Shown: piece after piece, positions 1-64,000 of the stretch
Numbering within the stretch: position 1 is the first letter of the stretch
How the letters are laid out: each line of letters begins with the position of its first letter
Origin: Malacoraja senta
Lineage: Eukaryota
Direction of reading: 5' to 3'
Length of the DNA: 64,000 bases
Assembly (NCBI GenBank): GCA_038087875.1
Contig: JAXLNO010002694.1
Location: forward strand, 186,001-250,000
Notes under the pieces: model-generated
Database searches by the model: none
Seen by the model: the letters and a program-made list of their open reading frames with translations, nothing else
Told to the model about the DNA's origin: nothing
Translations under genes and position numbers: made by a program

Positions 1-1011
1 AAACACTGTCATTCTCTAATGCTTGATATTGCCCACCTTGGAAAGTATGATGACAACATCATACAGCAAAAGGATATACTTCAGCACATCCCAGCGCTAC
101 AAGAGCTTGATGTATCCCTTCTCCTTGGCCCTGGCTTCACTGGAAGTGCCCACCTGTGGTTGAAGCTGCAACAATAATGATATAAATTGAAAGGCGGCAT
201 TAATGAGCCAGGAAAACAGTAACGCACATGTATTTGACGTGCTTAATGACAACTATTTGGTTATAACTATTTATTTTGGAGGAATGACTTGCCTCATCCT
301 CATTCATTTTTATCTGGAATCTTCAATGAAAGTTCCAAAATCATGACATGTAGTTATTTCATTTCATAATTGTAATTGATTCACGTTTCAGAAAAATACA
401 AATTAATACCTGACAGAGATGAGTCACAATCGCTTGGTGGCCTCTGAGGAAATTTTGTATGGCCCGTTCAAGGTGGGAATCCATCTTGTTCCTCCCACCC
501 TCGTCGGGATTGCTGGAGCGATTCCAACTGCTTCCGCAGACTCTTTGAGGGCACTTCTGTTTTTTGAACTGTTCTGGTAGAACAAGTATAAGTTCAGACA
601 CAGAGAGTTAACTGTATTACACCGATGAATGGTTGTCTCATTCATTATCTCGATCATCCTTACTGCTTTTGATGATCCCGGCTCTGCATGTCTTGCTGCC
701 ATCATTCCAACTGCTTTTTGGTGGTTCTCGCTCTCTTCATGTTTCTTGACTGAGTACAGCCTCAAACTCGTGCTACCATTAAAAAACATATTCTGTTTTT
801 TCCCTGGCTCGCCCTTCATATTTGCATCCCTGCACACCTGGCAGAACATTTCCCCTTTATCCTCATCGTACCTCAACCATTTGTGATCACGTTCCCATTC
901 CTTCCTGTAACTTCTTGATCTTTTCTCATCCTCATACTCCTTATTCATTTCATTTTTTCTTTTTGATGCCTCATCCTTTGGGTTTGCCACATTTTTCAGG
1001 TAACGCCACAT
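1..1011 (-). mobile_element. Degenerate hAT-superfamily transposase remnant (ZNF862/TTF zinc-finger type), internally deleted
   Basis: ORF 424-1011 has WLRYD..MFCQVC...KHEES..H (TTF-type Zn finger) joined directly to the late GGTRW motif. Stop-disrupted transposase-like sequence continues to base 1. Confidence 0.7.
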
Positions 1012-1384
1012 GATTGATCTCGAAGATGCACAGGCTGACTTATGGAAAGAAGCATGTGCAAGAGCCCCACGTATTACACTATTGACATAACAGGGGTGCT
1101 TTTTTTATTGCCCCTTTTGTTTTGATTAGATTAAGTGGTCAGTGGCCTGACTTCCTGAAAAACTCGATGTCCCAAAGACTTGGTCTTACACAACCAGTGC
1201 AAGTGTCTCTATCTCTCTCTCATTCTTTTACATCTCTCACGAGCTTGTGCTTTTTCATTCTCTTTCTCTCGCATATCTCTTGCATATCGTAAATTGAAGA
1301 CGTTACACACACATTTGCTGAATACTGTTATTTATTCATTCAAACCGAGGTAAGATTAGCATCCTTAAATGTTAATTGGGTTAT

Positions 1385-1595
1385 TTCATCATCTGCCTGA
1401 CCCGCTGAGTGCAACTTTTTAAATTTCAGATTTTCCACATCTCCAGTACTTCGCTTGTGTGTTATACTTTAACACCAGAAGTAGTAGACCCGAAATGTCA
1501 GACGTCGACCCGAAATGTCGCGTATTTCCTTCGCTCCATCGATGCTGCCTCGTCACCCGCTGAGTTTCTCCAGCATTTTTGATTACCACTAGGTG
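1385..1595 (+). repeat. Penelope pLTR-derived short repeat (degenerate)
   Basis: gacccgaaatgtc...ccatcgatgctgcc...cccgctgagtttctccagcatttt matches the recurrent pLTR repeat seen throughout the window. Confidence 0.55.
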
Positions 1596-2632
1596 CTAAT
1601 TAGGCTACAATAACCCAAATGTGGTGTGGAATGTTTACAGATGATTTTGAATTGAGAAAAAGACAAACATTAGGAAACATACTGAACTGGAGTAGACACG
1701 GGTCCTACCAACATACAGTTCGCCATCTAACAAACCTCAACCTGCCTTGGATTTACAAACTTATCTTTGCTTTATCAATTCTCACTACTTTTCTGGTGAA
1801 GAAATGTTTTGGGTTATTATACCCTACCTGTGGAATAAATGCTTCCAACCAGCACCTCTGAATTTGTCCGTCTCAATTTCAGGGCATCCTCTTGAATGTA
1901 CGTTTCTCCTCATCTCCCCAACAAGATCCTCAATTAAGCCATTTTACTTACTTTTAAAAGGAATACGAAACCTCATTCATAATTGAGGCGTTTAGCTACT
2001 TCCTGTAACTTCTTTACCTTTTCATTTTTGCACTTATTTTCTTTGTGTTTGTGTCTTCAAACATCATTCGCGCACTCTTTATCTCAAAATGTATTTCTTT
2101 TTTTTTGCCTCATCCTTTGGGCTGCCCTGCCTTTGGAACATCTCCCACCAAGAGTTGTACCTCAAATAAGACAATTACTACTCCACTTTAACAATGACGA
2201 TGGCAGCCAAGATGTGGTGTCAGATGGGCTGGGACTAGAGGGTGCAAACGAATGAAACAGAAGGTATTGGGGGTTAGGTGCAAGTTTGCTATCCAAGGTA
2301 GGATGGTGTTGTTACCTTGGGGTTTGACAATGAGAAGAGGAATTAAGGGTTCGCAGATGATTTGAATGAAAGTTGAGACCTGACAAAACTTAAGGAGAGG
2401 GGAAATGGGAGTTGCAATAACAGTTTGGTGTTAGCTTTGTTTTACAGAATGTTTTGTTTCCTGCCCAGCTCCCATTGCTTTGCACTGAACGATAACAGTT
2501 TTGTTTGCTGCGCAAACCTTGCAGAAAAGAAAATGGTGAGACAGACCAGGAGGGATTCATTGGGCCCTTCCTGCTTGGAGAAATATTCAGGCAAAATCCG
2601 AAAATTAATACATTATTTAAAAAATACAACAT

Positions 2633-2844
2633 TGTAGCGGCCTGAACGAGGTCAGTAAAAGGCCAGACGCCAGACGGGTTTAATTAGCAGACTTTAATGT
2701 TTTACCACGAGAGCACCTCACACACACACCTCGAGAGAACTAAAACCAGGGTCGACTGGAAACCCCGTGGCAGACCAGTCCACTGTCCTTCACTCGGCGA
2801 GGGGGATGATCCAAGGAGTGGCTTACCCCCCAGGGACCGCCACA
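2633..2844 (-). repeat. 3' LTR of gypsy element 1
   Basis: Direct repeat of 5977-6188 with 3 substitutions. TG...CA termini. Adjacent PPT at about 2848-2856. Confidence 0.95.
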
Positions 2845-3040
2845 TGACCCCCCCCCAAGTACCCGAGACACGAAACGGACAGGAGGCCGTACACGGCGGC
2901 CAGCGCGGGTACACACCACGCCCTGCCCCGGAACAGGCAACTGACCAACAGGTGCATGGGACCGAGTTACCAGAGGAGGTACCCTAGACAGAGGCCGCCC
3001 TCGCTTACGAGGCCGCGCTACCAACTCCGGCTGATCGATA

Positions 3041-4669
3041 TCAATATGTGCTGGCCAACCGCGCAACTGAAACAGTCTCATGCCGACCCCCCATGTCCAG
3101 GACGAAAGAGGATGAGCCATGTTCCAGTACCCGAAAGGGACCCTCGTACGGCCGCTGGAGAGGTGTCCGATGCGCATCCCTGCGCAGAAAAACGAACTGG
3201 CAGTCCACCAGGGCAGGCGGAAAATGGGGACGGAAAGACCCATGACGAGACGTTGGCACCGGCGCCAACTTGCCCACCGTGTGCCGAAGACGTTGTAGAG
3301 CGTCCGAAGGCTGCTCCGCCTGACCACGTGCCGACGGGATGAATTCCCCGGGCACCGTCAACGGAGACCCATATACCAACTCCTCTTTGGGTGCGGTGCG
3401 GATCCCCAGCAAAACCCACGGCAGAGCGTCCACCCAGTCCGGATCCTTGAGCCGTGCCTTCAGGGCGTCCTTAAGTTGACGGTGAAACCGCTCCACCAAG
3501 CCGTTCGCCTGCGGGTGGTACGCCGTCGTGTGGTGCAGACGAACACCCAGGAGACGTGCCATGGCCGCCCACAGCTCCGACGTGAACTGAGGCCCCCGGT
3601 CGGAAGTTATGTCCAGTGGCACTCCGAACCTGGCGATCCAATGCACCACCAAGGCTCGAGCACAAGTAGTCGTTGCCGAATTCGGTAGCGGGATGGCTTC
3701 AGGCCACCGCGTAAAGCGGTCCACAACGGTGAATAGGTAGGTCATGCCCTGGGACGACGGCAGCGGCCCCACGATGTCCACGTGAATGTGGTCGAAACGC
3801 TGCCTTGGAATGGGGAACTCCTGCAACGGCGCGCGCACGTGTCGTTGCACCTTGGCGGTCTGGCACGAGATGCAGGTGCGCGCCCAGTGTCCAACCTCCT
3901 TCCGCAGTCCGTGCCCCATGAAACGGGCGGCCACCAGGGCCGTTGTCGCCCGGATGGAGGGATGCGCAAGCCCATGGAGCACCTCAAACACCCTGCGCCG
4001 CCAGGCGATGGGGACAATGGGTCGCGGAACCCCAGAGGAGACATCGCACAGCAGCGTTGCACCCCCAGGACCACAGACAACGTCCTCCAACTGCAGGCCC
4101 GAAACTGCCGTACGATAAGCGGACATCTCCTCGTCGACCAACTGAGCGGCTGCTAGGGCGGAATAATTGATCCCCTCGGCGACTTGGAGAACCGCGTTGA
4201 CTGCAGGTCTAGATAAGGCATCGGCCACTTTGTTGAATTTGCCCTCAACGAACCGGATGGAGGTTGTGTATTCGGACACATACGCCAACTGCCTCTGCTG
4301 CCGGGCAGACCACGGGTCTGAAACCTTGGCGAACGCGAAGGTTAACGGCTTGTGGTCCGTAAACACAGTAAACAGCCTCCCCTCCAGGAAATAGCGGAAA
4401 TGGCGTACAGCGAGATATAGGGCAAGGAGCTCGCGGTCAAAAGCACTGTAACGGCGTTGAGCACCACTGAGATGCCTGCTGAAGAAGGCGAGTGGCCGCC
4501 AGTATCCATCGACGAGCTGCTCCAACACTGCCCCAACCGCAATCTCAGAAGCGTCTACCGTCAAGGCGGTCGGGGCGTTCTCCCGTGGGTGGACGAGCAT
4601 GGTGGCTTCAGCCAGTGCCTGCTTAGCCCTATCACCAGGTGTGTGTGAGGTGCTCTCGTGGTAAAACAT
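3041..4669 (-). CDS. pol: RNase H-integrase part of pol, fused to an LTR-derived ATG (542 aa; frameshifted near C-terminus)
   Basis: TVDAS and ELLA RNase H motifs, H-H-C-C Zn finger, HVDIVGP/TSDRGPQF/VERFH DDE triad, RPYEGPF GPY/F motif. Confidence 0.85.
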   Translation of the reverse strand: MFYHESTSHTPGDRAKQALAEATMLVHPRENAPTALTVDASEIAVGAVLEQLVDGYWRPLAFFSRHLSGAQRRYSAFDRELLALYLAVRHFRYFLEGRLFTVFTDHKPLTFAFAKVSDPWSARQQRQLAYVSEYTTSIRFVEGKFNKVADALSRPAVNAVLQVAEGINYSALAAAQLVDEEMSAYRTAVSGLQLEDVVCGPGGATLLCDVSSGVPRPIVPIAWRRRVFEVLHGLAHPSIRATTALVAARFMGHGLRKEVGHWARTCISCQTAKVQRHVRAPLQEFPIPRQRFDHIHVDIVGPLPSSQGMTYLFTVVDRFTRWPEAIPLPNSATTTCARALVVHWIARFGVPLDITSDRGPQFTSELWAAMARLLGVRLHHTTAYHPQANGLVERFHRQLKDALKARLKDPDWVDALPWVLLGIRTAPKEELVYGSPLTVPGEFIPSARGQAEQPSDALQRLRHTVGKLAPVPTSRHGSFRPHFPPALVDCQFVFLRRDAHRTPLQRPYEGPFRVLEHGSSSFVLDMGGRHETVSVARLASTY

Positions 4670-4733
4670 TAAAGTCTGCTAATTAAACCCGTCTGGCGTC
4701 TGGCCTTTTACTGACCTCGTTCAGGCCGCTACA
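4639..4733 (+). repeat. Inverted partial LTR copy (putative R-U5) followed by the element's own degenerate PBS at 4735
   Basis: Reverse complement of 2633-2727. Ends CCGCTACA, then CTGGTGACCCACGCC. Confidence 0.9.
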
Positions 4734-4765
4734 CTGGTGACCCACGCCGTCCATCACGCGTCGTG

Positions 4766-5587
4766 ATGGAGAATAACGCCGTTGCGTTGAAGCTCCCTAC
4801 TATGTGGACTGAAGAAGCTGACACTTGGTTCCAGCAGGCAGAGGCACAGTTTGCTTTGAGAGGAATTACGGTAGATGAGACTAAATATTATTATGTGATT
4901 GGGGCGCTGGACCAAGCAACCGCAAGGAGAATTAAGCCGTTCCTCAAGACCCCCCCGGTAACAAACAAATATAGCGGCATGAAGGCATACCTTATTAGGA
5001 GGTTCGGCCTAGGTGACTCCGAGCGGGCAGCTCGGATTTTCAGAATGGAGGGGCTGGGCGACCGCCGGCTGTCCGACCTCCTGGAGGACATGCTAACCCT
5101 AATGGGGGACCATGAACCTTGCTTTCTGTTTAAATATGCCTACCTGCAGCAGCTACCGTCCGACATCCGTATGCAGCTCGCCAGGAATCCATTTACCGAC
5201 ATGCGGGAGCTGGGTGAGCAAGCTGACGAACTTTGGATGAATCGCCATAACGAGGTGCTGAACGTCTTTCCCGCGGCTTTTGGAGGCTCAGAGCAGGTCG
5301 GCAACGCTATCGACCGCGTCTCCACCGCTCCCAGTCGGGCCCCGCGGCAAAATCCGGCCGCCATTGCGCAATCCACTGCAGGCACATCTTTCCAGTATGG
5401 CCAGCCTGCAGTTCCACTTAACGCCAGCAGAGGTCGCTGGCGTCCAAACCAGCCAAATTGGTATGCAGTTCCACAAGACACCAACAGAGGAGGTTGGTGC
5501 TCTTACCACCGTCGCTGGGGAGCTGCAGCCAGGAGATGTGTTCCACCCTGTTCATTCCCGGGAAACGAAAGGGCCGGTCGTCAGTAA
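4766..5587 (+). CDS. gag: Gypsy Gag (intact ORF, inverted relative to the LTRs)
   Basis: AVALKLPTMW..WFQQAEAQFALRGIT.DETKYY N-terminus, C-terminal WCSYHRRWG..ARRC.PPC knuckle, GGGAAAC slippery site at 5560-5566. Confidence 0.9.
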   Translation: MENNAVALKLPTMWTEEADTWFQQAEAQFALRGITVDETKYYYVIGALDQATARRIKPFLKTPPVTNKYSGMKAYLIRRFGLGDSERAARIFRMEGLGDRRLSDLLEDMLTLMGDHEPCFLFKYAYLQQLPSDIRMQLARNPFTDMRELGEQADELWMNRHNEVLNVFPAAFGGSEQVGNAIDRVSTAPSRAPRQNPAAIAQSTAGTSFQYGQPAVPLNASRGRWRPNQPNWYAVPQDTNRGGWCSYHRRWGAAARRCVPPCSFPGNERAGRQ

Positions 5588-5960
5588 TTCCTTCGGCGGC
5601 CGGCAAAATTCATCGCGTCTTCGCCTGGGATCGTCGCACGGGAGGTCGATTCCTTGTGGACACTGGTGCGGAAGTGAGCGTTCTGCCCCCCTCCATAACT
5701 GACATCCGGGCGGGTAAACGAGGGCCCCTCCTCACCGCGGCGAACGGGAGTGCTATCCGCACCTACGGGTTTCGCACCATTCCCCTCAACTTTGGCCGCA
5801 GCTCCTTTTCATGGAAGTTCGTAATTGCTGACGTTTCCCAGCCGCTGCTGGGCGCCGACTTCCTCCGAGCTCATTCACTGCTCGTGGATGTCAAGCGGGG
5901 GCGCCTGATGCATTCTGTCACGCTGGAGCCGGTCTTCCTCCGTATTGGTGATCCTGTATC
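5560..5960 (+). pseudogene. pol: 5' part of pol (aspartic protease), truncated at the tRNA-copy junction
   Basis: [11 protein letters not shown] and LLGADFL motifs in the -1 frame relative to gag. Confidence 0.85.
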
Positions 5961-5975
5961 ACGTCGGGGTCACCA
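5958..5975 (-). other. Primer-binding site: perfect 18-nt complement of the tRNA-Trp 3' end
   Basis: The plus strand reads ATCACGTCGGGGTCACCA, the vertebrate tRNA-Trp(CCA) 3' 18-mer including CCA, 1 nt from the 5' LTR. Confidence 0.85.
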
Positions 5976-5976
5976 G

Positions 5977-6188
5977 TGTAGCGGCCTGAACGAGGTCAAT
6001 AAAATGCCAGACGCCAGACGGGTTTAATTAGCAGACTTTAATGTTTTACCACGAGAGCAGCTCACACACACACCTCGAGAGAACTAAAACCAGGGTCGAC
6101 TGGAAACCCCGTGGCAGACCAGTCCACTGTCCTTCACTCGGCGAGGGGGATGATCCAAGGAGTGGCTTACCCCCCAGGGACCGCCACA
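5977..6188 (-). repeat. 5' LTR of gypsy element 1
   Basis: 212-bp repeat of 2633-2844, followed in element orientation by the PBS. Confidence 0.95.
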
Positions 6189-6332
6189 ACATAAAATATA
6201 CAACAAAAATTTCATGTTTCTACCTTAGAGAAGTACAGAGTAACGAAACACACACACAAAATCAGTTAACAATCACATTCACAAATATTACATATACATG
6301 ATCAAAATAAATGCATGCATTAAATCAATGAA

Positions 6333-6432
6333 GTCTGAAGAAGGGTCTCGATCCGAAACGTCGCCTTTTTTCTTCGCTCCATAGATGCTTGTGCCTCGCC
6401 TGCCGAGTTTCTCCAGCATTTATGTCTACCTT
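6333..6432 (+). ncRNA. Penelope pLTR fragment with minimal hammerhead-ribozyme-like core
   Basis: CTGAAGA (6335) - A GGGTCTCGATCC hairpin - GAAACGTC (6355-6362). Confidence 0.55.
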
Positions 6433-6679
6433 AAAAACGATAGAATCGCCCGATGAGTCACACAGTGCGTTGCGTTGTCGCTTCCAGGGATCACCACTAG
6501 GAGGCTTCTATCATGATCCCCATAGTAACAGCAATTTAACAGTTTAACACGCAGGGAGGTGGGCTTATACTCGCGAGGCAAAGCTGCTTGCCAAGCCGGG
6601 CAAAATGCCAAGCCTTCCCGGTTGCCCGGTGGCACTTTTGGTGGTCAATGGCACCCGGGCAACCGCTAATTTTAAGTCT

Positions 6680-7735
6680 AATTTCCCGCAATGTCCTCGG
6701 ATATATCTCATCAGGCCCCGGAGATTTGTCTACCTTCCAACACGACAATACCTTCAGTACTTCCTTGATGGTAACCCTGACTGCTCTCATGACACTTCCA
6801 GTGACTGCTCCAATTTCCTCCGTACTACTGTCTTTCTCCTTGGTAAATACAGAGGAGAAATACTCATTGAGGACCTTGCCCATCTCCTGTGGCTCCACAC
6901 AGAGGTGACCGCTTTTATTCCTGAGAGGTTCCATTCTCTCTCTAGTTAACCTTTACCTCCTTATGTATTTATAAAACCTTTTGGGATTGTCTTTTATGCT
7001 ACCCACCAGAGTTATCTCCTGGCCCCTTTTTGCCCTTCTGATCTTTTTAAGTTTGCTCCTTAGTTCCCGACACACCTCCAGGGATGCACTTGATCCCAGC
7101 TGCCTATACCTGTCCCATGCATCCTTCTTGTTTTTGACTAACGTCAAGCTTCCTTCCTTTTGACCCAAGCTTCCTTACATTTGCCTGCTTTGCCTTTCAC
7201 TCTAACGGGGAGGTACACATCCTGAGCTCTCTTCAGTACACTTTTTAAAAATCCCACTTGGCCGATGTTCCTTTCCCCTCAAATAACCTGCTCCAGTCAA
7301 CTTGAGCTTGACCTTCTCTCATACCCTCAAAGTTGGCCTTACTCCAGTTGAGCATTTTAACATGTGGACCCTCTCCGTCCTGATCCATAACTATCTTAAA
7401 CCTAATCGAACTGGGGTTACTTGTCCCAAAAGGCTCCTCCACACACAGTTCATTAACTTGCCCTTTCCAATTTCCCAATACTAGATCCAGCATTGCCCTC
7501 TCACATGTGGGGGCCTCCATATACTGTTTAAGAAAACTCTCCTGAATACTTTTGAGGAATTGCACCCCATCTAAACCCTTCACGCTATGATTTTCCCAGT
7601 CTATATTGGGAAAGTTGAAATCCCCTACTACAACAACCTTATTTGACCTGCAGCTGTCTGCAATCTCCTGGCACATTTGCTCTTCTAATTCCTGTTGACT
7701 ATTTGGGGATCTGTAGTACACCCCAAACAAGGTTG
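6680..7735 (-). mobile_element. CR1/HER1-like LINE fragment (AP endonuclease and linker)
   Basis: GVYYRSPNS, VVVGDFNFPNIDW, APTCERAMLDLVL and KSPGPDEIYPRTLRE motifs. Confidence 0.85.
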
Positions 7736-9185
7736 ACCAGGGGGGATAGGATGGAGTCGAGGTATGTGGAAATTAATTTGGTGGAACATGAACAAGCAGA
7801 AACAATGGGTCTGCCAGGACAGTTCTGTTTGTGGAATTTGGGGAGAAGATAAAATCGGGCCGTGTGGGGCTGGGAAATTATAAGGTTGGAGGCTTTAGAG
7901 GGCAGAGAGCTGGAAGTGATGAAATCAGTAATGGTGCTTGAGATTAAGGCCTGATGCTCGTCTGTAGGGTGATGGTCCAAGGATAATTAGGAGGAGGTGT
8001 CTGAGAGTTGTCCCTGTCCTCAGTCCGGTAGTGGTCAGCGCGCCAGACTACCACAGCACCTCCCTTGTCGGTAGGTTTGATTATCCAGTCTGGGTTGCTG
8101 CAGAGTGAGCTGAGAGCTGTACCTTCAGGGGGGGAGAGATTAGAGTGAGAAAGGGGAGTAGAAAATTTGAGGCGGTTGATGTCCCGCCGGCAGTTGGAAA
8201 GGAAAAGGTCTAAAGAAGGTAGAGTGCCATCGGGGGGACGTCCAAGAGGAGGGGATTCATTGGAGACGGGAGAAGGGGTCAACACTGGGTGGTGAGGATT
8301 ACCCATAGGAAAAGGCCTGGAGGCGGAGGCGACGGAAGAAGAGCTCTACATCGTGGCGGACCCGGAACCCGTTGAGGTGGGGGCAGAGGGGAACAAAGGT
8401 GCGGCCTCTGCTGAGGACAGACTGTTCCGTATCAGAAACGGGGAGGTCAGGGGGGATGGTGAACACACGGCAAGGGTGGGACGGATGAGGGCAGGTGAGT
8501 AGATGGAGGCCAAGGCGATGTCTGGTTTGGGGGATGGTGGGTGTTCAGAGAGGAGGGGGCAAGAGGACTATAGTGTGGGTGGGGAGTAGCTGAGGTCACC
8601 TGGCTAAAAGGAGAAGGGGAAGACCCAGTGGAACCCCCGCTGAGGTTCCCTGTAGGAAGGGGAAGAGCAGTAATACCCAGCACAGTCAGGCCCCGTGGTG
8701 TGGGAGTTTGCATCATGGAGACTGTGGGCCTGGTGCTGAGCCTGGGACTCAGGTAATGCGACGGTTGCGGCCCACTGTTGGGCGGTGGAATGATGACGGT
8801 CGGCAGAGTTGCTGGTGGAGGCCCACGGGGCGTTAAGTCCGGGTCAGCAGACGAAGAGTCGGTAGTCGTGGTCAGCGGATGGCCAGGGAGGCAGCGAGGG
8901 TCGGTGTCATCGGTGAGGCAGTAAAGGTCGGCGGTCCCGGTGAGGAGGTGAATGTCGGCACCAGTGGCAGTTGTGGCCCCGGGGAGGCAGTGAAGGTCGG
9001 CGGCAGCGACCCCGGGGAGGTGGTGAAGGTTGATGACGACGGCATCTTCGGTGGTCCGGGCCTGGGATGGGCCAGTCTGGAGGCGAGCAAATTTGCAATC
9101 CTTTGTGGAGTCCAGGTAGGAAAGGAAGCGTTTGTTGAGTCAGGTAGGAAAGGAAGTGTTTGTTGAGTAGGTTGGAAAGGTGCTG
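7736..9185 (-). mobile_element. Penelope-like element fragment 1 (N-terminal ORF and RT start)
   Basis: IKPTDKGGAVVVW and TARFYLLPKFHKQNCPGRPIVSACSC motifs, frameshifted. Confidence 0.8.
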
Positions 9186-9997
9186 ATCTTCTCTCTGCAT
9201 ATTCATTACAATCTCTTCTTGGTTCAATCATCTGGTACAGTTCCTGGAACAGAACAATCACCAACATGTGTGCCGACAAACAGGTGCCATGGGGTAACAT
9301 CCTTGGTTTATCTGAAAAACAAAGTAATAACTGCTCTTATTTTCAGTAAAATATCGTATTCGTGCTGTGTACGTTTTCCAGAATCTGAACAGATAGACAC
9401 TGACTGTCCCTGTATTGAGATCCAATTCCATCCGCAAGAATTTCCGCCATTTGCAGAGGGCTACTTGAGTAGTGCACCCATACTTTGCCACCCCTCGACA
9501 TTTTGGAAGATGGAGCGTGAAGTTGGTGTTATTAGAATTCATTATCATATTGGTGGTCAGAGGCACCAGCAGTGTCCCTGACTTCACACATCCTGCAAGA
9601 GACACACTGCAAAGAACTGCCTGCCATTACCACTGCAGCCAAATTACCAATTAAATAACAAGACACACGCACAGAATTGATTGAAACTTATTCCCCTAAC
9701 TGCTGCTGATAGCCTCATCACCGAAGACTATCGAGCCAAAGACTCGCACTTTATTTCATTTCAGTCTGAAGAAGGGTCTCGACTCGAAACACAACAATTC
9801 CTATCCTGAGATGCTGCCTGAGTAACTGAGTTGTCTATCTTCATGCACTTTCTAAGGTTTAACGCGGCTCATACACAAAGTCAATATCCCCCTACACTAC
9901 TATGCCAGTGGTCTGGGCCCAGTATTGGTGGTCACTGTGATTTTTGCATATATCGGTCTATTCTTCCACTCTTATTTTGATCTTGATATTGAGTCAG

Positions 9998-10535
9998 TTA
10001 TGGATTTGAAACAAAAGCTTTACAGTGTACATCGGTACACGTGACAATAAACGAAGCTCTTCTCCAAAATCGCAGCCTTCTGGCTCTTATGACAAAACCA
10101 AAGTACTCCACATCCCGTGCTTTTGACTCTAATCTTACTTGCTCAGTCAGATGTTGGTATTTCTGACTCATCTCTTGCCCGGACTTGGTGAGAGATTGCT
10201 TGTTGTTTTCAAACCTGTTGGTGACATCATCTACAGCAACCGACTGGCCTTTCACAAGTACCAAATCCGGCTTCCAGAGTGCACCATCATCGGATGTTTG
10301 GTGTTGCTCAACAGTGGTAGACCAACCATATTTGCTCACTTTTTCCTTGGGACACCACGCTATTTTATTGTGTCTATTCTGGCATTTTTCACACTGGGGC
10401 ACAGACCGGAGATATGTTTCAACGTTTCTCTGGACTCTGCACGTTTTGATGGCATGAGCCCATCCATGGCTTGTGGTGCATCTTGTTGGATACAGATTGC
10501 AACTTAGCAAGAAACCGTTAATGTACTGGTTTGCC
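9998..10535 (-). mobile_element. R2-type non-LTR retrotransposon remnant (restriction-like endonuclease domain)
   Basis: CNLYPTR, degenerate CCHC, RHNKI, LWKPDLVLVKG..V.DVT.RFE, QKY and GF..RAR motifs, all typical of the R2 C-terminus. Confidence 0.75.
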
Positions 10536-12234
10536 TCTCTACTCATTCAAGCAGGCTGGAGAGGCATTCTAAGACACTGGTACAATGTTGGATCTTTTGA
10601 AGCAGGCATGGACCACGGACTTGGACAGGGAGAGGTTGAATATTGTGGTGAGCACTGGAGCAAACAGATTGGCACAATACTTTAGTACTCGCCCAGATAT
10701 AACATCTGTGCCTACAGCTTTCCACGTGTTCACACGTGTCAGAGCCCACCTCAGGTCGTGCTCGGACACCGAGAATGTGTGCACATCCGCAGCGGTGCAC
10801 CTCCTTCCAACCTCGCTAGCCAGCGCGCTGGCGGTGTTGTTGTCAGTGGGCGACTAGGGGTGATGTTGCCCGTCTCGAATCGTGCGTAAAAAGTGTTCAG
10901 GTCATCAACGAAGGAGGTGCCGGCACTCCCGGTTGAGGGGAGGCTGCTCTGGTAGTTAGTTATAGTCCATAGCCCCTGCCAAAGGCATCTGATGTCCCAC
11001 TGCTCCATCTGCGACTTCATCCTGTCCCTGTACCTCCTTTTTGCGTACTTCACCGCCCATCGCAGTCTGTACGACTCTACCTTGTAGTCGTCCATATTGC
11101 CAGGCTGGAGTTGTAAGCAGCGGTGCGAGCATTCAACGCAACGCGAATGGACTTGTCCACCTAGGGTTTTTGATTGGAAAGATGCTAACCCTTACCGTGG
11201 GGATGATGTTATCGGCTATTGTTGCAATGAAGTCTGTGACCGCTTCCGCAAACTCACTGACGTCTCTGGAACTTGACTGGAACATATTTCAGTCGACATA
11301 GAAACATAGAATCATAGAAAATAGGTGAAGGAGTAGGCCATTCGGCCCTTCGAGCCTGCACTGCCATTCAATATGATCATGGTTGTGCATCCTGCATTCA
11401 ATATGATCGGTCAGTGCATCCTGCAGCATGGCCTCTGAATGGCCAGACCACCGCTTTACGTCCCTCGTCACTGCTGCTTCCCGTACTATCCATTATTTAT
11501 ACTCCGGCAGCAGGAAAATGGCAGCGTGGTCAGATTTTCCAAAAGGAGGAAGAGAAACGGCCTTGTAGCCTTTTCTGAACGCCGTGTGGCAGTGGTCCAA
11601 AGTTCTTTCCCCCATGGTGATGTGTTGGCAGAAGTTAGGCATAACCTTTTTGAGATTTGCCTTATTAAAATCCCCAGTCACCACCATAGCCGCATCAGGG
11701 TTCTTGTTCTGATGCCGACATAACACATCGTGTAGGGCCGATAGTGCCACATCGGCATGTGGTGGTATGTAGATGGCTGTGATGATCACTGAGCTGAGCT
11801 CCCGGGGAAGGTAGAATGAATGATGAATGTGTAGTGCGTGGGTCTCGGAATGAAGCACGAAGTCGTATTTCGAGAAGCACTTTTTATTAGGTTCCTCCCA
11901 GTTCAAGGGAAGACCAAACGAGAGGAAGATGGCACCCAAACCCCTGCCTTTAAAGCCTCCGGCTAAGGGCCGCCTCCGGACTGAACCACTCCTGTGCCGA
12001 GGGGTTCGACACTATGACGGCACGACCCTTGGGAGCCGCCACAGGACCCCCCCCCAGAACCAGAGGCACGAAACGCACCGGCGGGCGAACGACCCGGCCG
12101 GCCCGCGTGCGGAAGTTAGCCGCTCGTGGGGCTTGCGGAGGCATAGGTGGAGGGACAGGACGAGGGACCGGCGGGAGGACAGGTGGAGTGACAGGCGGAG
12201 GGAGCCGTGAAGGGGGGCGCCCTCGAGGCCGAGG

Positions 12235-15231
12235 TTAGGCAACCAGCACCGGCTGGTCAATGTCCAGGTGTGCCGGCTTCAAACGGTCAATCGACACTGC
12301 CTCCGGCCGGCCCCCCATGTCCAGGACAAAAGTCGACTGCCCGTGTTCCAGCACTCGGAACGGGCCCTCGTACGGCCTCTGGAGTGGCGTCCGGTGGGCA
12401 TCACGGCGCAGGAAGACGTACGGGCAGTCCCTGAGGGCTGATGGCACGTGTGGGCGAAATGTCCCATGGCGGGACGTCGGGATGGGTGCGAGCCTGCCAA
12501 CCTGCTCGCGAAGGCGCTTTAGGGTGGATGAGGGCGTTCCCTGCTGCCCCGGCGCCGACGGCACGAACTCCCCGGGCACCGTGAGTGGCGACCCGTAAAC
12601 GAGCTCCGCCGATGATGAGGCCAAGTCCTCTTTGGGAGCGGTCCGGATGCCCAGCATCACCCACGGCAACTCGTCCATCCAGTCTGGGCCGGAGAGTCGT
12701 GCCTTCAGTGCTGCCTTCAGCTGCCGGTGGAATCTCTCCACCAGACTGTTAGCTTGCGGGTAGTAAGCCGTGGTGTGGTGTAGCCGCACCCCCAGCAAGT
12801 GAGCCATGGCTGACCACAGCTCGGAGGTGAACTGTGGCCCCCGGTCTGAGGAGATGTGCGCTGGCACCCCGAAGCGAGCAATCCAGTGCGCGGACAACGC
12901 ACGAGCACACGTAACCGTTGAAGTATCGGTCAACGGAATGGCCTCCGGCCACCGCGTGAAGCGGTCCACCATTGTCAGAAGGTGGGTGATGCCCCGGGAT
13001 GGCGGGAGAGGGCCTACAATGTCTATGTGGAGATGGTCGAACCGCCGGTGAGGTAGACCAAACTCCTGGAGAGGCGCACGGACATGGCGCTGGATTTTTG
13101 CCGTCTGGCACGGAATGCAGGTGCGAGCCCAATGGCCAACCTGCTTGCGCAGACCGTGCCACATGAAACGAGCGGCCACTAGTGCCGTTGTCGCCCAGAT
13201 TGATGGGTGAGACAGTCCGTGGATCACCTCGAACACCCTCCGGCGCCAGGTGGCAGGGACGATGGGGCGCGGCTGACCGGACGACACATCGCACAGGATT
13301 GTCACTCCCCCAGGACCGAGAGGGACATCCTCAAGGCGGAGGCCGGAGATGGCAGTCCGGTAGGCGGGCACCTCATCGTCCGTGAGCTGTGCCGCCGCCA
13401 GAGCAGAATAGTCCACTCCGGGCGCCACCTCGAACACGGCGTTGATAGCGGGCCGGGACAATGCGTCGGCCACCCGGTTCTCTTTTCCCTTGATGTAGCA
13501 GATAGATGTCGTGTACTCCGATATGTAGGCCAATTGCCGCTGCTGTCGTGCGGACCAGGGATCGGAAACCTTCTGCAGGGCGAAAGTGAGCGGCTTATGG
13601 TCGGTGTAGGCGGTGAACGGGCGGCCCTCCAAGAAGTAGCGAAAATGGCGCACAGGCAGGTACAGAGCCAGGAGCTCACGATCGAACGCGCTGTACTTGG
13701 TCTGCGCACGGTTGAGGTGCCGACTGAAGAAGGCCAGGGGCCGCCAACCTCCGCCCGTCAGCTGCTCCAGCACAGCACCAACAGCCGGCTCCAAGGCGTC
13801 CACCGTGAGAGCAGTCGGGGCATCTCCCCGCGGGTGTACCAGCAGTACGGCCCGAGCAAGGGCCTCCTTCGCGCCGTCAAAAGCTGCCTCCGCCTCGTGG
13901 GTCCACTCCACGCTCTTGTGCTGCCCACCCGCCAGAAGTTGATACAGGGGCCGCATGATGTGGGCCGCGGATGGCACGAAACGATGGTAAAATGCCACCA
14001 TGCCAACAAATTCCTGCAGGTCACGCACCGTGCGTGGGCGGGGAAACCGACATATGGCGTCGACCCTGTCAGGCAGGGGAACCGCGCCTTGCGCAGTCAC
14101 GCGGTGGCCGAGGAAGTCAATTTCGCTCACCCCAAAACGGCACTTGTCCAGGTTGATGGCCAAACCATGCTCGCTGAGTCGCTGACAGCTGCCGAAGATG
14201 AGCGCAGTGTTCCTGTTGGAGCGGCTGGCCACCAGGATGTCGTCCAGGTACACGAACACGAAATCGAGGCCACGACAAACCCCGTCCATGAGGCGCTGAA
14301 AGGCCTGTGCAGCGTTTTTGAGGCCGAACGGCATCCGAGTAAACTCGTAAAGCCCGAATGGCGTGATGATCGCCGTCTTCGGCACGTCATCCGGGTGAAC
14401 CGGGATCTGATTATAACCCCGTACCAGATCCACTTTGGAAAATATTGTGGCCCCAGCCAAATGGGCCGTGAAGTCCTGGATGTGGGGTACGGGGTATCGA
14501 TCCGCTGTTGTTGCAGCGTTCAACTGTCGGTAATCCCCACAAGGTCGCCAGCCCCCGCTTGACTTGGAGACCATGTGGAGTGGGGACGCCCAAGGGCTGC
14601 TCGAAGGGCGGACGATCCCTAAGGCCTCCATCGTGCGGAATTCCCGCCGTGCCAGACACAGTTTATCTGGCGGCAGTCGCCGTGCTCGTGCATGGAGTGG
14701 TGGGCCGGTAGTCGGGATATAATGTAACACCCCGTGGCTGGGGGTTGCTGATTGAAACTGCGCATGGAGAATGTCCGGGAACGCAGCCAAGATCCGTGCG
14801 AATCGGGAGTCCACGGACGCCAGTGGCCGTCCCACCGGTTGATCCACACGCAACGTGATCGGCTCCATCGTAGTGGCGTTGATCAAACGCTGACGCCCGA
14901 CGTCCACCATGAGGGAATGCGCCCGGAGGAAATCGGCCCCGAGCAATGGTTGGGAGACATCAGCGATAGTGAACCACCACGAGAAATGACAGGAGCCGAG
15001 CACGATGGGAACCATGCGCAGTCCATATGTGCGGATGGGGCTGCCGTTCGCCGCGGTGAGGACGGGCCCCTGCTTACCGGAACGAATGTCGGCCAGCGAA
15101 GGGGGCAGGACGCTGAGCTCCGCTCCAGTATCCACGAGGAAGCGGGTCCCGGAGCGCCGATCCCAGGCGAAAAGGCGGTGAATTTGGCCGGCCGCCACGG
15201 GGACTATTGGCAGCCGGCCCAGGGGTTTCCC
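12235..15231 (-). CDS. pol: Gypsy Pol (PR-RT-RH-IN)
   Basis: [19 protein letters not shown], RNase H, HHCC, DDE and GPY/F motifs. About 11 codons after YLDD are scrambled by two compensating deletions. Confidence 0.9.
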
Positions 15232-16122
15232 GGGAACATGCACGGCTGGCTGCATTGTCGTGCTGCAGCACCCCAGAGCTGATGGTAGTAGCACCAGTTC
15301 CTCGTGTTGGTGCTACTTGGAGCTTGCCTGCTCCTGCTGGTGGTGCCTGCAGCCTGCTGACGCTGGACTGCAGGTGCAGTACGCCTCACTGCCGCTGGGG
15401 TTGATCGTACGGGCCGTCGGGCTGGAGCTGTCACTCCTTCCACCGCTCCCCCGCCCCACCGGAGGAAATCGGGAGCTGCTGGGGTGACGTCATCGGCGTG
15501 CCTGCTGACAGCCAGCGCGTTGACGTCATCAGGGCGCGTCGACCTCAGCGCGACCCCGTCTCTGCTGACGCCCAGCGCGCTGACGTCATCAGGGCGCGCC
15601 ATCCACAGGGCGTCGGCGCGCCTCCCGAGGGCCCGAAGGTCGGCAAACGAGACGTCGGTGAGCTGCAACCGAATGTAGGCCGGCAGCAGATGCAGGTAGG
15701 TATACTCAAACAACAGGCACGGCGTGTGCCCGTCTAGTAGCGCCACCATCTCCTTTAGGAGGGTAGATGGCCGTCGGTCGCCCAGGCCCCCCATATGCAG
15801 GATCCTACTTGCCCGCTCCATCCTACTCAGTCCGTAAATGTGGAGCAGGAGCTCTTTCAGGCCGAGGTATTTATCATCGTTCGGGGGGTCTGGCGAGGAA
15901 GTCCGTGACCTCTTCAACCGCATCCTGGTCGAGGGCTCCCACCAGGTAATAGAAGCGGGTGGCATCGACCGTGATGCCCCGCAGGTTGAACTGGGCCTCC
16001 GCCTGCTGGAACCAGATGAGCGGCCGGGTGGTGCAGAAGTTGGGCAGTTTCACGGAGACCGCGTCCAGAGACAGGGCCGGGCCAGCCTGTGAGGAGGTAG
16101 GGCTTTGTCCACTCTCCATCAT
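15204..16122 (-). pseudogene. gag: Gypsy Gag with one frameshift near 15885
   Basis: AVSVKLPNF..WFQQAEAQFNLRGIT in one frame. The remainder, with WCYYHQLWG knuckle and GGGAAAC slippery site (15231-15225), is in another. Confidence 0.85.
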
Positions 16123-16366
16123 GACGCCAATGGAGCGTCGGGGGTCACCAATGTAGTGCGTGGGTCTCGGAATGAAGCACGAAGTCGTATTTCGAGAAGC
16201 ACTTTTTATTAGGTTCCTCCCAGTTCTAGGGAAGACCAAACGAAGAGGAAGATGGCACCCAAACCCCTGCCTTTAAAGCCTCCGGCTAAGGGCCGCCTCC
16301 GGACTGAACCACTCCTGTGCCGAGGGGTTCGACACTATGATGGCACGACCCTTGGAAGCCGCCACA

Positions 16367-17126
16367 AATGAATAGTTTATTTCGGTCATACATTAAAAAG
16401 AACAAAACTTTACAATCTGTGTGAATATGAACCAACACTATCCATTTCACACAACGTTCACATAATCAATGAACAAAAAAGGAATAGGCTGAAGCCACAA
16501 AGCTTATTTTTGCTTATCCTATACAATCCATAAGATAAGATAACCCAGAATATCAGCATTACAAAGGAAAGAAAAAAATAATAAAATTTACTCTAAATTG
16601 TAATCCTTACTTATTTTACATTTTAATCATTTTACATTATAATCCTTAATTATTTTACTTTTTAAGGCTTTTTTGAAACTCGACAGAGAGCTACAAAATT
16701 TCAACTCATCACTAAGCCCGTTCCATAATTTGACTCCCAAAACTGAGACACATCTATATTTTACATTGGTTCTCACTTTACATGTTTCAAAAATACGCAA
16801 CCCTCTTAAATTATAATGTCCTTCTCTTAATTAAAAAAAATTTTGAATACTAACAGGAAGGCTTTTATTCTTAACTCGGAAAAGTATTTCTAATGTCTTT
16901 ACATGCACAATATCCAGAAATTTTAAGGTACCAGACTTTATGAATAATGGATTTGTAGTTTCACGGTAAGAAGCTTTATGTATTATTCTAATAGCTCTTT
17001 TCTGGAGTTTAATTATATGGTCTATATTTGTTTTATATACATTTCCCCAAACTTCAACACAATATGACATATATGGCATTATAAGCAAGCAATACAATAT
17101 ATACAAACACTTCTCATGCTGCCCAC
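16367..17126 (-). mobile_element. 3' fragment of a Crack/Daphne-like (CR1-group) LINE with (CATT)n tail split by gypsy 2
   Basis: LIMPYMSYCVEVWGN..KLQKRAIRII..TNPLF motif. AATAAA plus CATT repeats on both sides of gypsy 2 (11819-11829, 16367-16375). Confidence 0.7.
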
Positions 17127-17859
17127 TAGAATGGGCGGCATGAGATCGTCATGCAAGCAGAAACGAGAAAGCACCTTAATATTCCTAGGGTTGCACCAGT
17201 TATTGTTGGTCCTGAAGCAAACTCCTCCACCCTTTGATTTCCCAGATTCTTCCGTTCTGTCCGCACGGAAAGCAGAGAAGGACTCGGTTGGGCAAATTAC
17301 TTAATCCGGCACCAGCGGGGTCAGCCATGCCTCGGTCAGACAGAAGATGTTGCATTCTCTTGTGTCCTGCTGGAATCTAATCCTCGCCCTGAGGTCATCC
17401 ATCTTGTTCTCCAGGGACTAGACGTTAGCCAGAAGGCTGCTGGGCAGAGGTGGACGAAAGGCTTGGGCTCTTAGCCTATTCCGATTCCCCCCCCCCCTGC
17501 TTACGTCGATGTTCTCTCTGACTTTTTCCCGGAGCCGCGCTCCCATTGTTGCTGCGGCGTGCTCTTGTGATCTCTGCCGGCCACGCTGGATCGGTGAGTA
17601 AAGTGTCTTAAAAGCCTTGAGTTCCTCCAGCACTGATTTTTGCTCAAGGTTCCAGCATCTGCAGAATCTCGTGTCTCAGTCACTGCTCTGTTTTCAACTT
17701 TTCCCTTTTACTCTCTTCCTTTTTGCTTTTTGTTACTATTGCTCCCATTTTACTTTGGTTTGTCTCTTCTTTCTCACTTTATCTTCCTCATGTCTCTCAT
17801 CCTACACTCCCACAACCTCTGCAGTCTTTATTGCTGTTTAAGGTGACAGGCGACTTTTT

Positions 17860-18200
17860 TTACTGGTTGCAGTTTGTTTTACACAAAAATAAATACTAAA
17901 ATTAAATACTAAATATTAAATTACTCATCCTTAATTTCCCCATCCTTATAGAGGATACATTCCACCCTCCGTGGTGCCCAATGGTCCCGAAAATCCCCCA
18001 GGGCACCCGTGGACAGCACATAATGCCTCTCTAAATCCACCCAGATGCGGACGTGACCCCGGTAAAGGGGCAGGCAGCCAGCTCGGCAAGAGCCCTCTTC
18101 CGCCTGGCGCAAAAGCTAACCTCTCTTCCAGTCTTGATGGATCGTCGAAACAGGAGGGTTGTATTTGAAAGAAGGGTCAGGAAGAAACAGCTTGACCAGT
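17860..18200 (-). mobile_element. Tx1/L1-like LINE 3' fragment
   Basis: GCLPLYRGHVR..LERHYVLSTGALGDFRDHWAPR. The same family occurs at 23.4-24.5 kb. Confidence 0.65.
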
Positions 18201-19560
18201 CAACAATGTTCCTTATTGTAGCTGTAGGTTGCACTGCGAGATGAACGGATTACCTCTGCGGGTGGATCACACCTGAAACAGGGCTCTGCTGATCCCATCT
18301 TGATGGTCATGATGGAACTCAGGGTGACATCCAGACTCGGAATATTTCTGGTGTCTGCCTTGTTCAGCCCTATTGCTGAAAATACCCTCTCTGCGTCAGC
18401 GTCGCTATGTGGCATACAGAGGACAAGTTGTGCAACCTTTGACACTCAAAGAAACTTGTGTTGACCAGTCACAGGGTTCTTGAGTGTTGACAGATGGGCC
18501 CACAGCTTGTCAGTCTTACTGAACTCGTGGCCTCTCTGCCTCTGGACACCCACTCTTTCCACTTGCTGGCTGGGATCTCTGTGTCATCCATTAACTGATA
18601 GACAGAGAACTCCTCTCCAACCTGGCCCTGTTCTCTGGGGTCCAAGAAAGGTAGGACACAAGAACACAATTGTGGCCCTTAATTAGTATCTCTGCTATCA
18701 TAAGATCAATGTACACATTTTTGTAGTTGAAGATGTTTTTAGCAAAAGTAATCTGCAGGGTTTGATGTATATGTTACACCAGCAATCACTTCATATGCTG
18801 CAACGCATTGGCTACCATAATGAAGTACATGACTACATTTTATATGGTTTTAAAATGTGGAAGTCTTATCAAACATTTATACGTTTTTTCATCGTTTAGT
18901 TACCTGCTTTTATAGTTTAGTTAAGCATATACCTGTCTATGAGGTAGAGTATGTCACATACTAACACTTCCATCTTCTGGTACCAGTCAACAAAGGAAGC
19001 ATGCCTCAGCACAGGCTCATCCAGGGGTAGTCTCTCCAGAGCACAGCCAAGCCCCTCACTGCCATGAAGAACTTCTTGGCCTGTTGAGGACTGATGTCAC
19101 CGCCCTCCAACAAACGATTCAGTGTTGTCCTTGTTGTAAAGCCAATACTAAGCTTGTCATCTTCAATGAGAAGTAGAGTACAAGACATTTGTATTGATCA
19201 CTAACTATTTGTTCAATTCTATTTGTTTAATATACATTTCATACTAGAATAAATATACTGATAACCTTCTCCCTCTCCGCATGACAATGTGTCACTTGAT
19301 GTCGCTCTGTCCTTGATGAGCACACGAGACTTGAAGCCTGCATACTTCACACCAGAAATGGAAAGATGTGCTACCCTTCCTGATGAATGGCCACAATTCT
19401 CTCCATTGAGACTTGAATGTGCATTTGTAAAATGCTGCACCAGCTCTGCCTTTTGGATTGAGTCGCCTGACCTTCTTTAGCTTCTTGACACAAGCTTCAC
19501 TACTATCACTGCTGTCTGTGTTCGAAGACTCTGTTCCTCTTCTGTGGTTCACCTTCATTA
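18200..19560 (-). mobile_element. Second hAT transposase remnant (BED-like finger to dimerisation domain)
   Basis: WPFIRKG...FWCEVC..SCAHQGQSDIK N-terminus and LCMPHSDADAERVFSAIGLNK..RN..LD.TLSSIM C-terminus. Confidence 0.75.
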
Positions 19561-19689
19561 CCTGACATCTACAAAATGACAGGAATTAAGAGCATCATCA
19601 CTTTGTTTTCTTTTCAGTTATCATTGCTCATGAAATATGTAATTTAGTCTGCACATGCTACAAAAAAACGTAGGCTCTACAATAAATAA

Positions 19690-22600
19690 ACTATCTTGGA
19701 AGGCCGTAGTCTGATTAAAATATATATAGCCAGGCCCAAGGGTGGAAAAATCAAGGAAGGAGCTGATCAAGAGTGTGAAAACCCTTTTTCCCCTTACTGA
19801 ATGTAGAAATACCCAATGCAGGAGATCAGGGGAGGGGTTGTTACACTTATTACCCCCCCCCCCCCCCCCCCCCATCCTGCAAACCTGACTGTGGCTTATA
19901 GAAATGTAAAAGTACTCTTTTGCTCTCTTGAGGTAGAACTGCATACTGGGCCTGGCCATACTGATGAAGTCAGTGAGTTCTGCATGGGTGCAGGAGGTAG
20001 CACCAATGCAGTCGTCATGTAGCGGAGGTAGAGTTCGAGGATAGGGCCAGTGTACGCCTGGAACAGGGATTGTTTGACGTATCCTAATTAGAGGCAGGCA
20101 TAGCTGGGGCCCATGAGAGTGCCCTTTGCTACGCCTTGGATTTGGAGAAATGTGTGGAGGAAGAGCGTGTGAGGTTTCTTGGACATAGGTAGGGAGGGAT
20201 TGCACCAGGAAGGATAGGATGGAGTCGAGGTATGTGGAAATTAATTCGGTGGGACATGAACAAGCAGAAACAATGGGTCTGCCAGAATAGTTCTGTTTGT
20301 GGATTTTGGGGAGAGGATAAAATTGGGCCGTGTTGGGGCTGGAGAACAATAAGGTTGGAGGCTTTAGACGGCAGAGAGCTGGAAGTGATGAAATCAGTAA
20401 TGGTGCTTCAGATTAAGGCCTGGTGCTCGTCTGTGGGTCATGGTCCAAGGATAAGTAGGAGGAGGTGCCTGAAAGTTGTCGCCTGGCCTCAGTCTGGTAG
20501 AGGTCAGCCCGCCAGACTACCACGGCACCTCCCTTGTCGGCGGGTTTGATTATCCAGTCGGGTTGCTGCAGAGTGAGCGGAGGGCTGTACATTCAGGGGG
20601 GAGGGGATTAGAGTGAATAAGGGGAGTGGAAAATTTGAGGCGGTTGATGTCCCGCCGGCAGTTGGAAATGAAAAGGTCTAAAGAAGGTAGAGGGCCATCC
20701 GGGTGAATCTAAGAGGAAGGGGTCCATTGGAGATGGGAGAAGGGGTCATCATTGGGTGATGAGGATGCCTTCCCACAGAAAAAAGCCTGGAGGCAGAGGC
20801 GATGGAAGAAGAGCTCCACATCGTGGCAGACCCGGAACTCGTTGAGGTGGGGGAGGAGGAAACAAAGGTGACGCCTCTGCTGAGGACAGACCGTTCCGTA
20901 TCAGAAAGGAGGAGGTCAGGGGGTGGGGGTGGTGAATAGACAATAGGTGCAGGAGTAGGCCATTCGGCCCTTTAAGTCAGCACCGCCATTCAATGTGATC
21001 ATGGCTGATCATCCCCAATCAATACCCCGTTCCTGCTTCTCCCCATATCCCCTGACTCCGCTATCTTTAAGAGCATTATCTAGCTCTCTCTTGAAAGTAT
21101 CCAGAGAACTGGCCTCCACCACCCTCTGAGGCAGAGAATTCCATAGACTCACAACTCTCTGTGTGAAAAATTTTTTACTCATCTCTGTTCTAAATGGCTT
21201 ATCCCTTATTCTTAAACTGTGGCCCCTGGTTCTGGACTCCCTCAACATCGGGAACATGTTTCCTACCTCTCGCGTGTCCAAACCCTTTATAATCTTATAT
21301 GTTTCAGTAAGATCCCCTCATCCTAAATTCCAGAGTATACAAGCCCAGCCGCTCCATTCTATCAGCATATGACAGTCCCGCCATCCCGGGAATTAACCTT
21401 GTAAACCTACGCTACACTCCCTCAATAGCAAAAATGTCCTCCTCAAATTGGGGGACCAAAACTGCACACAATACTGCAGGTGTGGTCTCACTAGGGCCCT
21501 GTACAAATGCAGAAGGACTTCTTTTCTCCTATACTCAACTCTTGTTATGAAGGCCAACATGCCATTCACTTTCTTCACTGCCTGCTGTACCTACATGCTT
21601 ACTTTCATTGACTGATGAACAAGGACCCCCCAGATCTCATTGTACTTCCATTTTCCCAACTTGACGCCATTTATATAATAATCTGCCTTTCTGTTTTTGC
21701 TACCAAAGTGGATAACCACATTTATCTACATTAAACTACATCTGCCATGCATCTGCCTACACACCCAACCTGTCCAAGTCACCCTGCATTCTCAAAGCAT
21801 CCTTCTCACAGTTGACACTGCCACCCAGCTTTGTGTCATCTGCAAATTTGCTAATGTTTCTTTGAATCCCTTCATCTAAATCATTGATGTATATTTTAAA
21901 TAGCTGCGGTCCCAGCACTGAGCCTTGCGGTACCCCACTGCCTGCCATTCTGAAAGGGACACTTTGTTTCATGTCTGCCAACCAATTTTCTATCCATGTC
22001 AGCACTCTACCCCCAATAACATGTGCCCTAATTTTGCCCACTGATCTCCTATGTGGGACCTTATCAAATGTTTTCTGAAAGTCCAATTGCATTCTCAAAA
22101 AATACCAGAAGATAAGTCAAGCATGATTTCCCCTTCGTAAATCCATGCTGGCTCGGACCGATCCTGTTACTGCTATCCAAATGTGCCGCTATTTCATCTT
22201 TTATCATTGACTCCAACATCTTCCCCACCACCGATGTCAGGCTAACTGGTCTATAATTCCCTGTATTCACTCTCCCGCCTTTCTTAAAAAGTGAACACAC
22301 GGCAGGGGTGGGGATTGGGGTCGGATGAGTGCACGTGAGTAGATGAAGGCTGAGGCGATGTCTGGTGGGTGTTCAGAGAGGACGGGGGCTTGAGGACTAT
22401 TGTATGGGTGGGGAGTAGCTGGGGTCACCGGGCTAAAAGAGGAGGGGAAGACCCAGTGGAACCCGCACTTAGGTTCCCTGTGAGAAGGGGGAGCAGTAAG
22501 ACCCAGCATAGTTAGGCCCCGTGGTGTGAGAGTCTGCATCGTGGAGACTGTGGGCCCGGTGCAGAGCCTGGGACTCAGGTAGGGCGACGGCTGCGGCCCA

Positions 22601-23340
22601 CTGGTGGGCAGTGGAGTGGCGAGGGTCAGCAGAGTTCCTTATGGAGTCCCGCGAGGTGTGTCGCCCGGGTCAGCGGACGAAGCGTCGGTAGTCCCGGTCA
22701 GCGGATGGCGGGGGAGGCAACGAGGGTCGGCGTCATCGGTGAGGCGATAAAGGTCGGCGGTCCCGGTGAATCGGTGGTCCGGGCCTGGGATGGGCCGGGG
22801 AGGCGATGAAGGTTGACGGCAGCGGCATCTTCGGTGGTCCGGGCCGAGGATGGGCCGGTCTGGAGGCAAGCAAGTTTGTGATCCTTTGTGGAGTCCAGGT
22901 AGGAAAGGAAGCTTTGTTGAAGGCATCTGACATTGGATAAAGTGCAGTTGGAGTCTCTTGCAGGTGTGGGTGAGTGAGCTTTGGGAGAGTCAGAGCGAGG
23001 GCCTGTTTGTGCCGGCGCATCGCAGCCCTTATAGAACGCAGGGAATGGAATGCGAACTGTTGTGAAAAATGGCAGATCGGCTCTCGGAACCTATAGACCG
23101 GGTTGGGTCCGAACTGGGATGTCTGGAAGCGGAGCTGGAATCCACGAGGTAAAAGAGGCGCAGGCAAGTCCCGAGAAAACGAACGTGGCTGTGGTAACGG
23201 GTCTGGGTTAAGACAAGGTCGGAGGGATGGAGGAATCACAGAGCGGGAGCAGTGAAAGAGGATGTTGCTGAACTCTCGTCAGAGAGAGGAAGAAAACTTC
23301 TTCAAAGTAGACATACCTTGAGGAGATTTTGCAGTGCCGT
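19690..23340 (-). mobile_element. Penelope-like element 2, split by a CR1 insertion
   Basis: Colinear with 7736-9185 (FYPLPKIHKQNYSGRPIVSACSC). Resumes after the CR1 at the 5-bp TSD GTGAA (20932-20936, 22291-22295). Confidence 0.8.
20937..22290 (-). mobile_element. CR1/HER1-like LINE, 5'-truncated, RT and 3' UTR
   Basis: NYRPVSLTS, LDFQKTFDKVPH, SGVPQGSVLGP, KFADD, RTRGHSL motifs and a 3' tail. Confidence 0.9.
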
Positions 23341-23399
23341 GGACAAAATGTGTACGAAAGAATCTGATAATGTTCTGAACGCTCAGAACGGCCCCGGGG

Positions 23400-24480
23400 A
23401 TGATGATTTAAAAAAATATTTCAATTATTAACAGTAATAATATTTACAAAATAAATACCCACCACCAAATGCAAAAAATGCCAAATATTCTTTAAACTAA
23501 ATATTAAATAACTGTATTGCAATCCTGGTCCAGGATGTATTCATTCCCCCGCGGTGCCCAGCGGTCCCGGAATTCCCCCACGGTGCCCGTGGACACCGCG
23601 TGTTCCTTTTCGAGGGACAACCTCAGGCTCAGACGTAAAGAAGCCGGCAGTCGGCTTGGACGGAGCCCTCTTCTCCTGGCGCCGTGACCCATGAATGGTC
23701 AGCTTGGCCAGGCCCAGGAGCAAACCAACTGGGACATCCTCTGCTCTATCCACTCCCCTACACACTGGATGGCCAAAGTGAGGATGGTGCGACTGAAGTA
23801 CAGCCAGAGGGAAGGAGCAGCCGCTTCAAATACTCAAACTGGGGCTGCAATCTCACACACTCCGTGTACATGGAACACAGACTCTTCCAGCCCGCTGAAG
23901 TGGCAGGCGGCTGGTGAATCTGTGAACCGGCTCAGGAATTGGTTACATGTGACTCCTCAGTGTAGTACCCTCTATATCAGGTCCCCGATATAAAGGGAAG
24001 AATCCTTCGATAGACAGGCCCCCACTGGGGGTCCCTCTCGCAACTGGATGGTAAAACGGATTGGGGCAGTGGACCAGTGTGTAGGAGTCTGTACAGGGGG
24101 CGCCTCCCTGTGTCTCGGAAGGGTATGAAAGTTGCTGAGGAAATACGGCTCAGATTGTGTGGGACTGACTCCCGAGGTCTGGGTCCAACAAGTACTTCCG
24201 GCTGATCAGGCGTTTAGCTGAGTCTGAAATACACCATCTGATGGCCGCCAGTGGAGTTCTGATGAGTTAGCGCCTGACTGATGGCCTGAGATACACAATT
24301 AACAAACACACGGGATGTTGATCACCCTTTTTATCCTGGCACGGTGCTCCATGCAGCTACTTTGGATCCAGAACTGGACTCCCTGGATACCCTCAGCACC
24401 AGGCTCTTTCTCAGACACACCAAGTATTAGCGTCTGTCCCTGGACTTCTCCACAACATCAGGCTCTGTCCCTGATGCCCA
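23400..24480 (-). mobile_element. Tx1/L1-like LINE 3' fragment
   Basis: LLLGLAKLTIHGSRR and EKEHAVSTGTVGEFRDRWAPR motifs with an A/T-rich tail. Confidence 0.7.
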
Positions 24481-25720
24481 GGATATTTATGCGATAGCAA
24501 CTTTCTTTATTACTGTGACATTAATTCCTCTATCTACTTTACTGCAGCATAAACCTTGGCTGGTCAGGAGCCAAAGAACTGCGCAGATGGCCTAAAGGGT
24601 ATCTGTTAGTTGCTCCACACTTGGAAATGTACCGTGTGGCTTTTAGGTGAAGTCTCTTAGGGTCAGCTGGATATTTGCAGAGAGGCAACCCAGCGAATCC
24701 AGATAATCTCTCAAGGGCTATTGCCAGTGAGTGAAATATGCATATCAATTTATTACTTAATACATAATCCAGTAACGATCATCTTTGTTGAAACGGTTAT
24801 TTTGTTTAACAATAAATAAGAACAAAATCCACTAATAACAAGTTTATAGCATAAGTTTAGTTTAATTGACAAGTATACTTGATTTTCTGCACTGTTCCAA
24901 CGTGTTATAGTGAAAAGAAGGATCTTATGAAACACATCAATATGCATTTGGCAGGATCTTTGACAAAATCAAAGGTATCAATCAAAACAGCCATTGAAAA
25001 TTTAAAACCCTAATTCAGAGTTTGTGCACTTCTAATGTTACAATGTGGGCTAAAAGTTTTGCCTGAAGCCATTAAGAGCAATTTATTGTCTTCTCAGACT
25101 GAGAATATGGGTGGGGACATCTAGATGTGCCCATTGTAAGCATTACCATCTCTAATGTAAAAGAATCAAGGGCAAGAATCACTGGTTTCTGAAATTGCAA
25201 TGCATGAGAAACTTCAACATAAGTTTCTGTTTAAAGCATTTAAAAAGGGAAAATTGGTCTGGTCTTTCAGGGGATAATTATATTTTCCTTAAAAGGAAAT
25301 AGTGGAAAGCCATATTGATGTTTCGTGCTCATTATAAGGAAGTAAGTTTTGAGGAAGTGAAATTGAACAGTGACAAGTCCTCTCAGCCCATTAATATTGC
25401 TTGCTGGATTCTTGTTCAGTTTCAAAGAATGAAACAGGCATAATATGTTGGCAAAGTCAGCGTGCTACAGTGAAGAGACACCGTGCCAATAAATAGAACC
25501 AGATGAGAGCACCTAATTTTGTATTGGACAATAAAGTTTCTCCAGGGCTCAGGATAAAGAGAAAATGGCAATTAAAAAAATGTGTAAATTGAACTGTATG
25601 AAGAGACAGCGGACATAAGGTAGCAAAAAATACACTATCGAATGGAATTTTAATATTTGTTTTAGCAGTCAGGAAAGTGTAGGTCAGAGTAGTAATTTGA
25701 CTGCCCTCTCTTGGTGATGG

Positions 25721-25836
25721 ATAGGTAGGTAGGTAGGCAGGTAGGTAGGTAGGTAGGTAGGTAGGTAGGTAGGTAGGGAGAGAGAGAGCGAGAGATAGAA
25801 AGGAAGGGAGAGATAGAAAGAGAAAGAAAGAAAGAA
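25721..25836. repeat. (TAGG)n microsatellite followed by a GA-rich tract
   Basis: About 14 TAGG units read directly from the sequence. Confidence 0.95.
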
Positions 25837-27129
25837 AATATTTTGGTGCCATTTCCGTCCCCCCAGCACAAGTCCCTATTGTTCTCGGGGGGCCCCACTC
25901 TGGGTCCCCATCCTCCTTCGTGACCTTGGTGCCGAGGTATTCCGACCTCAATGTTCCATGTCCCTCCTCATTCTTGGTCAATGCCGGTGGCTTGGGCCCG
26001 GGTTCGGAGTCCGTGGTGCACGGGCCTACCAGTCCCACCTGTAGGTCTTCCGTCGATGGCCTTCGGCAAGCGATTCTCCGTCCGCGGCAGATGGCCGTCT
26101 GTCGGCAGACCAGGGCGAGCGATCTGTGAGGGGCAGACCCCCGTGACCACTCCACCTCGGCTGCCCTGAAGGCCGCAGCGTCCTGTGGGGAGTGTGGTCG
26201 TGGTCTTGTTATTAAGAGACTAGCATGAGGCAGACCAACCCCTTTCCAGGATCAAGATGGGAAAGATTAAATAGTAAAAGTCTTCAAGCACTCCACGATT
26301 TGCTGACAAAGTTAGTTGAAAACCCAATCGGGGCCTGCATTGGATGTTGCACATGGTATTATATCAGGGTACCAGTGTATACATGTGTGCAAAAGTAACG
26401 CTACCAGAATGCAGAAATCCAAGTCAAATTTGCACTGAAGAGCAGATTCTCTGACACATTTCATGAGTTGGCAAGTCACCAGATGGACACAAAATGATGG
26501 AGTAACTCAGTGGGACAGGCAGCCACAAGCAACTGACATATTCTCCACAGTGGAGCAATCAAAATAATGAATCATGCGGAAAGTGTTACAACAAGCTGTT
26601 AATTTACAGGGCTTGAAGTTGAGCTCTGGTGGTCTGGAGCATTTGAGAGCTGGAGTAACTTTGTCCACAATTACTTAATAATATAGTACACTATAACTTT
26701 TTGTACAATATGATCTCCTCTGTATGATATATATGTAACCAAATGCAACCCAGATTACTTTTGTGTGTTTGGGTAAATATATTAATTGACTGTGAACTTC
26801 AAAAATGATCTAAAATAAAATCAGGAAGATGCATGTCAGTTTCACTCAAAATAAATGTTTTAATATTTAAGAAATGCAAAGCAAACCTAGCCGTTTCTTT
26901 ATCATCTTGTAGGGGCAGATGAACTTGGGATTAAGGGAAATCTTAAACTTATCCCCGTGTGTGGACAACAGCTCAGATTAAAAATGAAAGAGCAAAGAAT
27001 TGATATATCCAGGTCAAGGTTCATATCCTTACTATAAGAGATGGATTCCCAAACTTTCACATGGCACAATTGGAGTTAAATGTTAATCCTGTACATTAAC
27101 TGAACAAACAAATTTTGCTGAATCTTGTA

Positions 27130-27590
27130 ATCATAAGTGATAGGAGTACAATTAGGCCTTTTCGGCCCATTAAGTCTACTCCGCCATTCAATCATGGCTG
27201 ATCTATCTCTCCCTCCTAACCCCATTCTCCTGCCTTCTCCCCATAACCTCTGACACCCGTACTAATCAAGAATCTATCTATCTCTGCCTTTAAAAAAAAT
27301 CCACTGAATTGGCCTCCACAGCCTTCTGTGGCAAAGAATTCCACAGATTCACCACCCTCTGACAAAATAAATTTCTCCTCATCTTCCTAAAAGAACGTCC
27401 TTTAATTCTGAGGCTATGGCCTCTAGTCTTAGACTCTCCCACTAGCGGAAACAAAATCTCTACATCCACTCTATTCAAGCCTTTATTCAGTATGTTTCAA
27501 TGAGGCCCCCCCCCCCCCATTCTTCCAAACTCCAGTAAGTACAGGCCCAGTGTCGATAAACGCTCATCATAGGTTAACCTACTCATTCCT
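27130..27590 (-). mobile_element. CR1 3' fragment
   Basis: [33 protein letters not shown] and 3' UTR. Confidence 0.85.
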
Positions 27591-27695
27591 GATAATCTAA
27601 AATCATGCCTACAGCTAGGCATGCAAGAATGCAACCCACTTAATGCACTCTCTGCTCACATAAGTAATAAGTATAGAACCTATTCCCCTTTTAAG

Positions 27696-27805
27696 GATAG
27701 ACACAAAAAGTTGGAGTAACTCAGCGGGTCAGGCAGCATCTCCTATTCCTTTTCTCTAGAGATGCTGCTAGACCCGCTGAGTTACTCCAGCTTTTTGTGC
27801 CTATC
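27696..27805. repeat. Foldback (inverted) pLTR-derived repeat with about 47-bp arms
   Basis: 27696-27742 is reverse-complementary to 27759-27805. Confidence 0.8.
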
Positions 27806-28005
27806 TTCAGTTTAAACCAACAACTACAGTTCCTTCCTACACGACCCCTTTTAACGAATTGTGTTCTTGACATGCACAGACAAGCTGGCCTCTCCACACC
27901 TTGCAAATAGAGGCTGTGCAATTCTATGAGAACGCTCCCAAGGTCAGTTGAAAGCCCCTAGGCAAACGCAGTCTAGAACATGAAAGTGCTTACTCCAGCT
28001 CTACA

Positions 28006-29284
28006 TAGCAATGTTACAAAATTTTGAGATTTTAAAAATAAAGTCTGCAATTTATCCCATCAGATAAAGCATAAAAAGAAGTTTAATTTGACACCTATTT
28101 CACTTTCATATCTTCAGTATTAAAGAAGTTATGGCCATTTTCATACTCGGAAATTAGCATCTTGTTCCCTATTGCTTTTCCATTGACTTAACACAAAAGC
28201 TGTGATCGAGGACAGTCAAAAGCCCATAACTTTCTTAAAAATTAAGATAACTGAAATAAATTTTCAGTTATTATAGATTGAAGCATTCTGAAACAAATAT
28301 GAAACAATCTTACTTAGAAGACATGAAAGTAAAGCATATAATTAGTTAGTTACCTAATTGTAGCTAATTACATAATTCAATTACTAGATCTAAACATCTA
28401 TCAATTTCTTAAGAATAGATTAACATTTTTAAATAGCCTAAGTGTCCAAATAACATTCACACAATAATTCACAATATAACATAATTTTTAAATCTCATTT
28501 TCATGAATTTACAGGCCAAATGGCAGGAATTGAATGTTTAATACCTGTAAATTAATGGGGATTTAAATCATCTTGCGAGTGAAGATTTCTGGAACGTGAT
28601 CTTTTGGAACGTTCATTTGCGGTGAATTTAACCCCGTATCGGCATGAAAAATACTGCCGTTAATTCGGGGAATAAAATCTCCGTGTCGCATGAAAAAATG
28701 AATTAAAGGCTTCTTAAGGCGGCATCTTCGGCCTGGATCGATCACCTCAGCGCAGAGGGAGAACAAGGAGGGAAGAGACGGAGACTAAGACTTTGCCTCC
28801 ATCACAGTGAGGGTGTGCTTGGTGAATTCACTGTGGTGGATGTTTAATTTGTGTTTATTGTATGTTTTGTTATTATTGGTTCTGTGTATGACTGCAGGCA
28901 TCACAATTTCGCTCAGACCGAAAGGTCTGAATGACAATAAAGGAAACTTGACTTGAAGAAGCACTTTTATACATTTAAAGAAACCACTTTCGTTTACCTG
29001 TCCCGTGTGTGAAATCCGTCCCCGTTATCGGCGTTGACGCTTCAGGAGCTGCTTTTAAAATTACTCTAGCGCTGACATTGACGATTTAATAAAAATAAAA
29101 AATACACAAATCGCCACTAGGAACGATTTGTCAGCCAACGCTTGTACTCCAACAAAATATTAACCAGGACAAGGGAGGAGAAACCCGCGTTTTAACCCCG
29201 CCCCCCCTTAAAGGCGCCAAAATCGCGCACACGGCCAGTGGCAGAATTACAGCGCAACTGAAGGTAAGTTTTGTAACATACCTA
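28006..29284. mobile_element. Putative non-autonomous DNA transposon with 16-bp imperfect TIRs; contains a LINE-tail insert at about 28760-28957
   Basis: TAGCAATGTTACAAAA and TTTTGTAACATACCTA termini (14/16 match). Direct repeat CTCTACA(TA) on both flanks. Confidence 0.6.
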
Positions 29285-30150
29285 CTCTACATATCATGAT
29301 CTTGTCACATCATAAACCACTGTTTGACGCATTATATAAATGTAATATTGGTATTATTCAACATTATTCCCAAAGAAACACCAGTGCCTGCAGAGGATAG
29401 ACACAAAATGCTGGAGTAACTTCGCGGGTCAGGCAGCATCTCTGGTGAGAAGGAATGGGTGACGTTTCGGGTCGAGACCCTTCTTCATCTCTGTTTGCTT
29501 TGTTGTTACCTTGTCCTAACTAACAATGATCTATTCTACATTATCCTTGATCTTCATTCCCTTTGTCCTGTTTCCACACCTTACACTTCATTATCTATAC
29601 ACTCCTTATCTATGTACCTCCCTCTCCCGTGATATAAAAACTTAAAAAAAATAAAAGAAACCCTGGATTACGGGCAGAGGAATTGTTGCCAAAATGGCAA
29701 TCTTTGTTTTCAACTTTATTGAGGAGTCCACTAAACTAGTTCAATAGCTTTCCAGGAGAATAAGTGTACACCACTGTATTAATTTTTAGTTTAGAGGTAC
29801 AGCACCGAAAAAGGCCCTTCGGCCCACTTAGTCTGTGCCAATTGCCGATCACCCATTCATACTAAATCTATGTGTTATCCCACTTTCTCATCCACCCCCT
29901 ACACACGAGGAGGAACTTACTGCGGCCAATTGGCCAATTAACCTACAAACCGGCATATCCTTGAGATGCAGGCACCCACCGCTCTGTAAAAAGCTTGCCC
30001 CACTCATCTATAAAATGTGCCCATTTCACCTTAAAGCTGTGCCCACTAGTCTTCGACATTTCCACCTAAAGAAAAGGGTTCTGACTATCAATCCTATCTA
30101 TTCATCTTACTAATATACTCTGCAAGCTCTCTAATGCTACCTTACTGCTT

Positions 30151-30450
30151 TAGTTTAATTTAGTTTAGAGATACAGTGTGGAAACAGGCCCTTTGGCCCA
30201 CCCAAATCCTCGCCAACCAGTGATCCCCGTGCACTAGATTTATCCTACACACTAGGGACAATTTACAAAAGCCAATGAATCTGCAAACCTGTATGTCTTT
30301 TGAATGTGAAAGGAGACCGGAGCACCCGGAGAAAACCAACATAGTCACAATGAGAACATACAAACTCCATATAGACAAGCACTCGTAGGCAGGATTGAAC
30401 CCGGGTTTCTAATGCTGTAAGGCAGCACCTCTACTGCCACGCCACTGTAT
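30151..30450 (-). mobile_element. HE1-type tRNA-derived SINE
   Basis: tRNA-like head with GGTTCAATCC B-box and (CTAAA)n tail. Same family as 56411-56709. Confidence 0.75.
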
Positions 30451-30599
30451 TGCCCACTTCGCATGGTTCTTGACAATGACGTGCTACATACATCAATTAA
30501 TTTGCAGATCCAGACTGCAAAATCGCCTGTATGCAGGTGTGGCATATGTCACATTCTGTGCCAACGTTGTTCTCATTAAAGATGGACTAAATGACTAAC

Positions 30600-31035
30600 A
30601 CTTTCATTCTCCTTCCCATTCCCACACAGTCCTTTCTGTTCTAGGTCTCCTCCAGTTTCAGATTGAGGCTAAACGCAAATTGGAGGAACAGCATCTCGTA
30701 TTTCGCTTGGGCTGCTTACAGCCAGTGGTATGAATTTTGATTTCTCTAACATCAATTAACCCTGGCATTCCCTCTCACTATCCCTCCCCCACCAAAGTCG
30801 CACTAGCTTCTTGTTTTCACCCAACAAACAGCCAACAATGGCCTGTTTCCTTTATCATCGTTACTTTTGTGCATATGTTTAATTCATTGTTCTTTATCTC
30901 TCAACATTATCGTTTATATCATTCGTTTCCCTTAACCCTAACCAATCTGAAGAAGGTCTCGACCCGAAACGTCACCCATTCCTTCTCTCCAGAGATGCTG
31001 CCTGCCCCACTGAGTTACTCCAGCTTTTTGTGTCT
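30600..31035 (+). mobile_element. Penelope 3' end (GIY-YIG C-terminus) plus pLTR with hammerhead-like core
   Basis: RKLEEQHLVFRLG motif. CTGAAGA at 30947 followed by GAAACGTC. Confidence 0.75.
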
Positions 31036-31090
31036 ACATGTAAATTACTTGTTGCTTTGGAAACTGCTCAACCTGTAATCGCAGAATGTA

Positions 31091-31105
31091 GCCACTAGGG
31101 GGATC
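31091..31105 (+). promoter_or_regulatory. Candidate CTCF-binding motif
   Basis: GCCACTAGGGGGATC resembles the CCACYAGRKGGC core and lies in non-repetitive sequence. Motif match only. Confidence 0.3.
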
Positions 31106-31479
31106 TGCAATCTTCCATATTAACACTTGGCCAAACTTTCGAAAATCTGCCAGGGAATGGGCCTGGAAATGATTTATTCCCAAAGCTGGGGAAGTCATGC
31201 ACACTTCCAGCCCTCAGTCTGGTAATTCAGACTACTAATTCCAGGGCAAGTTCTCCAGCGATATGTACAACAGACCATTTACATGAATGGGAGAAATGAA
31301 CTGTCTGCAGAAAGGTAAGAATAACTTTCCTTATAGTTTAATTGAATATACGTTTCAAATTGTTTTTGTGTGCGCATTCAGCCTTTCTAATTACAGTAAA
31401 ACTCCAATAATTCTGAAACCTTAGAACTTTATTGGTGCTCGCCTAGTGGATTTTTCAGAGAATTCCCTATTATCGCAGG

Positions 31480-31920
31480 GATGAGAGGGTTAACATATGA
31501 TGAGCATTAGACGGCACTGGGCCTGGACTCGCTGGAATGTAGAAATATGAGGGGGTGGGGGACCTTATTGAAATTTACAGAATAGAGTGGATGTGGAGAG
31601 GATGTTTCCACTACTGGGAGAGTTGAGGACCAGAGGCCATAGCCTCAGAATAAAAGGACTTACCTTTAGGAAGGAGATGAGGAGGAATTTCTTTAGTCGG
31701 AGGCTGGTGAATCTGTGGAATTCATCGCCACAGAAGGCTGTGGAGGCCGTCAATTGATATTTTTATGGCAGACATTGATAGATGATTAGTACGGGTGTGA
31801 GAGGTTATGGAGCGAAGGGCAGGAGAATGGTGTTGTGAGGGGAAGAAAGATCAGCCATGATTGAATGGTGGAGTAGGCTTAATGGGCCGAATGGCCTAAT
31901 TCTGCTCCTCTAACATGAAC
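31480..31920 (+). mobile_element. CR1 3' fragment
   Basis: [11 protein letters not shown]...VNLWNSSPQKAV and 3' UTR. Confidence 0.8.
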
Positions 31921-32539
31921 TTAAGAACACCAAATGCAGTTTTTAAAAATATGTTTGTGATATGTTTATGTCTGGGATCCTGGCTCCTGTCCTAAACCAA
32001 AATCAGTGATGACACAAGAAACTGCAGCTGCTGGAATCTAGAGCAAAACACAAAATGCTGGAGAAAGCCTACAGGTTAGGCAGCATCTGGGGAGCAAATT
32101 GACAGATGACGTTTCGAGTCAAGGCCCTTCTTCAGATGGATAGGAGAGAAAGCTAGAAAAGAGATGTGGGGAAAGGAAAACGTCAGGCAAGTGATTCGTG
32201 GATGTAATAGGAGCAGAATTAGGCCATTCTGCCCATCAAGTCTATTCCACTATTCAATCATGGCTGATCTATCTCTCCCTCTGAACCACATTCTCCTACT
32301 TTCTCCCAATAACCCCTGACACCTGTACAGGTCTTTTTATCGAGTCCCCATCACATGATTAGATATTGTTCAGCCAGAGCTGAACAAACTTCACGGCATC
32401 TTCATTATAGGCTTCGAGATCAGCAGCTATATAATTGTTTTTCCAGTTGTGGGCATTTCAGCAGGTGTTCCATTGTTTGTGATTCAATACCACATTCGCA
32501 GTTGACATCGTTGGAGTTGTACCTGTACAGGTGAGGTGG

Positions 32540-33105
32540 GTAGAGTGGGTGGAGTTAGTAACAAAGACCAGAGGTGAAAAGAGGACAAAAGAATAAGGAG
32601 AAAAGAAGAGGAGTGCAACGCAAAGCCGAAGGGAAGGGTGTGGATGGATGGGGGCAGGGGAAAGGAGAAAGAGAGAGGATAAAGTGGAAATAGGGGACGT
32701 GGATGGGAGATGAACGTATAAAGGAATGGAAAGGAGCGGCGTTATGGGGATGGGAGGTGGTGGGAGAAATGGCTGTGCAAAGGGGGGGGAGCACAGGAAA
32801 GAGAAGGGTTTGGGGAAGCATTACTTGAAATTGGAGAGTTCAGTGTTCATATCATTTGTTTGTTAACTACCCAAGCGGAATACGAGGTGCTGTTCCTCTG
32901 ATTTGCGTGTGGCCTCCCTCTGGCAATGGAGGAGGCCCAAGACACAAAGTTCGGTCTGGTTATGGGATGGGGAGTTAAAATGGCTGGCAACCGGGTGATC
33001 CAGCAGGCCTTGGCAGACAGACACAAGTGTTCGGCAAAACAGTTACTTAGCCTTCTTTGGTATAACTGATGTAAAGGAGGATATGTGGCCCTCACCCATT
33101 GCTCC
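32540..33105 (-). mobile_element. Penelope 3' end (GIY-YIG endonuclease C-terminus)
   Basis: HPVASHFNSPSH..LCVLGLLHCQREATRKSEEQHLVFRLG. Confidence 0.75.
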
Positions 33106-35846
33106 CATTGCACTCCTACCATCGGGAAGAAGGTATTAGAGTTTGAAAACCGTGACCTCAAGGTTCAAGAATAACTTCATCCCAACAAACATCAACCACT
33201 TGAGATCTACAAACACCAAATAAACGATGAACTACAAAGTGTCTCAGGTGCACTAAGGACTTCAGGATCTTCGCAATAATATTGGGGGGTTTTCAATGTT
33301 TTGAATCATTTTTGTTTATTATGTTATCTTTGATTACTGTTTACTGGCCTGTTACGCTGCTGCAAGTAAGGATTTAATTGTTCCATGTTATGTACATATG
33401 ACTATTAAACACTTATGTCTCTTGATTCTTGAGAGTCAGGACCCCTCCACCTACATTCTCGACCCCCAGCTCATATCTAGCCAGATACCAGATCTGCATT
33501 CTGAATAATTGGGTGTCACGTTATTGGGGTTTTATCATATTTAACTTTTTAATCAGTGCCAAATGATTTCCAATGTACACAAGTTTGATAAAAGACATGT
33601 GTAGGAAGGAACTGCAGACGCTGGTTTACACCGAAGGTAGACATAAAATGCTGAAGTAACTCATTGGGTCAGGCAGCATTCTGGAGAAAAGGAATAATAG
33701 ATGACATTTTCGGTTTAGACCCTTCTTTGGACGAGAGTCAGGGTAGATGCAAACTAGTCCTCTATTCTCCCTCTCCCCTGGCTCAGTCTGAAGAAGGGTA
33801 TGGACCCAAAATGTCACCTATTCCTTTTCTCCAGAGATGCCACCTGACCCGTTGAGTTTAGTTTAGAGATACAGCGTGGAAACAGGCCCTTACAAAACAT
33901 ACAAACTCTGTACAGACAGCACCTGTAGTCAGGATCAATCCTGGGTCTCCGGCGCTGCAATCGCTGTAAAGCAGCAACTTTACCGCTGCGCCAACCAAAA
34001 TTTACGCCAGCATTTTGTGTCTATTTTCCATGAAAAAGTATGTAAAACGATGAGAAACTCAAGCCGTCAAGCAGGGCGGGGTCTGTCTTCCTGCTGCCAG
34101 TTGGGAGTCAGCCTCCTTCGCAATCTGCTGCTGCAGGAATCACCAGGATCCCGTGCAAATGGACAGCACTCTCAACGCACAGTAGATCTCGACGATAGCT
34201 GTTACATAGCACACCGTGGAACATGTGAAAGCCCCTTCAGAGACACCGGGGAGCAACATTTGAAAGCTTTGTCAAACTTGGCGGGGTGTAATAAATGGTT
34301 GGGTGTTGGTGGGGTAATGGTGAAGGGTTTTATTGAAGATTGAGATCAGATTAAGGGGGTGGGGGGTAGCTGCTAGTAGCTTGTAGCAGTTGTAGAAGTG
34401 ATAAGCCTATGGGATCTGGGGGCTGAGAGTACAACTCCATCAACACTGAAGAAGCTTGATAGCATCCAAGGAATGACATATGTTGGAAGCATGGTGGCGC
34501 AGCAGTAGAGTTGCCGCCTTACAGCGCTCAACGGTTACTCCTGTGGGTTGTTCTAAAGCGGAGGTTGATAGGTTCTTGATTAGTAAAAGCATCAAAGGTT
34601 ACGGGGAGAAGGTTGTGGGGGTAAAATAGATTGGCCATGATCGAATGGTGGAGCAGATTCAATGAACTGAATGGCTAATTCTGCACCTATGTCTTATGGT
34701 CTAAGGAAATGACTGCTCTCTCTCTGTGGACCAGTGATGTTGACAGGGCAACAGCAACGAGTGTCTTCTCTGTCACTGCAAATATAATTGTGTTATATGT
34801 GGACCACCCAACATCATCAAATGGTACATCTGACTCTGGGGTATGACAGCACTTCAGGTTATTGTTTTAGTTTTTGCGACAGTGAAGTCAACTTTGATTC
34901 TATAACTGCAGTTCATCTTCACATCTCCTCCTCTCCATCTCTACGATGCAATTCAGTTCAGCCTTCAGAAGGCCTCGACCCGAAACGTCACCCATTCCTT
35001 TTCTCCGGAGATGCTGCCTGTCCCGCTGAGTTAGTTCAGCATTTTGTGTCTATCTTTGAGCAAATATCTACCGGGTTCCACTCACATTTTAAACAACATG
35101 CTCCACACTGGCAGTCTCCCATTGGGGATTGAGTTCTTCTTGAGTAGAAAGCGTTCTCATTCTGCATTCCCACTTCCAATGAGGCATTTCCAAATGCCCA
35201 GTAAAGCTTTCTCTGCTCTGTCACATCACATTGCCTTGTGGGCACAAATTTGGCAGCAATGGTCTGACACACACCGCACCGGCAATGGAGTACTCCTAAT
35301 GCTGTTGCCAAATTGGGGAGGAGCAGCTCATCTCAAGCAGTCATTGAAAGGGAATTAAGAACCATGGACTTAGATTTAAGGTGAGAGGGGCAAGATTTAA
35401 TAGAAACCTGTGGGAACCTTCCTCCCTCAGAGGGTGGTGGGTATATGGACCAAGCTGCCGGAGTATGGGCACTGGGCAGCACAGTGGCACAATGATAGAG
35501 TTGCTGCCTTGCAGTGCCAGATAAATACCCAAGTTCGATCCTGAATATGGGTGCTGTCTAAAGAGAGTTTTTACATTCTCCCTGTGACCATGTGGATTTT
35601 CTCCGGGTGCTCTGGTTTCCACCCACACACCAAAGACGTACATGTTTGTAGATTAATTGGCTTTTGTAAATTGACCCCAGTGTGTATGTAGTGCTAGTGT
35701 ATGGGGTGATCACTGGTCGGCATGGACTCGATGGGACGAAGATCCTGTTTTCACGCTAACTAAAGTTAAGTAAAAGAGCTGGTTGAGGCAAGTATCATTT
35801 CAGCATTTAAATGACACTGGACAGGTAGTTCAGTGGGAAAGGTTCT

Positions 35847-36173
35847 AATAATAATAATAATGGATGGGATTTATATAGTGCCTTTCTAATACTCAAGGTG
35901 CTTTACATCGCATTATTCATTCACTCCTCAGTCACACTCGGTGGTGGTGAGCTACTTTTGTAGCCACAGCTGCCCTGGGGCAGACTGACGGAAGCGTGGC
36001 TGCTAATCTGCGCCCACGGCCCCTCCGACCACCACCAATCACTCACACACATTCACATGCAGGCAAAGGTGGGTGAAGTGTCTTGCCCAAGGACACAACG
36101 ACAGTATGCACTCCAAGCGGGATTCGAACCGGCTACCTTCCGGTTGCCAGCCGAACACTTAGCCCATTGCGCC
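35847..36173 (-). mobile_element. tRNA-derived SINE (second family, young), L2-type tail
   Basis: Pol III A-box GGCGCAATGG, B-box GGTTCGAATCC, GTGTCCTTGGGCAAGACACTT body and (ATT)n tail. Near-identical to 60571-60923. Confidence 0.85.
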
Positions 36174-36757
36174 GTTCTGAGGGATAAGGGCCAAACGCAA
36201 GCAAATGGGACTAGTTCAGATGGAACATCTTGGCCAGAATGGACGAGATGGGCCGCAGGGCCTGTTACTGTGCTGTATGACTAAGATGAAAACCTCAAAC
36301 ATCAAAATTAAATTCTGAGTAAAATGTAACACAAAGTTGAAACATTGCTAAAAGAGTTTGTAACAAAGTAGCAGAAGACTCAGCAACCAGTCACTACAAT
36401 GGAGGCAACACTAAGCTTGATGAATAGGAAGGAACTGCAAATGATGGTTTAAACTGAAGATAGACACAAACAGCTGGAGTAACTCAGCTGGTCAGGCAAC
36501 ATCTCTGGAGAAAATGAATAGGCGACATTTCGGGTGGAGACCCTTCTTGATGAGGTATACAGCCACTCATCATTGTAACAGGTAGAAGCTTCATCCAGTT
36601 TTCAGATTAGGACCGGATGTTCATCTGGAAAGGAGAAATGAGAAGAGATTGGATCAGAAATGAGAAGAGAGTTTGTCACATCATCGAGTCTTAGTGAAGG
36701 AGTCTATGCGCTCACTCGCCTGTTATCACACCTGGCCTCTCTCCTCATTGCTCCTCT

Positions 36758-36843
36758 TTACAATGCTCCAATGATCATCACAAGCGTAGCCATGAGCACC
36801 AGCATGGAACTAGCTCCAAATGCCTCATGTGACCCACCAACAC
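36758..36843 (-). CDS. Class I-like exon 5: linker and hydrophobic C-terminus ([28 protein letters not shown])
   Basis: CTAAT branch-like site and CAG acceptor (weak pyrimidine tract), phase 1. It is the only hydrophobic candidate exon I found downstream of alpha3 and sits in a unique island between repeats. Confidence 0.6.
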
Positions 36844-39800
36844 CTGCCCAGCAATCAAATATAGTAGACATTAGGTGAAGTACATAGATCATAAGGTCAT
36901 AAGCGATAGGAGCAGAATTAGGCCATTCGGCCCATCAAGTCTACTGCCATGGTTGCTCTATCTCTCCCTCCTAACCCAATTCTCCTGCCTTCTCCCCATA
37001 ACCTCTGAAACCTGTACTAATCAAGAATCTATTTATCTGCCTTAAATATATCCACTGACGGCCTCCACAACCTTCTGTGGCAAAACATTCCTCAGATTTG
37101 CCACCCTCTTTATATGTCTTAGAGTCATACGGCATGGAAAACAGCTACCTTTCCCAACTCTTTGGTATAGTTAGTGTGGTTTATTGTCACGTGTACTGAG
37201 GTAAAGTGAAAACTCATCCTTGCCAACCATGATGTCCCATCTCAGCTAATCCTATTTGTCCATGTATCAGTCCAAGTATCTTAAATGCTGTTATAGTACC
37301 TGCCTCAACTACCTCCCCTGGCATTTCGTTCTATATACCCACCACCCTCAAAGTCCCTCAGCTTCCTATTACATCTTGTCACTCTCACCTTAAACATATA
37401 CCCTCTGGTTCTTGATTCCCCTATCCTGGATAAAAGACTGGGCATTCACCCTATCTATTCTCCTCATGATTTATTCACCTCTATAAGATCACCCCTCAGC
37501 CTCCTGTGCTCTAAGAAGTTCTAGCCTGCCTAACTTCTCCCGATGCTCAAAATATACAAAGAAAAAGCTGGACTAACATCGCGGGTCAGGCAGCATCTCT
37601 GGAGAAAAGGAAAAAGTGATGCTTCGGGTCAAGACCCTAATTCAGATATCCCTATGCTCAGTCTCTTGAGTCCTAGCAACATCCTTGTTTATCTTCTCTG
37701 CGCTTTTTCCATCTTAATGACATCCTTGTTATGGCAGGGTGACTAAACCTGAACACAATACTCCAACTGTGGCCTCACCAACATCTTGTACAAATGTAAC
37801 GTAACATCTCAACTTCTATCCTCAATACTGTCTGATGAAGCCCAATATACCAAAAGCCTTCTTTACTGCCCTAAATACCTAAAGTACTCCCAGATTCCTC
37901 TGCTCTATAACACACTCCAGGGCCATACCAATGATGGCACTGGAGGGGATGCAGGTGAGATTTACAGAGACTGAGTAAATTAGCCATAGAGTCATCCAGA
38001 ACAGAAAAAGGCCCTTTGGCCCAATTCGTTCTTGCTGACCAAGATGACCCAGTTGCCCATGTCAGGAATATTTCAATAGGCTATGGTTCTTTAGTTTATT
38101 TTTAGTTTAGAGATACAGCCATCCGCACATTAACGCTATCCTACACATACACGAGATGCAATTTACAATTTTACACTTAAACCAGCCAATTAATGTACAA
38201 ACTTTTACGTCTTAGGAGTGTGGGAGGAAATCGAAGATCTCGGAGAAAACCCATGCGGTCACGGGGAGAGCGTACAAACTCCATACAGACAACTCCCATA
38301 GTCGGAATCGAACCTGGGTCTCGGGCGCTGTAAGGCAGCAACTCTCCCGCTGCACCACCGTTCCTCTCAGGAAGGTGAGGGTTGGATTAATATGGGACCT
38401 GAACAGAGTAATAGGGAAGACCTACTGTCCTTAATAGAGCAGTCAAAACAAAATGAAAGATTGGATGTGATCGGTAGGATTCGGAGGAGATTGAAACATT
38501 TTCCACAAATGGTGGGAGGGGTCAGGAAATCATTGCCAGTAGAGTGTGATGGAGACAGAAATACTGACCACATTTAAACTGGCTAAATATGTACTTGAAT
38601 TGCCGAGCTATGAACCCAGTGCTCGAAGATGGGATGAATGATAAGATACGATAGAACTTTATTCATCCCAGGAGGGAAATTGATCTGCCAACAGTAATAA
38701 AAACACAAAATATATGAAACATGAAATTAAAGTGACTAGTGGAAAGGATTGAGACTGTGCAAAGATTGGGGAGGGGGGAGGGTGGGGGGGAGTGGAGAGT
38801 CTGTCTCAGTCTACCCCACAACAGAAGAGGTCACAGCCTCAGAATTAAAGGACGTTCTTTTAGGAAGGAGATGAGAAGGAATTTCTTTAGTCAGATGGTG
38901 GTGAATCCGTGGAATTCTTTGCCACATAATGATGTGGAGGCCAAGTCAGTGGATAATTGTATGACAGAGATAGATAGATTCTTGATTAGTAAGGCTGTCA
39001 GGGGTTATGGGGTGAAGGCAGTAGAATGGGATTAGGAGGGAGAGATAGATCAGCCATGATTGAAAGGTGGAGTAGACTTGATGGGCTGAATGGCCTAATT
39101 CTGCTCCTATTACCTATGAAATGAGTATGGGAAGAACTCAGCGGGTCGGTCAGCATCTGTGGAGGGAAATGGACAGGCAATACTTCAAGTCGAAACTCAT
39201 GCTTCGGATTACAGCATCTGAAGTTATTTGTGTCCATTCCCTCCACAAGTGCTGCCTGATCCGCTGAGTTACTCCAGCACATTGTGTTTTGTTCAGGATT
39301 CCGCTGTACTTCCTTGTGTCCGACCCCAAACACCACCTGTTCCATTTCCCTCCACAGCGGCAACCTGACCATCTGAGTCTCTCCAGCGCTTTCTGTTTTG
39401 CTCAACATCCCAGCATTTGGGGTTTCTTGTGTTTGACTGCAAACAAAGGAGATCGTGATGGGCTTCAGGAAGTGAAGAAGCACAGTCTTTTACCCAGAGT
39501 AGGAGAATCAAGAACCAGAGGAGATCAGTTTAAGGTGAGAGGGGAAATATTTAATAGCAATTTGAGGGGCAACTTTTTCCGACAGCAGGTGGTGGTTATG
39601 AAATGAGCTGCCAGAGGGGGTAGTTAGGCAGAAATTATCACAGCTTTTAAAAGACATTTGGATAGGTACGTGGACAGGAAATGTTTAGAGGTATAAGGAC
39701 CAAACATGAGCAGGTGGGGATGGAGTTGCTGGCGCACCTTGGCTGGCATGGGCAAGCTGGACCGAAGGGCCTGTTTCCGTGCTTTATGGTTCTATGACTG

Positions 39801-42800
39801 TAACTGTGGACATGAACAAGGTCTGCTATACATGTTGGACTGTTCTCAAAGCAAGGTTGCTGAAGAAAGGTCTCGACCCGAAACATCACCCATTCTCTCC
39901 AGAGATGCTGCCTGTCCCACTGAGTTACTCCAGCATTTTGTGTCTATCTTCGATTTAAACCAGCATCTGCATTTCCTTCCTACGCAAGGTTGCTCAAGTG
40001 TTACCACAGACCATCCGAGACTAATGATGTTGTAACTATGCCCATATTGTATCTATGTCTTACTGCATGGCAACCAACGCATCTTCCATTCTTACTTCAT
40101 GAACCCTTCCATCCTTTGAACAAAAATAGCTTCCAAGTTGCATCAGACGGGGGATTCCAGTAAAATAGTCAAACTGGTTTTGCAGCTGGCATCAGAACAC
40201 TGATAAAGGATATTTGATCTAGTTACTCTGTTTCTCTTACCACAAATGAAACCTAACCTTCTGAATGTTTGCAGCATATTCTGCTTTTATTTTAGATTTC
40301 CAGCATCTGCAGTTGTATTTAATTGATTTTGAAATCTGTTGAACAGGTACCACCACATGTGTAAGAAAGAACATTGTTGATGTATGTAAGTAACGCCAGG
40401 AAAATACAATGGGATCTTTAAATACAATTTTTGGGCTCCAGAATGAACTAATATAATGGGCAAACTCATTTAGCATACCAGTTTTGAAAAAGTTATCGAT
40501 TTCTAATTTTACTTCGGAGTCACGTGAGTGACTACGTGAAGAACCCCGCCAGTGCGCCTGCGCGTCATTTACGTCAGACGCCTTGTCGCAAACGGACATG
40601 AGGAGCAGAGCTCCTCTAATGGATTTGTAGTTTTTTAACTACAAGGTAAGTAAAAACTTTTTTCAGTATTTTCAGGTCCGTTTACTGTGGGGATTTATTC
40701 CACAGACGCCATGGAAAAAACGGGCAGGGGGAAGAGGCGAGCGACTCAGCCGACAGAAAGTCGGGAAAGTCGGGAGTCAGCGGTTAGCGACCAACCGCCT
40801 CTAACCCCGGTACAATCGCCAGCGGTTAGCATAGCGACTGTGGACCTGGGGCAGTCAACGCCTGTCGGGCGCAAGGCCAAGTTCGAATCGAAACGGGCCA
40901 TGGAGGAGGAGTCCCAGGAAATGGAAATGGAAGAAGCTCCAGGGCTAGATACTGCTTTTAAGCGTATTGCCCAAATGGAAAGCCTGCTACATAGGCTGTT
41001 GGAGCGAAGCACACTCAGGTAAGAGTGTACTGAAATCCAAGCTGCTGGAAGCAGCTCAACAGCTCCTGGTACCGGGCTGATAGAATGCACCCTCAGGGAT
41101 GAGGAGCGTGCCACGGGTCATGAGATTTCAGACCCCGACTCTGATGGTGAGGCTGTACAAGGCGAAGAACGGCAGCTGCTAGATGTTCCACCCCTGGCAG
41201 TACGATTCGCTACCCCGTCAGGGTCAGGAGAGCCATTAGGAGAAGAATTGGCCTCCCTAATAAATTACTTGGTTTCCCATCAGCTGGAACAGCAGGAGAT
41301 GGATGAGAATGCAAGAAAATATGAGTTGAGTATGACTATGAGAACTCAAGAATTGAAATTGCAGAGAATATTAAAGCTGCTGGGTTCTGGAATAACTGCT
41401 TTTGCCAGAATAGCGGATAAAAGCCAAGATATGATGGAGTTGCATCAGGAAGCACTGGGGTTGCTATGCAGCACCCACGTCGAGATTAATTGTCTGAGGA
41501 AAGGTGCTATACGGCCTACTATGAATCCGAAATTCGCAGCACTCTGCAAACCAAGTAATGTACAATTACCCAACTTACTCTTTGGAGAGGATCTCGGGAG
41601 ACGTATTAAAGAGTTGGAAGATGAAGCGAAAACAGGATTGATGAAAACATCAATGGTTGTAAAGTCTGTAAAGAGGAAGTATCCTTTCAGACGTCATACG
41701 GATCCTGGACCAGGACCAAGTCGCTCATTAACGCAGGGACGTAGATGGCGGCCTGCAGCGGGAGCAAGAACCGGTGGGGGTGCTTCCGGGAGAATCCATG
41801 GATCTCAGAGTACTCAAATGACTCAAGAGGTAGGTGGCCCTGGTTCCCATGGGAACATACTAAACCGGATTAAGTCCAAAGGTTGGAGGCAGATTATGTC
41901 TCTTCTATAACAATTGGAAGAAGATTACTTCAGATGTGATAATTCTGAATAGTATACAAGGATTTCAAATTGAATTCAATCCAAATTATGATTTGCCTGT
42001 CCAGCATGTTCCTAGCAGAACTCTCCACTTTGCACAAAAAGAAGTGATGGAGGTTCAAGCTGCATTTCAAACCCTATATATAAAAGGTGTTATTGAAGAA
42101 TCAGTCTACCAAATTCACCAATTTGTGTCAAATATATTCCCTCGATCAAAAAAGGATGGAGGATGTAGGATTATTCTAGACTTGACAAGTCTGAATCCTT
42201 TTGTTTAATTTAAACATTTTAAAAGGGAGACATTTGTGACTGCCAAACCACTTATTTCAGAAGCATGTCATATGGCAACTATAGATTTAAAAGATACATA
42301 TTATTCAGTGTCTGTTTACTCAGAAGATAGGAAGTATCTTAAATTTACATGGATGAACCAGTTATGGCAGTTCAAAGCTTTGCCTAATGGGTTAACGTCC
42401 GCTCCCAGAATATTCACAAAATTGTTAAAACCAATTCTGGGGTTGCTGAGAAGCTAGGGGCATGTACTAATGGCATACTTGGATGATGTCCTGATTATAG
42501 GAAGGACAAAACAGTCAACAGAAGCATCTGTTGCAGTTGTGAAATCAACTTTTGAAAGTTTGGGGTTTCCAATTCATCCAAAGAAATCAAGGTTAACACC
42601 ATGTACCTCGATTGATTATTTGGGGTTCACAATTGATTCAGTCCAAATAAAAATTACTTTGCCCAGTGAAAAAAGGGTGGAGTTGATTAAAGATTGCAGT
42701 AATCTGTTAAACCAGCAAAAACCCTCAATCAGACAGGTGGCTCGAGTACTGGGAAAATTAGTAGCAGCATTCCCAGCAGTCCAATACGGACCATTACATT

Positions 42801-45800
42801 ATCAACAGCTGCAGAGAGTTAAAGAACAGGCACTGAGAATGCATACTGGTCATTTTGATATAACCATGCAACTAACAACAAATGCTGTTTCTGAGTAATG
42901 AGACAGTTAAGCATGTTTTCCTAGAATGTAAAAAGTATAGGGTAGAAAGAAAAGTATTGTTTGTTAGACTGACAGGACTTGGAGTTGAGGCTTTTTCTGT
43001 TTTATCTTTGTTTGGACACAATGAGAAACATCAACTGATATCCAGGGCTGTTCTTCAATTCCTGCAAGTTACAGGACTGTATGTAAGAATTTAGTTCAAA
43101 CTTTGACCTGTGGAGGGCAGTAATACGCTTAGCAGCGTCTACACTGCCGGAATCCTACAAGAAGAAGAAGATGAAGAATGCTGTTTCTGATCTGCAGTGG
43201 TGGATTCTACATGTCTCAAGCAGTTCCAGCAAAGTGCTGATTGAACAACCTTCCATGATATTACAAACTGATGCCAGTGCACTAGGATGGGGTGCAACTG
43301 ACTTAGCATCTAGCTGCGGAGGCAGATGGAATCAGGAAGAGTCATTGTTACTGCAGACATGGGGAGTTCACTATTTGGAGTTTTATGATGTTTCTATGGA
43401 CTCCAAGCTTATTGTTCTAACACAACTAAAAGGCATGTTCAAGTTCAAATTGATAAACACAACAGCAGTTGCCTATATTAATGATATGGGTGGAATCAAG
43501 TCGGGGTCATGTGACAAAATGGCTAATCAACTTTGGTCTGGGTGTATTGAAAAGAACATTTGGATTTCAGCTATCTATCTACCAGGTAGAATGAACACGA
43601 TAGCAGACACCAGGTCACGAAAGTTCCATGATAATAAGAATGGATGTTGAATCGAGAGGTATTCAATGATATAGTAATCAGATTTGGAATGCCCGACATC
43701 GACTTGTTCGCATCTAGACTGAATCATCAACTATCGAGATATGTCTCATGGGAATCAGATCCAGGAGCAGTGGCGATTGATGCTTTCTCGCTACATTGGG
43801 GTGGTATGTTTTCATATATATTTCCACCTTTTTGCCTCATAAGCTGATGTTTGCTTAAAATCAGGCAAGATGCTGCTTCAGGGGTATTGGTAGTACCAGA
43901 TTGGCCTACACAGCCATGGTACCCGTTGATATTAGAATTAACAACACAAATGTTGATGAAAGTCCCAAAAAGGAGTAATTTATTGCTGCACCCTGTAACA
44001 GGGGAACAACATCCATTATATGATCGTTTGGATTTGTTGATTTGCAGGTTTTAAGAAGGCCTTTTCTGGGGCGAGGACTGTCTGAGCGTCCTGTGGACAT
44101 GCTTACGGCAGCCTGGAGGAAGAGCACTCAAAAACAGTACCTTTCTTATATTAAGAAATGGGAAGAGTTCTGTGTACAAAAGAATGTGGAATATAGTACT
44201 GCAGATATTTCAAATGTTTAGAATTTCTGTCATAACTTTATTATGATGAAGGTCTGAGTTGTAGTGCAATTAATCCAGCCAGAAGTGCATTGTCCTCATA
44301 TTTCGTTCTGGATTCAGAAAGAAACTCACGGGTCACACCCACTTGTTTCCAGACTAATGAAAGGAATCTTTAATTCCAAACCACCGAAACCTAGGTACAT
44401 AACAATCTGGGATGTAAGTGTGGTACTGAAACTACTTCGTGAATAGTCACCAAGTGTGTCTTTACTTTTGGCCAAGCTCAGTATGAAAGTAGTCATGCTT
44501 ATGGCATTAGTGACAGCACAACGAGTGCAAACACTTGGAAAATTACAAATAGACAGGATGGAAGTAACTGAAGACAAGGTTACATTCTATATCTATGACC
44601 TACTAAAGCAAAGTAGGCCAGGTGTGACAATGATTTAAAATTGTGCTGGCAGCATATCCAAATGATCCTTGTCTCTGTGTTAAGACATATTTGTTACAAT
44701 ACATGGAGGTCACAAAGAATTTGAGAAATACGGAAACTGGGTTGTTGATCACACACAAGAAACCACACAAGAGAGTTTCAGTACAGACTATTTCCAGATG
44801 GATAAATGAAGTCTTAACAGCTGCTGGTATTAACACTGATGTTTTTACGTCTCACTTGCCTAGGGCAGCAGAAACGTCGGCGGCCAGGGCGAAAGACGTC
44901 CCCTGTCGACCATATCCTCGCAGCCGCCGGGTGGTCCAATGAGTTGATGTTTCAACATTTTTACCATCGGCCTATTGTTAAATGCGGGATTGTTTGCAGA
45001 AACTATTTTAAGTTCTGTGTAAATTCCTCTGGTTTAAAGGGGATCTGATTCATTTCATTATTGAAATGAATTACTGCATTTGTGGTACAAATGTTATTAT
45101 GAATGCATGATTGATTATTCTCGTTCCGAGTCAATCAATGCAGTGAGAAGCCGGGATTGATCTACGGCATGAAATCACAAAGCTTTAAAATCTTCACGTA
45201 GTCACTCACGTGACTCCGAAGTAAAATAGTAAGATTAAACGAGAACTTACCTAAGTTTGAAGTTTGATCTTTATTTATGAGGAGTTACGTAGGTGATTAC
45301 GTGCCCACCACGACCCTACCCTCTATCATAAAGGTCAGATGGAAGTTCTTGTATTACTCGTTTTATTATGAGACTATATTACTTCGGTTGTTGTTTTTTG
45401 TGATTTCACACCGCTGCTTTGAAGATTGACGCGCAGGTGCACTGGAGGGGTTCTTCACGTAATCACCTACGTAACTCCTCATAAAATAAAGATCAAACTT
45501 CAAACTTAGGTAAGTTCTCGTTTAATCTTACTATTCGGCTCTGCTGCAGCTGGTAGAGTCATAGTCGTAGAGCAAAGAAACAGGCCCTTCAGCCCAACTT
45601 GCCTTTGCCAACCAAGATGCCCCATCTACACCCGTCCCACCTGCCCAAGTATGGCACATAACCCTTTCCTACCCATGTGGCTATCTAAAGATCTGTTATG
45701 GCACCTGCCCCCACTACCTCTTCTGGTAGTTCTTTCCATAGAGCTAACATCCTCTGTGTAAAAAAGTTGCTCCTCAATTTCTATTAAATCTCTCTCACCT

Positions 45801-48800
45801 TGGAACCATTTGTTCTTGATTCCCTTACTCTGGTTAAAAGACTATGCATTTGCCTTATCTATTCCCCTCATGATCTTATACACCGCTGTAAGATCACCCC
45901 TCTGAGTCCTGCGCTCTAAGGAATAAAGTCCTAACCTGCCACACCTCTCCCTATAACTCAGGCCCCAAAGTCCTAGCAACATGCTCATCAATCTTCTCAG
46001 TACTCATTCCAGCTTAATGACACCCTTCCTATAGCAGGGTAATGGGGTGGAGCTGCTGTCTCACTGCACCAGAGACCCGGGTTCTATCCTGATACCTGGT
46101 GCCATCTGTGTGGCGTTTGCACATTCATCCTGTGACTGAGTGGGGTTTCTCCGGGTGCTCCGGTTTTGTCGAACACCCCAAAGACATGTGGGATTGCCCC
46201 CAGTGTGTAGGGAGTGGATGAGAAAGTGGGATAACACAGAACCAACGTGAGTGAGTTTAGTTGAGCTTGGCTTAGTGGTGTTTAGTATATTGTCTGAGAT
46301 ACAGTGAATGAAAAGCTTTTTGATGCATGATAAAGTCTGATTAAAGATAGTCCAAGGATTGGAGGAATGAATGATCAGTGGTCAGCGTGGACTGGGTAGG
46401 CAAAGGGCCTGTTTGCATGCTGGATCTGTCAATCAATTAAAAATGTTAAGTGTAAGAATTAACTGCAGATGCTGGTTTACACTGAAGATAGACACAAAAC
46501 GCTAGAGTAACTCAGCGGGTCAGGCAGCATCTCTGGAAAAAGTAATAGGTGATGTTTTGGGTCGAGACACTTCATCAAATTTTTGTCAAAAATATTTCTT
46601 ATTTTTGGGCTGTATATTTGACCGACAGCTCAAAGGAAAGTTAATTCTGGGACTCTAAGGAAAGTCAATGCCGGGAAACAGAGCATCCCATTGTAAGGAC
46701 TCACTGAGCTACCATGTAAATTGCATTCTGCCCCTCCCCAGTAGTTGTAGCCCCAGGCTGAGGAGCAGCAAGGACATTTTATTTCACAATGCACTATCCT
46801 TTTTGAAGATGGGATTTCCCCTTTATCATCCAGGTTCCTTCTGTTTGGCCCAAGCATCAGACTCCGTCTGAAGAAGGGTCTCGACCCATTCCTTCTCTCC
46901 AGAGATGCTGTCTGAGTTACTGCAGCTTTTTGTGTCTATCTTCGGTTTAAACCAGCATCTGCAGTTTCTTCCAGCCCTTTCAACACAGTTGCGGTGGCGC
47001 ATTGGTAGAGTTGCTGCCTTGTAGCGAATGCAGCGCCAGAGACCCAGGTTCGATCCCGATTAAGGGGGCTGTCAGTACAGAGTTTGTACGTTCTCCCCGT
47101 GACCTGTGTAGGTTTTCTCCGAGATCTTCGGTTTCCTCCCACATTCCAAAGACGTACATGTAGGTTAATTGGCTTGGTAAATGTAAAAATTGTCCCTAGT
47201 GGGTGTAGGATAGTATTAATGTGCGGGCATTGCTGGTCGGCGTGGGCCGAAGGGCCTGTTGCCATGCTGTATCTCTAAACTAGATTGCCCACATGTTTCA
47301 TGTGCCATAATGCTCCTGGATTCGAGGGTATTAACTGTAATGAGAGGTTGGACAAACTTGGATTGTTTTCTCTGGAACGTCAGAGGCTGTGTGTAGACAT
47401 GATACCAGTTTCTAAAATTATGACAGACATAGATTTGGTGGAGAGTGAGAATATTTTTTTTTTTCCAGCATGGAAATGACAAAGACTCGAGGGCATATCT
47501 TAAAGGTGAGAGGGACAGGCTTTAAAGGAGATGTGCGGAGCATGTATTTTTTTTTAAACATAGGGGAGTGGTGGGTGCCTGGAATGCACTGCCAGGGGCT
47601 GTGGTGGTGAGGCAGATGTGATAGAGGCATTTAGGAGGCTTTTGTATCAGCACATGGATATGCAGAAAATGGAGCTCTGTGGTTCACATGCAGGCAGAGG
47701 AGTTTAACTGGTATTGTATTGTATATCTTTATTGTCATTTCCTGAGTATTCGCATACCCAGAGGAAACAAAAAAAGGTTCCTCAACCAGTGTCCATTTCA
47801 GTGTGCAGTAAAAAATAAATAGAAGTAAAAATACATATATCATGAACAAATTAACACTCTACTCTACTAAACATCAACAGGCGTTCCGATCGGCAGCGGC
47901 ACGACAGTGGCTCTGCTGCAGTGTGTCCAGGTTGGTGGTTGGTGCACGATACTTTGGCAGGGGACAAAGTCCGTTTATCAGTCTTATAACCTGCGGGAAG
48001 AAGCTGAGGAGCATCCTGCTGGTTTTGCACCTAATGCTCCGGTACCTCTTCCCAGATGGCAGGATGAAGAATATGTGATGCGATGGGTGGTAGGGGTCTT
48101 TGATGATGGAGATGGCTCTGCTGATACATCTCTTCCTGTATATGTCCAGCAGGAAAGGGAGTGGAGCACCAATAATCCTGCTGGCGGTCTTCACAATCCT
48201 GTCTAGTTGGTGCCGTTCGTACGCCTTGCAGCTCCCGAACCAGGAAGTGATGCTGTAGGTTAATGTGCTCTCGATTGTCCCCCTATAAAAAGTTCGTAGG
48301 TGTGTAGTGGGGAGACCTGCTTTACGTAGTCTTCGGAGAGGGTGTAGTCGCTGCTGGACTCTCTTGACCAGTGCTGTGGTGTTGGTCGTGGACGTCAGGT
48401 CATCTGACAGGTGGAGTCCTAGGAACTTCACGCTGTTGACCCTTTCCACATCAGCTCCATCGATGTGCAGAGGTGTATGGTGTTGTTTTCCCGCCCTCCT
48501 GAAGTCAACCACCATCTCCTTAGTTTTTCCCACGTTGAGAATGAGGTTGTGGGATTTGCACCATCCTGTGAGCAGCTCCACCTCCATCCTGTATGCCGAC
48601 TCATCATTGTCACTGATGAGACCCACCACTGTTGTGTCATCAGCGAACTTGTTGATGAAGTTGTTGTTGAGTCTAGCAGTACAGTCGTGTGTTAGCAGAC
48701 TAAACAGCAGGGGGCTTAGGACACAGCCTTGGGGCGAGCCAGTGCTCACGGCTATGGTTTTTGATGTCCTACTGCCCACCCTGACTGTCTGCTGCCGTTG

Positions 48801-51800
48801 TGATAGGAAGTTCAGGACCCAGTTACATGTGCCAGCATCAACCCCCAATAGCTCCAACTTCTCCACCAGCTGCTGCGGAATGATTGTATTAAAAGCAGTG
48901 CTGAAGTCTATGAAGAGGATCCTGGCATAAGTATTTTTCCGATCAAGGTGTGACAGTACGAGGTTCAGTGTTGTTGAGACTGCGTCCTCTGTGGATCGGT
49001 TGGCTCTGTAGGCGAACTGCAGTGGGTCTAGGTCGGCAGGTAGACTATTTTTGATATGCTGCATAACCAGTCGCTCAAAACACTTCATTACTATGGGTGT
49101 TAGAGCCACTGGTCGAAAGTCATTATGGCAGGCTGGGTTTGGTTTCTTCGGGACAGGGACGATGGTGGCACTCTTAAGACAGTTGGGCACTACTGCCTGG
49201 CTGAGTGAGATGTTAAAAATGTCTGTTAAGACATCTTTCAGTTGCTGAAATATACGGTGGTATACGATACGATAGAAGTTTATTTATCCCAGGAGAGAAA
49301 TGGGATGGCCGACAGTCATAAAACACAACAAGATACATGAAACATGGAAGTGACGAGTGGAAAGGATTGGGGATGTTAAAAAACTGGGGATGGAGGGAGG
49401 GGGGATGGGGGAGGTTGAGTCAGTCTACCTTACGATAGAAGGGGGAGAAGTTATGGTTTGGAAGCCACAGGAAAAAAGGATCTGTGGTGTTCTGTACTGC
49501 ATCTTGGTGGAACTAGTCTGTTGCTGAAGGTACTTCTCAGGTTGACCAGTGTGTCATGGAGGGGATGAGCTGTACTGTCCAAGATGCTTCGCAATTTGAG
49601 GAACATCCCTCCAAGACCACTTCTCACGAATCCAACTCCGTCCCAAGGACGGAGCCAGCCTTCCCAGCACACGGCAGCGAACAAGACGGCACTGGCCACC
49701 ACCGATTGGTAGAACATCTGCAGCATCTTACTACAGACGTTGAAAGAGCATCATGTTCAGCATGGACATTGAGGGCTGAGGGCCTGTTCCTGTACTGTAC
49801 TGTTTTATGTTACATGTCATTCAAACCCCATTTGTTCCTTCCCCATAAATTACGGTGAATTCCCCAATACTCTGCCAGATTTCCATGAAAGATGCTCCGA
49901 GTCCACGCCGACCATCGGTCACCCGTTCACACTAAGCTCATAAGTCCTAGGAGCAGAATTAGGCCATTGGCCTACCAAGTCAACTCTGTCATTCAATCAT
50001 GGCTAATCTATCTTTCCCTCTTAACCCCAGTCTCCTGCCTTCTCCCCATAACCCCTGATACGCTTACTGATCAAGAATCTGTCAATCTCCGCCTTAAAAA
50101 TATCCATTGACGACTTCCACAGCCGTTTGTGGCAATGAATTCCACAGATTCACCACCCTCTGACTAAAGACATTCCTCCTCATCTCCTTCCTAAAGGCAC
50201 GTCCTTTTATTCTGAGAGTATGGCCTCTGGTCCTCAACTCTCCCACTAGTGGAAACATCCTCTCCACATTCACTCTATCCAGACCTTTCATAATTCAGTA
50301 AGTTTCAATGTGGTCCCCCCGCATCCATCTAAACTCCAGCGAGTACAGGCCCAGTGCCTTCAAACAGTCATCATATGTGAACCCAATCATTCCTAGAATC
50401 ATTCTTGTAATCCTCTTCTGGACCCTCTCCAATGCCAGCACATCCTTCTTCAGAGGAAGGGATGTTTCCTTAAAAATATCCATTGACGGCCTCCACAGCC
50501 TTCTGTGTCAATGAATTCCACAGATTCACCACCCTCAGCGTTCTCGTCGCGCCCCCCGTCAGTACCCAGGTTCGCCTGGGGAAGCCAATGATCCTTCCAG
50601 CAGACTAAATTCTACAAGACGATGCCTGAGAGCCAAGTCAAAGAATCCTAGTCATTATCCCAAAGCCGAAAGCAGCAACAACGACCAGCCTCAAGAGCAC
50701 CTAGCAGTTGGACCTGCTCTCCGAATACTACAGCTGAATATTGAAGGCCTCTCTGCAGACATCTTCAACCCACCCACTGCTCGACTTCCATCTAGACGAC
50801 CAATTTGGAAGAACCCACCACCAGCTGATTTCACCACCCAATCAGCTTGAATAAAGGAATGGGAGTCCAAGGACGTCCCAAATAAACATCTGGTGTCAGA
50901 CCCAACACTACCGGTCCCTGGCACCAATCTCCCAAGGAAGCAGTGGACGACGCTGAATAGATTCAGGACTGGACATGGCCCCTGCTTGGCCAGCCTTATC
51001 AAGAGGCAACTGCTTGGCTAAAGGACTTTGCATTCGCTAAATAAATAAATAACCACCCTCCGACTAAAGAAATTCCTCATCTCCTTTCTACAAGCAGGAG
51101 TGAAGCAGATTGTGGACAACATGCAGTGACTTACCTCCCCTCAGTGTCATTGTCAGAATCTCTGACAGGCTGCTGTGCTGGACCTGACAGCTGTACATAT
51201 TCAGATCTTGGCCGTGTAGCTCGATGAGCAGTTCCATCCTGTACGTGTCATCGTGGTTTGGTAGAAGGGTCTCGTTTATGTCATTGGAGACGGCCTGCCC
51301 ATTCCTCAGCCAAGTGGCGTTGATGGCGCGGGGGTAAAAGGGAGTGATGACACACCGGAGACTCTCGCCTTTGTCAGCCATCGGCTCCCTTTTCAACACT
51401 GTCACCCCTGGAACAACTGGGGAAGAATGGAGAGTAACGTCACTAATTTAAACCAGAGGACATTATCTTACAGATGGAGATTATGCACACCAGCCTTGCT
51501 GTCTCACCGTTTCACTCACAAACTAGTTAGCTCGTTCAGGAAACATAGTGGAGTACATGCCCCACTCAGTATCAATGGTGCCAAAGTAGAAATGGTTCAG
51601 ATCTTCAAGTTCCTTGGCATTAATATTACCAACGATCTATCACAGACCAACCACATTGATACGGCAGCCAAGGAGGCACACCAACGCCTCTACTACCTTA
51701 GGAGACTCAGGAAATTTGGCATGACTCCAATGATTCTTACAATCCTCTGCAGAAGCTCCATACTGTCACTGCTTGGATTGGGAACAGCTCTACCCAAGAC

Positions 51801-54800
51801 CACAAAAATTGTAGATGTAGCCCAGACCATCACACAGACCAGACTCCCCATCACTGACTCCACCTACATTTCACGCTGCCACAGAAAAGCAGCCAACACA
51901 ATCAAAGACTTGTCCCACCCCCGGTCATTCCATCTTCTCCCTGCTCCCGTCGGGCAAATGGTACAGAAGCTTGAAAGCTAGCACCACCACCACCTCTGCT
52001 ACCAGGCTTCTGAGCGGTCCTTCCATAAGCTAGGGTACTGTCCAATTCACCTCTACCCCATTGGATTCTGTCTATTGGACTGATGAACTGTATCTTCCCC
52101 TTAGCACTATCTATTGTACTTGAGTTTAACTTTATTATATTTATGTCCAGTATAATCTGATCTATCTCTCCCTCCTCACCCCATTCTCCTGCCTTCTCCC
52201 CATAACCTCAGACACCCGTACTAATCACTGGAATTTAGAAGGATGAGAGGGGATCATGTAGAAACATATAAAATTATAAAAGGACTGGACAAGCTAGATG
52301 CAAGGGAGTCCAGAACCAGGGGCCACAGTCTAAGAATAAAGGGGAGGCCATTTAAAACTGAGATGAGAAAAAACTTTGTCACCCAGAGAGTTATGAATTT
52401 GTGGAATTCTCTGCCACAGAAGGCAGTAGAGGCCAATTCACTGGATGAATTTAAAAGAGAGTTAGATAGAGCTCTAGGGGCTAGCGGAATCAAGGGGTAT
52501 AGGGAGAAGGCAGGCACGCGTTACTGATTGTGGATGATCAGCCATGATCACAATGAATGGCGGTGCTGGCTCAAAGGGCACCTATTTTCTATGATTCTAA
52601 TCAAAAAACTGTCTATCTCTGCATTTTTAAAAAATCCACTGAATTGGCTTCTACAGCCGTCTGTGGCAAAGAATTCCTCTGATCATCACCCTCTGATTAA
52701 ATACATTTCTCCTCATCTCCTTCCCAAAAGAACATCCTAGGAAGCGATGACTAGTCCTAGACTCTCCCACCAGTGGAAACATCCTCTCCATGTCCACTCT
52801 ATCCATGCCTTTCACTGTTCTGCATGTTTAAATGAGGTCCCTCCTCATTCTTCTAAACTCCAGCGAGTACAGGCCCAGTGCCGGCAAATGGTCATCATCG
52901 ATTAACCCACTCACTCCTGGGATCAATTTTGTCAACCTCCTCTGGACCCTCTCAAGAGCCAACACATGCCCAAAATTGCTCACAATTGATCAGCAAATCG
53001 CTTGCCATCCCAGGTCAAAAATTCCCTTTTTGCCCCTGATCAGCATTGCCCCAGAAATCCCTCACCAACCCAGATCAGGAACCATTACAATCCTGGACCA
53101 GGTTATCATTCACTGTCCAGAGAAGGAGATCTCTCACCATCAGATCATAAGCTCCCTCACCGTCCTAGATCATAGATCCCTCATTGCCCCAGATCAGAAG
53201 GCCTCTGACAATTCTGGATCACGATATAATTTACTGTCCAGACCGGGAGATTCTTCGCTGTCCAGACCAGGAGATCTCTCACCACCAAGTCAGTGGATAT
53301 ATTTAAGGAAGTGATAGATAGATGTTCAAGAAGGAACTGCAAATGCTGGAAAATCGAAGGTAGACAAAAGTGCTGGAGAAACTCAGCGGTTGCGGCAGCA
53401 TCCATGGAGCGAAGGAAGTAGGCAACGTTTCGGAAGAAAGGGTTCTGAATTCTGAAGAAGGGTCTCGGCCCGAAATGTTGCCTATTTCCTTCGCTCCATA
53501 GATGCTGCCGCACCCGCTGAGTTTTTTCCAGTACTTTTGTCTACCAGTGATAGATTCTTAATTAGTATGGGTGTCAGAGGTTATGGGGAGAAGGCAGCAG
53601 AATGGGGTTAGCAGAGAAAGATAGATCAGCCATGATTGAGTGGTAGAGTAGACTTGATGGGCCGAATGGCCTAATTCTGCTCCTATCACTGATGATCTTG
53701 ATCAGAAGCTCCCTCACCATCCGCGATTGGGAAATCATCCCAGATCAGTGCTCCCTCACCATCATGGATGGGAGCTCCTTTGTTGTCTGGGTCAAGAGAC
53801 ACCTCACAGTCCCAGAGTGGAAGCTCCCTCACCACACTATATCGGAGCTCCCTCACCTCCCTGGATCAGAGCTCCCGCTCCGTCACACACAGGGGCTTAA
53901 GTACTGAGAAGCCCTACCTACCTCTCCTCTCGAGTGCTGCGTCACCAAGCCGAAGAGCTTTCTGTAAGTCTGGAATGCAGCTGTTGTTCACTGCTTGAAC
54001 TGCAGCATTATTAAAGAAAATCTGTTGGTTGATTGGATCGTTCAATAATTTAAGGATACCAGTGGCAGAACAGTTCACTGCGACCAGATCACAGTCAATC
54101 TCACCGAGGTCTTGGATGGCAAACTTTACAAACAGATGGGTCATATTTTCAGACTGTGTGCAGCCCCAAAGCCCCTGGAAGTAGCTGATACCTGTAAAGA
54201 AGCAATTGTCATTAATGAGAAGCCATTGCCTACTGTAGATTGGTTATTGCATGTGAACCAATCATAGTAGAGTAGCATCACTAACCCCACCTTACTGTAT
54301 GATTTATATTAACACCCACTTCCTACATTAAGTAGTCTTGGAAGCGGTAGTGATGAATTAACAACTAACAACCTGCTGTACCGCTATACTATGTGTTGCA
54401 ATTAAAGATGACTTAATCATATGTGTAACATAATCATTTACACCTACCAAACACGGAAATGCGACATGCACTGTGTGACCACGAGATGCAGGGAGCAGCA
54501 GACTGTAGTGATGGAATGATGCTAGAGCAGGGGCTGAGGATGGAGTGAATGCAGCATTGTCGGTGGTGGTACAGCACACAGTGTCTCAAACAATCTGTGA
54601 TCACGGTGAGCAAATGTGTACAGTCAGGGTGAGTGGGTACACAGGGGAATGATCATGGCGAGGGGCTGTGTGTGCACTCACATCCTTGTATGCAGAGCAG
54701 GGGATCAAATAGGAGAGGGTGTACCGTGCATCATTGTGGACAGAGTAGGGGATAACAGTGAGGTGGTGTACTGTGGATCAGGGTGTGTATAGAGGAGGGG

Positions 54801-57800
54801 ATTACAGTGAGATGATGTGCATTGCATCATTGAAATTCTAATTGTAATTAATTTATTCGCCAAGTATGTAAAAACATGCAAAGAATTTGATTTGCCATTC
54901 AGTCATACCAAAAAAGCAACAAGACACATAAAACAACATAAAAAGTAACATAAACATCCACCACTGTGATGGGATGGAAGGCAATAGCGTATTATCTTCT
55001 TTCCTGCTTTTCTCTCGCGGTCGGGGCAGTCGAACCATCCGCAGTCGGGGTGATCGAAGCTCCCGCGTCGGAGCGATTGAAACTCCTGTGGTTTGAGCTC
55101 CCGAAGTCGATCCCTAACCAAGAGACCGTCAGCTGCACGATGTTAGGCCGCAGTGTGGACGGATTTACGATACGGAAAAAGTTGCATCTCCGACGAGGAA
55201 AGAGACAATAAATGTTTCCCCCACCCCCCACATAATTTACACAACGGACTAAAAACAACAAAAGAAGAAAAGGACAACACAGACGTGGCAAGGCTGCCAT
55301 CGTACATCGTTAATCCATTGCGTGTATAATGCAGGGGATAGTGAGAGATGGTGTACTGTGGATCAGTTTATACAGTGCAGGGGATAGTGAGAGATGGTGT
55401 ACTGTGGATCAGTATGGGCAAAGCAGGGGATCACAGTGAGATGGTTTACTGTGGATCAGTATGGGCAAAGCAGGGGATCACAGTGAGATGGTTTACTGTG
55501 CATCAGTGTGGGCAAAGCAGGGGATCAGTGAGATGGTTTACTGTGCATCAGTGTGCATAGAGCAGGGATTACAGTGAGCGATGATGTACTGTGCAGGCGA
55601 TAGTGAGAGAGAGTGTACTGTGCATCATCGTGGGCAGAGAAGGGAATCACAGTGAGAGATGGTGTACTGTGGATCAGTTTATACTGCAGGGGATCACAGA
55701 GAGATAGTGTACTGTGCATCTGTTTCTACAGTGCAGGGGAATCACAGTGAGAGATGGTGTAGTGTGCATCAGTGTGTGTATAGAGCAGGGCGATCGCATT
55801 GAGACCGAAGTTGTCGGCACAGCGGCAGAGTTGCTGCCTTTTACAGTGTCAGAGACCCGGGTTTGATCCTGACAATGAGTGCAATGGGTACACTGTACAG
55901 AATTTGTACATGCTCACTATGACCACGCGGGTTTTCTCCGGGTGCCTCCGGTTTCCTCCCATATTCCAAAGCAGGGAAAGGAATTTCTGCTGCTTCATCA
56001 GATCCATCTGATAGCGGTTATTTTGGCAACGTGAAATTTACTGTGAGCCTGAGAGGTGAGAGGAGGACAAACACCTACCAAGCATTAGGCCAAATAAACT
56101 AAATTGTTTAGACACAATCGTGTGAATGGTGTCTGCGATCTCCTTCTGCCGTATCCAGTACTCAGCCGTGAAGCCGTTCGCAATCCACTGCTGCCTGGAT
56201 GCCACTTCTTCGAGGGAGTTGTCGTAGTAATCTATCTGCAGATCATCCAACATCCCAACCCTGGCGAAGGCTGGCAGGTCAGGAACACTGAGGGAGTAGG
56301 TGCCGAAATATATCAAGCTGTGGGAATCTGAGCAAAGGACACAAGGGAAGAGTGTTAGAAACAGACCAAACAAAAAGGTCGAATGCCCAGAGAATACCCA
56401 ACGGCTGAAGGGCGGCACGGTGGTGTAGCAGTAGAGCTACTGCTTTACAGCGCCAGAGACCCAGGTCCAATCCTGTCTGTACGGAATTTGTACGTTCACC
56501 CCGTGACCTGCGTGGGTTTTCTCCGATATCCTCGGTTTGGTCCCACCATCCAAAGACGGACAGGTTTGTAGGTTAATTGGCTTGGTATAAATATAAAATG
56601 ATCCCTAGTGTGTGTAGGGTAGTCTTAATGTACGGGGAATCGCTGGTCGGTGCAGACCCGGTGCCTCGAAGGGCCTGTTTCTACGCTGTATCTCTAAACT
56701 AAACTAAACCTCCAGAGCCTGATGGAATAGGTTAGGGTTTAGATTTATCATCGTCACGTGTACCAAGGTACAGCAAAAAGTTTTGTTTTGTATGCTATGC
56801 AAACAGACCAGACATACTATAGATAAATAAAATTAATTCAAGTTGAGTACAACAGATAGAGCATAGGGGAAAATGCTGAAAATATGGTTTAGACTTTACG
56901 TTTTAGAGATATAGCCCTTTTAGGAAACAGTCCCTTCGGCCCACTGTGTCTGTGCCGACCAGCAATCACCCCATACACTAGCAGTACCCTACATGACAGT
57001 ATCCTATTTTCAATTTTACCAAAGCCAATTAACTGACAAACTGAAGCACCCGAAAAATACCCACGTGTTTTCAGGGAGAACGTACAAACTCTGTACAGAC
57101 AGCACCCGTAGTCAGTCTCTGGCGCTGCAAGGCAGCAGCTCTACCGCTTCGCCACTCTTCCCAGCATTGATGTAATAAAAAGGAACTGCAAATGCTGGTT
57201 TATACCAAAGATAGACAGAAAATTGCTGGAGTAACTCAGCATATCAGGGAGCATCTCTGGAGAAAATGGATGGTGATGTTTCGGGTTGGGACCCTTCTTT
57301 AGACTGATTGTAAGTGGAGTGGGGGGGGGGGGGACTGGAAGAAAGAAAACACCAGGACAAATCAGGGCTGGCAACATATGACCTCAGGTATACAAAAGTG
57401 CTGGAGAAACTCAGCGAGTGCAGCAGCATCTATGGAGCGAAGGAAATAGGCAACGTTTCGGGCCGGAACCCTTCTTCAGACGTTGAGCTTCAGCGGGAGT
57501 CTGAAGAAGGGTTTCGGCCCGAAACGTTGCCTATTTCCTTCGCTCCATAGATGCTGCTGCACCCGCTGAGTTTCTCCAGCACTTTTGTCTACCTTCGATT
57601 TTCCAGCATCTGCAGTTCCTTCTTAAACATATGACCTCAGGCAGGGTGGTTCCCTGATAGGCCAAATGTTGGCAAGAATGGTCTATCTTTAGTTCTTGGC
57701 ATTGACAAGCAAGAATTTCATTGTCCTATCTGGGACACGTGACAATAAAACTCTCTTGACTCTTGACTCTCTTGTAAGTGTAACAGTTTCATGAACAAAG

Positions 57801-60800
57801 TTCAACGTATGCAATGTGATAAAGGTGAATCGGACAGTACCCTAGCTTATGGAAGGACCGCTCAGAAACCTGATAACATTGGGGATGAAGCTGTTCCTGA
57901 GCCTGGTGATGCGCGCTTTCAAACTTTTGTACCTTCTGCCAGATGGGAGCTGGGAGAAGGAGGATATGAAAGGTTTGATCGGGCAGGATGTCTGTGATAA
58001 TGATGGCTGATTTTCCAAGGCACTCTGAGGTGTAGATGTCGAATACTCTCCACTTAGAGTCTTCGAGTCATTCAGCACGGAAACAGGCCCTTCGGCCCAA
58101 CTTGTCCATGCAAACCAAGATGCCCCATAAAAGCTAGTTCCATTTGCCTGCATTTTCCCCAAATAGTCATAGCACAGCACAGAAACAGGTCCATCAGCCC
58201 AGCTTGCCCATGCTGACCAAGGTTCCCCATTTACAATAGTCCCACCTGCCCGCGTTTGGCCCATATCCTACCAAACCTTTCATAGTCATTGAGTGATACA
58301 GTGTGGAAACTGGCCCTTCGGCCCAGCTTGCCCACACCGGCCAGCATGTCCCAGCTGCACTAGTCCCACCTACCTCCGCTTGGTCCATATCCCTCCAAAT
58401 TTGTCCTATCCATATACCTGTCTAACTGTTTCTTAAACATTGGGATAGTCCCAGCCTCAACTGCTTCCTATGGCAGCTTGTTCCATACACCACCACCTTT
58501 TGTGTGAAAAGGTTACCCCTCAGATTCCTATTAAATCTTTTCCCCTTCACCTTGAACCTAAGCCCTCTGGTCCTTGATTCCCCCACTCTGGTCAAGAGAC
58601 TCTGCCTCATCTATTCCCCCTCATGATTTTGTACACCTCTATAAGATCACCCCTCATCCTCCTGCGCTCCAAGGAATAGAGATCCAGCCTACTCAACCTC
58701 TCCCTATAGCTCAGGCCCTCTAGTCCTGGCAACATCCTCGTAAATCTTCTCTGAACCCTTTCAAGCTTGACAATATCTTTCCGATAACATGGTGCCCAGA
58801 ACTGAACACAATACTCTAAATGTGGTCTCACCAACGTTCCTATCCAAATGTATTTTATATGTTGTTGTTCCTGCATCAACTACCTCCTCTGGCAGAATGA
58901 GCGCACCTCCAACCTACAGACACCATCCCAGAATAAACCCCCCACCCCGTGTTTGCTTTCTGTGCCCCACTATCACTAACAGCCCTTGTTAAAGAAGCAG
59001 TACAAGCTGGGCCGGCACAGCAGGTTTATAGCGCTAGGGGACTCAGTGTGGTCTGAAGGACCCATTTCCATACTGTATCTCTAAATAAACTAAAACATTC
59101 CACGCAAAAGGGTGACCAAAACTGAACATAATACTCCAATGTCGCCACACCTGCGCCTTGTACAGCTGTAACATAACATCACAACCTCTGTACTCAAAAC
59201 CCTGACTGATGAAGGCCAGTGTTCCAAAAGTCTTCTTGACCACTTTATCTACCTATGAAGTCACTTTTGAGGAAGTATGTGACTGCACTCATTGATCCCT
59301 CTGCTCTATAACACTCCCCAGTGCCCAACCCTTCACTTTGTAGGTCCTGCCCTAGGTTGTGACCTTTCTTCGGTGTATCCAGCACTTACCGTGTTTATTT
59401 AAAATTTCCATGAATTGATTTTTTAAAAAATTTCACACATACATAGAAAATAGGTGCAGGAGTAGGCCATTCGGCCCTTCGAGCCTGCACCGCCATTCAA
59501 TATGATCATGGCTGATCATCCAACTCAGTATCCCGTACCTGCCTTCTCTCCATACCCCCTGATCCCTTTAGCCACAAGGGCCACATCTAACTCCCTCTTA
59601 AATATAGCCAATGAACTGGCCTCAACTACCCTCTGTGGCAGAGAGTTCCAGAGATTCATCACTCTCTGTGTGAAAAAGTTTTTCCTCATCTCGGTCTTAA
59701 AGGATTTCCCCCTTATCCTTAAGCTGTGACCCCTTGTCCTGGATTTCCCCAACATCGGGAACAATCTTCCTGCATCTAGCCTGTCCAACCCCATAAGAAT
59801 TTTGTACGTTTCTATAAGATCCCCTCTCAATCTCCTAAATTCTAGCGAGTATAAGCCAAGTCTATCCAGTCTTTCTTCATATGAAAGTCCTGACATCCCA
59901 GGAATCAGTCTGGTGAACCTTCTCTGCACTCCCTCTATGGCTATAATGTCCTTCCTCAGATTTGGTGGAGTAGCTAGTAAAGATTTGATGGGCCAAATGG
60001 CCTCCTCTACATAATGAGGAAATATATGAAAATTGCACAATACACATTTTTCTTTTTTTGAAAACTTGACTTCATTTCCTTAGAGAGGAAGAGAAATCAG
60101 CTGTTATTGTGAAATGTCTGGCAAGGACCAGCATTTCACAATAACATTCACACTGCCCATCTGTATCAACAGGTCTTAGTTTAGTTCGGCACAGAAACAG
60201 GCCCTTTGGCCCAATAAGTCCATGCCGATAAGCGATCCCCGAGCACTAACACTACCCTACACATATTAGGGAAATGTACAATTTTATCAAGCCAATTGGC
60301 CCACAAACCTATACGTCTTTGGAGTGTGGGAGGAAACCGGAGCACCCGGAGTAAACCCACACAGGTCACGGGGAGAACGTACAAACTCTGGACAGGCAGC
60401 ACCCGTACTCAGGATCGATCCCGGGTCTCTGGCGCTGTAAGGCAGCAAGTCTCCCACTGCGAAAATTTCATAACAGACCAGGAAATATTCCATTCACCAT
60501 AAGCAACCATCACAGGTGCAGTCCACAAAGCAATCTCCCTGAAGACACATAGACAGATACATAGATAGACAATAATAATAATAATAATAATGGATTGGAT
60601 TTATATAGCGCCTTTCTAATACTCAAGGCGCTTTACATCACATTATTCATTCACTCCTCAGTCACACTCGGTGGTGGTGAGCTACTTCTGTAGCCACAGC
60701 TGCCCTGGGGCAGACTGACGGAAGCGTGGCTGCTAATCTGCGCCTACGGCCCCTCCGACCACCACCAATCACTCACACACATTCACACACATTCACACGC

Positions 60801-62840
60801 AGGCAAAGGTGGGTGAAGTGTCTTGCCCAAGGACACAACGACAGTATGCACTCCAAGCGGGATTCGAACCGGCTACCTTCCAGTTGCCAGCCGAACACTT
60901 AGCCCATTGCGCCATCTGTCGTCAACAATAGACAATAGGTGCAGGAGTAGGCCATTCGCCCCATCGAGCCAGCACCGCCATTCACTGTGATCGTGGCTGA
61001 TCATGATAGGAAAGGTTTAGAGGCATATAGGCCAAATGCGGGCAGGTGGGACTAACTTAGATGGGACATCTGAGTTGACATGGACCAGTTGGACTGAAGG
61101 ACCTGTTTCTGTGCTGTTTGACTCTTTGACTCTAAAGGAAGCATTTTAAGAAATGGGTTAGGGTTAGAGTTAAGAATGGTCTTGACCCAAAATGTCACCC
61201 ATTCTCTCCAGAAATGTTACCTGTCCCGCTGAGTTACTCCAGCTTTTTGTGTCTCTTTTGAAGAAATGACCAGCCATGCTACCATGTTAAATTAAATTGG
61301 TAATTAGGCCCAGACAGGATCATGGATAAAATGAACCATCCGTGCCCCGGGAGATGTGATGAAACTGTTAGTATGTTGCATCCCAGTGTGAATAGAGTCC
61401 TCCCCCCAGTGCATGCAGAGCACTGCTTGCCCAGTTCATCCCACTGACAGCGTCTAGGTCTCACACTGACACACTGACTGAACACTTAATCTCTGTCAGT
61501 CAGTGCACCATAACCTCTGACCAACCTCTCGAAAATGCACAGCCCACTAACAGTGCAGCAATCCCTCGATCCCGATCTGACCATGTTACGCTCCCACATC
61601 AGACACTGGGCAGTGTAAAGCTCCCTCAATACTCAGCCACAACACAACACAAGGTCATAACCTGCCCGAACCACCCACTCTAGCCCCTTAGATAGACACA
61701 AAATGCTGGAATAACTCAGCGGGACAGGCAGCATCTCTGGAGAGAAGGAATGGGTGACATTTTGAGTCAAGATCCATCTTCACACCCGAAACATCACCCA
61801 TTCAGAGATGCTGCCTGTCCCGCTGAGTTACTCCAGCATTTTGTGTCTATCTTCGGTTTAAACCAGCAACTGCAGTTCCTCCCTACACTCTAGTCTAGCC
61901 CCTTCTTCCTCATCCCTCATACTCTGAATTGAATTGAAAGCTAGTTATTCGGCCCATCGAGTTGATACTGTCCATTGATCATCCGTTTACAGTAGTTCTA
62001 TGTTATCCCACTTTCTCAACCACTTAACCAATTAACCTACAAACCCGCACGTCTTTGGTGTCTAAAAAACAAAGATAAGAGAATGGACAGGCAATGTTTC
62101 GGATTGGGACCCTTCTTAGAATCATACTGCACAGAAACAGACCATTCGACCAAACTCGTCCATGCCATGACGACCAAGATGAGCCATCTAAGCTATTCCC
62201 ATTTGCCCGCATTTGATCCATATCCCTCTCAACCTATCCTACCCTCGCATCTGTCCATATCTCTTTTAAATGCTGTTACTGATTCTGCCTCACCTACCTC
62301 CGCAGTCTGAAGAAGGGTCTCGACCCAAAACGTCACCCGTTCCTTCTCTCCAGCGATGCTGCCTGTCCCGCTGAGTTACTCCAGCATTTTGCGTCCACAG
62401 TTTAAACCGGCATCTGCAGTTTCTTCCTACATACTTCCTCTGGCAACTCATTCCGTGCACCCACCACCATCTGAGTGAAAATGTTGCCCCTCAGGTTCCT
62501 ATTAAATCTTTCCCCTCTCACCTTATGACTTCTGGTTCCCGATTTCTACCTCCGCAGTCTGCCTCATCTACCTCCGCAGTCTGAAGAAGGGTTTCGGCCC
62601 GAAACGTTGCTTATTTCCTTCGCTCCATAGATGCTGCTGCACCCGCTGAGTTTCTCCAGCATTTTTGTGTCCCTCCACGGCTGCTGCCCGACCCGCTGAG
62701 TTTCTCCTGTTACTTTCTCGAAGTAACAGGAGAAACATTCGCTGCCACACAACCACTGTCTTACCTGCGTGGTCTCCCGATACAGAGCACAGAGACAAGA
62801 CGGCGATCAGGAGTGATACAGGTACATTGTAACTTTCCAT
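36758..62840 (-). CDS. Divergent (non-classical) MHC class I-like heavy chain, 5 coding exons, 320 aa: join(62840-62765, 56327-56079, 54191-53922, 51416-51135, 36843-36758)
   Basis: The exons join into one open frame with phase-1 GT-AG introns. Kozak GCCGCCAAGATGG, signal peptide, alpha1 SHSLIYF/YYD/RQQW/EYW, alpha2 GC...CIPDL, alpha3 IgC1 [27 protein letters not shown]. Exon 5 is less certain than exons 1-4. Confidence 0.85.
38096..38362 (-). mobile_element. HE1-type SINE
   Basis: Reverse complement of the HE1-like consensus seen at 56411. Confidence 0.75.
40687..41910 (+). pseudogene. DIRS gag-like ORF1 (broken)
   Basis: [35 protein letters not shown] motif, placed between the ITR and RT. 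Confidence 0.6.
41936..43650 (+). pseudogene. DIRS RT-RNase H (stops, frameshifts and a LINE insertion)
   Basis: [40 protein letters not shown] and [15 protein letters not shown] motifs. Confidence 0.9.
42895..43176 (+). mobile_element. 282-bp 3' end of an I/Nimb-like LINE inserted in the DIRS RT
   Basis: 14-bp TSD AATGCTGTTTCTGA (42881-42894, 43177-43190), [10 protein letters not shown] knuckle remnant and (GAA)n tail. Confidence 0.7.
43644..44054 (+). pseudogene. DIRS adenine-methyltransferase-like domain
   Basis: [25 protein letters not shown] and [13 protein letters not shown] motifs. Confidence 0.8.
44040..44990 (+). pseudogene. DIRS tyrosine recombinase (broken)
   Basis: [26 protein letters not shown] catalytic motifs spread over several frames. 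Confidence 0.8.
46811..46821. promoter_or_regulatory. Consensus NF-kB site in a unique intronic island
   Basis: GGGATTTCCCC matches GGGRNWYYCC. Two GGAAAGT half-sites at 46635 and 46659. Motif match only. Confidence 0.25.
46988..47284 (+). mobile_element. HE1-type SINE
   Basis: GGTGGCGC..GGTAGAG head, GGTTCGATCC B-box and CTCTAAAC tail. Confidence 0.8.
47712..49245 (-). mobile_element. 5'-truncated Rex/Babar LINE with an uninterrupted RT ORF (47874-49190, 438 aa)
   Basis: [47 protein letters not shown] motifs and a (CAATA)n tail. Confidence 0.9.
49262..49745 (-). mobile_element. Rex/Babar-type LINE 3' fragment (second subfamily)
   Basis: [18 protein letters not shown] and HPLH...[12 protein letters not shown] motifs. 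Confidence 0.7.
49950..51090 (-). mobile_element. CR1 3' fragments, interrupted by a Vingi-like element
   Basis: [14 protein letters not shown] and [11 protein letters not shown] motifs. Confidence 0.75.
50537..51051 (+). mobile_element. Internally deleted non-autonomous Vingi/Ingi-like LINE
   Basis: 9-bp TSD ACCACCCTC. The 5' part [12 protein letters not shown] (APE start) is joined to the C-terminal [13 protein letters not shown]. The stop codon overlaps the (TAAA)n tail. Confidence 0.6.
51135..51416 (-). CDS. Class I-like exon 4 (alpha3, IgC1 domain, 282 nt)
   Basis: ttcttccccag acceptor, G|gtaagt donor, C-x-W-x-C Ig core, FYP and LPNHDDTY motifs. Confidence 0.92.
51427..52130 (+). mobile_element. 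Rex/Babar LINE 3' fragment
   Basis: PLSING..VE.V..FKFLG..ITNDLS and [13 protein letters not shown] motifs. Confidence 0.8.
52225..52540 (+). mobile_element. CR1 3' fragment
   Basis: [10 protein letters not shown] and [12 protein letters not shown] motifs. Confidence 0.8.
52990..53880. repeat. Degenerate short tandem repeats (CCAGATCAG.AGCTCCCTCACC-like), interrupted by SINE/pLTR inserts
   Basis: The motif recurs at about 53040-53285 and 53695-53875. Confidence 0.5.
53320..53545. repeat. Foldback pLTR-derived insertion with 10-bp TSD
   Basis: Arms about 53360-53433 and 53470-53544. TSD AGTGATAGAT (53310-53319, 53546-53555). Confidence 0.8.
53922..54191 (-). CDS. Class I-like exon 3 (alpha2, 270 nt)
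   Basis: tgcttctttacag acceptor, G|gtaggt donor, YFQGLWGC...[18 protein letters not shown]. Confidence 0.85.
54842..55301 (-). mobile_element. Unclassified SINE-like / non-autonomous retroelement
   Basis: CpG-rich body beginning GATGGCAGCC and ending AATAAATTAATTACAATT. Family not identified. Confidence 0.4.
55325..55790. repeat. Minisatellite, about 10 copies of a ~46-bp unit
   Basis: GCAGGGGAT.(AC)AGTGAGA(GA)TGGT.TACTGTG(G/C)ATCAGT units start at 55331, 55377, 55423, 55470 and onward. Confidence 0.85.
56079..56327 (-). CDS. Class I-like exon 2 (alpha1, 249 nt)
   Basis: CTAAC branch point, pyrimidine tract and cag acceptor, G|gtaggt donor. [26 protein letters not shown]. Confidence 0.9.
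56411..56709 (+). mobile_element. HE1-type tRNA-derived SINE, full length
   Basis: GGCGGCACGGTGG head and GGGCCTGTTTC..CTGTATCTCTAAACTAAAC tail. Confidence 0.85.
57389..57625. repeat. Foldback pLTR insertion with two inverted hammerhead-like cores and a 16-bp TSD
   Basis: 90-bp arms 57392-57481 and 57499-57588 (2 mismatches) with a 17-nt spacer. TSD AACATATGACCTCAGG. Confidence 0.9.
59445..59962 (-). mobile_element. CR1/HER1 3' fragment
   Basis: [36 protein letters not shown] motifs. Confidence 0.9.
60177..60460 (-). mobile_element. HE1-type SINE
   Basis: Reverse complement of the 56411 family. Confidence 0.8.
60571..60923 (-). mobile_element. tRNA-derived SINE (second family), near-identical to 35847-36173
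   Basis: 8 substitutions and one 10-bp indel between the copies, by manual alignment. Confidence 0.85.
62581..62612 (+). ncRNA. Minimal hammerhead-like motif in a pLTR fragment
   Basis: CTGAAGA-AGGGTTTCGGCCC-GAAACGTT. Confidence 0.5.
62765..62840 (-). CDS. Class I-like exon 1 (signal peptide [25 protein letters not shown], 76 nt)
   Basis: GCCGCCAAGATGG Kozak context, hydrophobic core, G|gtaaga donor, phase 1. Confidence 0.85.
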
Positions 62841-63260
62841 CTTGGCGGCTCCTCACACCGACTGAACCGTCTCTGCTGTTCCGTGAAGTACTGAGGGCGG
62901 AATTAAGATTGACTGGGTGGGTAATGAGCAGAGTTCTCAACAGGAAGCAGCCAGCAGGAGAAAGTCGGACCTAGAACCAAATTCTTCTGCAGTGCTCGCC
63001 ACCCCCCGCTCGGGGAGTGTAGTAGTGGGAGGGTGAGTAGAGGAAACGCAAACACGTCTGCCGTTCACGCTGTGTGCAGCTGACGCGGAGCCCAAACGCT
63101 TCCAGCGAGAGAGAGTGCGGGTCGATCAGGTCAGATTGCATCAATGTGCGGCGAGCGGGTGGCAGGGCGGCGCCGGCCAGACTTCCAGGATCCTCCCAGT
63201 GACCCCGCGGACAGTCTCTATCCGCTCGACACCTGGTCCCAGCTTCCCCCACCCCTCACT
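62841..63260 (-). promoter_or_regulatory. CpG-rich putative promoter and 5' UTR of the class I-like gene
   Basis: High CpG/GC density immediately upstream of the ATG and GC boxes (GGGCGG). No clear canonical S-X-Y module. Confidence 0.5.
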
Positions 63261-63289
63261 CGTGTACACCTGAGAAATCATTCTGCCCA

Positions 63290-63990
63290 TGCATCGTACG
63301 CCCTACACCTCACCCCTTCAATCCCACTCCCCTCCCATTCTATCCCACTCCCCTTTACCCAACTGCCCACACCCCACTCCCCTGCCCCACATTCGTACAG
63401 CACGAACCCCTCCATCCCACTCCCCGCCATCCCCACCATCCCATTCCCCTCAATCCCACTCCCCTCCATCCCACTCCCCTCCATCCCAATCCCCTCCATC
63501 CCACTCCCCTCAATCCCGTCCATCCCAATCCCCTCCATCCCAATCCCCACCATCCCACTCCCCTCAATCCCCTCCATCCCACTCCCCTCAATCCCCTCCA
63601 TCCCAATCCCCTCCATCCCCTCCATCCCAATCCCCTCCATCCCAATCCCCTCCATCCCATTCCCCTCAATCCCACTCCCCTCCATCCCAATCCCCACCAT
63701 ACCACCCCTCAATCCCCTCCATCCCAATCCCCTCCATCCCACTCCCCTCCATTCCCTCCATCCCAATCCCCTCCATCCGCTCAATCCCCTCCATCCCAAT
63801 CCTCTCCATCCCACTCCCCTCAATCCCCTCCATCCCAATCCCCACCATCCCACACCCCTCAATCCCCTCCATCCCAATCCCCTCCATCCCACTCCCCTCA
63901 ATCCCCTCCATCCCACTCCGCTCCATCCCACTCCCCTCCATCCCAATCCCCTCAATCCCCTCCACCCTAATCCCCACTATCCCACTCCCT
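63290..63990 (-). repeat. G-rich ~15-bp minisatellite (GGGATGGAGGGGA(T/G)T), running almost to the window end
   Basis: Plus strand CCATCCCA(A/C)TCCCCT repeats over about 700 bp. Confidence 0.95.
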
Positions 63991-64000
63991 CTGTACTCTG

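What the first reader, a model, noticed from the sequence alone, without database searches (positions are those of the whole stretch)
1..27600. Strand-biased transposon stack: candidate uni-strand piRNA cluster / TE trap
All 14 independent coding TE remnants in this 27-kb stretch are on the minus strand: hAT x2, gypsy x2, CR1 x3, Penelope x2, Tx1 x2, R2, Rex and Crack, from 8 superfamilies. They are tightly packed and nested, and no host exon is recognisable. If orientations were independent the chance is 2x0.5^14, about 1e-4. The exceptions are three short solo pLTR scraps and the internally inverted gag of gypsy 1. To the right of about 28 kb orientations are mixed. Flamenco-type clusters accumulate TEs antisense to one long transcript, which here would be plus-strand and converge on the class I-like gene. 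An alternative is an intron of a plus-strand gene, where sense insertions are purged.
Basis: partly seen in the sequence, partly recalled or inferred. Interest (0 to 1): 0.8.

Follow-up and report, generated by a model that had tools for sequence, protein, structure and literature searches.

The report
One-way pile of skate transposons
The first 27 kb of this skate window is a nest of about 13 jumping-gene copies that all point the same way. Such a run is expected a few times by chance in a scan this large, and no available data could test whether it makes small silencing RNAs.

Summary
The observation largely holds. I could orient 13 separate transposon insertions in window 1-27600, and all lie on the minus strand: two hAT, two Ty3/gypsy, two Penelope-like, one R2/HERO-like LINE, and six CR1-like or other LINE pieces.

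The only plus-strand coding is the inverted gag-protease block inside gypsy 1. That element is one insertion, with an LTR pair and an intact 4-bp target duplication. To the right of about 31 kb, orientations are mixed.

Not confirmed:
- the count of 14 (two "CR1" pieces are one element split by nested insertions);
- the names Tx1, Rex and Crack;
- the meaning of the 1e-4 figure.

With about 30 oriented elements per window and 1204 windows read in this genome, fair coin flips give 4-8 windows with a run of 12 or more and 1-2 with 14 or more. In human DNA, retroelements also insert into other elements in the same orientation about 2:1.

The piRNA-cluster reading could not be tested. The only public runs are assembled contigs that look like DNA. 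No plus-strand exon was found either.

Best reading: an ordinary young nested transposon pile downstream of a minus-strand MHC class I-like gene. The piRNA cluster (about 10%) and an intron of a plus-strand gene (about 25%) remain open.

The parts
427..1104 (-). hAT-A: hAT-type transposase N-terminal zinc-finger ORF
   Evidence: Pfam zf-C17orf113, E 3.4e-14.
2627..6188 (-). Gypsy 1: one Ty3/gypsy insertion. RNaseH-integrase is on minus (3044-4678). An internally inverted block on plus holds a partial LTR (4639-4743), gag (4715-5584) and protease (5422-6024). RT is missing.
   Evidence: LTR pair 2627-2844 and 5971-6188, 97.7% identical. Pfam domains. Inverted 101-bp LTR copy. 4-bp target duplication ACAT and a tRNA-Trp-type primer binding site next to the right LTR, read from the sequence.
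6539..7772 (-). LINE-A: AP-endonuclease C-terminal half through the start of RT; its 3' part is missing
   Evidence: Pfam Exo_endo_phos_2, E 3.7e-10, at 7248-7772. tblastn/HMM RT-start hit at 6539-6952. Linker motifs read by eye.
7675..9336 (-). PLE-A: 5' part of a Penelope-like element
   Evidence: tblastn with proteins carrying DUF8422/HTH_animal/RVT_1, E 1e-46. 7736-9138 matches the second copy in direct orientation. The upper end at 9336 is approximate.
10001..10546 (-). C-terminal restriction-like-endonuclease region of an R2/HERO-like LINE; it abuts the CR1 RT with no spacer
   Evidence: Atlas feature search scored 0.93 with 197 shared features to a cluster named 'PO24 protein (Fragment)', which I read as R2 Pol fragments. 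CCHC and PD..D motifs read by eye. This is a lead, not an E-value.
10536..11816 (-). CR1-like LINE, main part (endonuclease through mid-RT)
   Evidence: tblastn with P0095, residues 93-494, E 1e-64. HMM hits.
11314..11403 (-). 90-bp CR1 3'-terminal fragment nested in the CR1 endonuclease region
   Evidence: 84% identical, in direct orientation, to the 3' terminus of LINE-D at 20936-21024.
11830..16366 (-). Gypsy 2: full-length Ty3/gypsy (gag, protease-RT-RNaseH-integrase) inserted in the microsatellite tail of LINE-C
   Evidence: LTR pair 11830-12043 and 16152-16366, 98.1% identical. Pfam on 12238-15312 and 15877-16272. 4-bp target duplication AATG, primer binding site and polypurine tract polarity.
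16367..17150 (-). LINE-C: 5'-truncated LINE tail (conserved ORF2 C-terminus at 16834-17148) nested in the CR1 endonuclease region
   Evidence: C-terminal LINE motif read by eye. It is similar to a LINE C-terminus at 58610-58879. It lies between residues 76 and 93 of the CR1. Boundaries are approximate.
17166..17393 (-). N-terminal endonuclease start of the same CR1-like LINE as 10536-11816
   Evidence: tblastn with P0095, residues 1-76, E 5.6e-23, colinear with the main part.
18203..19585 (-). hAT-B: hAT transposase remnant, from the zinc-finger motif to the dimerisation domain
   Evidence: Pfam Dimer_Tnp_hAT, E 1.8e-4, 21.7 bits against a cutoff of 21.4. N-terminal W..W..C..C motif at 19295-19585. 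Near-identical multi-copy contigs cover 17571-19741.
19875..23278 (-). PLE-B: second 5' part of the Penelope-like family (19875-20923 and 22291 to about 23278), split by LINE-D
   Evidence: the search for homologous proteins on 19624-20412: 33 hits, many carrying DUF8422/HTH_animal/RVT_1. tblastn 19894-20905. Direct matches to PLE-A at 89.6% and 79%.
20924..22290 (-). LINE-D: 5'-truncated, very high-copy CR1-like LINE (RT C-terminal half plus 3' end) nested in PLE-B
   Evidence: Pfam RVT_1, E 1.4e-15 and 2.9e-7. tblastn. Clean insertion relative to PLE-A with a short target duplication. Contig depth rises toward the 3' end, as expected for 5'-truncated LINEs.
27131..27590 (-). Solo CR1-like 3' end, same family group as LINE-D
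   Evidence: Direct-orientation blastn match to 20943-21256 and to many copies on both strands further right.
56041..56436 (-). Context: alpha1 exon of the MHC class I-like gene. It fixes the neighbouring gene on the minus strand.
   Evidence: Pfam MHC_I, E 2.3e-7, 31 bits against a cutoff of 28.3. Earlier notes place alpha2 near 54 kb and the tail near 36.8 kb.

Best explanation
The stretch is an ordinary, fairly young nest of transposon insertions in DNA about 9 kb downstream of a minus-strand MHC class I-like gene. Older LINEs and Penelope-like copies were hit repeatedly by later elements: LINE tails, two gypsy elements and a hAT.

The uniform minus-strand orientation is most likely a chance run. 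It is made more likely by the known tendency of retroelements to insert into other elements in the same orientation. It came to notice because a very large number of windows were read.

Shown here: the element map, the orientations, the nesting and the target duplications. Inferred: that no dedicated function lies behind the orientation.
For: - 13 oriented insertions, all minus, with four demonstrable nestings in the host element's orientation: CR1 hit by a CR1 tail, CR1 hit by LINE-C, LINE-C hit by gypsy 2, and PLE-B hit by LINE-D.
- Simulation with 25-40 elements per window and 1204 windows gives 4-8 windows with a run of 12 or more and 1-2 with 14 or more at p = 0.5. At p(same) = 0.6-0.68 the numbers are 28-168 and 9-74.
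- In human intergenic DNA, nested insertions favour the same orientation about 2:1: L1 into L1 21,559 versus 9,899, Alu into L1 2.23-fold, ERVL into ERVL 2.02-fold (PMC2836564, Table 3).
- No plus-strand poly(A)-signal depletion.
- No host exon or non-transposon domain on either strand.
- The elements are young: LTR pairs 97.7-98.1% identical, and CpG observed/expected is 0.67 on the left against 0.44 on the right.
Against: - Taken locally, 13 of 13 is still unusual (2.4e-4).
- The run touches the left edge of the window and may be longer than seen.
- The same-orientation nesting figures are from human, not from a skate.
- Several neighbours here are adjacent rather than demonstrably nested.
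- The transposons inside the introns of the class I-like gene in the same window are mixed, so this genome shows no strong general orientation clustering in the small sample available.
Confidence: 0.55

Rival explanations
1. The stretch lies in a long intron of a plus-strand host gene. Sense-oriented LINE and LTR insertions, which carry terminators and splice sites, were removed by selection, leaving antisense (minus-strand) copies.
For: - Antisense bias of LINEs and LTR elements in introns is well documented in mammals (PMC3088655; PMC3517506 and PMC1794541 abstracts).
- The elements here are mostly LINEs and LTR elements, the classes with the strongest bias.
- A large share of a vertebrate genome is intronic, so the prior is high (my inference).
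- The left flank is unseen.
Against: - No plus-strand exon or host domain was found between the stack and the class I-like gene, or further on to 41 kb.
- The host gene would have to end within 9 kb or contain the class I-like gene.
- Plus-strand poly(A) hexamers are not depleted.
- The known intronic bias is modest, and the introns of the class I-like gene in this window show mixed orientations, roughly 5 plus to 6 minus.
- Two hAT DNA transposons, a class I would not expect to show this bias (my inference), also follow the run.
Confidence: 0.25
2. The stretch is a flamenco-type uni-strand piRNA cluster or transposon trap. A long plus-strand precursor runs antisense to all trapped elements and is processed into piRNAs that silence them.
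For: - Uniform orientation of 13 insertions from at least five superfamilies, including young ones.
- No host exons.
- The high-copy MITE/SINE families that pepper the genic right part are nearly absent on the left.
- Uni-strand clusters with a median length near 10 kb are the majority type in another large vertebrate genome, the axolotl (PMC7618676).
Against: - No RNA or small-RNA evidence of any kind.
- The prior is low: axolotl clusters cover about 0.13% of the genome.
- The orientation run is within the scan's chance expectation.
- No promoter was seen, because the left end is cut by the window.
- Vertebrate uni-strand clusters are defined by piRNA strand, not by transposon orientation, and strong flamenco-like orientation bias is mainly an insect feature (my own knowledge).
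- Plus-strand poly(A) hexamers are as frequent as on the minus strand.
- No piRNA study of skates or sharks was found in the paper library.
Confidence: 0.12
3. Part of the run is not made of independent insertions. Some abutting same-orientation pieces are chimeric cDNAs made by template switching during reverse transcription, or they result from local rearrangement or assembly collapse.
For: - The CR1 RT (up to residue 494) abuts the R2/HERO-like endonuclease ORF at 10536-10546 with no spacer.
- Several pieces lack their 3' parts (LINE-A, both Penelope-like copies, CR1), which simple 5'-truncating retrotransposition does not produce.
- Gypsy 1 itself is a rearranged cDNA with an intact target duplication.
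Against: - Four nestings have clean boundaries or target duplications and are true separate insertions.
- The two Penelope-like copies have different flanks and truncation points.
- This explains at most a few of the 13.
Confidence: 0.08

Closest known systems
Drosophila flamenco and similar insect uni-strand piRNA clusters
   Same: A dense mix of many transposon families in one orientation over tens of kb, with no host exons.
   Different: Flamenco is defined by a promoter, a long precursor and abundant one-strand piRNAs in ovarian somatic cells. None of these is shown here. This case is a cartilaginous fish, and only 27 kb is visible, cut by the window edge.
Vertebrate uni-strand piRNA clusters (mouse; axolotl in PMC7618676)
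   Same: The size range (median about 10 kb in axolotl) and the transposon-rich setting are compatible.
   Different: Those clusters are called from small-RNA density, not from transposon orientation, and cover only about 0.13% of the axolotl genome. No small-RNA data exist for this locus.
Nested transposon clusters with same-orientation insertion bias (Levy et al. 2010, PMC2836564)
   Same: Young elements sit inside older ones in the host element's orientation. Four such nestings were demonstrated here.
   Different: The roughly 2:1 bias was measured in human L1, Alu and ERVL. Here the elements are CR1-like LINEs, gypsy, Penelope-like and hAT, and the bias in skates is unmeasured.
Antisense transposon bias in introns (Zhang, Romanish and Mager 2011, PMC3088655)
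   Same: LINE and LTR elements share one orientation, as expected if a gene ran on the opposite strand.
   Different: No flanking plus-strand exons were found. The documented bias is modest and strongest near exons.

Membership tests
Uni-strand (flamenco-type) piRNA cluster | Dense 24-32 nt small RNAs with a 5' U bias, mapping to one strand | not testable with these tools
   No small-RNA or RNA run was found. All holders are contigs, rated probably DNA.
Uni-strand (flamenco-type) piRNA cluster | One long precursor transcript from a promoter at one end | not testable with these tools
   Contigs carry no strand or start information. The presumed promoter side lies left of the window and could not be fetched.
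Uni-strand (flamenco-type) piRNA cluster | Transposon remnants predominantly antisense to the precursor | tested here: inconclusive
   13 of 13 oriented insertions share the minus strand. The direction of any transcript is unknown, and the run is within the scan-wide chance expectation.
Uni-strand (flamenco-type) piRNA cluster | Many unrelated families, including recently active ones | tested here: met
   hAT, Ty3/gypsy, CR1-like, R2/HERO-like and Penelope-like elements are present. LTR pairs are 97.7-98.1% identical. hAT-B is near-identical to multi-copy contigs. This feature is also true of any transposon nest.
Intron of a plus-strand gene with antisense transposon bias | Plus-strand exons on both sides of the stretch | tested here: inconclusive
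   No host domain was found in plus-strand ORFs at 27.6-41 kb. The left side is not visible. Small exons could escape Pfam.
Intron of a plus-strand gene with antisense transposon bias | Depletion of termination signals on the transcribed strand | tested here: not met
   Plus versus minus counts are AATAAA 16 versus 15 and ATTAAA 16 versus 11 in 1-27600. This is a weak test.
Nested transposon pile (no dedicated function) | Insertions with their own termini or target duplications inside older elements | tested here: met
   Gypsy 1 has target duplication ACAT and gypsy 2 has AATG. LINE-D lies inside PLE-B. LINE-C and a CR1 tail lie inside one CR1, whose two parts are colinear on one reference protein.
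Nested transposon pile (no dedicated function) | Orientation pattern within the neutral expectation | tested here: met
   Simulation gives 4-8 of 1204 windows with a run of 12 or more at p = 0.5. An empirical genome-wide distribution was not available.

The most novel reading that the evidence does not exclude
The stretch is the visible right-hand part of a flamenco-like, one-strand piRNA source locus in a cartilaginous fish. It would trap gypsy, LINE, Penelope-like and hAT copies antisense to a plus-strand precursor that runs toward an MHC class I-like gene. As far as my library search found, this would be the first such locus described in this vertebrate lineage.
Probability: 0.1. Interest if true: 0.6.

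Novelty: already known. Interest (0 to 1): 0.2.

Why it matters
If the stack were a real one-strand piRNA source, it would extend flamenco-type transposon trapping to cartilaginous fish and give a concrete locus to study. As things stand, it mainly shows that a local p-value for a same-orientation run must be corrected for three things: the number of windows read, element pieces that belong together, and the same-orientation bias of nested insertions. The element map may still help anyone annotating skate transposons. It includes two young gypsy elements with tRNA-Trp primer sites, a split CR1 and two 3'-truncated Penelope-like copies.

Tried and rejected
- Rfam at gathering and E-value thresholds found no structured RNA in the left part, only hairpin-like MITE hits further right.
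- The Atlas search and the sequence searches on ORFs 25460-26251 and 23544-23825 gave nothing usable. The first is largely a translated microsatellite.
- Pfam on 100 short ORFs (55-79 aa) of both strands gave no hits, so it added no orientation calls.
- A home-made LINE profile from 47 fetched proteins was no more sensitive than tblastn.
- The look-up of encoding contigs with two window ORFs, tried to reach DNA left of the window, found nothing on record. The place look-up does not accept coordinates outside the window.
- Laying four runs on 16401-22400 gave only copy-number-like depth from contigs that are probably DNA. The joints at 19874/20935 have sides of only 20-23 letters next to a 22-base C run, and I treat them as repeat artefacts.
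- An inverted-repeat search for hAT-B terminal repeats found none convincing.
- Segmental duplication as the source of the two Penelope-like copies was rejected, because the flanks and the order of neighbours differ.
Full report
**What the window is.** Earlier notes of this scan identify the genome as a skate. The window has no gaps. Its right part carries an MHC class I-like gene on the minus strand. Pfam finds MHC_I alpha1 in the minus-strand ORF 56041-56436, and earlier notes place alpha2 near 54 kb and the tail near 36.8 kb. The finding concerns 1-27600, which lies downstream of that gene.

**Checking the observation: coding remnants.** I translated all six frames and scanned ORFs with Pfam.

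Minus-strand ORFs gave these hits:
- a hAT-type zinc finger (427-1104);
- gypsy RNaseH-integrase (3044-4678);
- a LINE endonuclease (7248-7772), plus a weak endonuclease hit at 11496-12011;
- a complete gypsy pol (12238-15312) and gag (15877-16272);
- a hAT dimerisation domain (18203-18445);
- LINE reverse transcriptase (21760-22372).

On the plus strand, all 48 ORFs of 80 aa or more and 57 of 55-79 aa were scanned. Only two hit: gag (4715-5584) and protease (5422-6024). The matching set of short minus-strand ORFs also gave nothing, so Pfam has little power on short pieces.

To go further, I fetched 150 CR1-like LINE proteins with an exhaustive search seeded by the RT at 47877-49283. I also fetched 33 relatives of ORF 19624-20412, many of which carry the DUF8422/HTH_animal/RVT_1 set that I take to be Penelope-like. 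Local tblastn with these placed:
- CR1-like coding at 10455-12077, 17139-17498 and 21541-22384, and an RT start at 6704-6916, all on minus;
- Penelope-like coding at 7675-8466 and 19894-20905, both on minus.

The Atlas search put ORF 10001-10546 (minus) with R2 Pol fragments (score 0.93). It carries the motifs of a restriction-like endonuclease when read by eye.

**Structure and independence.** Self-comparison shows two LTR pairs:
- 2627-2844 with 5971-6188, 97.7% identical;
- 11830-12043 with 16152-16366, 98.1% identical.

Both gypsy elements have 4-bp target duplications (ACAT and AATG). Their primer binding site and polypurine tract polarity puts them on the minus strand.

Gypsy 1 contains an inverted block: a 101-bp partial LTR copy at 4639-4743, then gag and protease. 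It lacks RT. Its intact target duplication makes it one insertion, so the plus-strand gag-protease is not an independent plus-strand element.

The two CR1 stretches are one element. Residues 1-76 of reference protein P0095 align at 17166-17393, and residues 93-494 align at 10536-11816. Between them lie a 5'-truncated LINE tail (LINE-C, about 16367-17150) and gypsy 2, which inserted into LINE-C's microsatellite tail. A 90-bp CR1 3' terminus is also nested at 11314-11403.

The two Penelope-like copies match in direct orientation: 7736-8454 with 20204-20923 at 89.6%, and 8459-9138 with 22291-22920 at 79%. The second copy is split by LINE-D (20924-22290) with a short target duplication. LINE-D belongs to a very high-copy CR1-like family. 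Contig depth rises toward its 3' end at 20936, as expected for 5'-truncated LINEs. Another 3' end of this group lies at 27131-27590 in the same orientation.

My count is therefore 13 oriented, separate insertions, all on minus, from at least five superfamilies. Nothing was identifiable at 23.3-27.1 kb or 1.1-2.6 kb.

Right of the stack, CR1 3' ends and LINE coding occur on both strands, about 7 plus and 10 minus. The first plus-strand element is at 31469-31909.

**Is it more than chance?** For one pre-chosen stretch, 13 of 13 has probability 2 x 0.5^13 = 2.4e-4. But the boundaries were chosen after looking, and 1204 windows of this genome have been read.

I simulated 25-40 oriented elements per window (about 29 here). 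With fair coins, 0.35-0.7% of windows contain a run of 12 or more, which is 4-8 of 1204 windows. For 14 or more the figure is 0.08-0.18%, or 1-2 windows.

Independence is also doubtful. In human intergenic DNA, nested retroelement insertions favour the host element's orientation about 2:1 (L1 into L1 21,559 versus 9,899; PMC2836564, Table 3). With p(same) = 0.6-0.68, the expected number of windows with a run of 12 or more rises to 28-168. Four of the insertions here are demonstrably nested in the same orientation. So the run is real, but it is not statistically remarkable at the scale of the scan.

**Testing the interpretations.**

*piRNA cluster.* Two run searches (16400-24400 and 6200-11830) found no run on record as RNA. 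All holders are Logan contigs. Laying four of them on 16401-22400 gave depth profiles that follow copy number, and the tool rated two runs as probably DNA. Contigs cannot show strand, starts or small RNAs. The paper library holds no piRNA study of skates or sharks. In axolotl, about 2500 mostly uni-strand clusters with a median length of 10 kb cover about 0.13% of the genome (PMC7618676), which sets a low prior.

*Intron of a plus-strand gene.* Antisense bias of LINEs and LTR elements in introns is documented (PMC3088655). However, I found no plus-strand host domain between the stack and 41 kb. Plus-strand poly(A) hexamers are not depleted. The introns of the class I-like gene in this same window show mixed orientations. 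The DNA to the left could not be reached.

**Other features of the stretch.**
- The left 27 kb nearly lacks the MITE/SINE families that pepper the right part.
- Its CpG observed/expected ratio is higher than on the right, 0.67 against 0.44. This fits a pile made largely of recent insertions.
- Several pieces lack their 3' parts, and the CR1 RT abuts the R2/HERO-like endonuclease ORF with no spacer. Some rearrangement or template switching may therefore have contributed.

**Verdict.** The local p-value overstates it. The piRNA-cluster reading is untested and has roughly 10% probability on my rough prior-times-likelihood estimate. A plus-strand intron has about 25%. An ordinary nested pile, with chance plus same-orientation nesting, is the best-supported reading at about 55%.

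Noticed in passing
window 4639-6024 and 5953-5970: Gypsy 1 carries an inverted block (a 101-bp partial LTR copy, then gag and protease) next to a perfect tRNA-Trp-type primer binding site. It lacks RT, yet the element has an intact 4-bp target duplication.
   Followed up: partly
window 1-27100 versus 27600-64000: The left 27 kb almost lacks the short high-copy MITE/SINE families (20 or more copies in the window) that pepper the genic right part. Its CpG observed/expected ratio is higher, 0.67 against 0.44.
   Followed up: partly
window 10536-10546: The CR1-like RT, cut at about residue 494, abuts the N-terminal end of an R2/HERO-like restriction-like-endonuclease ORF on the same strand with no spacer. 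This may be a template-switch chimera.
   Followed up: no
window 7675-9336 and 19875-23278: Both Penelope-like copies keep only the 5' part and lack the RT and GIY-YIG half. That is the opposite of the usual 5' truncation. Their truncation points differ.
   Followed up: partly
window 19853-19874: A run of 22 C sits exactly at the junction between the hAT-B region and the truncated Penelope-like copy. It produced spurious-looking joints in the contig data.
   Followed up: partly
window 13204-14559 (+): A 452-aa open frame lies antisense to gypsy 2 pol and has no Pfam match. It is probably an artefact of the 62-65% G+C of this element.
   Followed up: partly
window 60848-60922 (-): ARAGORN calls a tRNA-Ala(GGC). 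Sequences similar to its surroundings recur at about 59.4-59.6 kb and 11.3-11.5 kb, so it may be the head of a tRNA-derived SINE rather than a gene.
   Followed up: no
window 27708-27792, 53380-53522, 61710-61832: Weak Rfam hits to plant miRNA and plastid hairpin families mark long hairpins of a MITE family with more than 20 copies in the window. They are not real members of those families.
   Followed up: no

What the first reader, a model, noticed from the sequence alone, without database searches (positions are those of the whole stretch)
4636..6188. Fossil of an aberrant second-strand transfer: perfect 18-nt tRNA-Trp copy priming an inverted R-U5-gag-PR segment
Reading from the 5' LTR on the minus strand, the order is: a perfect 18-nt tRNA-Trp complement (5975-5958), an antisense copy of PR-gag-PBS-LTR end, then a jump into RNase H. 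About 0.95 kb including all of RT is missing relative to gypsy 2. The element's own PBS (4735, TGGTGACCCACGCC) matches the tRNA for only 9 nt, so the 18-mer was probably copied from the primer itself. 18 nt is the known length of the primer copy in plus-strand strong-stop DNA. Inferred model: strong-stop DNA failed to anneal to the imperfect PBS, mis-primed on a sense template in PR (ATC microhomology), copied back to the RNA 5' end, then jumped to the minus-strand cDNA. Intact LTR ends and the ACAT TSD indicate the product was integrated in this form.
Basis: partly seen in the sequence, partly recalled or inferred. Interest (0 to 1): 0.72.

Follow-up and report, generated by a model that had tools for sequence, protein, structure and literature searches.

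The report
Primer-tRNA scars in failed gypsy copies
This jumping-gene copy carries an 18-letter match to the end of its primer tRNA followed by an inverted piece of itself, and 16 other independent copies in the genome carry the same kind of tRNA tag, nearly all broken right behind it, which likely means that a copying intermediate thought to be a dead end is often rescued by mis-priming and inserted.

Summary
Observation confirmed, interpretation mostly supported. The minus-strand Ty3/gypsy copy reads 5' LTR, 18-nt tRNA-Trp complement, inverted PR-gag-PBS-partial LTR, then RNase H-integrase, PPT, 3' LTR; 936-957 nt (RT) are absent; TSD ACAT. Ordinary copies have a 9-nt PBS match. Corrections: the microhomology is 6 nt (ATCACG), so only 3 nt are uniquely tRNA-derived in this copy; an end at the RNA 5' terminus is unsupported; a TSD would survive a later inversion. 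The case rests on recurrence: 17 independent family insertions carry a 13-18 nt tRNA tag (13 of 17 exactly 18), 16 of 17 break right behind it, against 2 of 35 copies with the family PBS. Ordinary copies hold two sense ATCACG sites; both serve as inversion starts, the protease one twice independently. A neighbouring family does the same (10 of 91 places). This fits the Ty3 model (tRNA-tailed strong-stop DNA is a dead end) and resembles aberrant second-strand transfer in HIV. No reads bridge the junction. Two look-ups found no earlier scan note of this.

The parts
2629..2632 (.). Target-site duplication ACAT, left copy
2633..2844 (-). 3' LTR, 212 nt, TG...CA
   Evidence: no private sites among fetched copies
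2848..2856 (-). Polypurine tract (G run) 3 nt upstream of the 3' LTR
3041..4634 (-). RNase H and integrase part of pol, in the element's own orientation; RT absent upstream
   Evidence: Pfam RT_RNaseH, Integrase_H2C2, rve; ordinary copies match up to 4634
4635..4638 (.). Second junction: 2 to 4 bases that fit neither side, no clear microhomology
4639..4733 (+). Inverted partial LTR (LTR positions 118-212), identical to the 3' LTR, ending in a GT repeat
4735..4743 (+). Family PBS, 9-nt match to tRNA-Trp, inside the inverted block
4750..4770 (+). Leader hairpin (9-bp stem) holding the first sense ATCACG site (4753-4758) and the gag start codon
   Evidence: predicted fold, z -2.4 for 4734-4775; site positions
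4766..5587 (+). gag ORF, 273 aa, inverted relative to the LTRs
   Evidence: DUF7041 E 8.7e-16
5584..5963 (+). Protease region, inverted, ending at the second sense ATCACG site (5958-5963)
   Evidence: gag-asp_proteas E 2.3e-05, below curated cut-off; junction
5958..5975 (-). 18-nt complement of the mature tRNA-Trp 3' end; 5975-5967 equals the family PBS, 5966-5964 only tRNA, 5963-5958 shared with protease antisense
5977..6188 (-). 5' LTR, 212 nt, with three private substitutions (5999, 6005, 6060)
6189..6192 (.). Target-site duplication ACAT, right copy
11830..16365 (-). Neighbouring colinear gypsy element of a second family, used as comparison

Best explanation
The element is a defective Ty3/gypsy insertion whose 5' LTR is followed by a copy of the primer tRNA-Trp end and an inverted piece of the element, likely made when tRNA-tailed plus-strand strong-stop DNA mis-primed during reverse transcription. 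Steps: (1) the plus strand ran 18 nt into the primer and stopped before position 58 (tag shown; cause, m1A58, inferred from retroviral knowledge); (2) only 9 nt match the family PBS, so the tag's 3' half had no normal acceptor (shown by sequence); (3) its last 6 nt paired with sense ATCACG in protease and RT copied backwards through gag, PBS and U5 (junction shown; template, genomic RNA or plus DNA, inferred); (4) RT left at the GT repeat and jumped, probably end to end, onto minus-strand DNA at RNase H, losing RT (inferred); (5) integrase inserted the product (inferred). Ordinary progeny likely come from a tag-free strong-stop DNA, as in the Ty3 model, which is why the short PBS is inherited.
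For: 22 genome places have LTR end plus at least 13 nt of tRNA complement, control 0; 3 of other families dropped and 2 duplicate pairs merged leave 17. 13 of 17 match exactly 18 nt, none 19. 16 of 17 break directly behind the tag against 2 of 35 family-PBS copies, Fisher p 2e-10. Most full-length ordinary copies have two sense ATCACG sites, leader and protease; 7 clear inversions start there (5 leader, 2 protease) and 3 short ones fit the leader site. L049 repeats the window's protease junction at another insertion with another TSD and second junction. 9 of 17 have a perfect 4-bp TSD; in L051 the TSD flanks an LTR end rebuilt 20 nt behind the tag, so that rearrangement preceded integration. 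Tags with 0-2 nt overlap also end at 18 (L039; second family L137, L143, L145). Second family: 10 of 91 places broken behind a 13-19 nt tag, 3 inverted.
Against: In the window copy alone only 3 nt are uniquely tRNA-derived, and for ATCACG-primed copies the 18-nt end point is partly built in by the 6-nt overlap. Inversions next to the PBS also occur without a tag (L079, L088), and many family-PBS copies have internal deletions further on, so the tag is not needed for mis-switching. The second junction has no microhomology to fix step 4. Three of the copy's 9 private sites cluster in 95 nt of the 5' LTR (about p 0.05 after correction), unexplained. In the second family 8 of 18 tagged places (4 independent) continue into a normal leader: either correct transfer with an inherited tag or a 1-nt slip in a C run.
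Confidence: 0.85

Rival explanations
1. Post-insertion inversion and deletion by host DNA repair (microhomology-mediated template switching) in an ordinary copy; the tRNA match arises by chance from the 9-nt PBS, 3 filler bases and the 6-nt protease site.
For: A TSD survives such events; only 3 nt are uniquely tRNA-derived; the second junction has untemplated bases; inversions without a tag exist (L079, L088).
Against: The same 3 bases recur in 17 independent insertions and the same protease junction in L049; L051 has its TSD outside a rebuilt LTR end; host repair has no access to a CCA-bearing template that the tRNA genes lack; the event also needs a third copy of U5.
Confidence: 0.06
2. Correct second-strand transfer by a tRNA-tailed strand (retrovirus-like inheritance of the tag), followed by a separate switch; or descent from a sub-family with a native 18-nt PBS.
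For: The leader's second hairpin arm equals tag positions 13-18, so a split acceptor exists; L032 runs from a 15-nt tag into the leader; the second family has 4 independent tagged copies with a normal leader.
Against: 0 of 17 tagged copies show 18 nt followed by the normal gag start; after the tag the clear cases read antisense or jump into pol.
Confidence: 0.06
3. Assembly artefact at an inverted repeat.
For: The window lies on a small contig; no contig of runs X1, X2, X5 was seen to bridge 4634-4639 (inconclusive).
Against: An assembler does not add tRNA bases; junctions of the same kind stand at 17 loci, several on the largest contigs, with TSDs; the inner LTR piece differs from the adjacent 5' LTR at 3 sites.
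Confidence: 0.02
4. Auto-integration (inversion circle) product or nested insertion of a second copy.
For: Auto-integration makes inversions in LTR elements (PMC7197481, passages).
Against: No LTR terminus is joined to an internal target: the inner LTR end continues into its natural PBS, and the other end lies mid-LTR; there is no inner TSD.
Confidence: 0.01

Closest known systems
Aberrant second-strand transfer in HIV-1 proviruses (PMC12657518; passages read)
   Same: Defective integrated copies with intact LTRs, tRNA-derived bases behind the PBS region and a jump to a downstream position; 44 such sequences reported.
   Different: There the PBS is a full 18 nt and the defect follows read-through past position 58 (inserts of 7-54 nt); the word 'inversion' does not occur in the main text. 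Here the normal-length 18-nt copy is itself the mismatch, inversions are common, and the copies are germline insertions making up roughly a quarter to a third of counted 5' junctions.
Ty1/Ty3 PPT-recycling model (Lauermann and Boeke 1994, 1997; seen only through reviews PMC5371799, passages, and PMC7472051 section 4.3)
   Same: Short PBS that is strictly inherited; a first plus strong-stop DNA that runs into the tRNA and is not used for productive transfer.
   Different: In Ty3 the tail is 12 nt of initiator tRNA-Met and is described as a dead-end product; here it is 18 nt of tRNA-Trp and ends up integrated in defective copies.
Retroviral vector deletions from errors in plus-strand transfer (Pulsinelli and Temin 1991; recalled, not held)
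   Same: As recalled: deletions starting at the end of the PBS through short homology.
   Different: As recalled: single-cycle vectors with a full PBS; could not be checked here.
Auto-integration inversion circles of plant copia elements (PMC7197481; passages)
   Same: Inverted internal segments in reverse-transcription products.
   Different: Those are circles joined at LTR termini by integrase; here the junctions are at the tRNA tag and mid-LTR.

Membership tests
Ty3/gypsy LTR retrotransposon | Two direct LTRs with TG...CA ends and a short TSD | tested here: met
Ty3/gypsy LTR retrotransposon | Order PR-RT-RNase H-integrase | tested here: met
   RNase H precedes integrase in the window copy; colinear copies run gag-PR, about 0.95 kb, RNase H-IN
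Ty3/gypsy LTR retrotransposon | PBS and PPT | tested here: met
Ty3/gypsy LTR retrotransposon | RT phylogeny and clade (Mag-like is a recalled lead only) | not tested
   no tree was built; one search gave listings only
Aberrant second-strand transfer product | Bases copied from the mature primer tRNA that the parent lacks | tested here: met
Aberrant second-strand transfer product | Junction directly at the 3' end of the strong-stop DNA, with short homology | tested here: met
   6-nt overlap here; 16 of 17 tagged copies break there
Aberrant second-strand transfer product | Rearrangement precedes integration | tested here: inconclusive
   shown for L051 (TSD outside a rebuilt end); for the window copy only inferred
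Ty3-type PPT recycling | PBS inherited from the RNA, not from the tRNA | tested here: met
   family leader kept in 33 of 35 independent family-PBS copies, no 18-nt PBS before gag; the second family has possible exceptions
Ty3-type PPT recycling | Repeated PPT priming giving a tag-free strong-stop DNA | not testable with these tools
   needs intermediates from particles
   no RNA run listed; motif positions only

The most novel reading that the evidence does not exclude
In vertebrate gypsy families with a short PBS, the tRNA-tailed strong-stop DNA is a major source of insertions: a quarter to a third of 5' junctions in this family, more the worse the PBS matches. The leader hairpin is a built-in mis-priming trap, the route yields roughly 240-nt single-LTR mini-elements with rebuilt ends and TSDs, and the tag lengths (18 nt, and up to 39 nt in other families) are a fossil map of RT stops at tRNA modifications.
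Probability: 0.45. Interest if true: 0.72.

Novelty: new variant of a known kind. Interest (0 to 1): 0.58.

Why it matters
How short-PBS gypsy elements complete the second strand transfer is known mainly from yeast Ty1/Ty3. These copies are natural germline records of the intermediate: they show how far RT reads into the primer, that the tag is absent from ordinary progeny, and that tagged strands often end up integrated as deleted, inverted or miniature elements. The question becomes testable in any assembly by counting LTR ends followed by tRNA complement. It also warns annotators: a 'perfect' 18-nt PBS in such a family marks a broken copy, not the most intact one.

Tried and rejected
Reads: no RNA holder listed; all laid runs were contigs; none bridged 4634-4639 in X1, X2, X5, and the piece table for 2400-6400 was cut; neither counts for or against. 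A joint 2625-6332 in X4 (side 20 nt, into a repeat) was not taken as an empty site. The idea that the 5' LTR's R-U5 came from a second parent RNA: the two-site allele occurs only in this copy, one of its sites at 2 other places, so it was dropped. A two-step jump through the PBS at the second junction: a 7-nt match is chance level in 4.4 kb and the protease region offers an equal match. Dropped rows: L034, L036, L037 (other families), L043, L052 and five family-PBS duplicates (shared flanks), two inner inverted PBS copies. Exact patterns miss mutated copies of both classes. Papers: Lauermann and Boeke 1997 and 1994 and the recalled Pulsinelli and Temin paper were not held; PMC3187697 held none of five terms. 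Nine searches (listings only) showed no report of tRNA-tagged defective gypsy copies, but 1990s virology papers are largely outside the library and no supplements were read. Two look-ups of earlier scan notes gave two fungal PPT-replacement notes of another kind and nothing in this genome.

Full report
Observation. The element lies on the minus strand between two 212-nt LTRs (5977-6188 and 2633-2844) flanked by ACAT, with a G-run PPT before the 3' LTR. Behind the 5' LTR and one spacer base come 18 nt (5975-5958) complementary to the 3' end of tRNA-Trp. Two whole tRNA-Trp(CCA) genes were found among 17 fetched loci covering the 21 places that match the T-arm pattern (L100, L103); neither encodes CCA, so the 18-mer matches the mature tRNA, and base 19 does not match. 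Then follows an inverted block, 5963 to 4639: protease, gag (DUF7041), a PBS with only 9 nt of tRNA match, and LTR positions 212-118; RNase H and integrase resume at 4634. The absent stretch is 936-957 nt in the 9 of 20 fetched copies with both anchors.

Two corrections from family copies. Ordinary copies continue the protease sequence through 5963, so the overlap with the tag is 6 nt, ATCACG (14 of 17 other copies with the anchor). As the first 9 nt equal the family PBS, only 3 nt of this copy need the tRNA. At the second junction 2-4 bases fit neither side, and the inner LTR piece has one GT unit fewer if it is extended to 4637. One copy alone would therefore be weak evidence.

Census of the family. 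An exact pattern for LTR end plus family PBS gives 42 places: two are inner inverted copies and five pairs share flanks, leaving 35 independent 5' junctions, of which 2 break within 40 nt (L079, L088). The pattern for LTR end plus 13 nt of tRNA complement gives 22 places, control 0: three belong to other families and two pairs share flanks, leaving 17. The match is 18 nt in 13, 15 in one, 14 in one, 13 in two, never 19. Sixteen of 17 break directly behind the tag (Fisher p 2e-10 against 2 of 35). What follows is antisense leader in 5 clear and 3 short cases, antisense protease in 2 (this copy and L049), a jump to sense sequence in pol or the LTR end in 6, and the normal leader in 1 (L032, 15-nt tag). 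Tagged copies are 17 of 52 counted junctions, or 12 of 47 if the five with LTRs under 90 percent identical are left out. Many family-PBS copies also have internal deletions further downstream.

Priming sites. Most full-length ordinary copies hold two sense ATCACG sites, one in the 5' arm of a predicted 9-bp leader hairpin and one at the end of protease. All inversions among tagged copies start at one of them. L049 has the same tag-protease junction as the window but another flank, TSD, LTR type and second junction after 36 nt, so it is an independent repeat. For these sites the 18-nt end point is partly built in by the overlap; copies with 0-2 nt overlap that also end at 18 (L039, and L137, L143, L145 of the second family) are the cleaner evidence. 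That RT stops before m1A58 is established for retroviruses (PMC12657518, passages); that the skate-like host tRNA carries this mark is inferred (the host group is my reading of its repeats, from no call).

Integration. Nine of 17 have a perfect 4-bp TSD, two match 3 of 4, one does not match, two have a damaged 5' end and three show no 3' end in the fetched stretch. L051 supplies the better argument: one LTR, the tag, two bases, a rebuilt LTR end, and the TSD outside it.

Second family. The neighbouring element (11830-16365) has a PBS one C longer than the tRNA complement. Of 91 places, 18 are of tRNA type: 10 break behind a 13-19 nt tag, 3 of them inverted, and 8 (4 independent) continue into the normal leader, which may be inherited tags or slips in a C run. 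Only 43 of the 91 were fetched, so duplicates are not fully removed. In L143 the antisense copy runs from U3 through the PPT into the 3' untranslated part, so the template there was genomic RNA or full plus DNA, not a strong-stop DNA (inference).

Mechanism. Shown: tag, short family PBS, 6-nt pairing site, recurrence. Inferred: a tRNA-tailed plus strong-stop DNA with no acceptor for its 3' half primed on a sense strand, copied backwards, left at the GT repeat, and joined the minus strand at RNase H, probably end to end given the untemplated bases. The U5-R piece needs a template that still had U5: a second packaged RNA or plus-strand DNA. An end at the RNA 5' terminus is not supported: the start is unmapped, an initiator-like motif (recalled consensus) lies at LTR position 86, and L041 and L045 stop after about 3 and 22 nt of U5. 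Against the reading: tag-free inversions exist (L079, L088), and three of nine private sites cluster in the 5' LTR's last 95 nt (p about 0.05). No read set confirmed or denied the junction.

Comparison. Reviews describe Ty1 and Ty3 as making a first plus strong-stop DNA that runs 12 nt into the tRNA and is a dead end, the PBS being inherited from the RNA (PMC5371799, passages; PMC7472051 section 4.3; the original papers were not held). The family here behaves that way in its ordinary copies, while the tagged strand surfaces in defective ones. Defective HIV proviruses with tRNA inserts at a deletion junction are reported (PMC12657518, passages), there through read-through past position 58. Nine searches (listings only) showed no report for gypsy elements, but older virology papers are mostly outside the library and I recall similar vector deletions from 1991 that I could not read.

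Verdict. Real, recurrent, and best read as aberrant second-strand transfer (0.85). The mechanism class is known; the frequency, the inversion route through the element's own ATCACG sites and the germline record in a vertebrate gypsy family are the new part. New variant of a known kind; interest 0.58.

Noticed in passing
L053, L054, L056-L058, L096-L099, L101, L102, L105: LTR ends of several other families followed by 26-39 nt of tRNA-Trp complement, i.e. read-through past position 58; the longest two end at 39 nt, just before position 37. The search pattern selected for read-through, so this is no frequency.
   Followed up: partly
L104 (G000:C4264:6813-7145): Tandem array with a 52-nt period, each unit an LTR-end-like piece plus 27 nt of tRNA-Trp complement.
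   Followed up: no
L031, L042/L043, L051/L052; second family L145, L150: Mini-elements of about 240 nt: one LTR, tRNA tag, a few bases and a rebuilt LTR end; perfect TSD in L051, 3 of 4 in L031, none in L042.
   Followed up: partly
L049 (L067): Short, diverged LTR, yet its 36-nt inverted protease piece is identical to the window family's; possibly two sub-families packaged together.
   Followed up: no
L079 and L088: Family-PBS copies with antisense switches near the PBS: a fold-back at the leader hairpin (L079) and an inversion from just past protease (L088).
   Followed up: partly
window 5999, 6005, 6060: Three private substitutions confined to the R-U5 part of the 5' LTR, none in the inner copy or the 3' LTR.
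   Followed up: partly
L093 1061-1424: A PPT-side stretch lies upstream of the 5' LTR, suggesting a tandem element sharing an LTR.
   Followed up: no
L115, L126: Two copies of the second family share the same internal deletion (508 to 4201), perhaps a small non-autonomous lineage.
   Followed up: no
window 60848-60922 (-) and 63286-64000: A tRNA-Ala call by ARAGORN and a 15/9-nt minisatellite with open frames.
   Followed up: no

Follow-up and report, generated by a model that had tools for sequence, protein, structure and literature searches.

Positions 36843-36758 on the minus strand of the 64-kb stretch of skate DNA that we analysed (hereafter, the window) are almost certainly exon 5 of an intact six-exon gene belonging to the UFA lineage of MHC class I, with five of its six exons coding and a stop codon, used as described below, that leaves the protein without a cytoplasmic tail. 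The best explanation for this arrangement, and one that we consider likely, is that the tail-less end of the protein would act as a GPI-attachment signal. The evidence comes from the gene model and its splicing, from the C-termini of relatives in sharks and rays, and from the pattern of substitutions among three skates.

Gene model

The UFA-type gene extends from 62993 to 36491 on the minus strand (Table 1). Joining the leader, alpha1, alpha2, alpha3 and exon 5 gave an open frame of 320 amino acids, which reproduced the length of the model in the initial annotation of this DNA. The leader exon encodes 25 residues of a hydrophobic, putative signal peptide that matches the leaders of two skate proteins, P0168 of A. 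radiata and P0169, and is conserved with the annotated orthologues. Exon 5 is read in phase 1 from a CAG acceptor whose sequence upstream of 36843 is ...gattgctgggCAG (minus strand), and the TAA stop lies at 36760-36758. Its first codon is split, with G at 51135 and GT at 36843-36842 together making GGT (Gly), just as the initial annotation had written for the alpha3/exon 5 border. Exon 6 continues into a repeat, and repeat-level depth starts below ~36515.

A tblastn search of the 64-kb window found no other class I exons. A scan of open segments on the minus strand from 51134 to 20000 likewise found no second hydrophobic exon of comparable quality, since no other candidate combined an acceptor with a connecting peptide and homology. 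Alternative transmembrane (TM) exons at 50700 and 38805 were rejected, their frames being short or repeat-derived.

Intron 4 is ~8.5 kb long in A. radiata vs 14,291 nt in the window, and a stretch of ~5 kb in the window intron (roughly 45560-40509) is missing from that of A. radiata. Much of the length difference is due to this ~5-kb stretch, which has a retroelement inside it. That element, at 41248-45048 on the plus strand, has multiple ORFs and RT-like sequence and lies within the part missing from A. radiata. A second retroelement copy in intron 4 carries a 438-aa RT-type ORF at 47874-49190 (minus strand). At 63278-63977 on the minus strand we observed overlapping long frames in a tandem repeat rich in Gly/Met/Glu/Ile or Gly/Trp/Arg (GMEGIGMEGS...), with a GC skew of -0.47; this repeat is probably a satellite and not a gene.

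Splicing of alpha3 to exon 5

The junction 51135->36843 had been predicted in the initial annotation, and homology bore it out in three ways: through a contig from a related skate, through the A. radiata orthologue, and through the absence of a rival exon. The contig (L001) is a 1336-nt intron-less Logan contig and the source of protein P0169. It maps to the window as six colinear blocks (Table 1). Across the alpha3/exon 5 junction it reads ...GAGGGGAG / GTGTTGGTGGG..., where the slash marks the border, and a longer read across the same border is ...ACACTGAGGGGAG / GTGTTGGTGGG.... Positions 24-258 of L001 map to 62993-62765, so that the 5'UTR extends to at least 62993.

Table 1. Exons and introns of the UFA-type gene in window coordinates, followed by the aligned blocks of contig L001
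Feature	Position	Strand	Remarks
Leader (signal peptide) exon	62765..62840	-	direct read; plus first base of next codon; GTAAGA donor
alpha1 exon	56079..56327	-	249 nt, phase 1; splice sites read
alpha2 exon	53922..54191	-	270 nt, phase 1; splice sites read
alpha3 exon, Ig C1-set	51135..51416	-	282 nt, phase 1; ends ...AGG GGA G, then GTAAGT
Intron 4	36844..51134	-	14,291 nt, rich in transposon copies
Exon 5 coding part, candidate GPI-attachment signal	36758..36843	-	(G) + 27 aa + TAA
Exon 5 remainder, 3'UTR	36720..36757	-	38 nt; in-frame read RGAMRREARCDN(R)
Small 3'UTR intron	36625..36719	-	95 nt; GC-AG, strong pyrimidine tract, CAG acceptor
Exon 6, wholly 3'UTR	36491..36624	-	L001 1172-1308 maps to 36627-36491, 95% identity
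L001 block 1	62993-62765	-	5'UTR + leader
L001 block 2	56330-56076	-	alpha1
L001 block 3	54192-53922	-	alpha2
L001 block 4	51418-51133	-	alpha3
L001 block 5	36849-36720	-	exon 5; L001 1042-1174
L001 block 6	36627-36491	-	exon 6; 95-nt intron skipped

The A. radiata RefSeq protein P0168 was 84% identical to the 320-aa model, through the last residue, and its CDS could be rebuilt exactly from the homologous exon borders in the A. radiata locus (L003). The window and this locus are colinear across the introns at 91-92% identity. Because colinearity extends through the introns of both loci, we regard the window gene and the gene for P0168 as orthologous.

In principle, L001 could be a retrocopy rather than an mRNA, but near-identical contigs were obtained from two runs and its size is typical of an mRNA. 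We concluded that the orthologue is transcribed in the related skate (the P0169 cluster comprises 42 member sequences from Logan assemblies). A search for RNA of the window's own species yielded no transcript evidence: over 34900-37900, the runs X1, X3, X14 and X15 were DNA-like, showing repeat-level depth, unspliced contigs across the acceptor and zero joints to alpha3. At 36755-36815, up to seven distinct short contigs from X14 and X15 cover the hydrophobic-tail segment with a summed depth above that of the flanks, which suggests that the X14/X15 organism carries several copies or alleles of the hydrophobic-tail exon.

Membership of the UFA lineage

On homology, the window gene belongs, as a skate copy, to the elasmobranch UFA lineage of non-classical MHC class I, because the nurse shark UFA structure 8gm8 was the best PDB match for each of alpha1, alpha2 and alpha3. 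The alpha1 exon matched Pfam MHC_I (E 1.2e-7) and, in the PDB, 8gm8 (UFA, E 1.9e-16) ahead of 9ch4 (UGA, 3.5e-11) and 6lup (2.7e-9). The alpha2 exon gave no Pfam matches and had 8gm8 (UFA) as its sole PDB match (E 2.4e-13), and alpha3 matched Pfam C1-set (E 4.7e-15) with 8gm8 as its top PDB match (E 6.6e-26). According to the Foldseek output, 8gm8 was released on 2024-11-27 under the title "Crystal structure of shark nonclassical MHC CLASS I, UFA", and 9ch4 bears the same title with "UGA" in place of UFA. The AlphaFold model of the orthologue through which these titles were retrieved was poor (mean pLDDT 60) and was used solely for that purpose.

A protein search with alpha3 reached the elasmobranch relatives and, through them, a family of annotated proteins, one of whose stingray members is labelled 'CD1d-like' by NCBI. 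This search, with alpha3 alone against a library of 1.84 billion proteins, returned mostly multi-Ig proteins, and the relevant matches were chosen by identity. UFA has been mapped to the MHC-Ib cluster next to UDA/UEA (PMC10751288) and is described as CD1-like in its groove and lipid binding (PMC10751288; PMC12562908). A 2025 review, citing a personal communication, states that the lipids bound by UFA and UGA resemble those of CD1d (PMC12562908).

These results bear on the initial annotation, which had noted a degenerate groove and, together with the GPI layout, taken it to suggest a stress-ligand-like or raft-associated molecule. Given that the window gene belongs to the UFA lineage, such a groove is the lineage's normal state and a trait of a probable lipid binder. 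The stress-ligand-like reading itself was not supported, since alpha3 is intact, with a full C1-set domain in contrast to ULBP/RAE-1, and since the UFA lineage is reported to be CD1-like.

Conservation of the tail-less C-terminus

The initial annotation had called for a comparison with the C-termini of relatives, and for this we assembled 24 relatives from 13 species. The batoids were three skates, the sawfish Pristis, two Mobula and the stingrays Hemitrygon and Hypanus; the sharks were Cetorhinus, Carcharodon, Mustelus, Heterodontus, Heptranchias and Chiloscyllium, covering the lamniform, carcharhiniform, heterodontiform, hexanchiform and orectolobiform orders. Results showed the same tail-less ending throughout: all 24 relatives had a stop at the homologous position, straight after a short hydrophobic stretch and without cytoplasmic residues. 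Examples are the C-termini of Pristis (KGGVGEPRGAGPMLGLMAVLAMVIGAV), Mobula (KGGVGEPHGAGPMLGLMTVFAIIFGVM), Cetorhinus (KSGIKGVSETIHSGPVLGLLLAIMGGVI) and Heptranchias (GSGVGGSKEAIRSAPVLGLVAVLATIAGLI). An ending found in 24 relatives is neither an assembly accident nor a recent truncation.

Among the three skates, the coding part of exon 5 differed at 4-7 positions per pair, and every difference was non-synonymous and conservative (S/P, E/D, S/Y, I/V, A/T). One expects such a pattern for a segment that would be selected for its composition and not its sequence.

Two annotated models depart from this ending. In the electric ray Narcine bancroftii, isoform X2 of a UFA-type protein (P0166) has a hydrophilic alternative end, ...RADSNSIEIKQREDVKEAR, which replaces the hydrophobic tail; this could reflect a soluble splice variant or an error in the model. 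At 836-9327 of the Chiloscyllium punctatum locus L005, the GenBank model GCC17844.1 (P0030) runs into intron sequence and omits the true last exon, which lies at 9191-9277 and encodes ...GVGRVSHRIWPGPALCLFTMLAMAVGAV-stop.

A predicted GPI-attachment signal

The established layout of a GPI signal combines small residues with a Pro/Gly-rich polar spacer and a moderately hydrophobic end, after which no cytosolic residue follows. The exon and the layout first read from it (small residues, a spacer, a hydrophobic tail of ~15 aa and no cytoplasmic domain) were confirmed, and the layout is conserved in the 24 relatives. We scored attachment sites with a heuristic rule set of our own, not a trained predictor, which allowed G/A/S/N/D/C at omega and G/A/S at omega+2, excluded P/W at omega+1, and looked for a short spacer followed by a hydrophobic tail. 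In the window protein, this heuristic scoring placed the candidate omega residue at Gly293 (GVG triad) or Gly295 (GGS). The GVG lies 27 and the GGS 25 residues from the end, in agreement with the earlier placement of the site ~26 aa from the end. The spacer comprises 4-6 residues by our tail definition, or 8-10 when counted to Met306, and is followed by a 15-residue hydrophobic stretch and then directly by the stop.

The same heuristic scoring placed G-V-G/S or an equivalent small triad at 22-27 residues before the C-terminus in almost every member of the family, the variants being G-V-S in lamniform sharks, S-G-G/G-G-S in Heterodontus and G-A-G in one Mobula copy. Spacers across the family are short, polar and Pro/Gly-rich, and the tails comprise 13-19 residues with a mean hydropathy of ~1.8-2.4. 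For comparison, we took class I/Ig-type proteins of 280-420 aa from the protein search. These mostly had hydrophobic windows with a hydropathy of ~2.8-3.4, and nine of the 11 continued for 10-73 residues beyond that window, with one of the 11 ending there. We concluded that the GPI-signal layout is a conserved and ancient trait of the UFA lineage, and that the UFA end is quite probably a signal for GPI attachment and not a tail-less anchor. A description of the UFA membrane anchor, or of a GPI-linked chondrichthyan class I molecule, was not found in the literature searched, and primary UFA work may lie outside it.

The protein could instead be a tail-less type I membrane protein, in which the hydrophobic end spans the membrane and no GPI is added. 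The uncharged C-terminal run of 21 residues in skates is long enough for a membrane span, and a K, R or E located 2-4 residues from the end in P0015, P0151, P0170, P0171 and P0172 could mark a cytosolic boundary, the K or R resembling a stop-transfer charge. In sharks, however, the uncharged run is merely 16-18 residues and begins with a helix-breaking S/G-P; the hydropathy of the tails is well under that of the TM segments of other class I/Ig-type proteins, and most members have no flanking cytosolic residues. The small-residue triad is also conserved at the right distance, and MICA*008 offers a precedent for a truncated class I TM segment that led to a GPI anchor (PMC10316631). For these reasons we consider a membrane-spanning end unlikely.

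Stop codon, 3'UTR intron and proposed origin of the predicted signal

The stop codon is TAA in the window and TAG in A. radiata, L001, Pristis and Chiloscyllium. At this position, TAG is also read in four further DNA runs from close relatives (36758 T>C on the plus strand). The initial annotation had proposed that raw reads without the TAA would count against it; the codon in the four runs is TAG, still a stop, and because the codon varies yet stays a stop, the objection that reads lack the stop fails.

Genomic DNA of A. radiata, Pristis and Chiloscyllium has one and the same order downstream, namely the stop, 36-42 nt, a donor, an intron of 85-100 nt and a UTR exon. The post-stop segment of the exon measures 38 nt in the window, 41 nt in A. 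radiata, 36 nt in Pristis and 42 nt in the bamboo shark. In skates the reading frame stays open past the stop and encodes a basic sequence (RGAMRREARCDNR), but this frame is not conserved in the sawfish and the bamboo shark; an open run of 12-14 codons after the stop has a chance expectation of about one half. Readthrough of the stop, or a coding extension, was therefore rejected, because the post-stop frame is not conserved and the segment lengths in the sawfish and the bamboo shark (36 and 42 nt) differ by non-multiples of three from those in the skates. The post-stop reading RGAMRREARCDN(R) may be a relic of what was once a basic cytoplasmic segment.

In the window, the 3'UTR intron begins with a GC donor (AACAG/GCGAGT, 36718-36719), with the rest of the donor consensus in place. 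A. radiata has GT here, as do four further DNA runs from close relatives (36718 G>A, plus strand). The difference is due either to a GT>GC change specific to this lineage or to an allelic variant, and retention of this intron would leave the protein unchanged.

A short intron directly after the TM exon is usual in class I genes, where it serves the cytoplasmic exons, and for this reason we read the 3'UTR intron as a fossil of a TM-plus-tail arrangement. Nonsense-mediated decay (NMD) usually needs a distance of ~50-55 nt from stop to junction; the 36-42 nt found in four species fall below this, which would explain why the 3'UTR intron has long been tolerated. We infer a history in which a nonsense codon would have arisen at the end of an ancestral TM exon, before the split of sharks and rays, and would have left the short intron and exon downstream of it as 3'UTR. 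The broader proposal is that the whole UFA lineage would have been GPI-anchored before sharks and rays diverged, by a signal derived from the TM-exon nonsense codon and with the intron kept as an NMD-safe 3'UTR; we judge the case for it to be evenly balanced.

Evidence for a working gene

Among the three skates (window, A. radiata and L001), dN/dS was ~1.2-1.3 overall. For alpha1/alpha2 (56327-53922), the window compared with the A. radiata or L001 orthologues gave values of ~2.3-2.5, with a dS of 0.03-0.05 vs an intron difference of 8-9%. The alpha1/alpha2 values suggest that the platform of this class Ib gene, supposedly non-polymorphic, is under diversifying selection.

We found no nonsense changes in the 51-81 substitutions per pair; 3.4% of random changes create a stop, so that the chance of this outcome is 0.06-0.17. 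The density of gaps in the introns (~5.5/kb) predicts ~5 indels in the CDS, where one was observed, 12 nt long and in frame. This sole indel gives the window four extra alpha3 residues (EPMA, ~51385-51374) relative to both other skates (LKRDKGEG).

A decaying or non-functional gene, with the stop as a disabling truncation and neutral drift in skates, would account for some of these data. The overall dN/dS would also be compatible with relaxed constraint, exons and introns have diverged to a similar extent, and the donor of the 3'UTR intron has changed from GT to GC. We regard decay as improbable, however, on several grounds. The stop position is common to 13 species across sharks and rays and so is not a recent lesion. 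The five coding exons all keep open frames and good splice sites, nonsense changes are absent, and the single in-frame indel compares with ~5 expected. The orthologue is transcribed in a related skate, and the alpha1/alpha2 dN/dS above 2 fits diversifying selection better than drift. Because of the lack of nonsense changes, the deficit of indels and the transcription of the orthologue, we interpret the skate UFA gene as a working gene whose protein is evolving fast, probably in a diversifying mode.

A secreted or shed form, whose hydrophobic end would serve neither as a stable anchor nor as a GPI signal and whose ectodomain would be released, fits the short and moderately hydrophobic tail and the hydrophilic alternative end of the Narcine P0166 isoform, but it is very improbable, since an unprocessed hydrophobic C-terminus usually leads to ER retention and degradation and since a tail composition kept for several hundred million years argues for use.

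Proposed mechanism and significance

Under the preferred reading of a GPI-attachment signal, the leader peptide would carry the chain into the ER, and the last 24-27 residues would serve as the signal. GPI transamidase would cut at the small triad (G-V-G; omega Gly293 or Gly295) and link the alpha3 stalk to the GPI lipid. The product would be a class I ectodomain of the beta2-microglobulin type, held in the outer leaflet without a cytoplasmic tail and, as a consequence, with none of the tail-borne sorting motifs of the CD1 type.

CD1 relies on cytoplasmic tails to reach endosomes for lipid loading. If the oldest known CD1-like lineage is GPI-tethered, then lipid sampling in early jawed vertebrates would have used another route, for which raft/GPI-protein recycling, surface loading and phospholipase shedding are candidates, and UFA would be a lipid presenter without tail-directed endosomal sorting. 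The change from a class I TM exon to a GPI signal would also have arisen independently and been kept for several hundred million years. To our knowledge, this change has been seen in mammals solely as the isolated cases of Qa-2 and MICA*008. If the prediction is true and the molecule undescribed, UFA would be the first antigen-presenting molecule with an MHC fold and a GPI link from outside the mammals. For UFA expression work, the signal marks the probable natural end of the ectodomain, and PI-PLC should release the predicted GPI form.

Comparison with known systems

The nearest solved relative of all three skate ectodomain exons is nurse shark UFA (8gm8). It shares ~42-45% identity with the skate proteins, and the extra Cys pair of skate alpha2 is present in both. 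The crystal construct stops before the C-terminal segment and is thus uninformative on the anchor. We found many UFA copies in rays, in contrast to the single- or low-copy state given in a review (PMC12562908). The A. radiata protein P0168, annotated as 'MHC class I-related gene protein-like', has five coding exons, a C-terminal end and a 3'UTR intron as in the window. It differs in having TAG and not TAA, an extra AGA after the stop, a GT and not a GC donor, four fewer alpha3 residues and a shorter intron 4.

CD1 isoforms are TM proteins, and it is the cytoplasmic tail that directs their endosomal traffic. Whereas CD1 has a TM segment and a tail with sorting motifs, the UFA lineage ends at the hydrophobic stretch. 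ULBP/RAE-1 have neither alpha3 nor beta2-microglobulin. They consist of the platform only, in contrast to the skate protein with its complete, spliced-in C1-set alpha3, and nothing in our data indicates stress induction. ULBP/RAE-1 combine an MHC-fold platform with GPI anchors (PMC2211882).

The closest parallels in principle are two mammalian molecules. Qa-2 is the textbook GPI-linked class I molecule with a shortened TM segment (PMC2483932), and MICA*008 is a class I-like molecule that is truncated in the TM segment and "rescued" by a GPI anchor (PMC10316631). In both, the TM exon is cut short, the cytoplasmic tail is missing and GPI is attached; for the skate protein, GPI attachment is predicted. 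Qa-2 has kept its alpha3 domain, as has the skate protein. Qa-2 and MICA*008 are independent mammalian events in lineages unrelated to UFA, and whereas MICA*008 is a single allele, the tail-less end of UFA is fixed across an ancient lineage.

What the first reader, a model, noticed from the sequence alone, without database searches (positions are those of the whole stretch)
53922..54191. alpha2 domain has lost all peptide-anchoring residues and gained a second Cys pair
By manual alignment to HLA numbering (C101/C164 anchors) the changes are Y123>E, T143>N, K146>I, W147>N, Y159>A and Y171>A, with a Pro at 145. The YDG motif is replaced by IQD. New cysteines at about 126 and 133 (the latter replacing the conserved W133) face each other across a beta-hairpin and could form an extra disulfide. 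Three N-glycosylation sequons (NMT, NCS, NNS) are present. This indicates a non-peptide ligand or a closed groove.
Basis: partly seen in the sequence, partly recalled or inferred. Interest (0 to 1): 0.72.

Follow-up and report, generated by a model that had tools for sequence, protein, structure and literature searches.

The report
Skate UFA class I alpha2 exon
The stretch is the alpha2 exon of an intact skate copy of UFA, an already described shark-and-ray MHC class I-like gene thought to hold lipids rather than peptides. Its lost peptide anchors and extra cysteine pair are real but are traits of the whole lineage.

Summary
Window 53922-54191 (minus strand) is a clean phase-1 exon for the alpha2 domain of an intact five-exon, 320-residue MHC class I-like gene spanning 62840 to 36758.

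Y7 and Y59 in alpha1 are kept.

The gene is the skate orthologue of UFA. Its best solved relative in all three domains is 8GM8, "shark nonclassical MHC class I, UFA". That is the only PDB chain the alpha2 exon matches.

The extra Cys pair occurs in 22 of 28 UFA sequences, including every shark and skate. AlphaFold places the two cysteines as direct cross-strand partners of a beta-hairpin. One stingray paralogue clade deleted the second cysteine and then replaced the orphan twice.

Groove positions are 63% hydrophobic. Two papers cite unpublished work, in one case naming crystal and mass-spectrometry data, that UFA is CD1-like or lipid-binding. Lipid binding and the disulfide were not measured here.

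This is a new member of a known kind. The scan already met this gene on this window (last exon, s1-140239).

Side observation: skate UFA evolves at dN/dS of about 1.2 and looks polymorphic in Leucoraja-cluster transcripts.

The parts
62765..62840 (-). Exon 1: ATG and signal peptide (25 codons + 1 base), GT donor at 62764-62763
   Evidence: tblastn of ray UFA N-termini hits 62840-62766. Sequence read. Joins in frame to alpha1 and matches the A. radiata leader.
56079..56327 (-). Exon 2: alpha1 domain (249 nt). Keeps Y7 and Y59, has no N86-type sequon, and its helix face is hydrophobic
   Evidence: Pfam MHC_I 1.2e-7; 8gm8 1.9e-16.
53922..54191 (-). Exon 3: alpha2 domain (270 nt), the finding itself
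   Evidence: 8gm8 is the only PDB hit, 2.4e-13; no Pfam hit at E<=1.
54160..54162 (-). Cys94 (HLA C101), canonical alpha2 disulfide partner
   Evidence: Invariant in the family.
54091..54093 (-). Cys117 (HLA position 126), first new cysteine, in strand 3 of alpha2
54070..54072 (-). Cys124 (HLA W133 position), second new cysteine, in strand 4. It is the middle residue of the NCS sequon
53977..53979 (-). Cys155 (HLA C164), canonical partner on the alpha2 helix. It is preceded by the NNS sequon (N152 codon 53988-53986)
51135..51416 (-). Exon 4: alpha3 Ig C1-set domain (282 nt)
   Evidence: C1-set 4.7e-15; 8gm8 6.6e-26.
36758..36843 (-). Exon 5: short stalk plus hydrophobic C-terminus with no cytoplasmic tail (GPI-signal layout), stop TAA 36760-36758
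   Evidence: The same end occurs in A. radiata and Leucoraja-cluster proteins and in ray and shark UFA.

Best explanation
The exon encodes the alpha2 half of the ligand-binding platform of the skate orthologue of UFA. UFA is an old elasmobranch non-classical MHC class I lineage.

Shown here:
- The gene is intact, with five exons, 320 residues and a GPI-type tail.
- It is orthologous to shark UFA, whose crystal structure is 8GM8.
- It lacks the five alpha2 residues and position 84 that classical class I uses to clamp peptide termini.
- It carries a lineage-wide second cysteine pair.

Inferred:
- Cys117 and Cys124 form a cross-strand disulfide that staples the strand 3 / strand 4 hairpin of alpha2, at the spot where classical molecules have the conserved W133.
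- Bulky aromatic and charged pocket residues (Y159, Y171, W147, K146, W167) are replaced by Ala, Asn, Ile and Asp, and the alpha1 helix face is aliphatic. Together these would make a greasy groove that takes a lipid or other hydrophobic ligand rather than a peptide.
- The protein sits on the cell surface by a GPI anchor and shows that ligand to a T-cell or NK-type receptor.
For: Gene model and intact ORF.

UFA identity:
- 8gm8_A is the top PDB sequence hit for alpha1 (1.9e-16), alpha2 (2.4e-13, the only hit) and alpha3 (6.6e-26).
- The family profile scores 8gm8 at 2.1e-123, against 9.8e-50 for UGA and 1e-43 or weaker for everything else.
- Foldseek's top hit is 8gm8, titled shark nonclassical MHC class I, UFA.
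- The ML tree puts the window with Amblyraja and the Leucoraja cluster (100/100) inside batoid UFA, with sharks as the other half.

Anchor loss: HMM alignment to 5h5z, with partial agreement from 6a2b, and the family table.

Disulfide:
- DSSP of the AF2 models gives strands 29-34 and 39-42 in the window's alpha2, with Cys at 33 and 40. In the orthologue the strands are 113-118 and 123-126, with Cys at 117 and 124. In both models the two cysteines are registered partners.
- The pair is present in 22/28 sequences.
- A single clade lost it through a 4-residue deletion of the second Cys. The orphan first Cys was then replaced by L in one subclade and N in another.

Hydrophobic groove: 63% hydrophobic and 11% charged at 35 pocket positions.

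Lipid claim: PMC10751288 and PMC12562908.

Expression: spliced mRNA contigs of the Leucoraja-cluster orthologue with the same exon joins.
Against: - No coordinates were available, so neither the S-S distance nor the groove volume was measured.
- Lipid binding of UFA is known to me only from one statement of unpublished data and one personal communication.
- By sequence and fold the protein is no closer to CD1 than to classical class I, MR1, ZAG or HFE. HFE, which has a narrowed groove, is among the best fold matches.
- dN/dS between skates is about 1.2-1.3, which by itself could mean relaxed constraint.
Confidence: 0.8

Rival explanations
1. It is a ligand-free, closed-groove class I-like molecule, in the manner of HFE, MIC or ULBP, ZAG-like scaffolds or FcRn. 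It would act only as a surface ligand for an NK or T-cell receptor. The hydrophobic residues would pack against each other rather than around a lipid.
For: Anchor loss alone does not tell an empty groove from a lipid groove. HFE and MICB are among the top Swiss-Prot fold matches. GPI anchoring and fast evolution of the helices are typical of NKG2D-ligand-type molecules (my own knowledge).
Against: Two papers report that UFA is CD1-like or lipid-binding. Many large pocket residues are replaced by Ala, Gly or Ser (positions 155, 156, 159, 171, 97), which opens space rather than fills it. The helix lengths in the AF2 models are normal.
Confidence: 0.12
2. It is a decaying gene. The odd alpha2 residues would then be neutral drift in a locus no longer under selection in skates.
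For: dN/dS is 1.16-1.34 between the three skates. Exon divergence is 61 differences over the roughly 948 aligned coding sites counted, about 6.4%. That is at least as high as intron mismatch of about 5.6%.
Against: - The ORF and all eight splice sites are intact here and in A. radiata.
- Spliced full-length mRNAs exist in the Leucoraja cluster.
- About 6 indels are expected in the CDS from the intron rate, but only one, in frame, is seen. P(<=1) is 0.015 and P(no frameshift) is about 0.007.
- P(no stop) under random substitution is 0.06-0.16.
- The odd residues are shared with sharks, so they long predate skates.
- The alpha3 domain shows purifying selection within the Leucoraja cluster, with piN/piS of 0.09.
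Confidence: 0.04
3. It still presents peptides, in an unconventional way, using the retained Y7 and Y59 for the N-terminus and an open C-terminal end.
For: Y7 and Y59 are kept in nearly all batoid UFA.
Against: Y159 and Y171, the other half of the A pocket, and the whole F pocket set (84, 143, 146, 147) are gone in every UFA sequence. Sharks vary even at Y7 (H, S, N, Q).
Confidence: 0.04

Closest known systems
Nurse shark UFA (PDB 8GM8, 'Crystal structure of shark nonclassical MHC CLASS I, UFA', released 2024-11-27; same sequence as P0035)
   Same: Best match in all three extracellular domains, at about 45% identity over 265 residues. Same four alpha2 cysteines: 94/118/125/156 in 8GM8 and 94/117/124/155 here. 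Same loss of T143, K146, W147, Y159 and Y171. The other full-length shark and ray UFA proteins have the same tail-less hydrophobic C-terminus; 8GM8 itself is a 265-residue ectodomain construct with no tail to compare.
   Different: Skate alpha2 is one residue shorter in the first loop. Its sequons differ: NCS and NNS are present here, while the nurse shark has NTT only. Many helix residues differ. The orthology spans the shark-batoid split.
Shark UGA (PDB 9CH4, released 2026-03-18)
   Same: Second-best solved relative of the family profile (9.8e-50) and of alpha1 (3.5e-11). Also reported as CD1-like (PMC12562908).
   Different: The window's alpha2 gives no sequence hit to it at E<=10. UGA keeps a Trp near the W133 position and has no second Cys pair in the aligned hairpin.
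CD1 family (tetrapods)
   Same: Proposed function: a hydrophobic groove for lipids with no peptide anchors (literature). The groove positions are hydrophobic.
   Different: It is not a closer relative than other class I molecules. CD1c scores 6.2e-31 and chicken CD1 1.7e-29, against 1e-43 to 1e-33 for classical class I, MR1 and ZAG. No CD1 appears among the top 50 PDB or top 30 Swiss-Prot fold matches. There is no cytoplasmic tail, so it has no tyrosine-based endosomal sorting motif of the CD1 kind (the motif is my own knowledge).
Classical class I (shark UAA 6LUP, carp 5H5Z, HLA-A)
   Same: Domain order, exon phases, the C101-C164 disulfide, Y7, Y59 and the C1-set alpha3.
   Different: Six of eight terminus-binding residues are lost. 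The alpha1 end is shorter by 4 residues, which removes the N86 sequon. It has an extra Cys pair and a GPI-type end.

Membership tests
UFA lineage (elasmobranch MHC-Ib) | Closest solved or named relative is shark UFA, across alpha1, alpha2 and alpha3 | tested here: met
   8gm8_A is the top hit for each domain, for the family profile and by fold.
UFA lineage (elasmobranch MHC-Ib) | Groups with shark and ray UFA sequences in a tree that follows the species tree | tested here: met
   The window, Amblyraja and the Leucoraja cluster group at 100/100 inside the batoid half, with sharks in the other half. The tree had no outgroup, so it is rooted at the midpoint only.
UFA lineage (elasmobranch MHC-Ib) | Second cysteine pair in the alpha2 hairpin (HLA positions 126 and 133) | tested here: met
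   Present here and in 22/28 family members, including 8GM8. Whether it is a defining feature in the authors' sense is not published.
UFA lineage (elasmobranch MHC-Ib) | Tail-less hydrophobic C-terminus (GPI-signal layout) | tested here: met
   The last exon 36843..36758 ends in 16 hydrophobic residues after small residues, with no cytoplasmic tail. The anchor itself was not tested.
UFA lineage (elasmobranch MHC-Ib) | Maps in the MHC-Ib cluster with UDA and UEA (PMC10751288) | not tested
No other host gene was found in this window.
UFA lineage (elasmobranch MHC-Ib) | Binds lipid | not testable with these tools
   Literature statements only.
Classical peptide-presenting class I | Eight conserved terminus-binding residues: Y7, Y59, Y/R84, T143, K146, W147, Y159, Y171 | tested here: not met
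   Only Y7 and Y59 are kept. The others are M, N, I, N, A and A.
CD1 | Sequence or fold closer to CD1 than to other class I families | tested here: not met
   CD1 ranks below classical class I, MR1 and ZAG in the profile search. It is absent from the top fold matches.
CD1 | Hydrophobic ligand groove | tested here: inconclusive
No cavity was measured.

The most novel reading that the evidence does not exclude
In skates, UFA may be a polymorphic, fast-evolving lipid-type presenter and not a quiet monomorphic CD1 analogue. Its alpha1 and alpha2 platform would be under diversifying selection, with old allelic lineages, while the disulfide-stapled core is held fixed.

The evidence so far:
- dN/dS is 2.3-2.5 in alpha1 and 1.0-2.5 in alpha2 between the window's species and each of the other two skates, and 1.4 and 0.8 between those two.
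- Exons diverge no more slowly than introns, yet frame and splice sites are kept.
- The Leucoraja cluster has 42 protein variants.
- Silent diversity within that cluster is 3.7%.
- Within the cluster, alpha1 has 10 non-synonymous segregating codons to 1 synonymous, against 4 to 8 in alpha3.
Probability: 0.22. Interest if true: 0.6.

Novelty: new member of a known kind. Interest (0 to 1): 0.3.

Why it matters
UFA is offered in the literature as evidence that lipid-type antigen presentation is as old as jawed vertebrates. This locus adds an intact skate orthologue with a full gene model.

It shows that the anchor loss and the second cysteine pair are ancestral to sharks and batoids. It also gives evolutionary evidence that the two cysteines work as a pair: one was deleted and the orphan was then replaced twice.

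For the scan, the finding is explained and is not a new kind of molecule. The one open thread worth a specialist's time is the fast protein evolution and apparent polymorphism of skate UFA, which is not what one expects of a CD1-like gene.

Tried and rejected
- **AlphaFold on the whole window protein.** The spliced 320-residue sequence has no reference and I did not type it. I folded the 84%-identical A. radiata orthologue instead and the window's alpha2 exon alone.
- **Coordinates.** The structure tools return none, so Cys-Cys distance, cavity volume and groove width could not be measured. No beta2m complex could be modelled.
- **Read laying.** It was closed, so splicing and expression in this species were not checked. 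The look-up of sequencing runs gave only one weak RNA holder (share 0.13) and one full holder of unknown kind.
- **Protein searches.** The word-indexed search with a ray protein missed the skates. Adding the window's exon translations as alignment rows found them. The window's own protein is not in that collection.
- **Pfam.** It does not recognise the alpha2 exon at E<=1.
- **Papers.** Searches for the primary UFA paper, for '8GM8' and for a second disulfide in CD1 gave nothing useful. A remembered extra disulfide in CD1b is therefore not used as evidence.
- **Pseudogene reading.** Considered and rejected on ORF, splice-site, indel and transcript evidence.
- **Second UFA copy in the window.** None was found by tblastn.

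Full report
**1. What is at the coordinates**

Read on the minus strand, 54191..53922 is a 270-nt exon. An AG lies at 54193-54192 and a GT at 53921-53920. Both borders are phase 1, as in class I genes generally. It translates without a stop into a 90-residue alpha2-type domain.

It is one of five exons that join in frame:
- leader, 62840..62765;
- alpha1, 56327..56079;
- alpha2, 54191..53922;
- alpha3, 51416..51135;
- a last exon, 36843..36758, that ends in a hydrophobic stretch with no cytoplasmic tail.

The spliced product is 320 residues with no stop. Pfam recognises alpha1 as MHC_I (1.2e-7) and alpha3 as C1-set (4.7e-15). It does not recognise alpha2 at all at E<=1, which shows how far that domain has moved. 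tblastn with ray relatives finds only this one copy in the window.

The other large ORFs I scanned are either retroelement parts or have no Pfam match: gypsy-type pol ORFs at 12235-15294 and 3041-4669, and a LINE reverse transcriptase at 47874-49190 inside the last intron.

**2.

I built a profile from 30 family rows and let HMMER align it to solved chains. Against the carp classical class I chain 5h5z, the alignment is gapless from the first strand to the end of alpha2, apart from one loop residue.

- YDG(118-120) > IQD
- Y123 > E
- L126 > C
- W133 > C
- T143 > N
- K146 > I
- W147 > N
- Y159 > A
- Y171 > A
- Pro at 145

The alignment to 6a2b agrees on the cysteines, the first new Cys and Y159/Y171. 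It puts W133 one column off and leaves T143/K146/W147 in an indel-rich stretch.

The four alpha2 cysteines are mature residues 94, 117, 124 and 155. The three sequons are N99 (NMT), N123 (NCS) and N152 (NNS).

The claim needs one trim. In alpha1, Y7 and Y59 survive, while position 84 is Met. So two of the eight classical terminus-binding residues remain.

**3. What gene it is**

The alpha2 exon has exactly one sequence match in the whole PDB, 8gm8_A (2.4e-13). The same chain is the top hit for alpha1 (1.9e-16) and alpha3 (6.6e-26).

Foldseek with the AlphaFold model names it: "Crystal structure of shark nonclassical MHC CLASS I, UFA", released 2024-11-27. Next comes 9ch4, "UGA". The family profile scores UFA at 2.1e-123, UGA at 9.8e-50, and everything else at 1e-43 or weaker.

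The nearest proteins are:
- an Amblyraja radiata protein, 84% identical, which NCBI's pipeline calls "MR1-like";
- a 90%-identity cluster that includes a Leucoraja erinacea protein, 81% identical.

So the window comes from a third skate. The A. radiata gene has the same five exons, of 76, 249, 270, 270 and 86 nt, spread over 28 kb. Its introns are collinear with the window's at about 91-93% identity.

An ML tree of 27 family members splits into a shark half and a batoid half. It puts the window with the two other skates at 100/100.

An earlier agent of this scan had reached the same name from the last exon alone (s1-140239). I re-derived that exon and its join independently.

**4. The second cysteine pair**

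All ten shark sequences, all three skate sequences and most ray sequences carry both cysteines, 22 of 28 in total.

AlphaFold models were made for two sequences:
- the window's own alpha2 (pLDDT 81.5);
- the A. radiata ectodomain (pLDDT 80).

DSSP on the first gives strands 29-34 and 39-42, with Cys at 33 and 40. On the second it gives strands 113-118 and 123-126, with Cys at 117 and 124. In both, the two cysteines are registered partners across a hairpin with a four-residue loop. This geometry allows a cross-strand disulfide. If the loop-closing pair is hydrogen-bonded, they sit at the non-hydrogen-bonded position that such disulfides prefer. That last point is inference.

No coordinates are returned by the tool, so no distance was measured.

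Evolution gives a second line of evidence. The pair was lost once, in one clade of five stingray paralogues (100/98 support). A four-residue deletion removed the second cysteine. Of the five, one still has the orphan first cysteine, two have Leu and two have Asn, in separate subclades. Replacing an orphan twice is what one expects if the two were bonded.

UGA (9ch4) has no such pair and keeps a Trp near position 133.

**5. The groove**

At the 35 positions that line the HLA pockets (the list is from my own knowledge), the window's protein is 63% A/V/I/L/M/F/W/C and 11% charged. The nurse shark UFA also gives 63%.

The alpha1 helix face reads I, A, I, I, V, L, F, M at positions 66, 67, 70, 73, 74, 80, 81 and 84. 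On the alpha2 helix, the big residues Y159, Y171, W147 and W167 are A, A, N and D.

Two papers speak to function. [quoted passage not shown] PMC12562908 says crystal and mass-spectrometry analyses suggest lipids like those of CD1d, as a personal communication.

"Closed groove" stays as a minor rival because I could not measure a cavity, and HFE is among the best fold matches.

UFA is CD1-like in proposed function only. CD1 ranks below classical class I, MR1 and ZAG by profile. It is absent from the top fold matches.

**6. Sequons**

- NMT is unique to this species; Amblyraja has NMI and the Leucoraja-cluster representative has NMN.
- NCS is limited to skates.
- An N-x-S/T just before C164 recurs in about 15 of the 28 sequences listed, across skates, rays and sharks.
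- The classical N86 sequon is gone. The alpha1 end is four residues shorter than in carp class I.

**7. Is the gene alive?**

Between the three skates, dN/dS is 1.16-1.34 overall. It is 2.3-2.5 in alpha1 for the window's species against each of the other two, and 1.4 between those two. Exon divergence between the window and A. radiata is 61 differences over the roughly 948 aligned coding sites counted, about 6.4%. That is no lower than intron mismatch of about 5.6%.

Taken alone, this could be decay. The other evidence argues against it:
- The ORF and all splice sites are intact in two genomes.
- Full-length spliced mRNA contigs exist for the Leucoraja cluster.
- About six indels are expected in the CDS from the intron rate, but only one is seen, and it is in frame. 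P(<=1) is 0.015 and P(no frameshift) is about 0.007.
- P(no stop) under random substitution is 0.06-0.16.

Within the Leucoraja cluster there are 42 protein variants. Six CDS give piS of 0.037 and piN of 0.015. Segregating codons are 10 non-synonymous to 1 synonymous in alpha1, against 4 to 8 in alpha3 (Fisher p = 0.009). piN/piS is 0.09 in alpha3.

This looks like diversifying selection on the platform with constraint on the Ig domain. There are caveats. The contigs may mix alleles. Paralogues or sister species cannot be excluded. The counts are small.

**8. Verdict**

The object is a new member, a skate orthologue, of a known lineage whose structure has been in the PDB since 2024.

Noticed in passing
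window 62840-36758 (CDS) compared with L003 (A. radiata) and L001 (Leucoraja-cluster mRNA): Skate UFA orthologues differ at dN/dS of 1.16-1.34 overall. In alpha1 it is 2.3-2.5 for the window's species against each of the other two, and 1.4 between those two. Exon divergence of about 6.4% is not below intron mismatch of about 5.6%. Yet frame, splice sites and cysteines are all kept.
   Followed up: partly
L001, L004-L008 (Logan mRNA contigs); proteins P0029, P0038-P0051: The 90%-identity cluster around the Leucoraja erinacea UFA protein holds 42 full-length variants. Six CDS give piS of 0.037. Segregating codons are 10 non-synonymous to 1 synonymous in alpha1, against 4 to 8 in alpha3. This suggests polymorphism focused on the platform. 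Alleles, paralogues and assembly chimeras were not separated.
   Followed up: partly
proteins P0018-P0021, P0023 (Hemitrygon akajei, Hypanus sabinus): One stingray paralogue clade lost the second alpha2 cysteine through a 4-residue deletion. The orphan first cysteine was then replaced independently by Leu and by Asn, and one member still keeps it.
   Followed up: yes
proteins P0001, P0009-P0023: UFA-type genes are multi-copy in stingrays, mantas and sawfish. There are at least 6 distinct proteins each in Hemitrygon akajei and Mobula birostris, and 2 in Pristis. The papers call UFA single- or low-copy. Only one copy was found in this window, and each skate source contributed a single protein or 90% cluster to the searches.
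   Followed up: partly
window 51416-51135 compared with L003 22049-22318: The alpha3 exon is 282 nt here and 270 nt in A. radiata and the Leucoraja cluster. Rays have the longer form. So the 4-codon loss is shared by those two skates, and the window's species branches outside them.
   Followed up: partly
(source names): Automatic names for UFA orthologues are inconsistent: MR1-like, HFE homolog, CD1d-like, CD1c-like, ZAG-like, RT1/RLA/Gogo class I-like, and even class II beta-like. Database names give no guide to this lineage.
   Followed up: no
window 12235-15294, 3041-4669, 47874-49190: There are gypsy-type LTR retroelement pol ORFs: one with protease, RT, RNase H and integrase, and one with RNase H and integrase. 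A LINE-type reverse transcriptase ORF lies inside the 14.3-kb last intron of the UFA gene.
   Followed up: partly
window 53986-53988 (N152) and family alignment A3: An N-x-S/T sequon immediately before the C164-equivalent cysteine, on top of the alpha2 helix, recurs in skates, rays and several sharks. The classical N86 sequon is absent from the whole lineage.
   Followed up: partly
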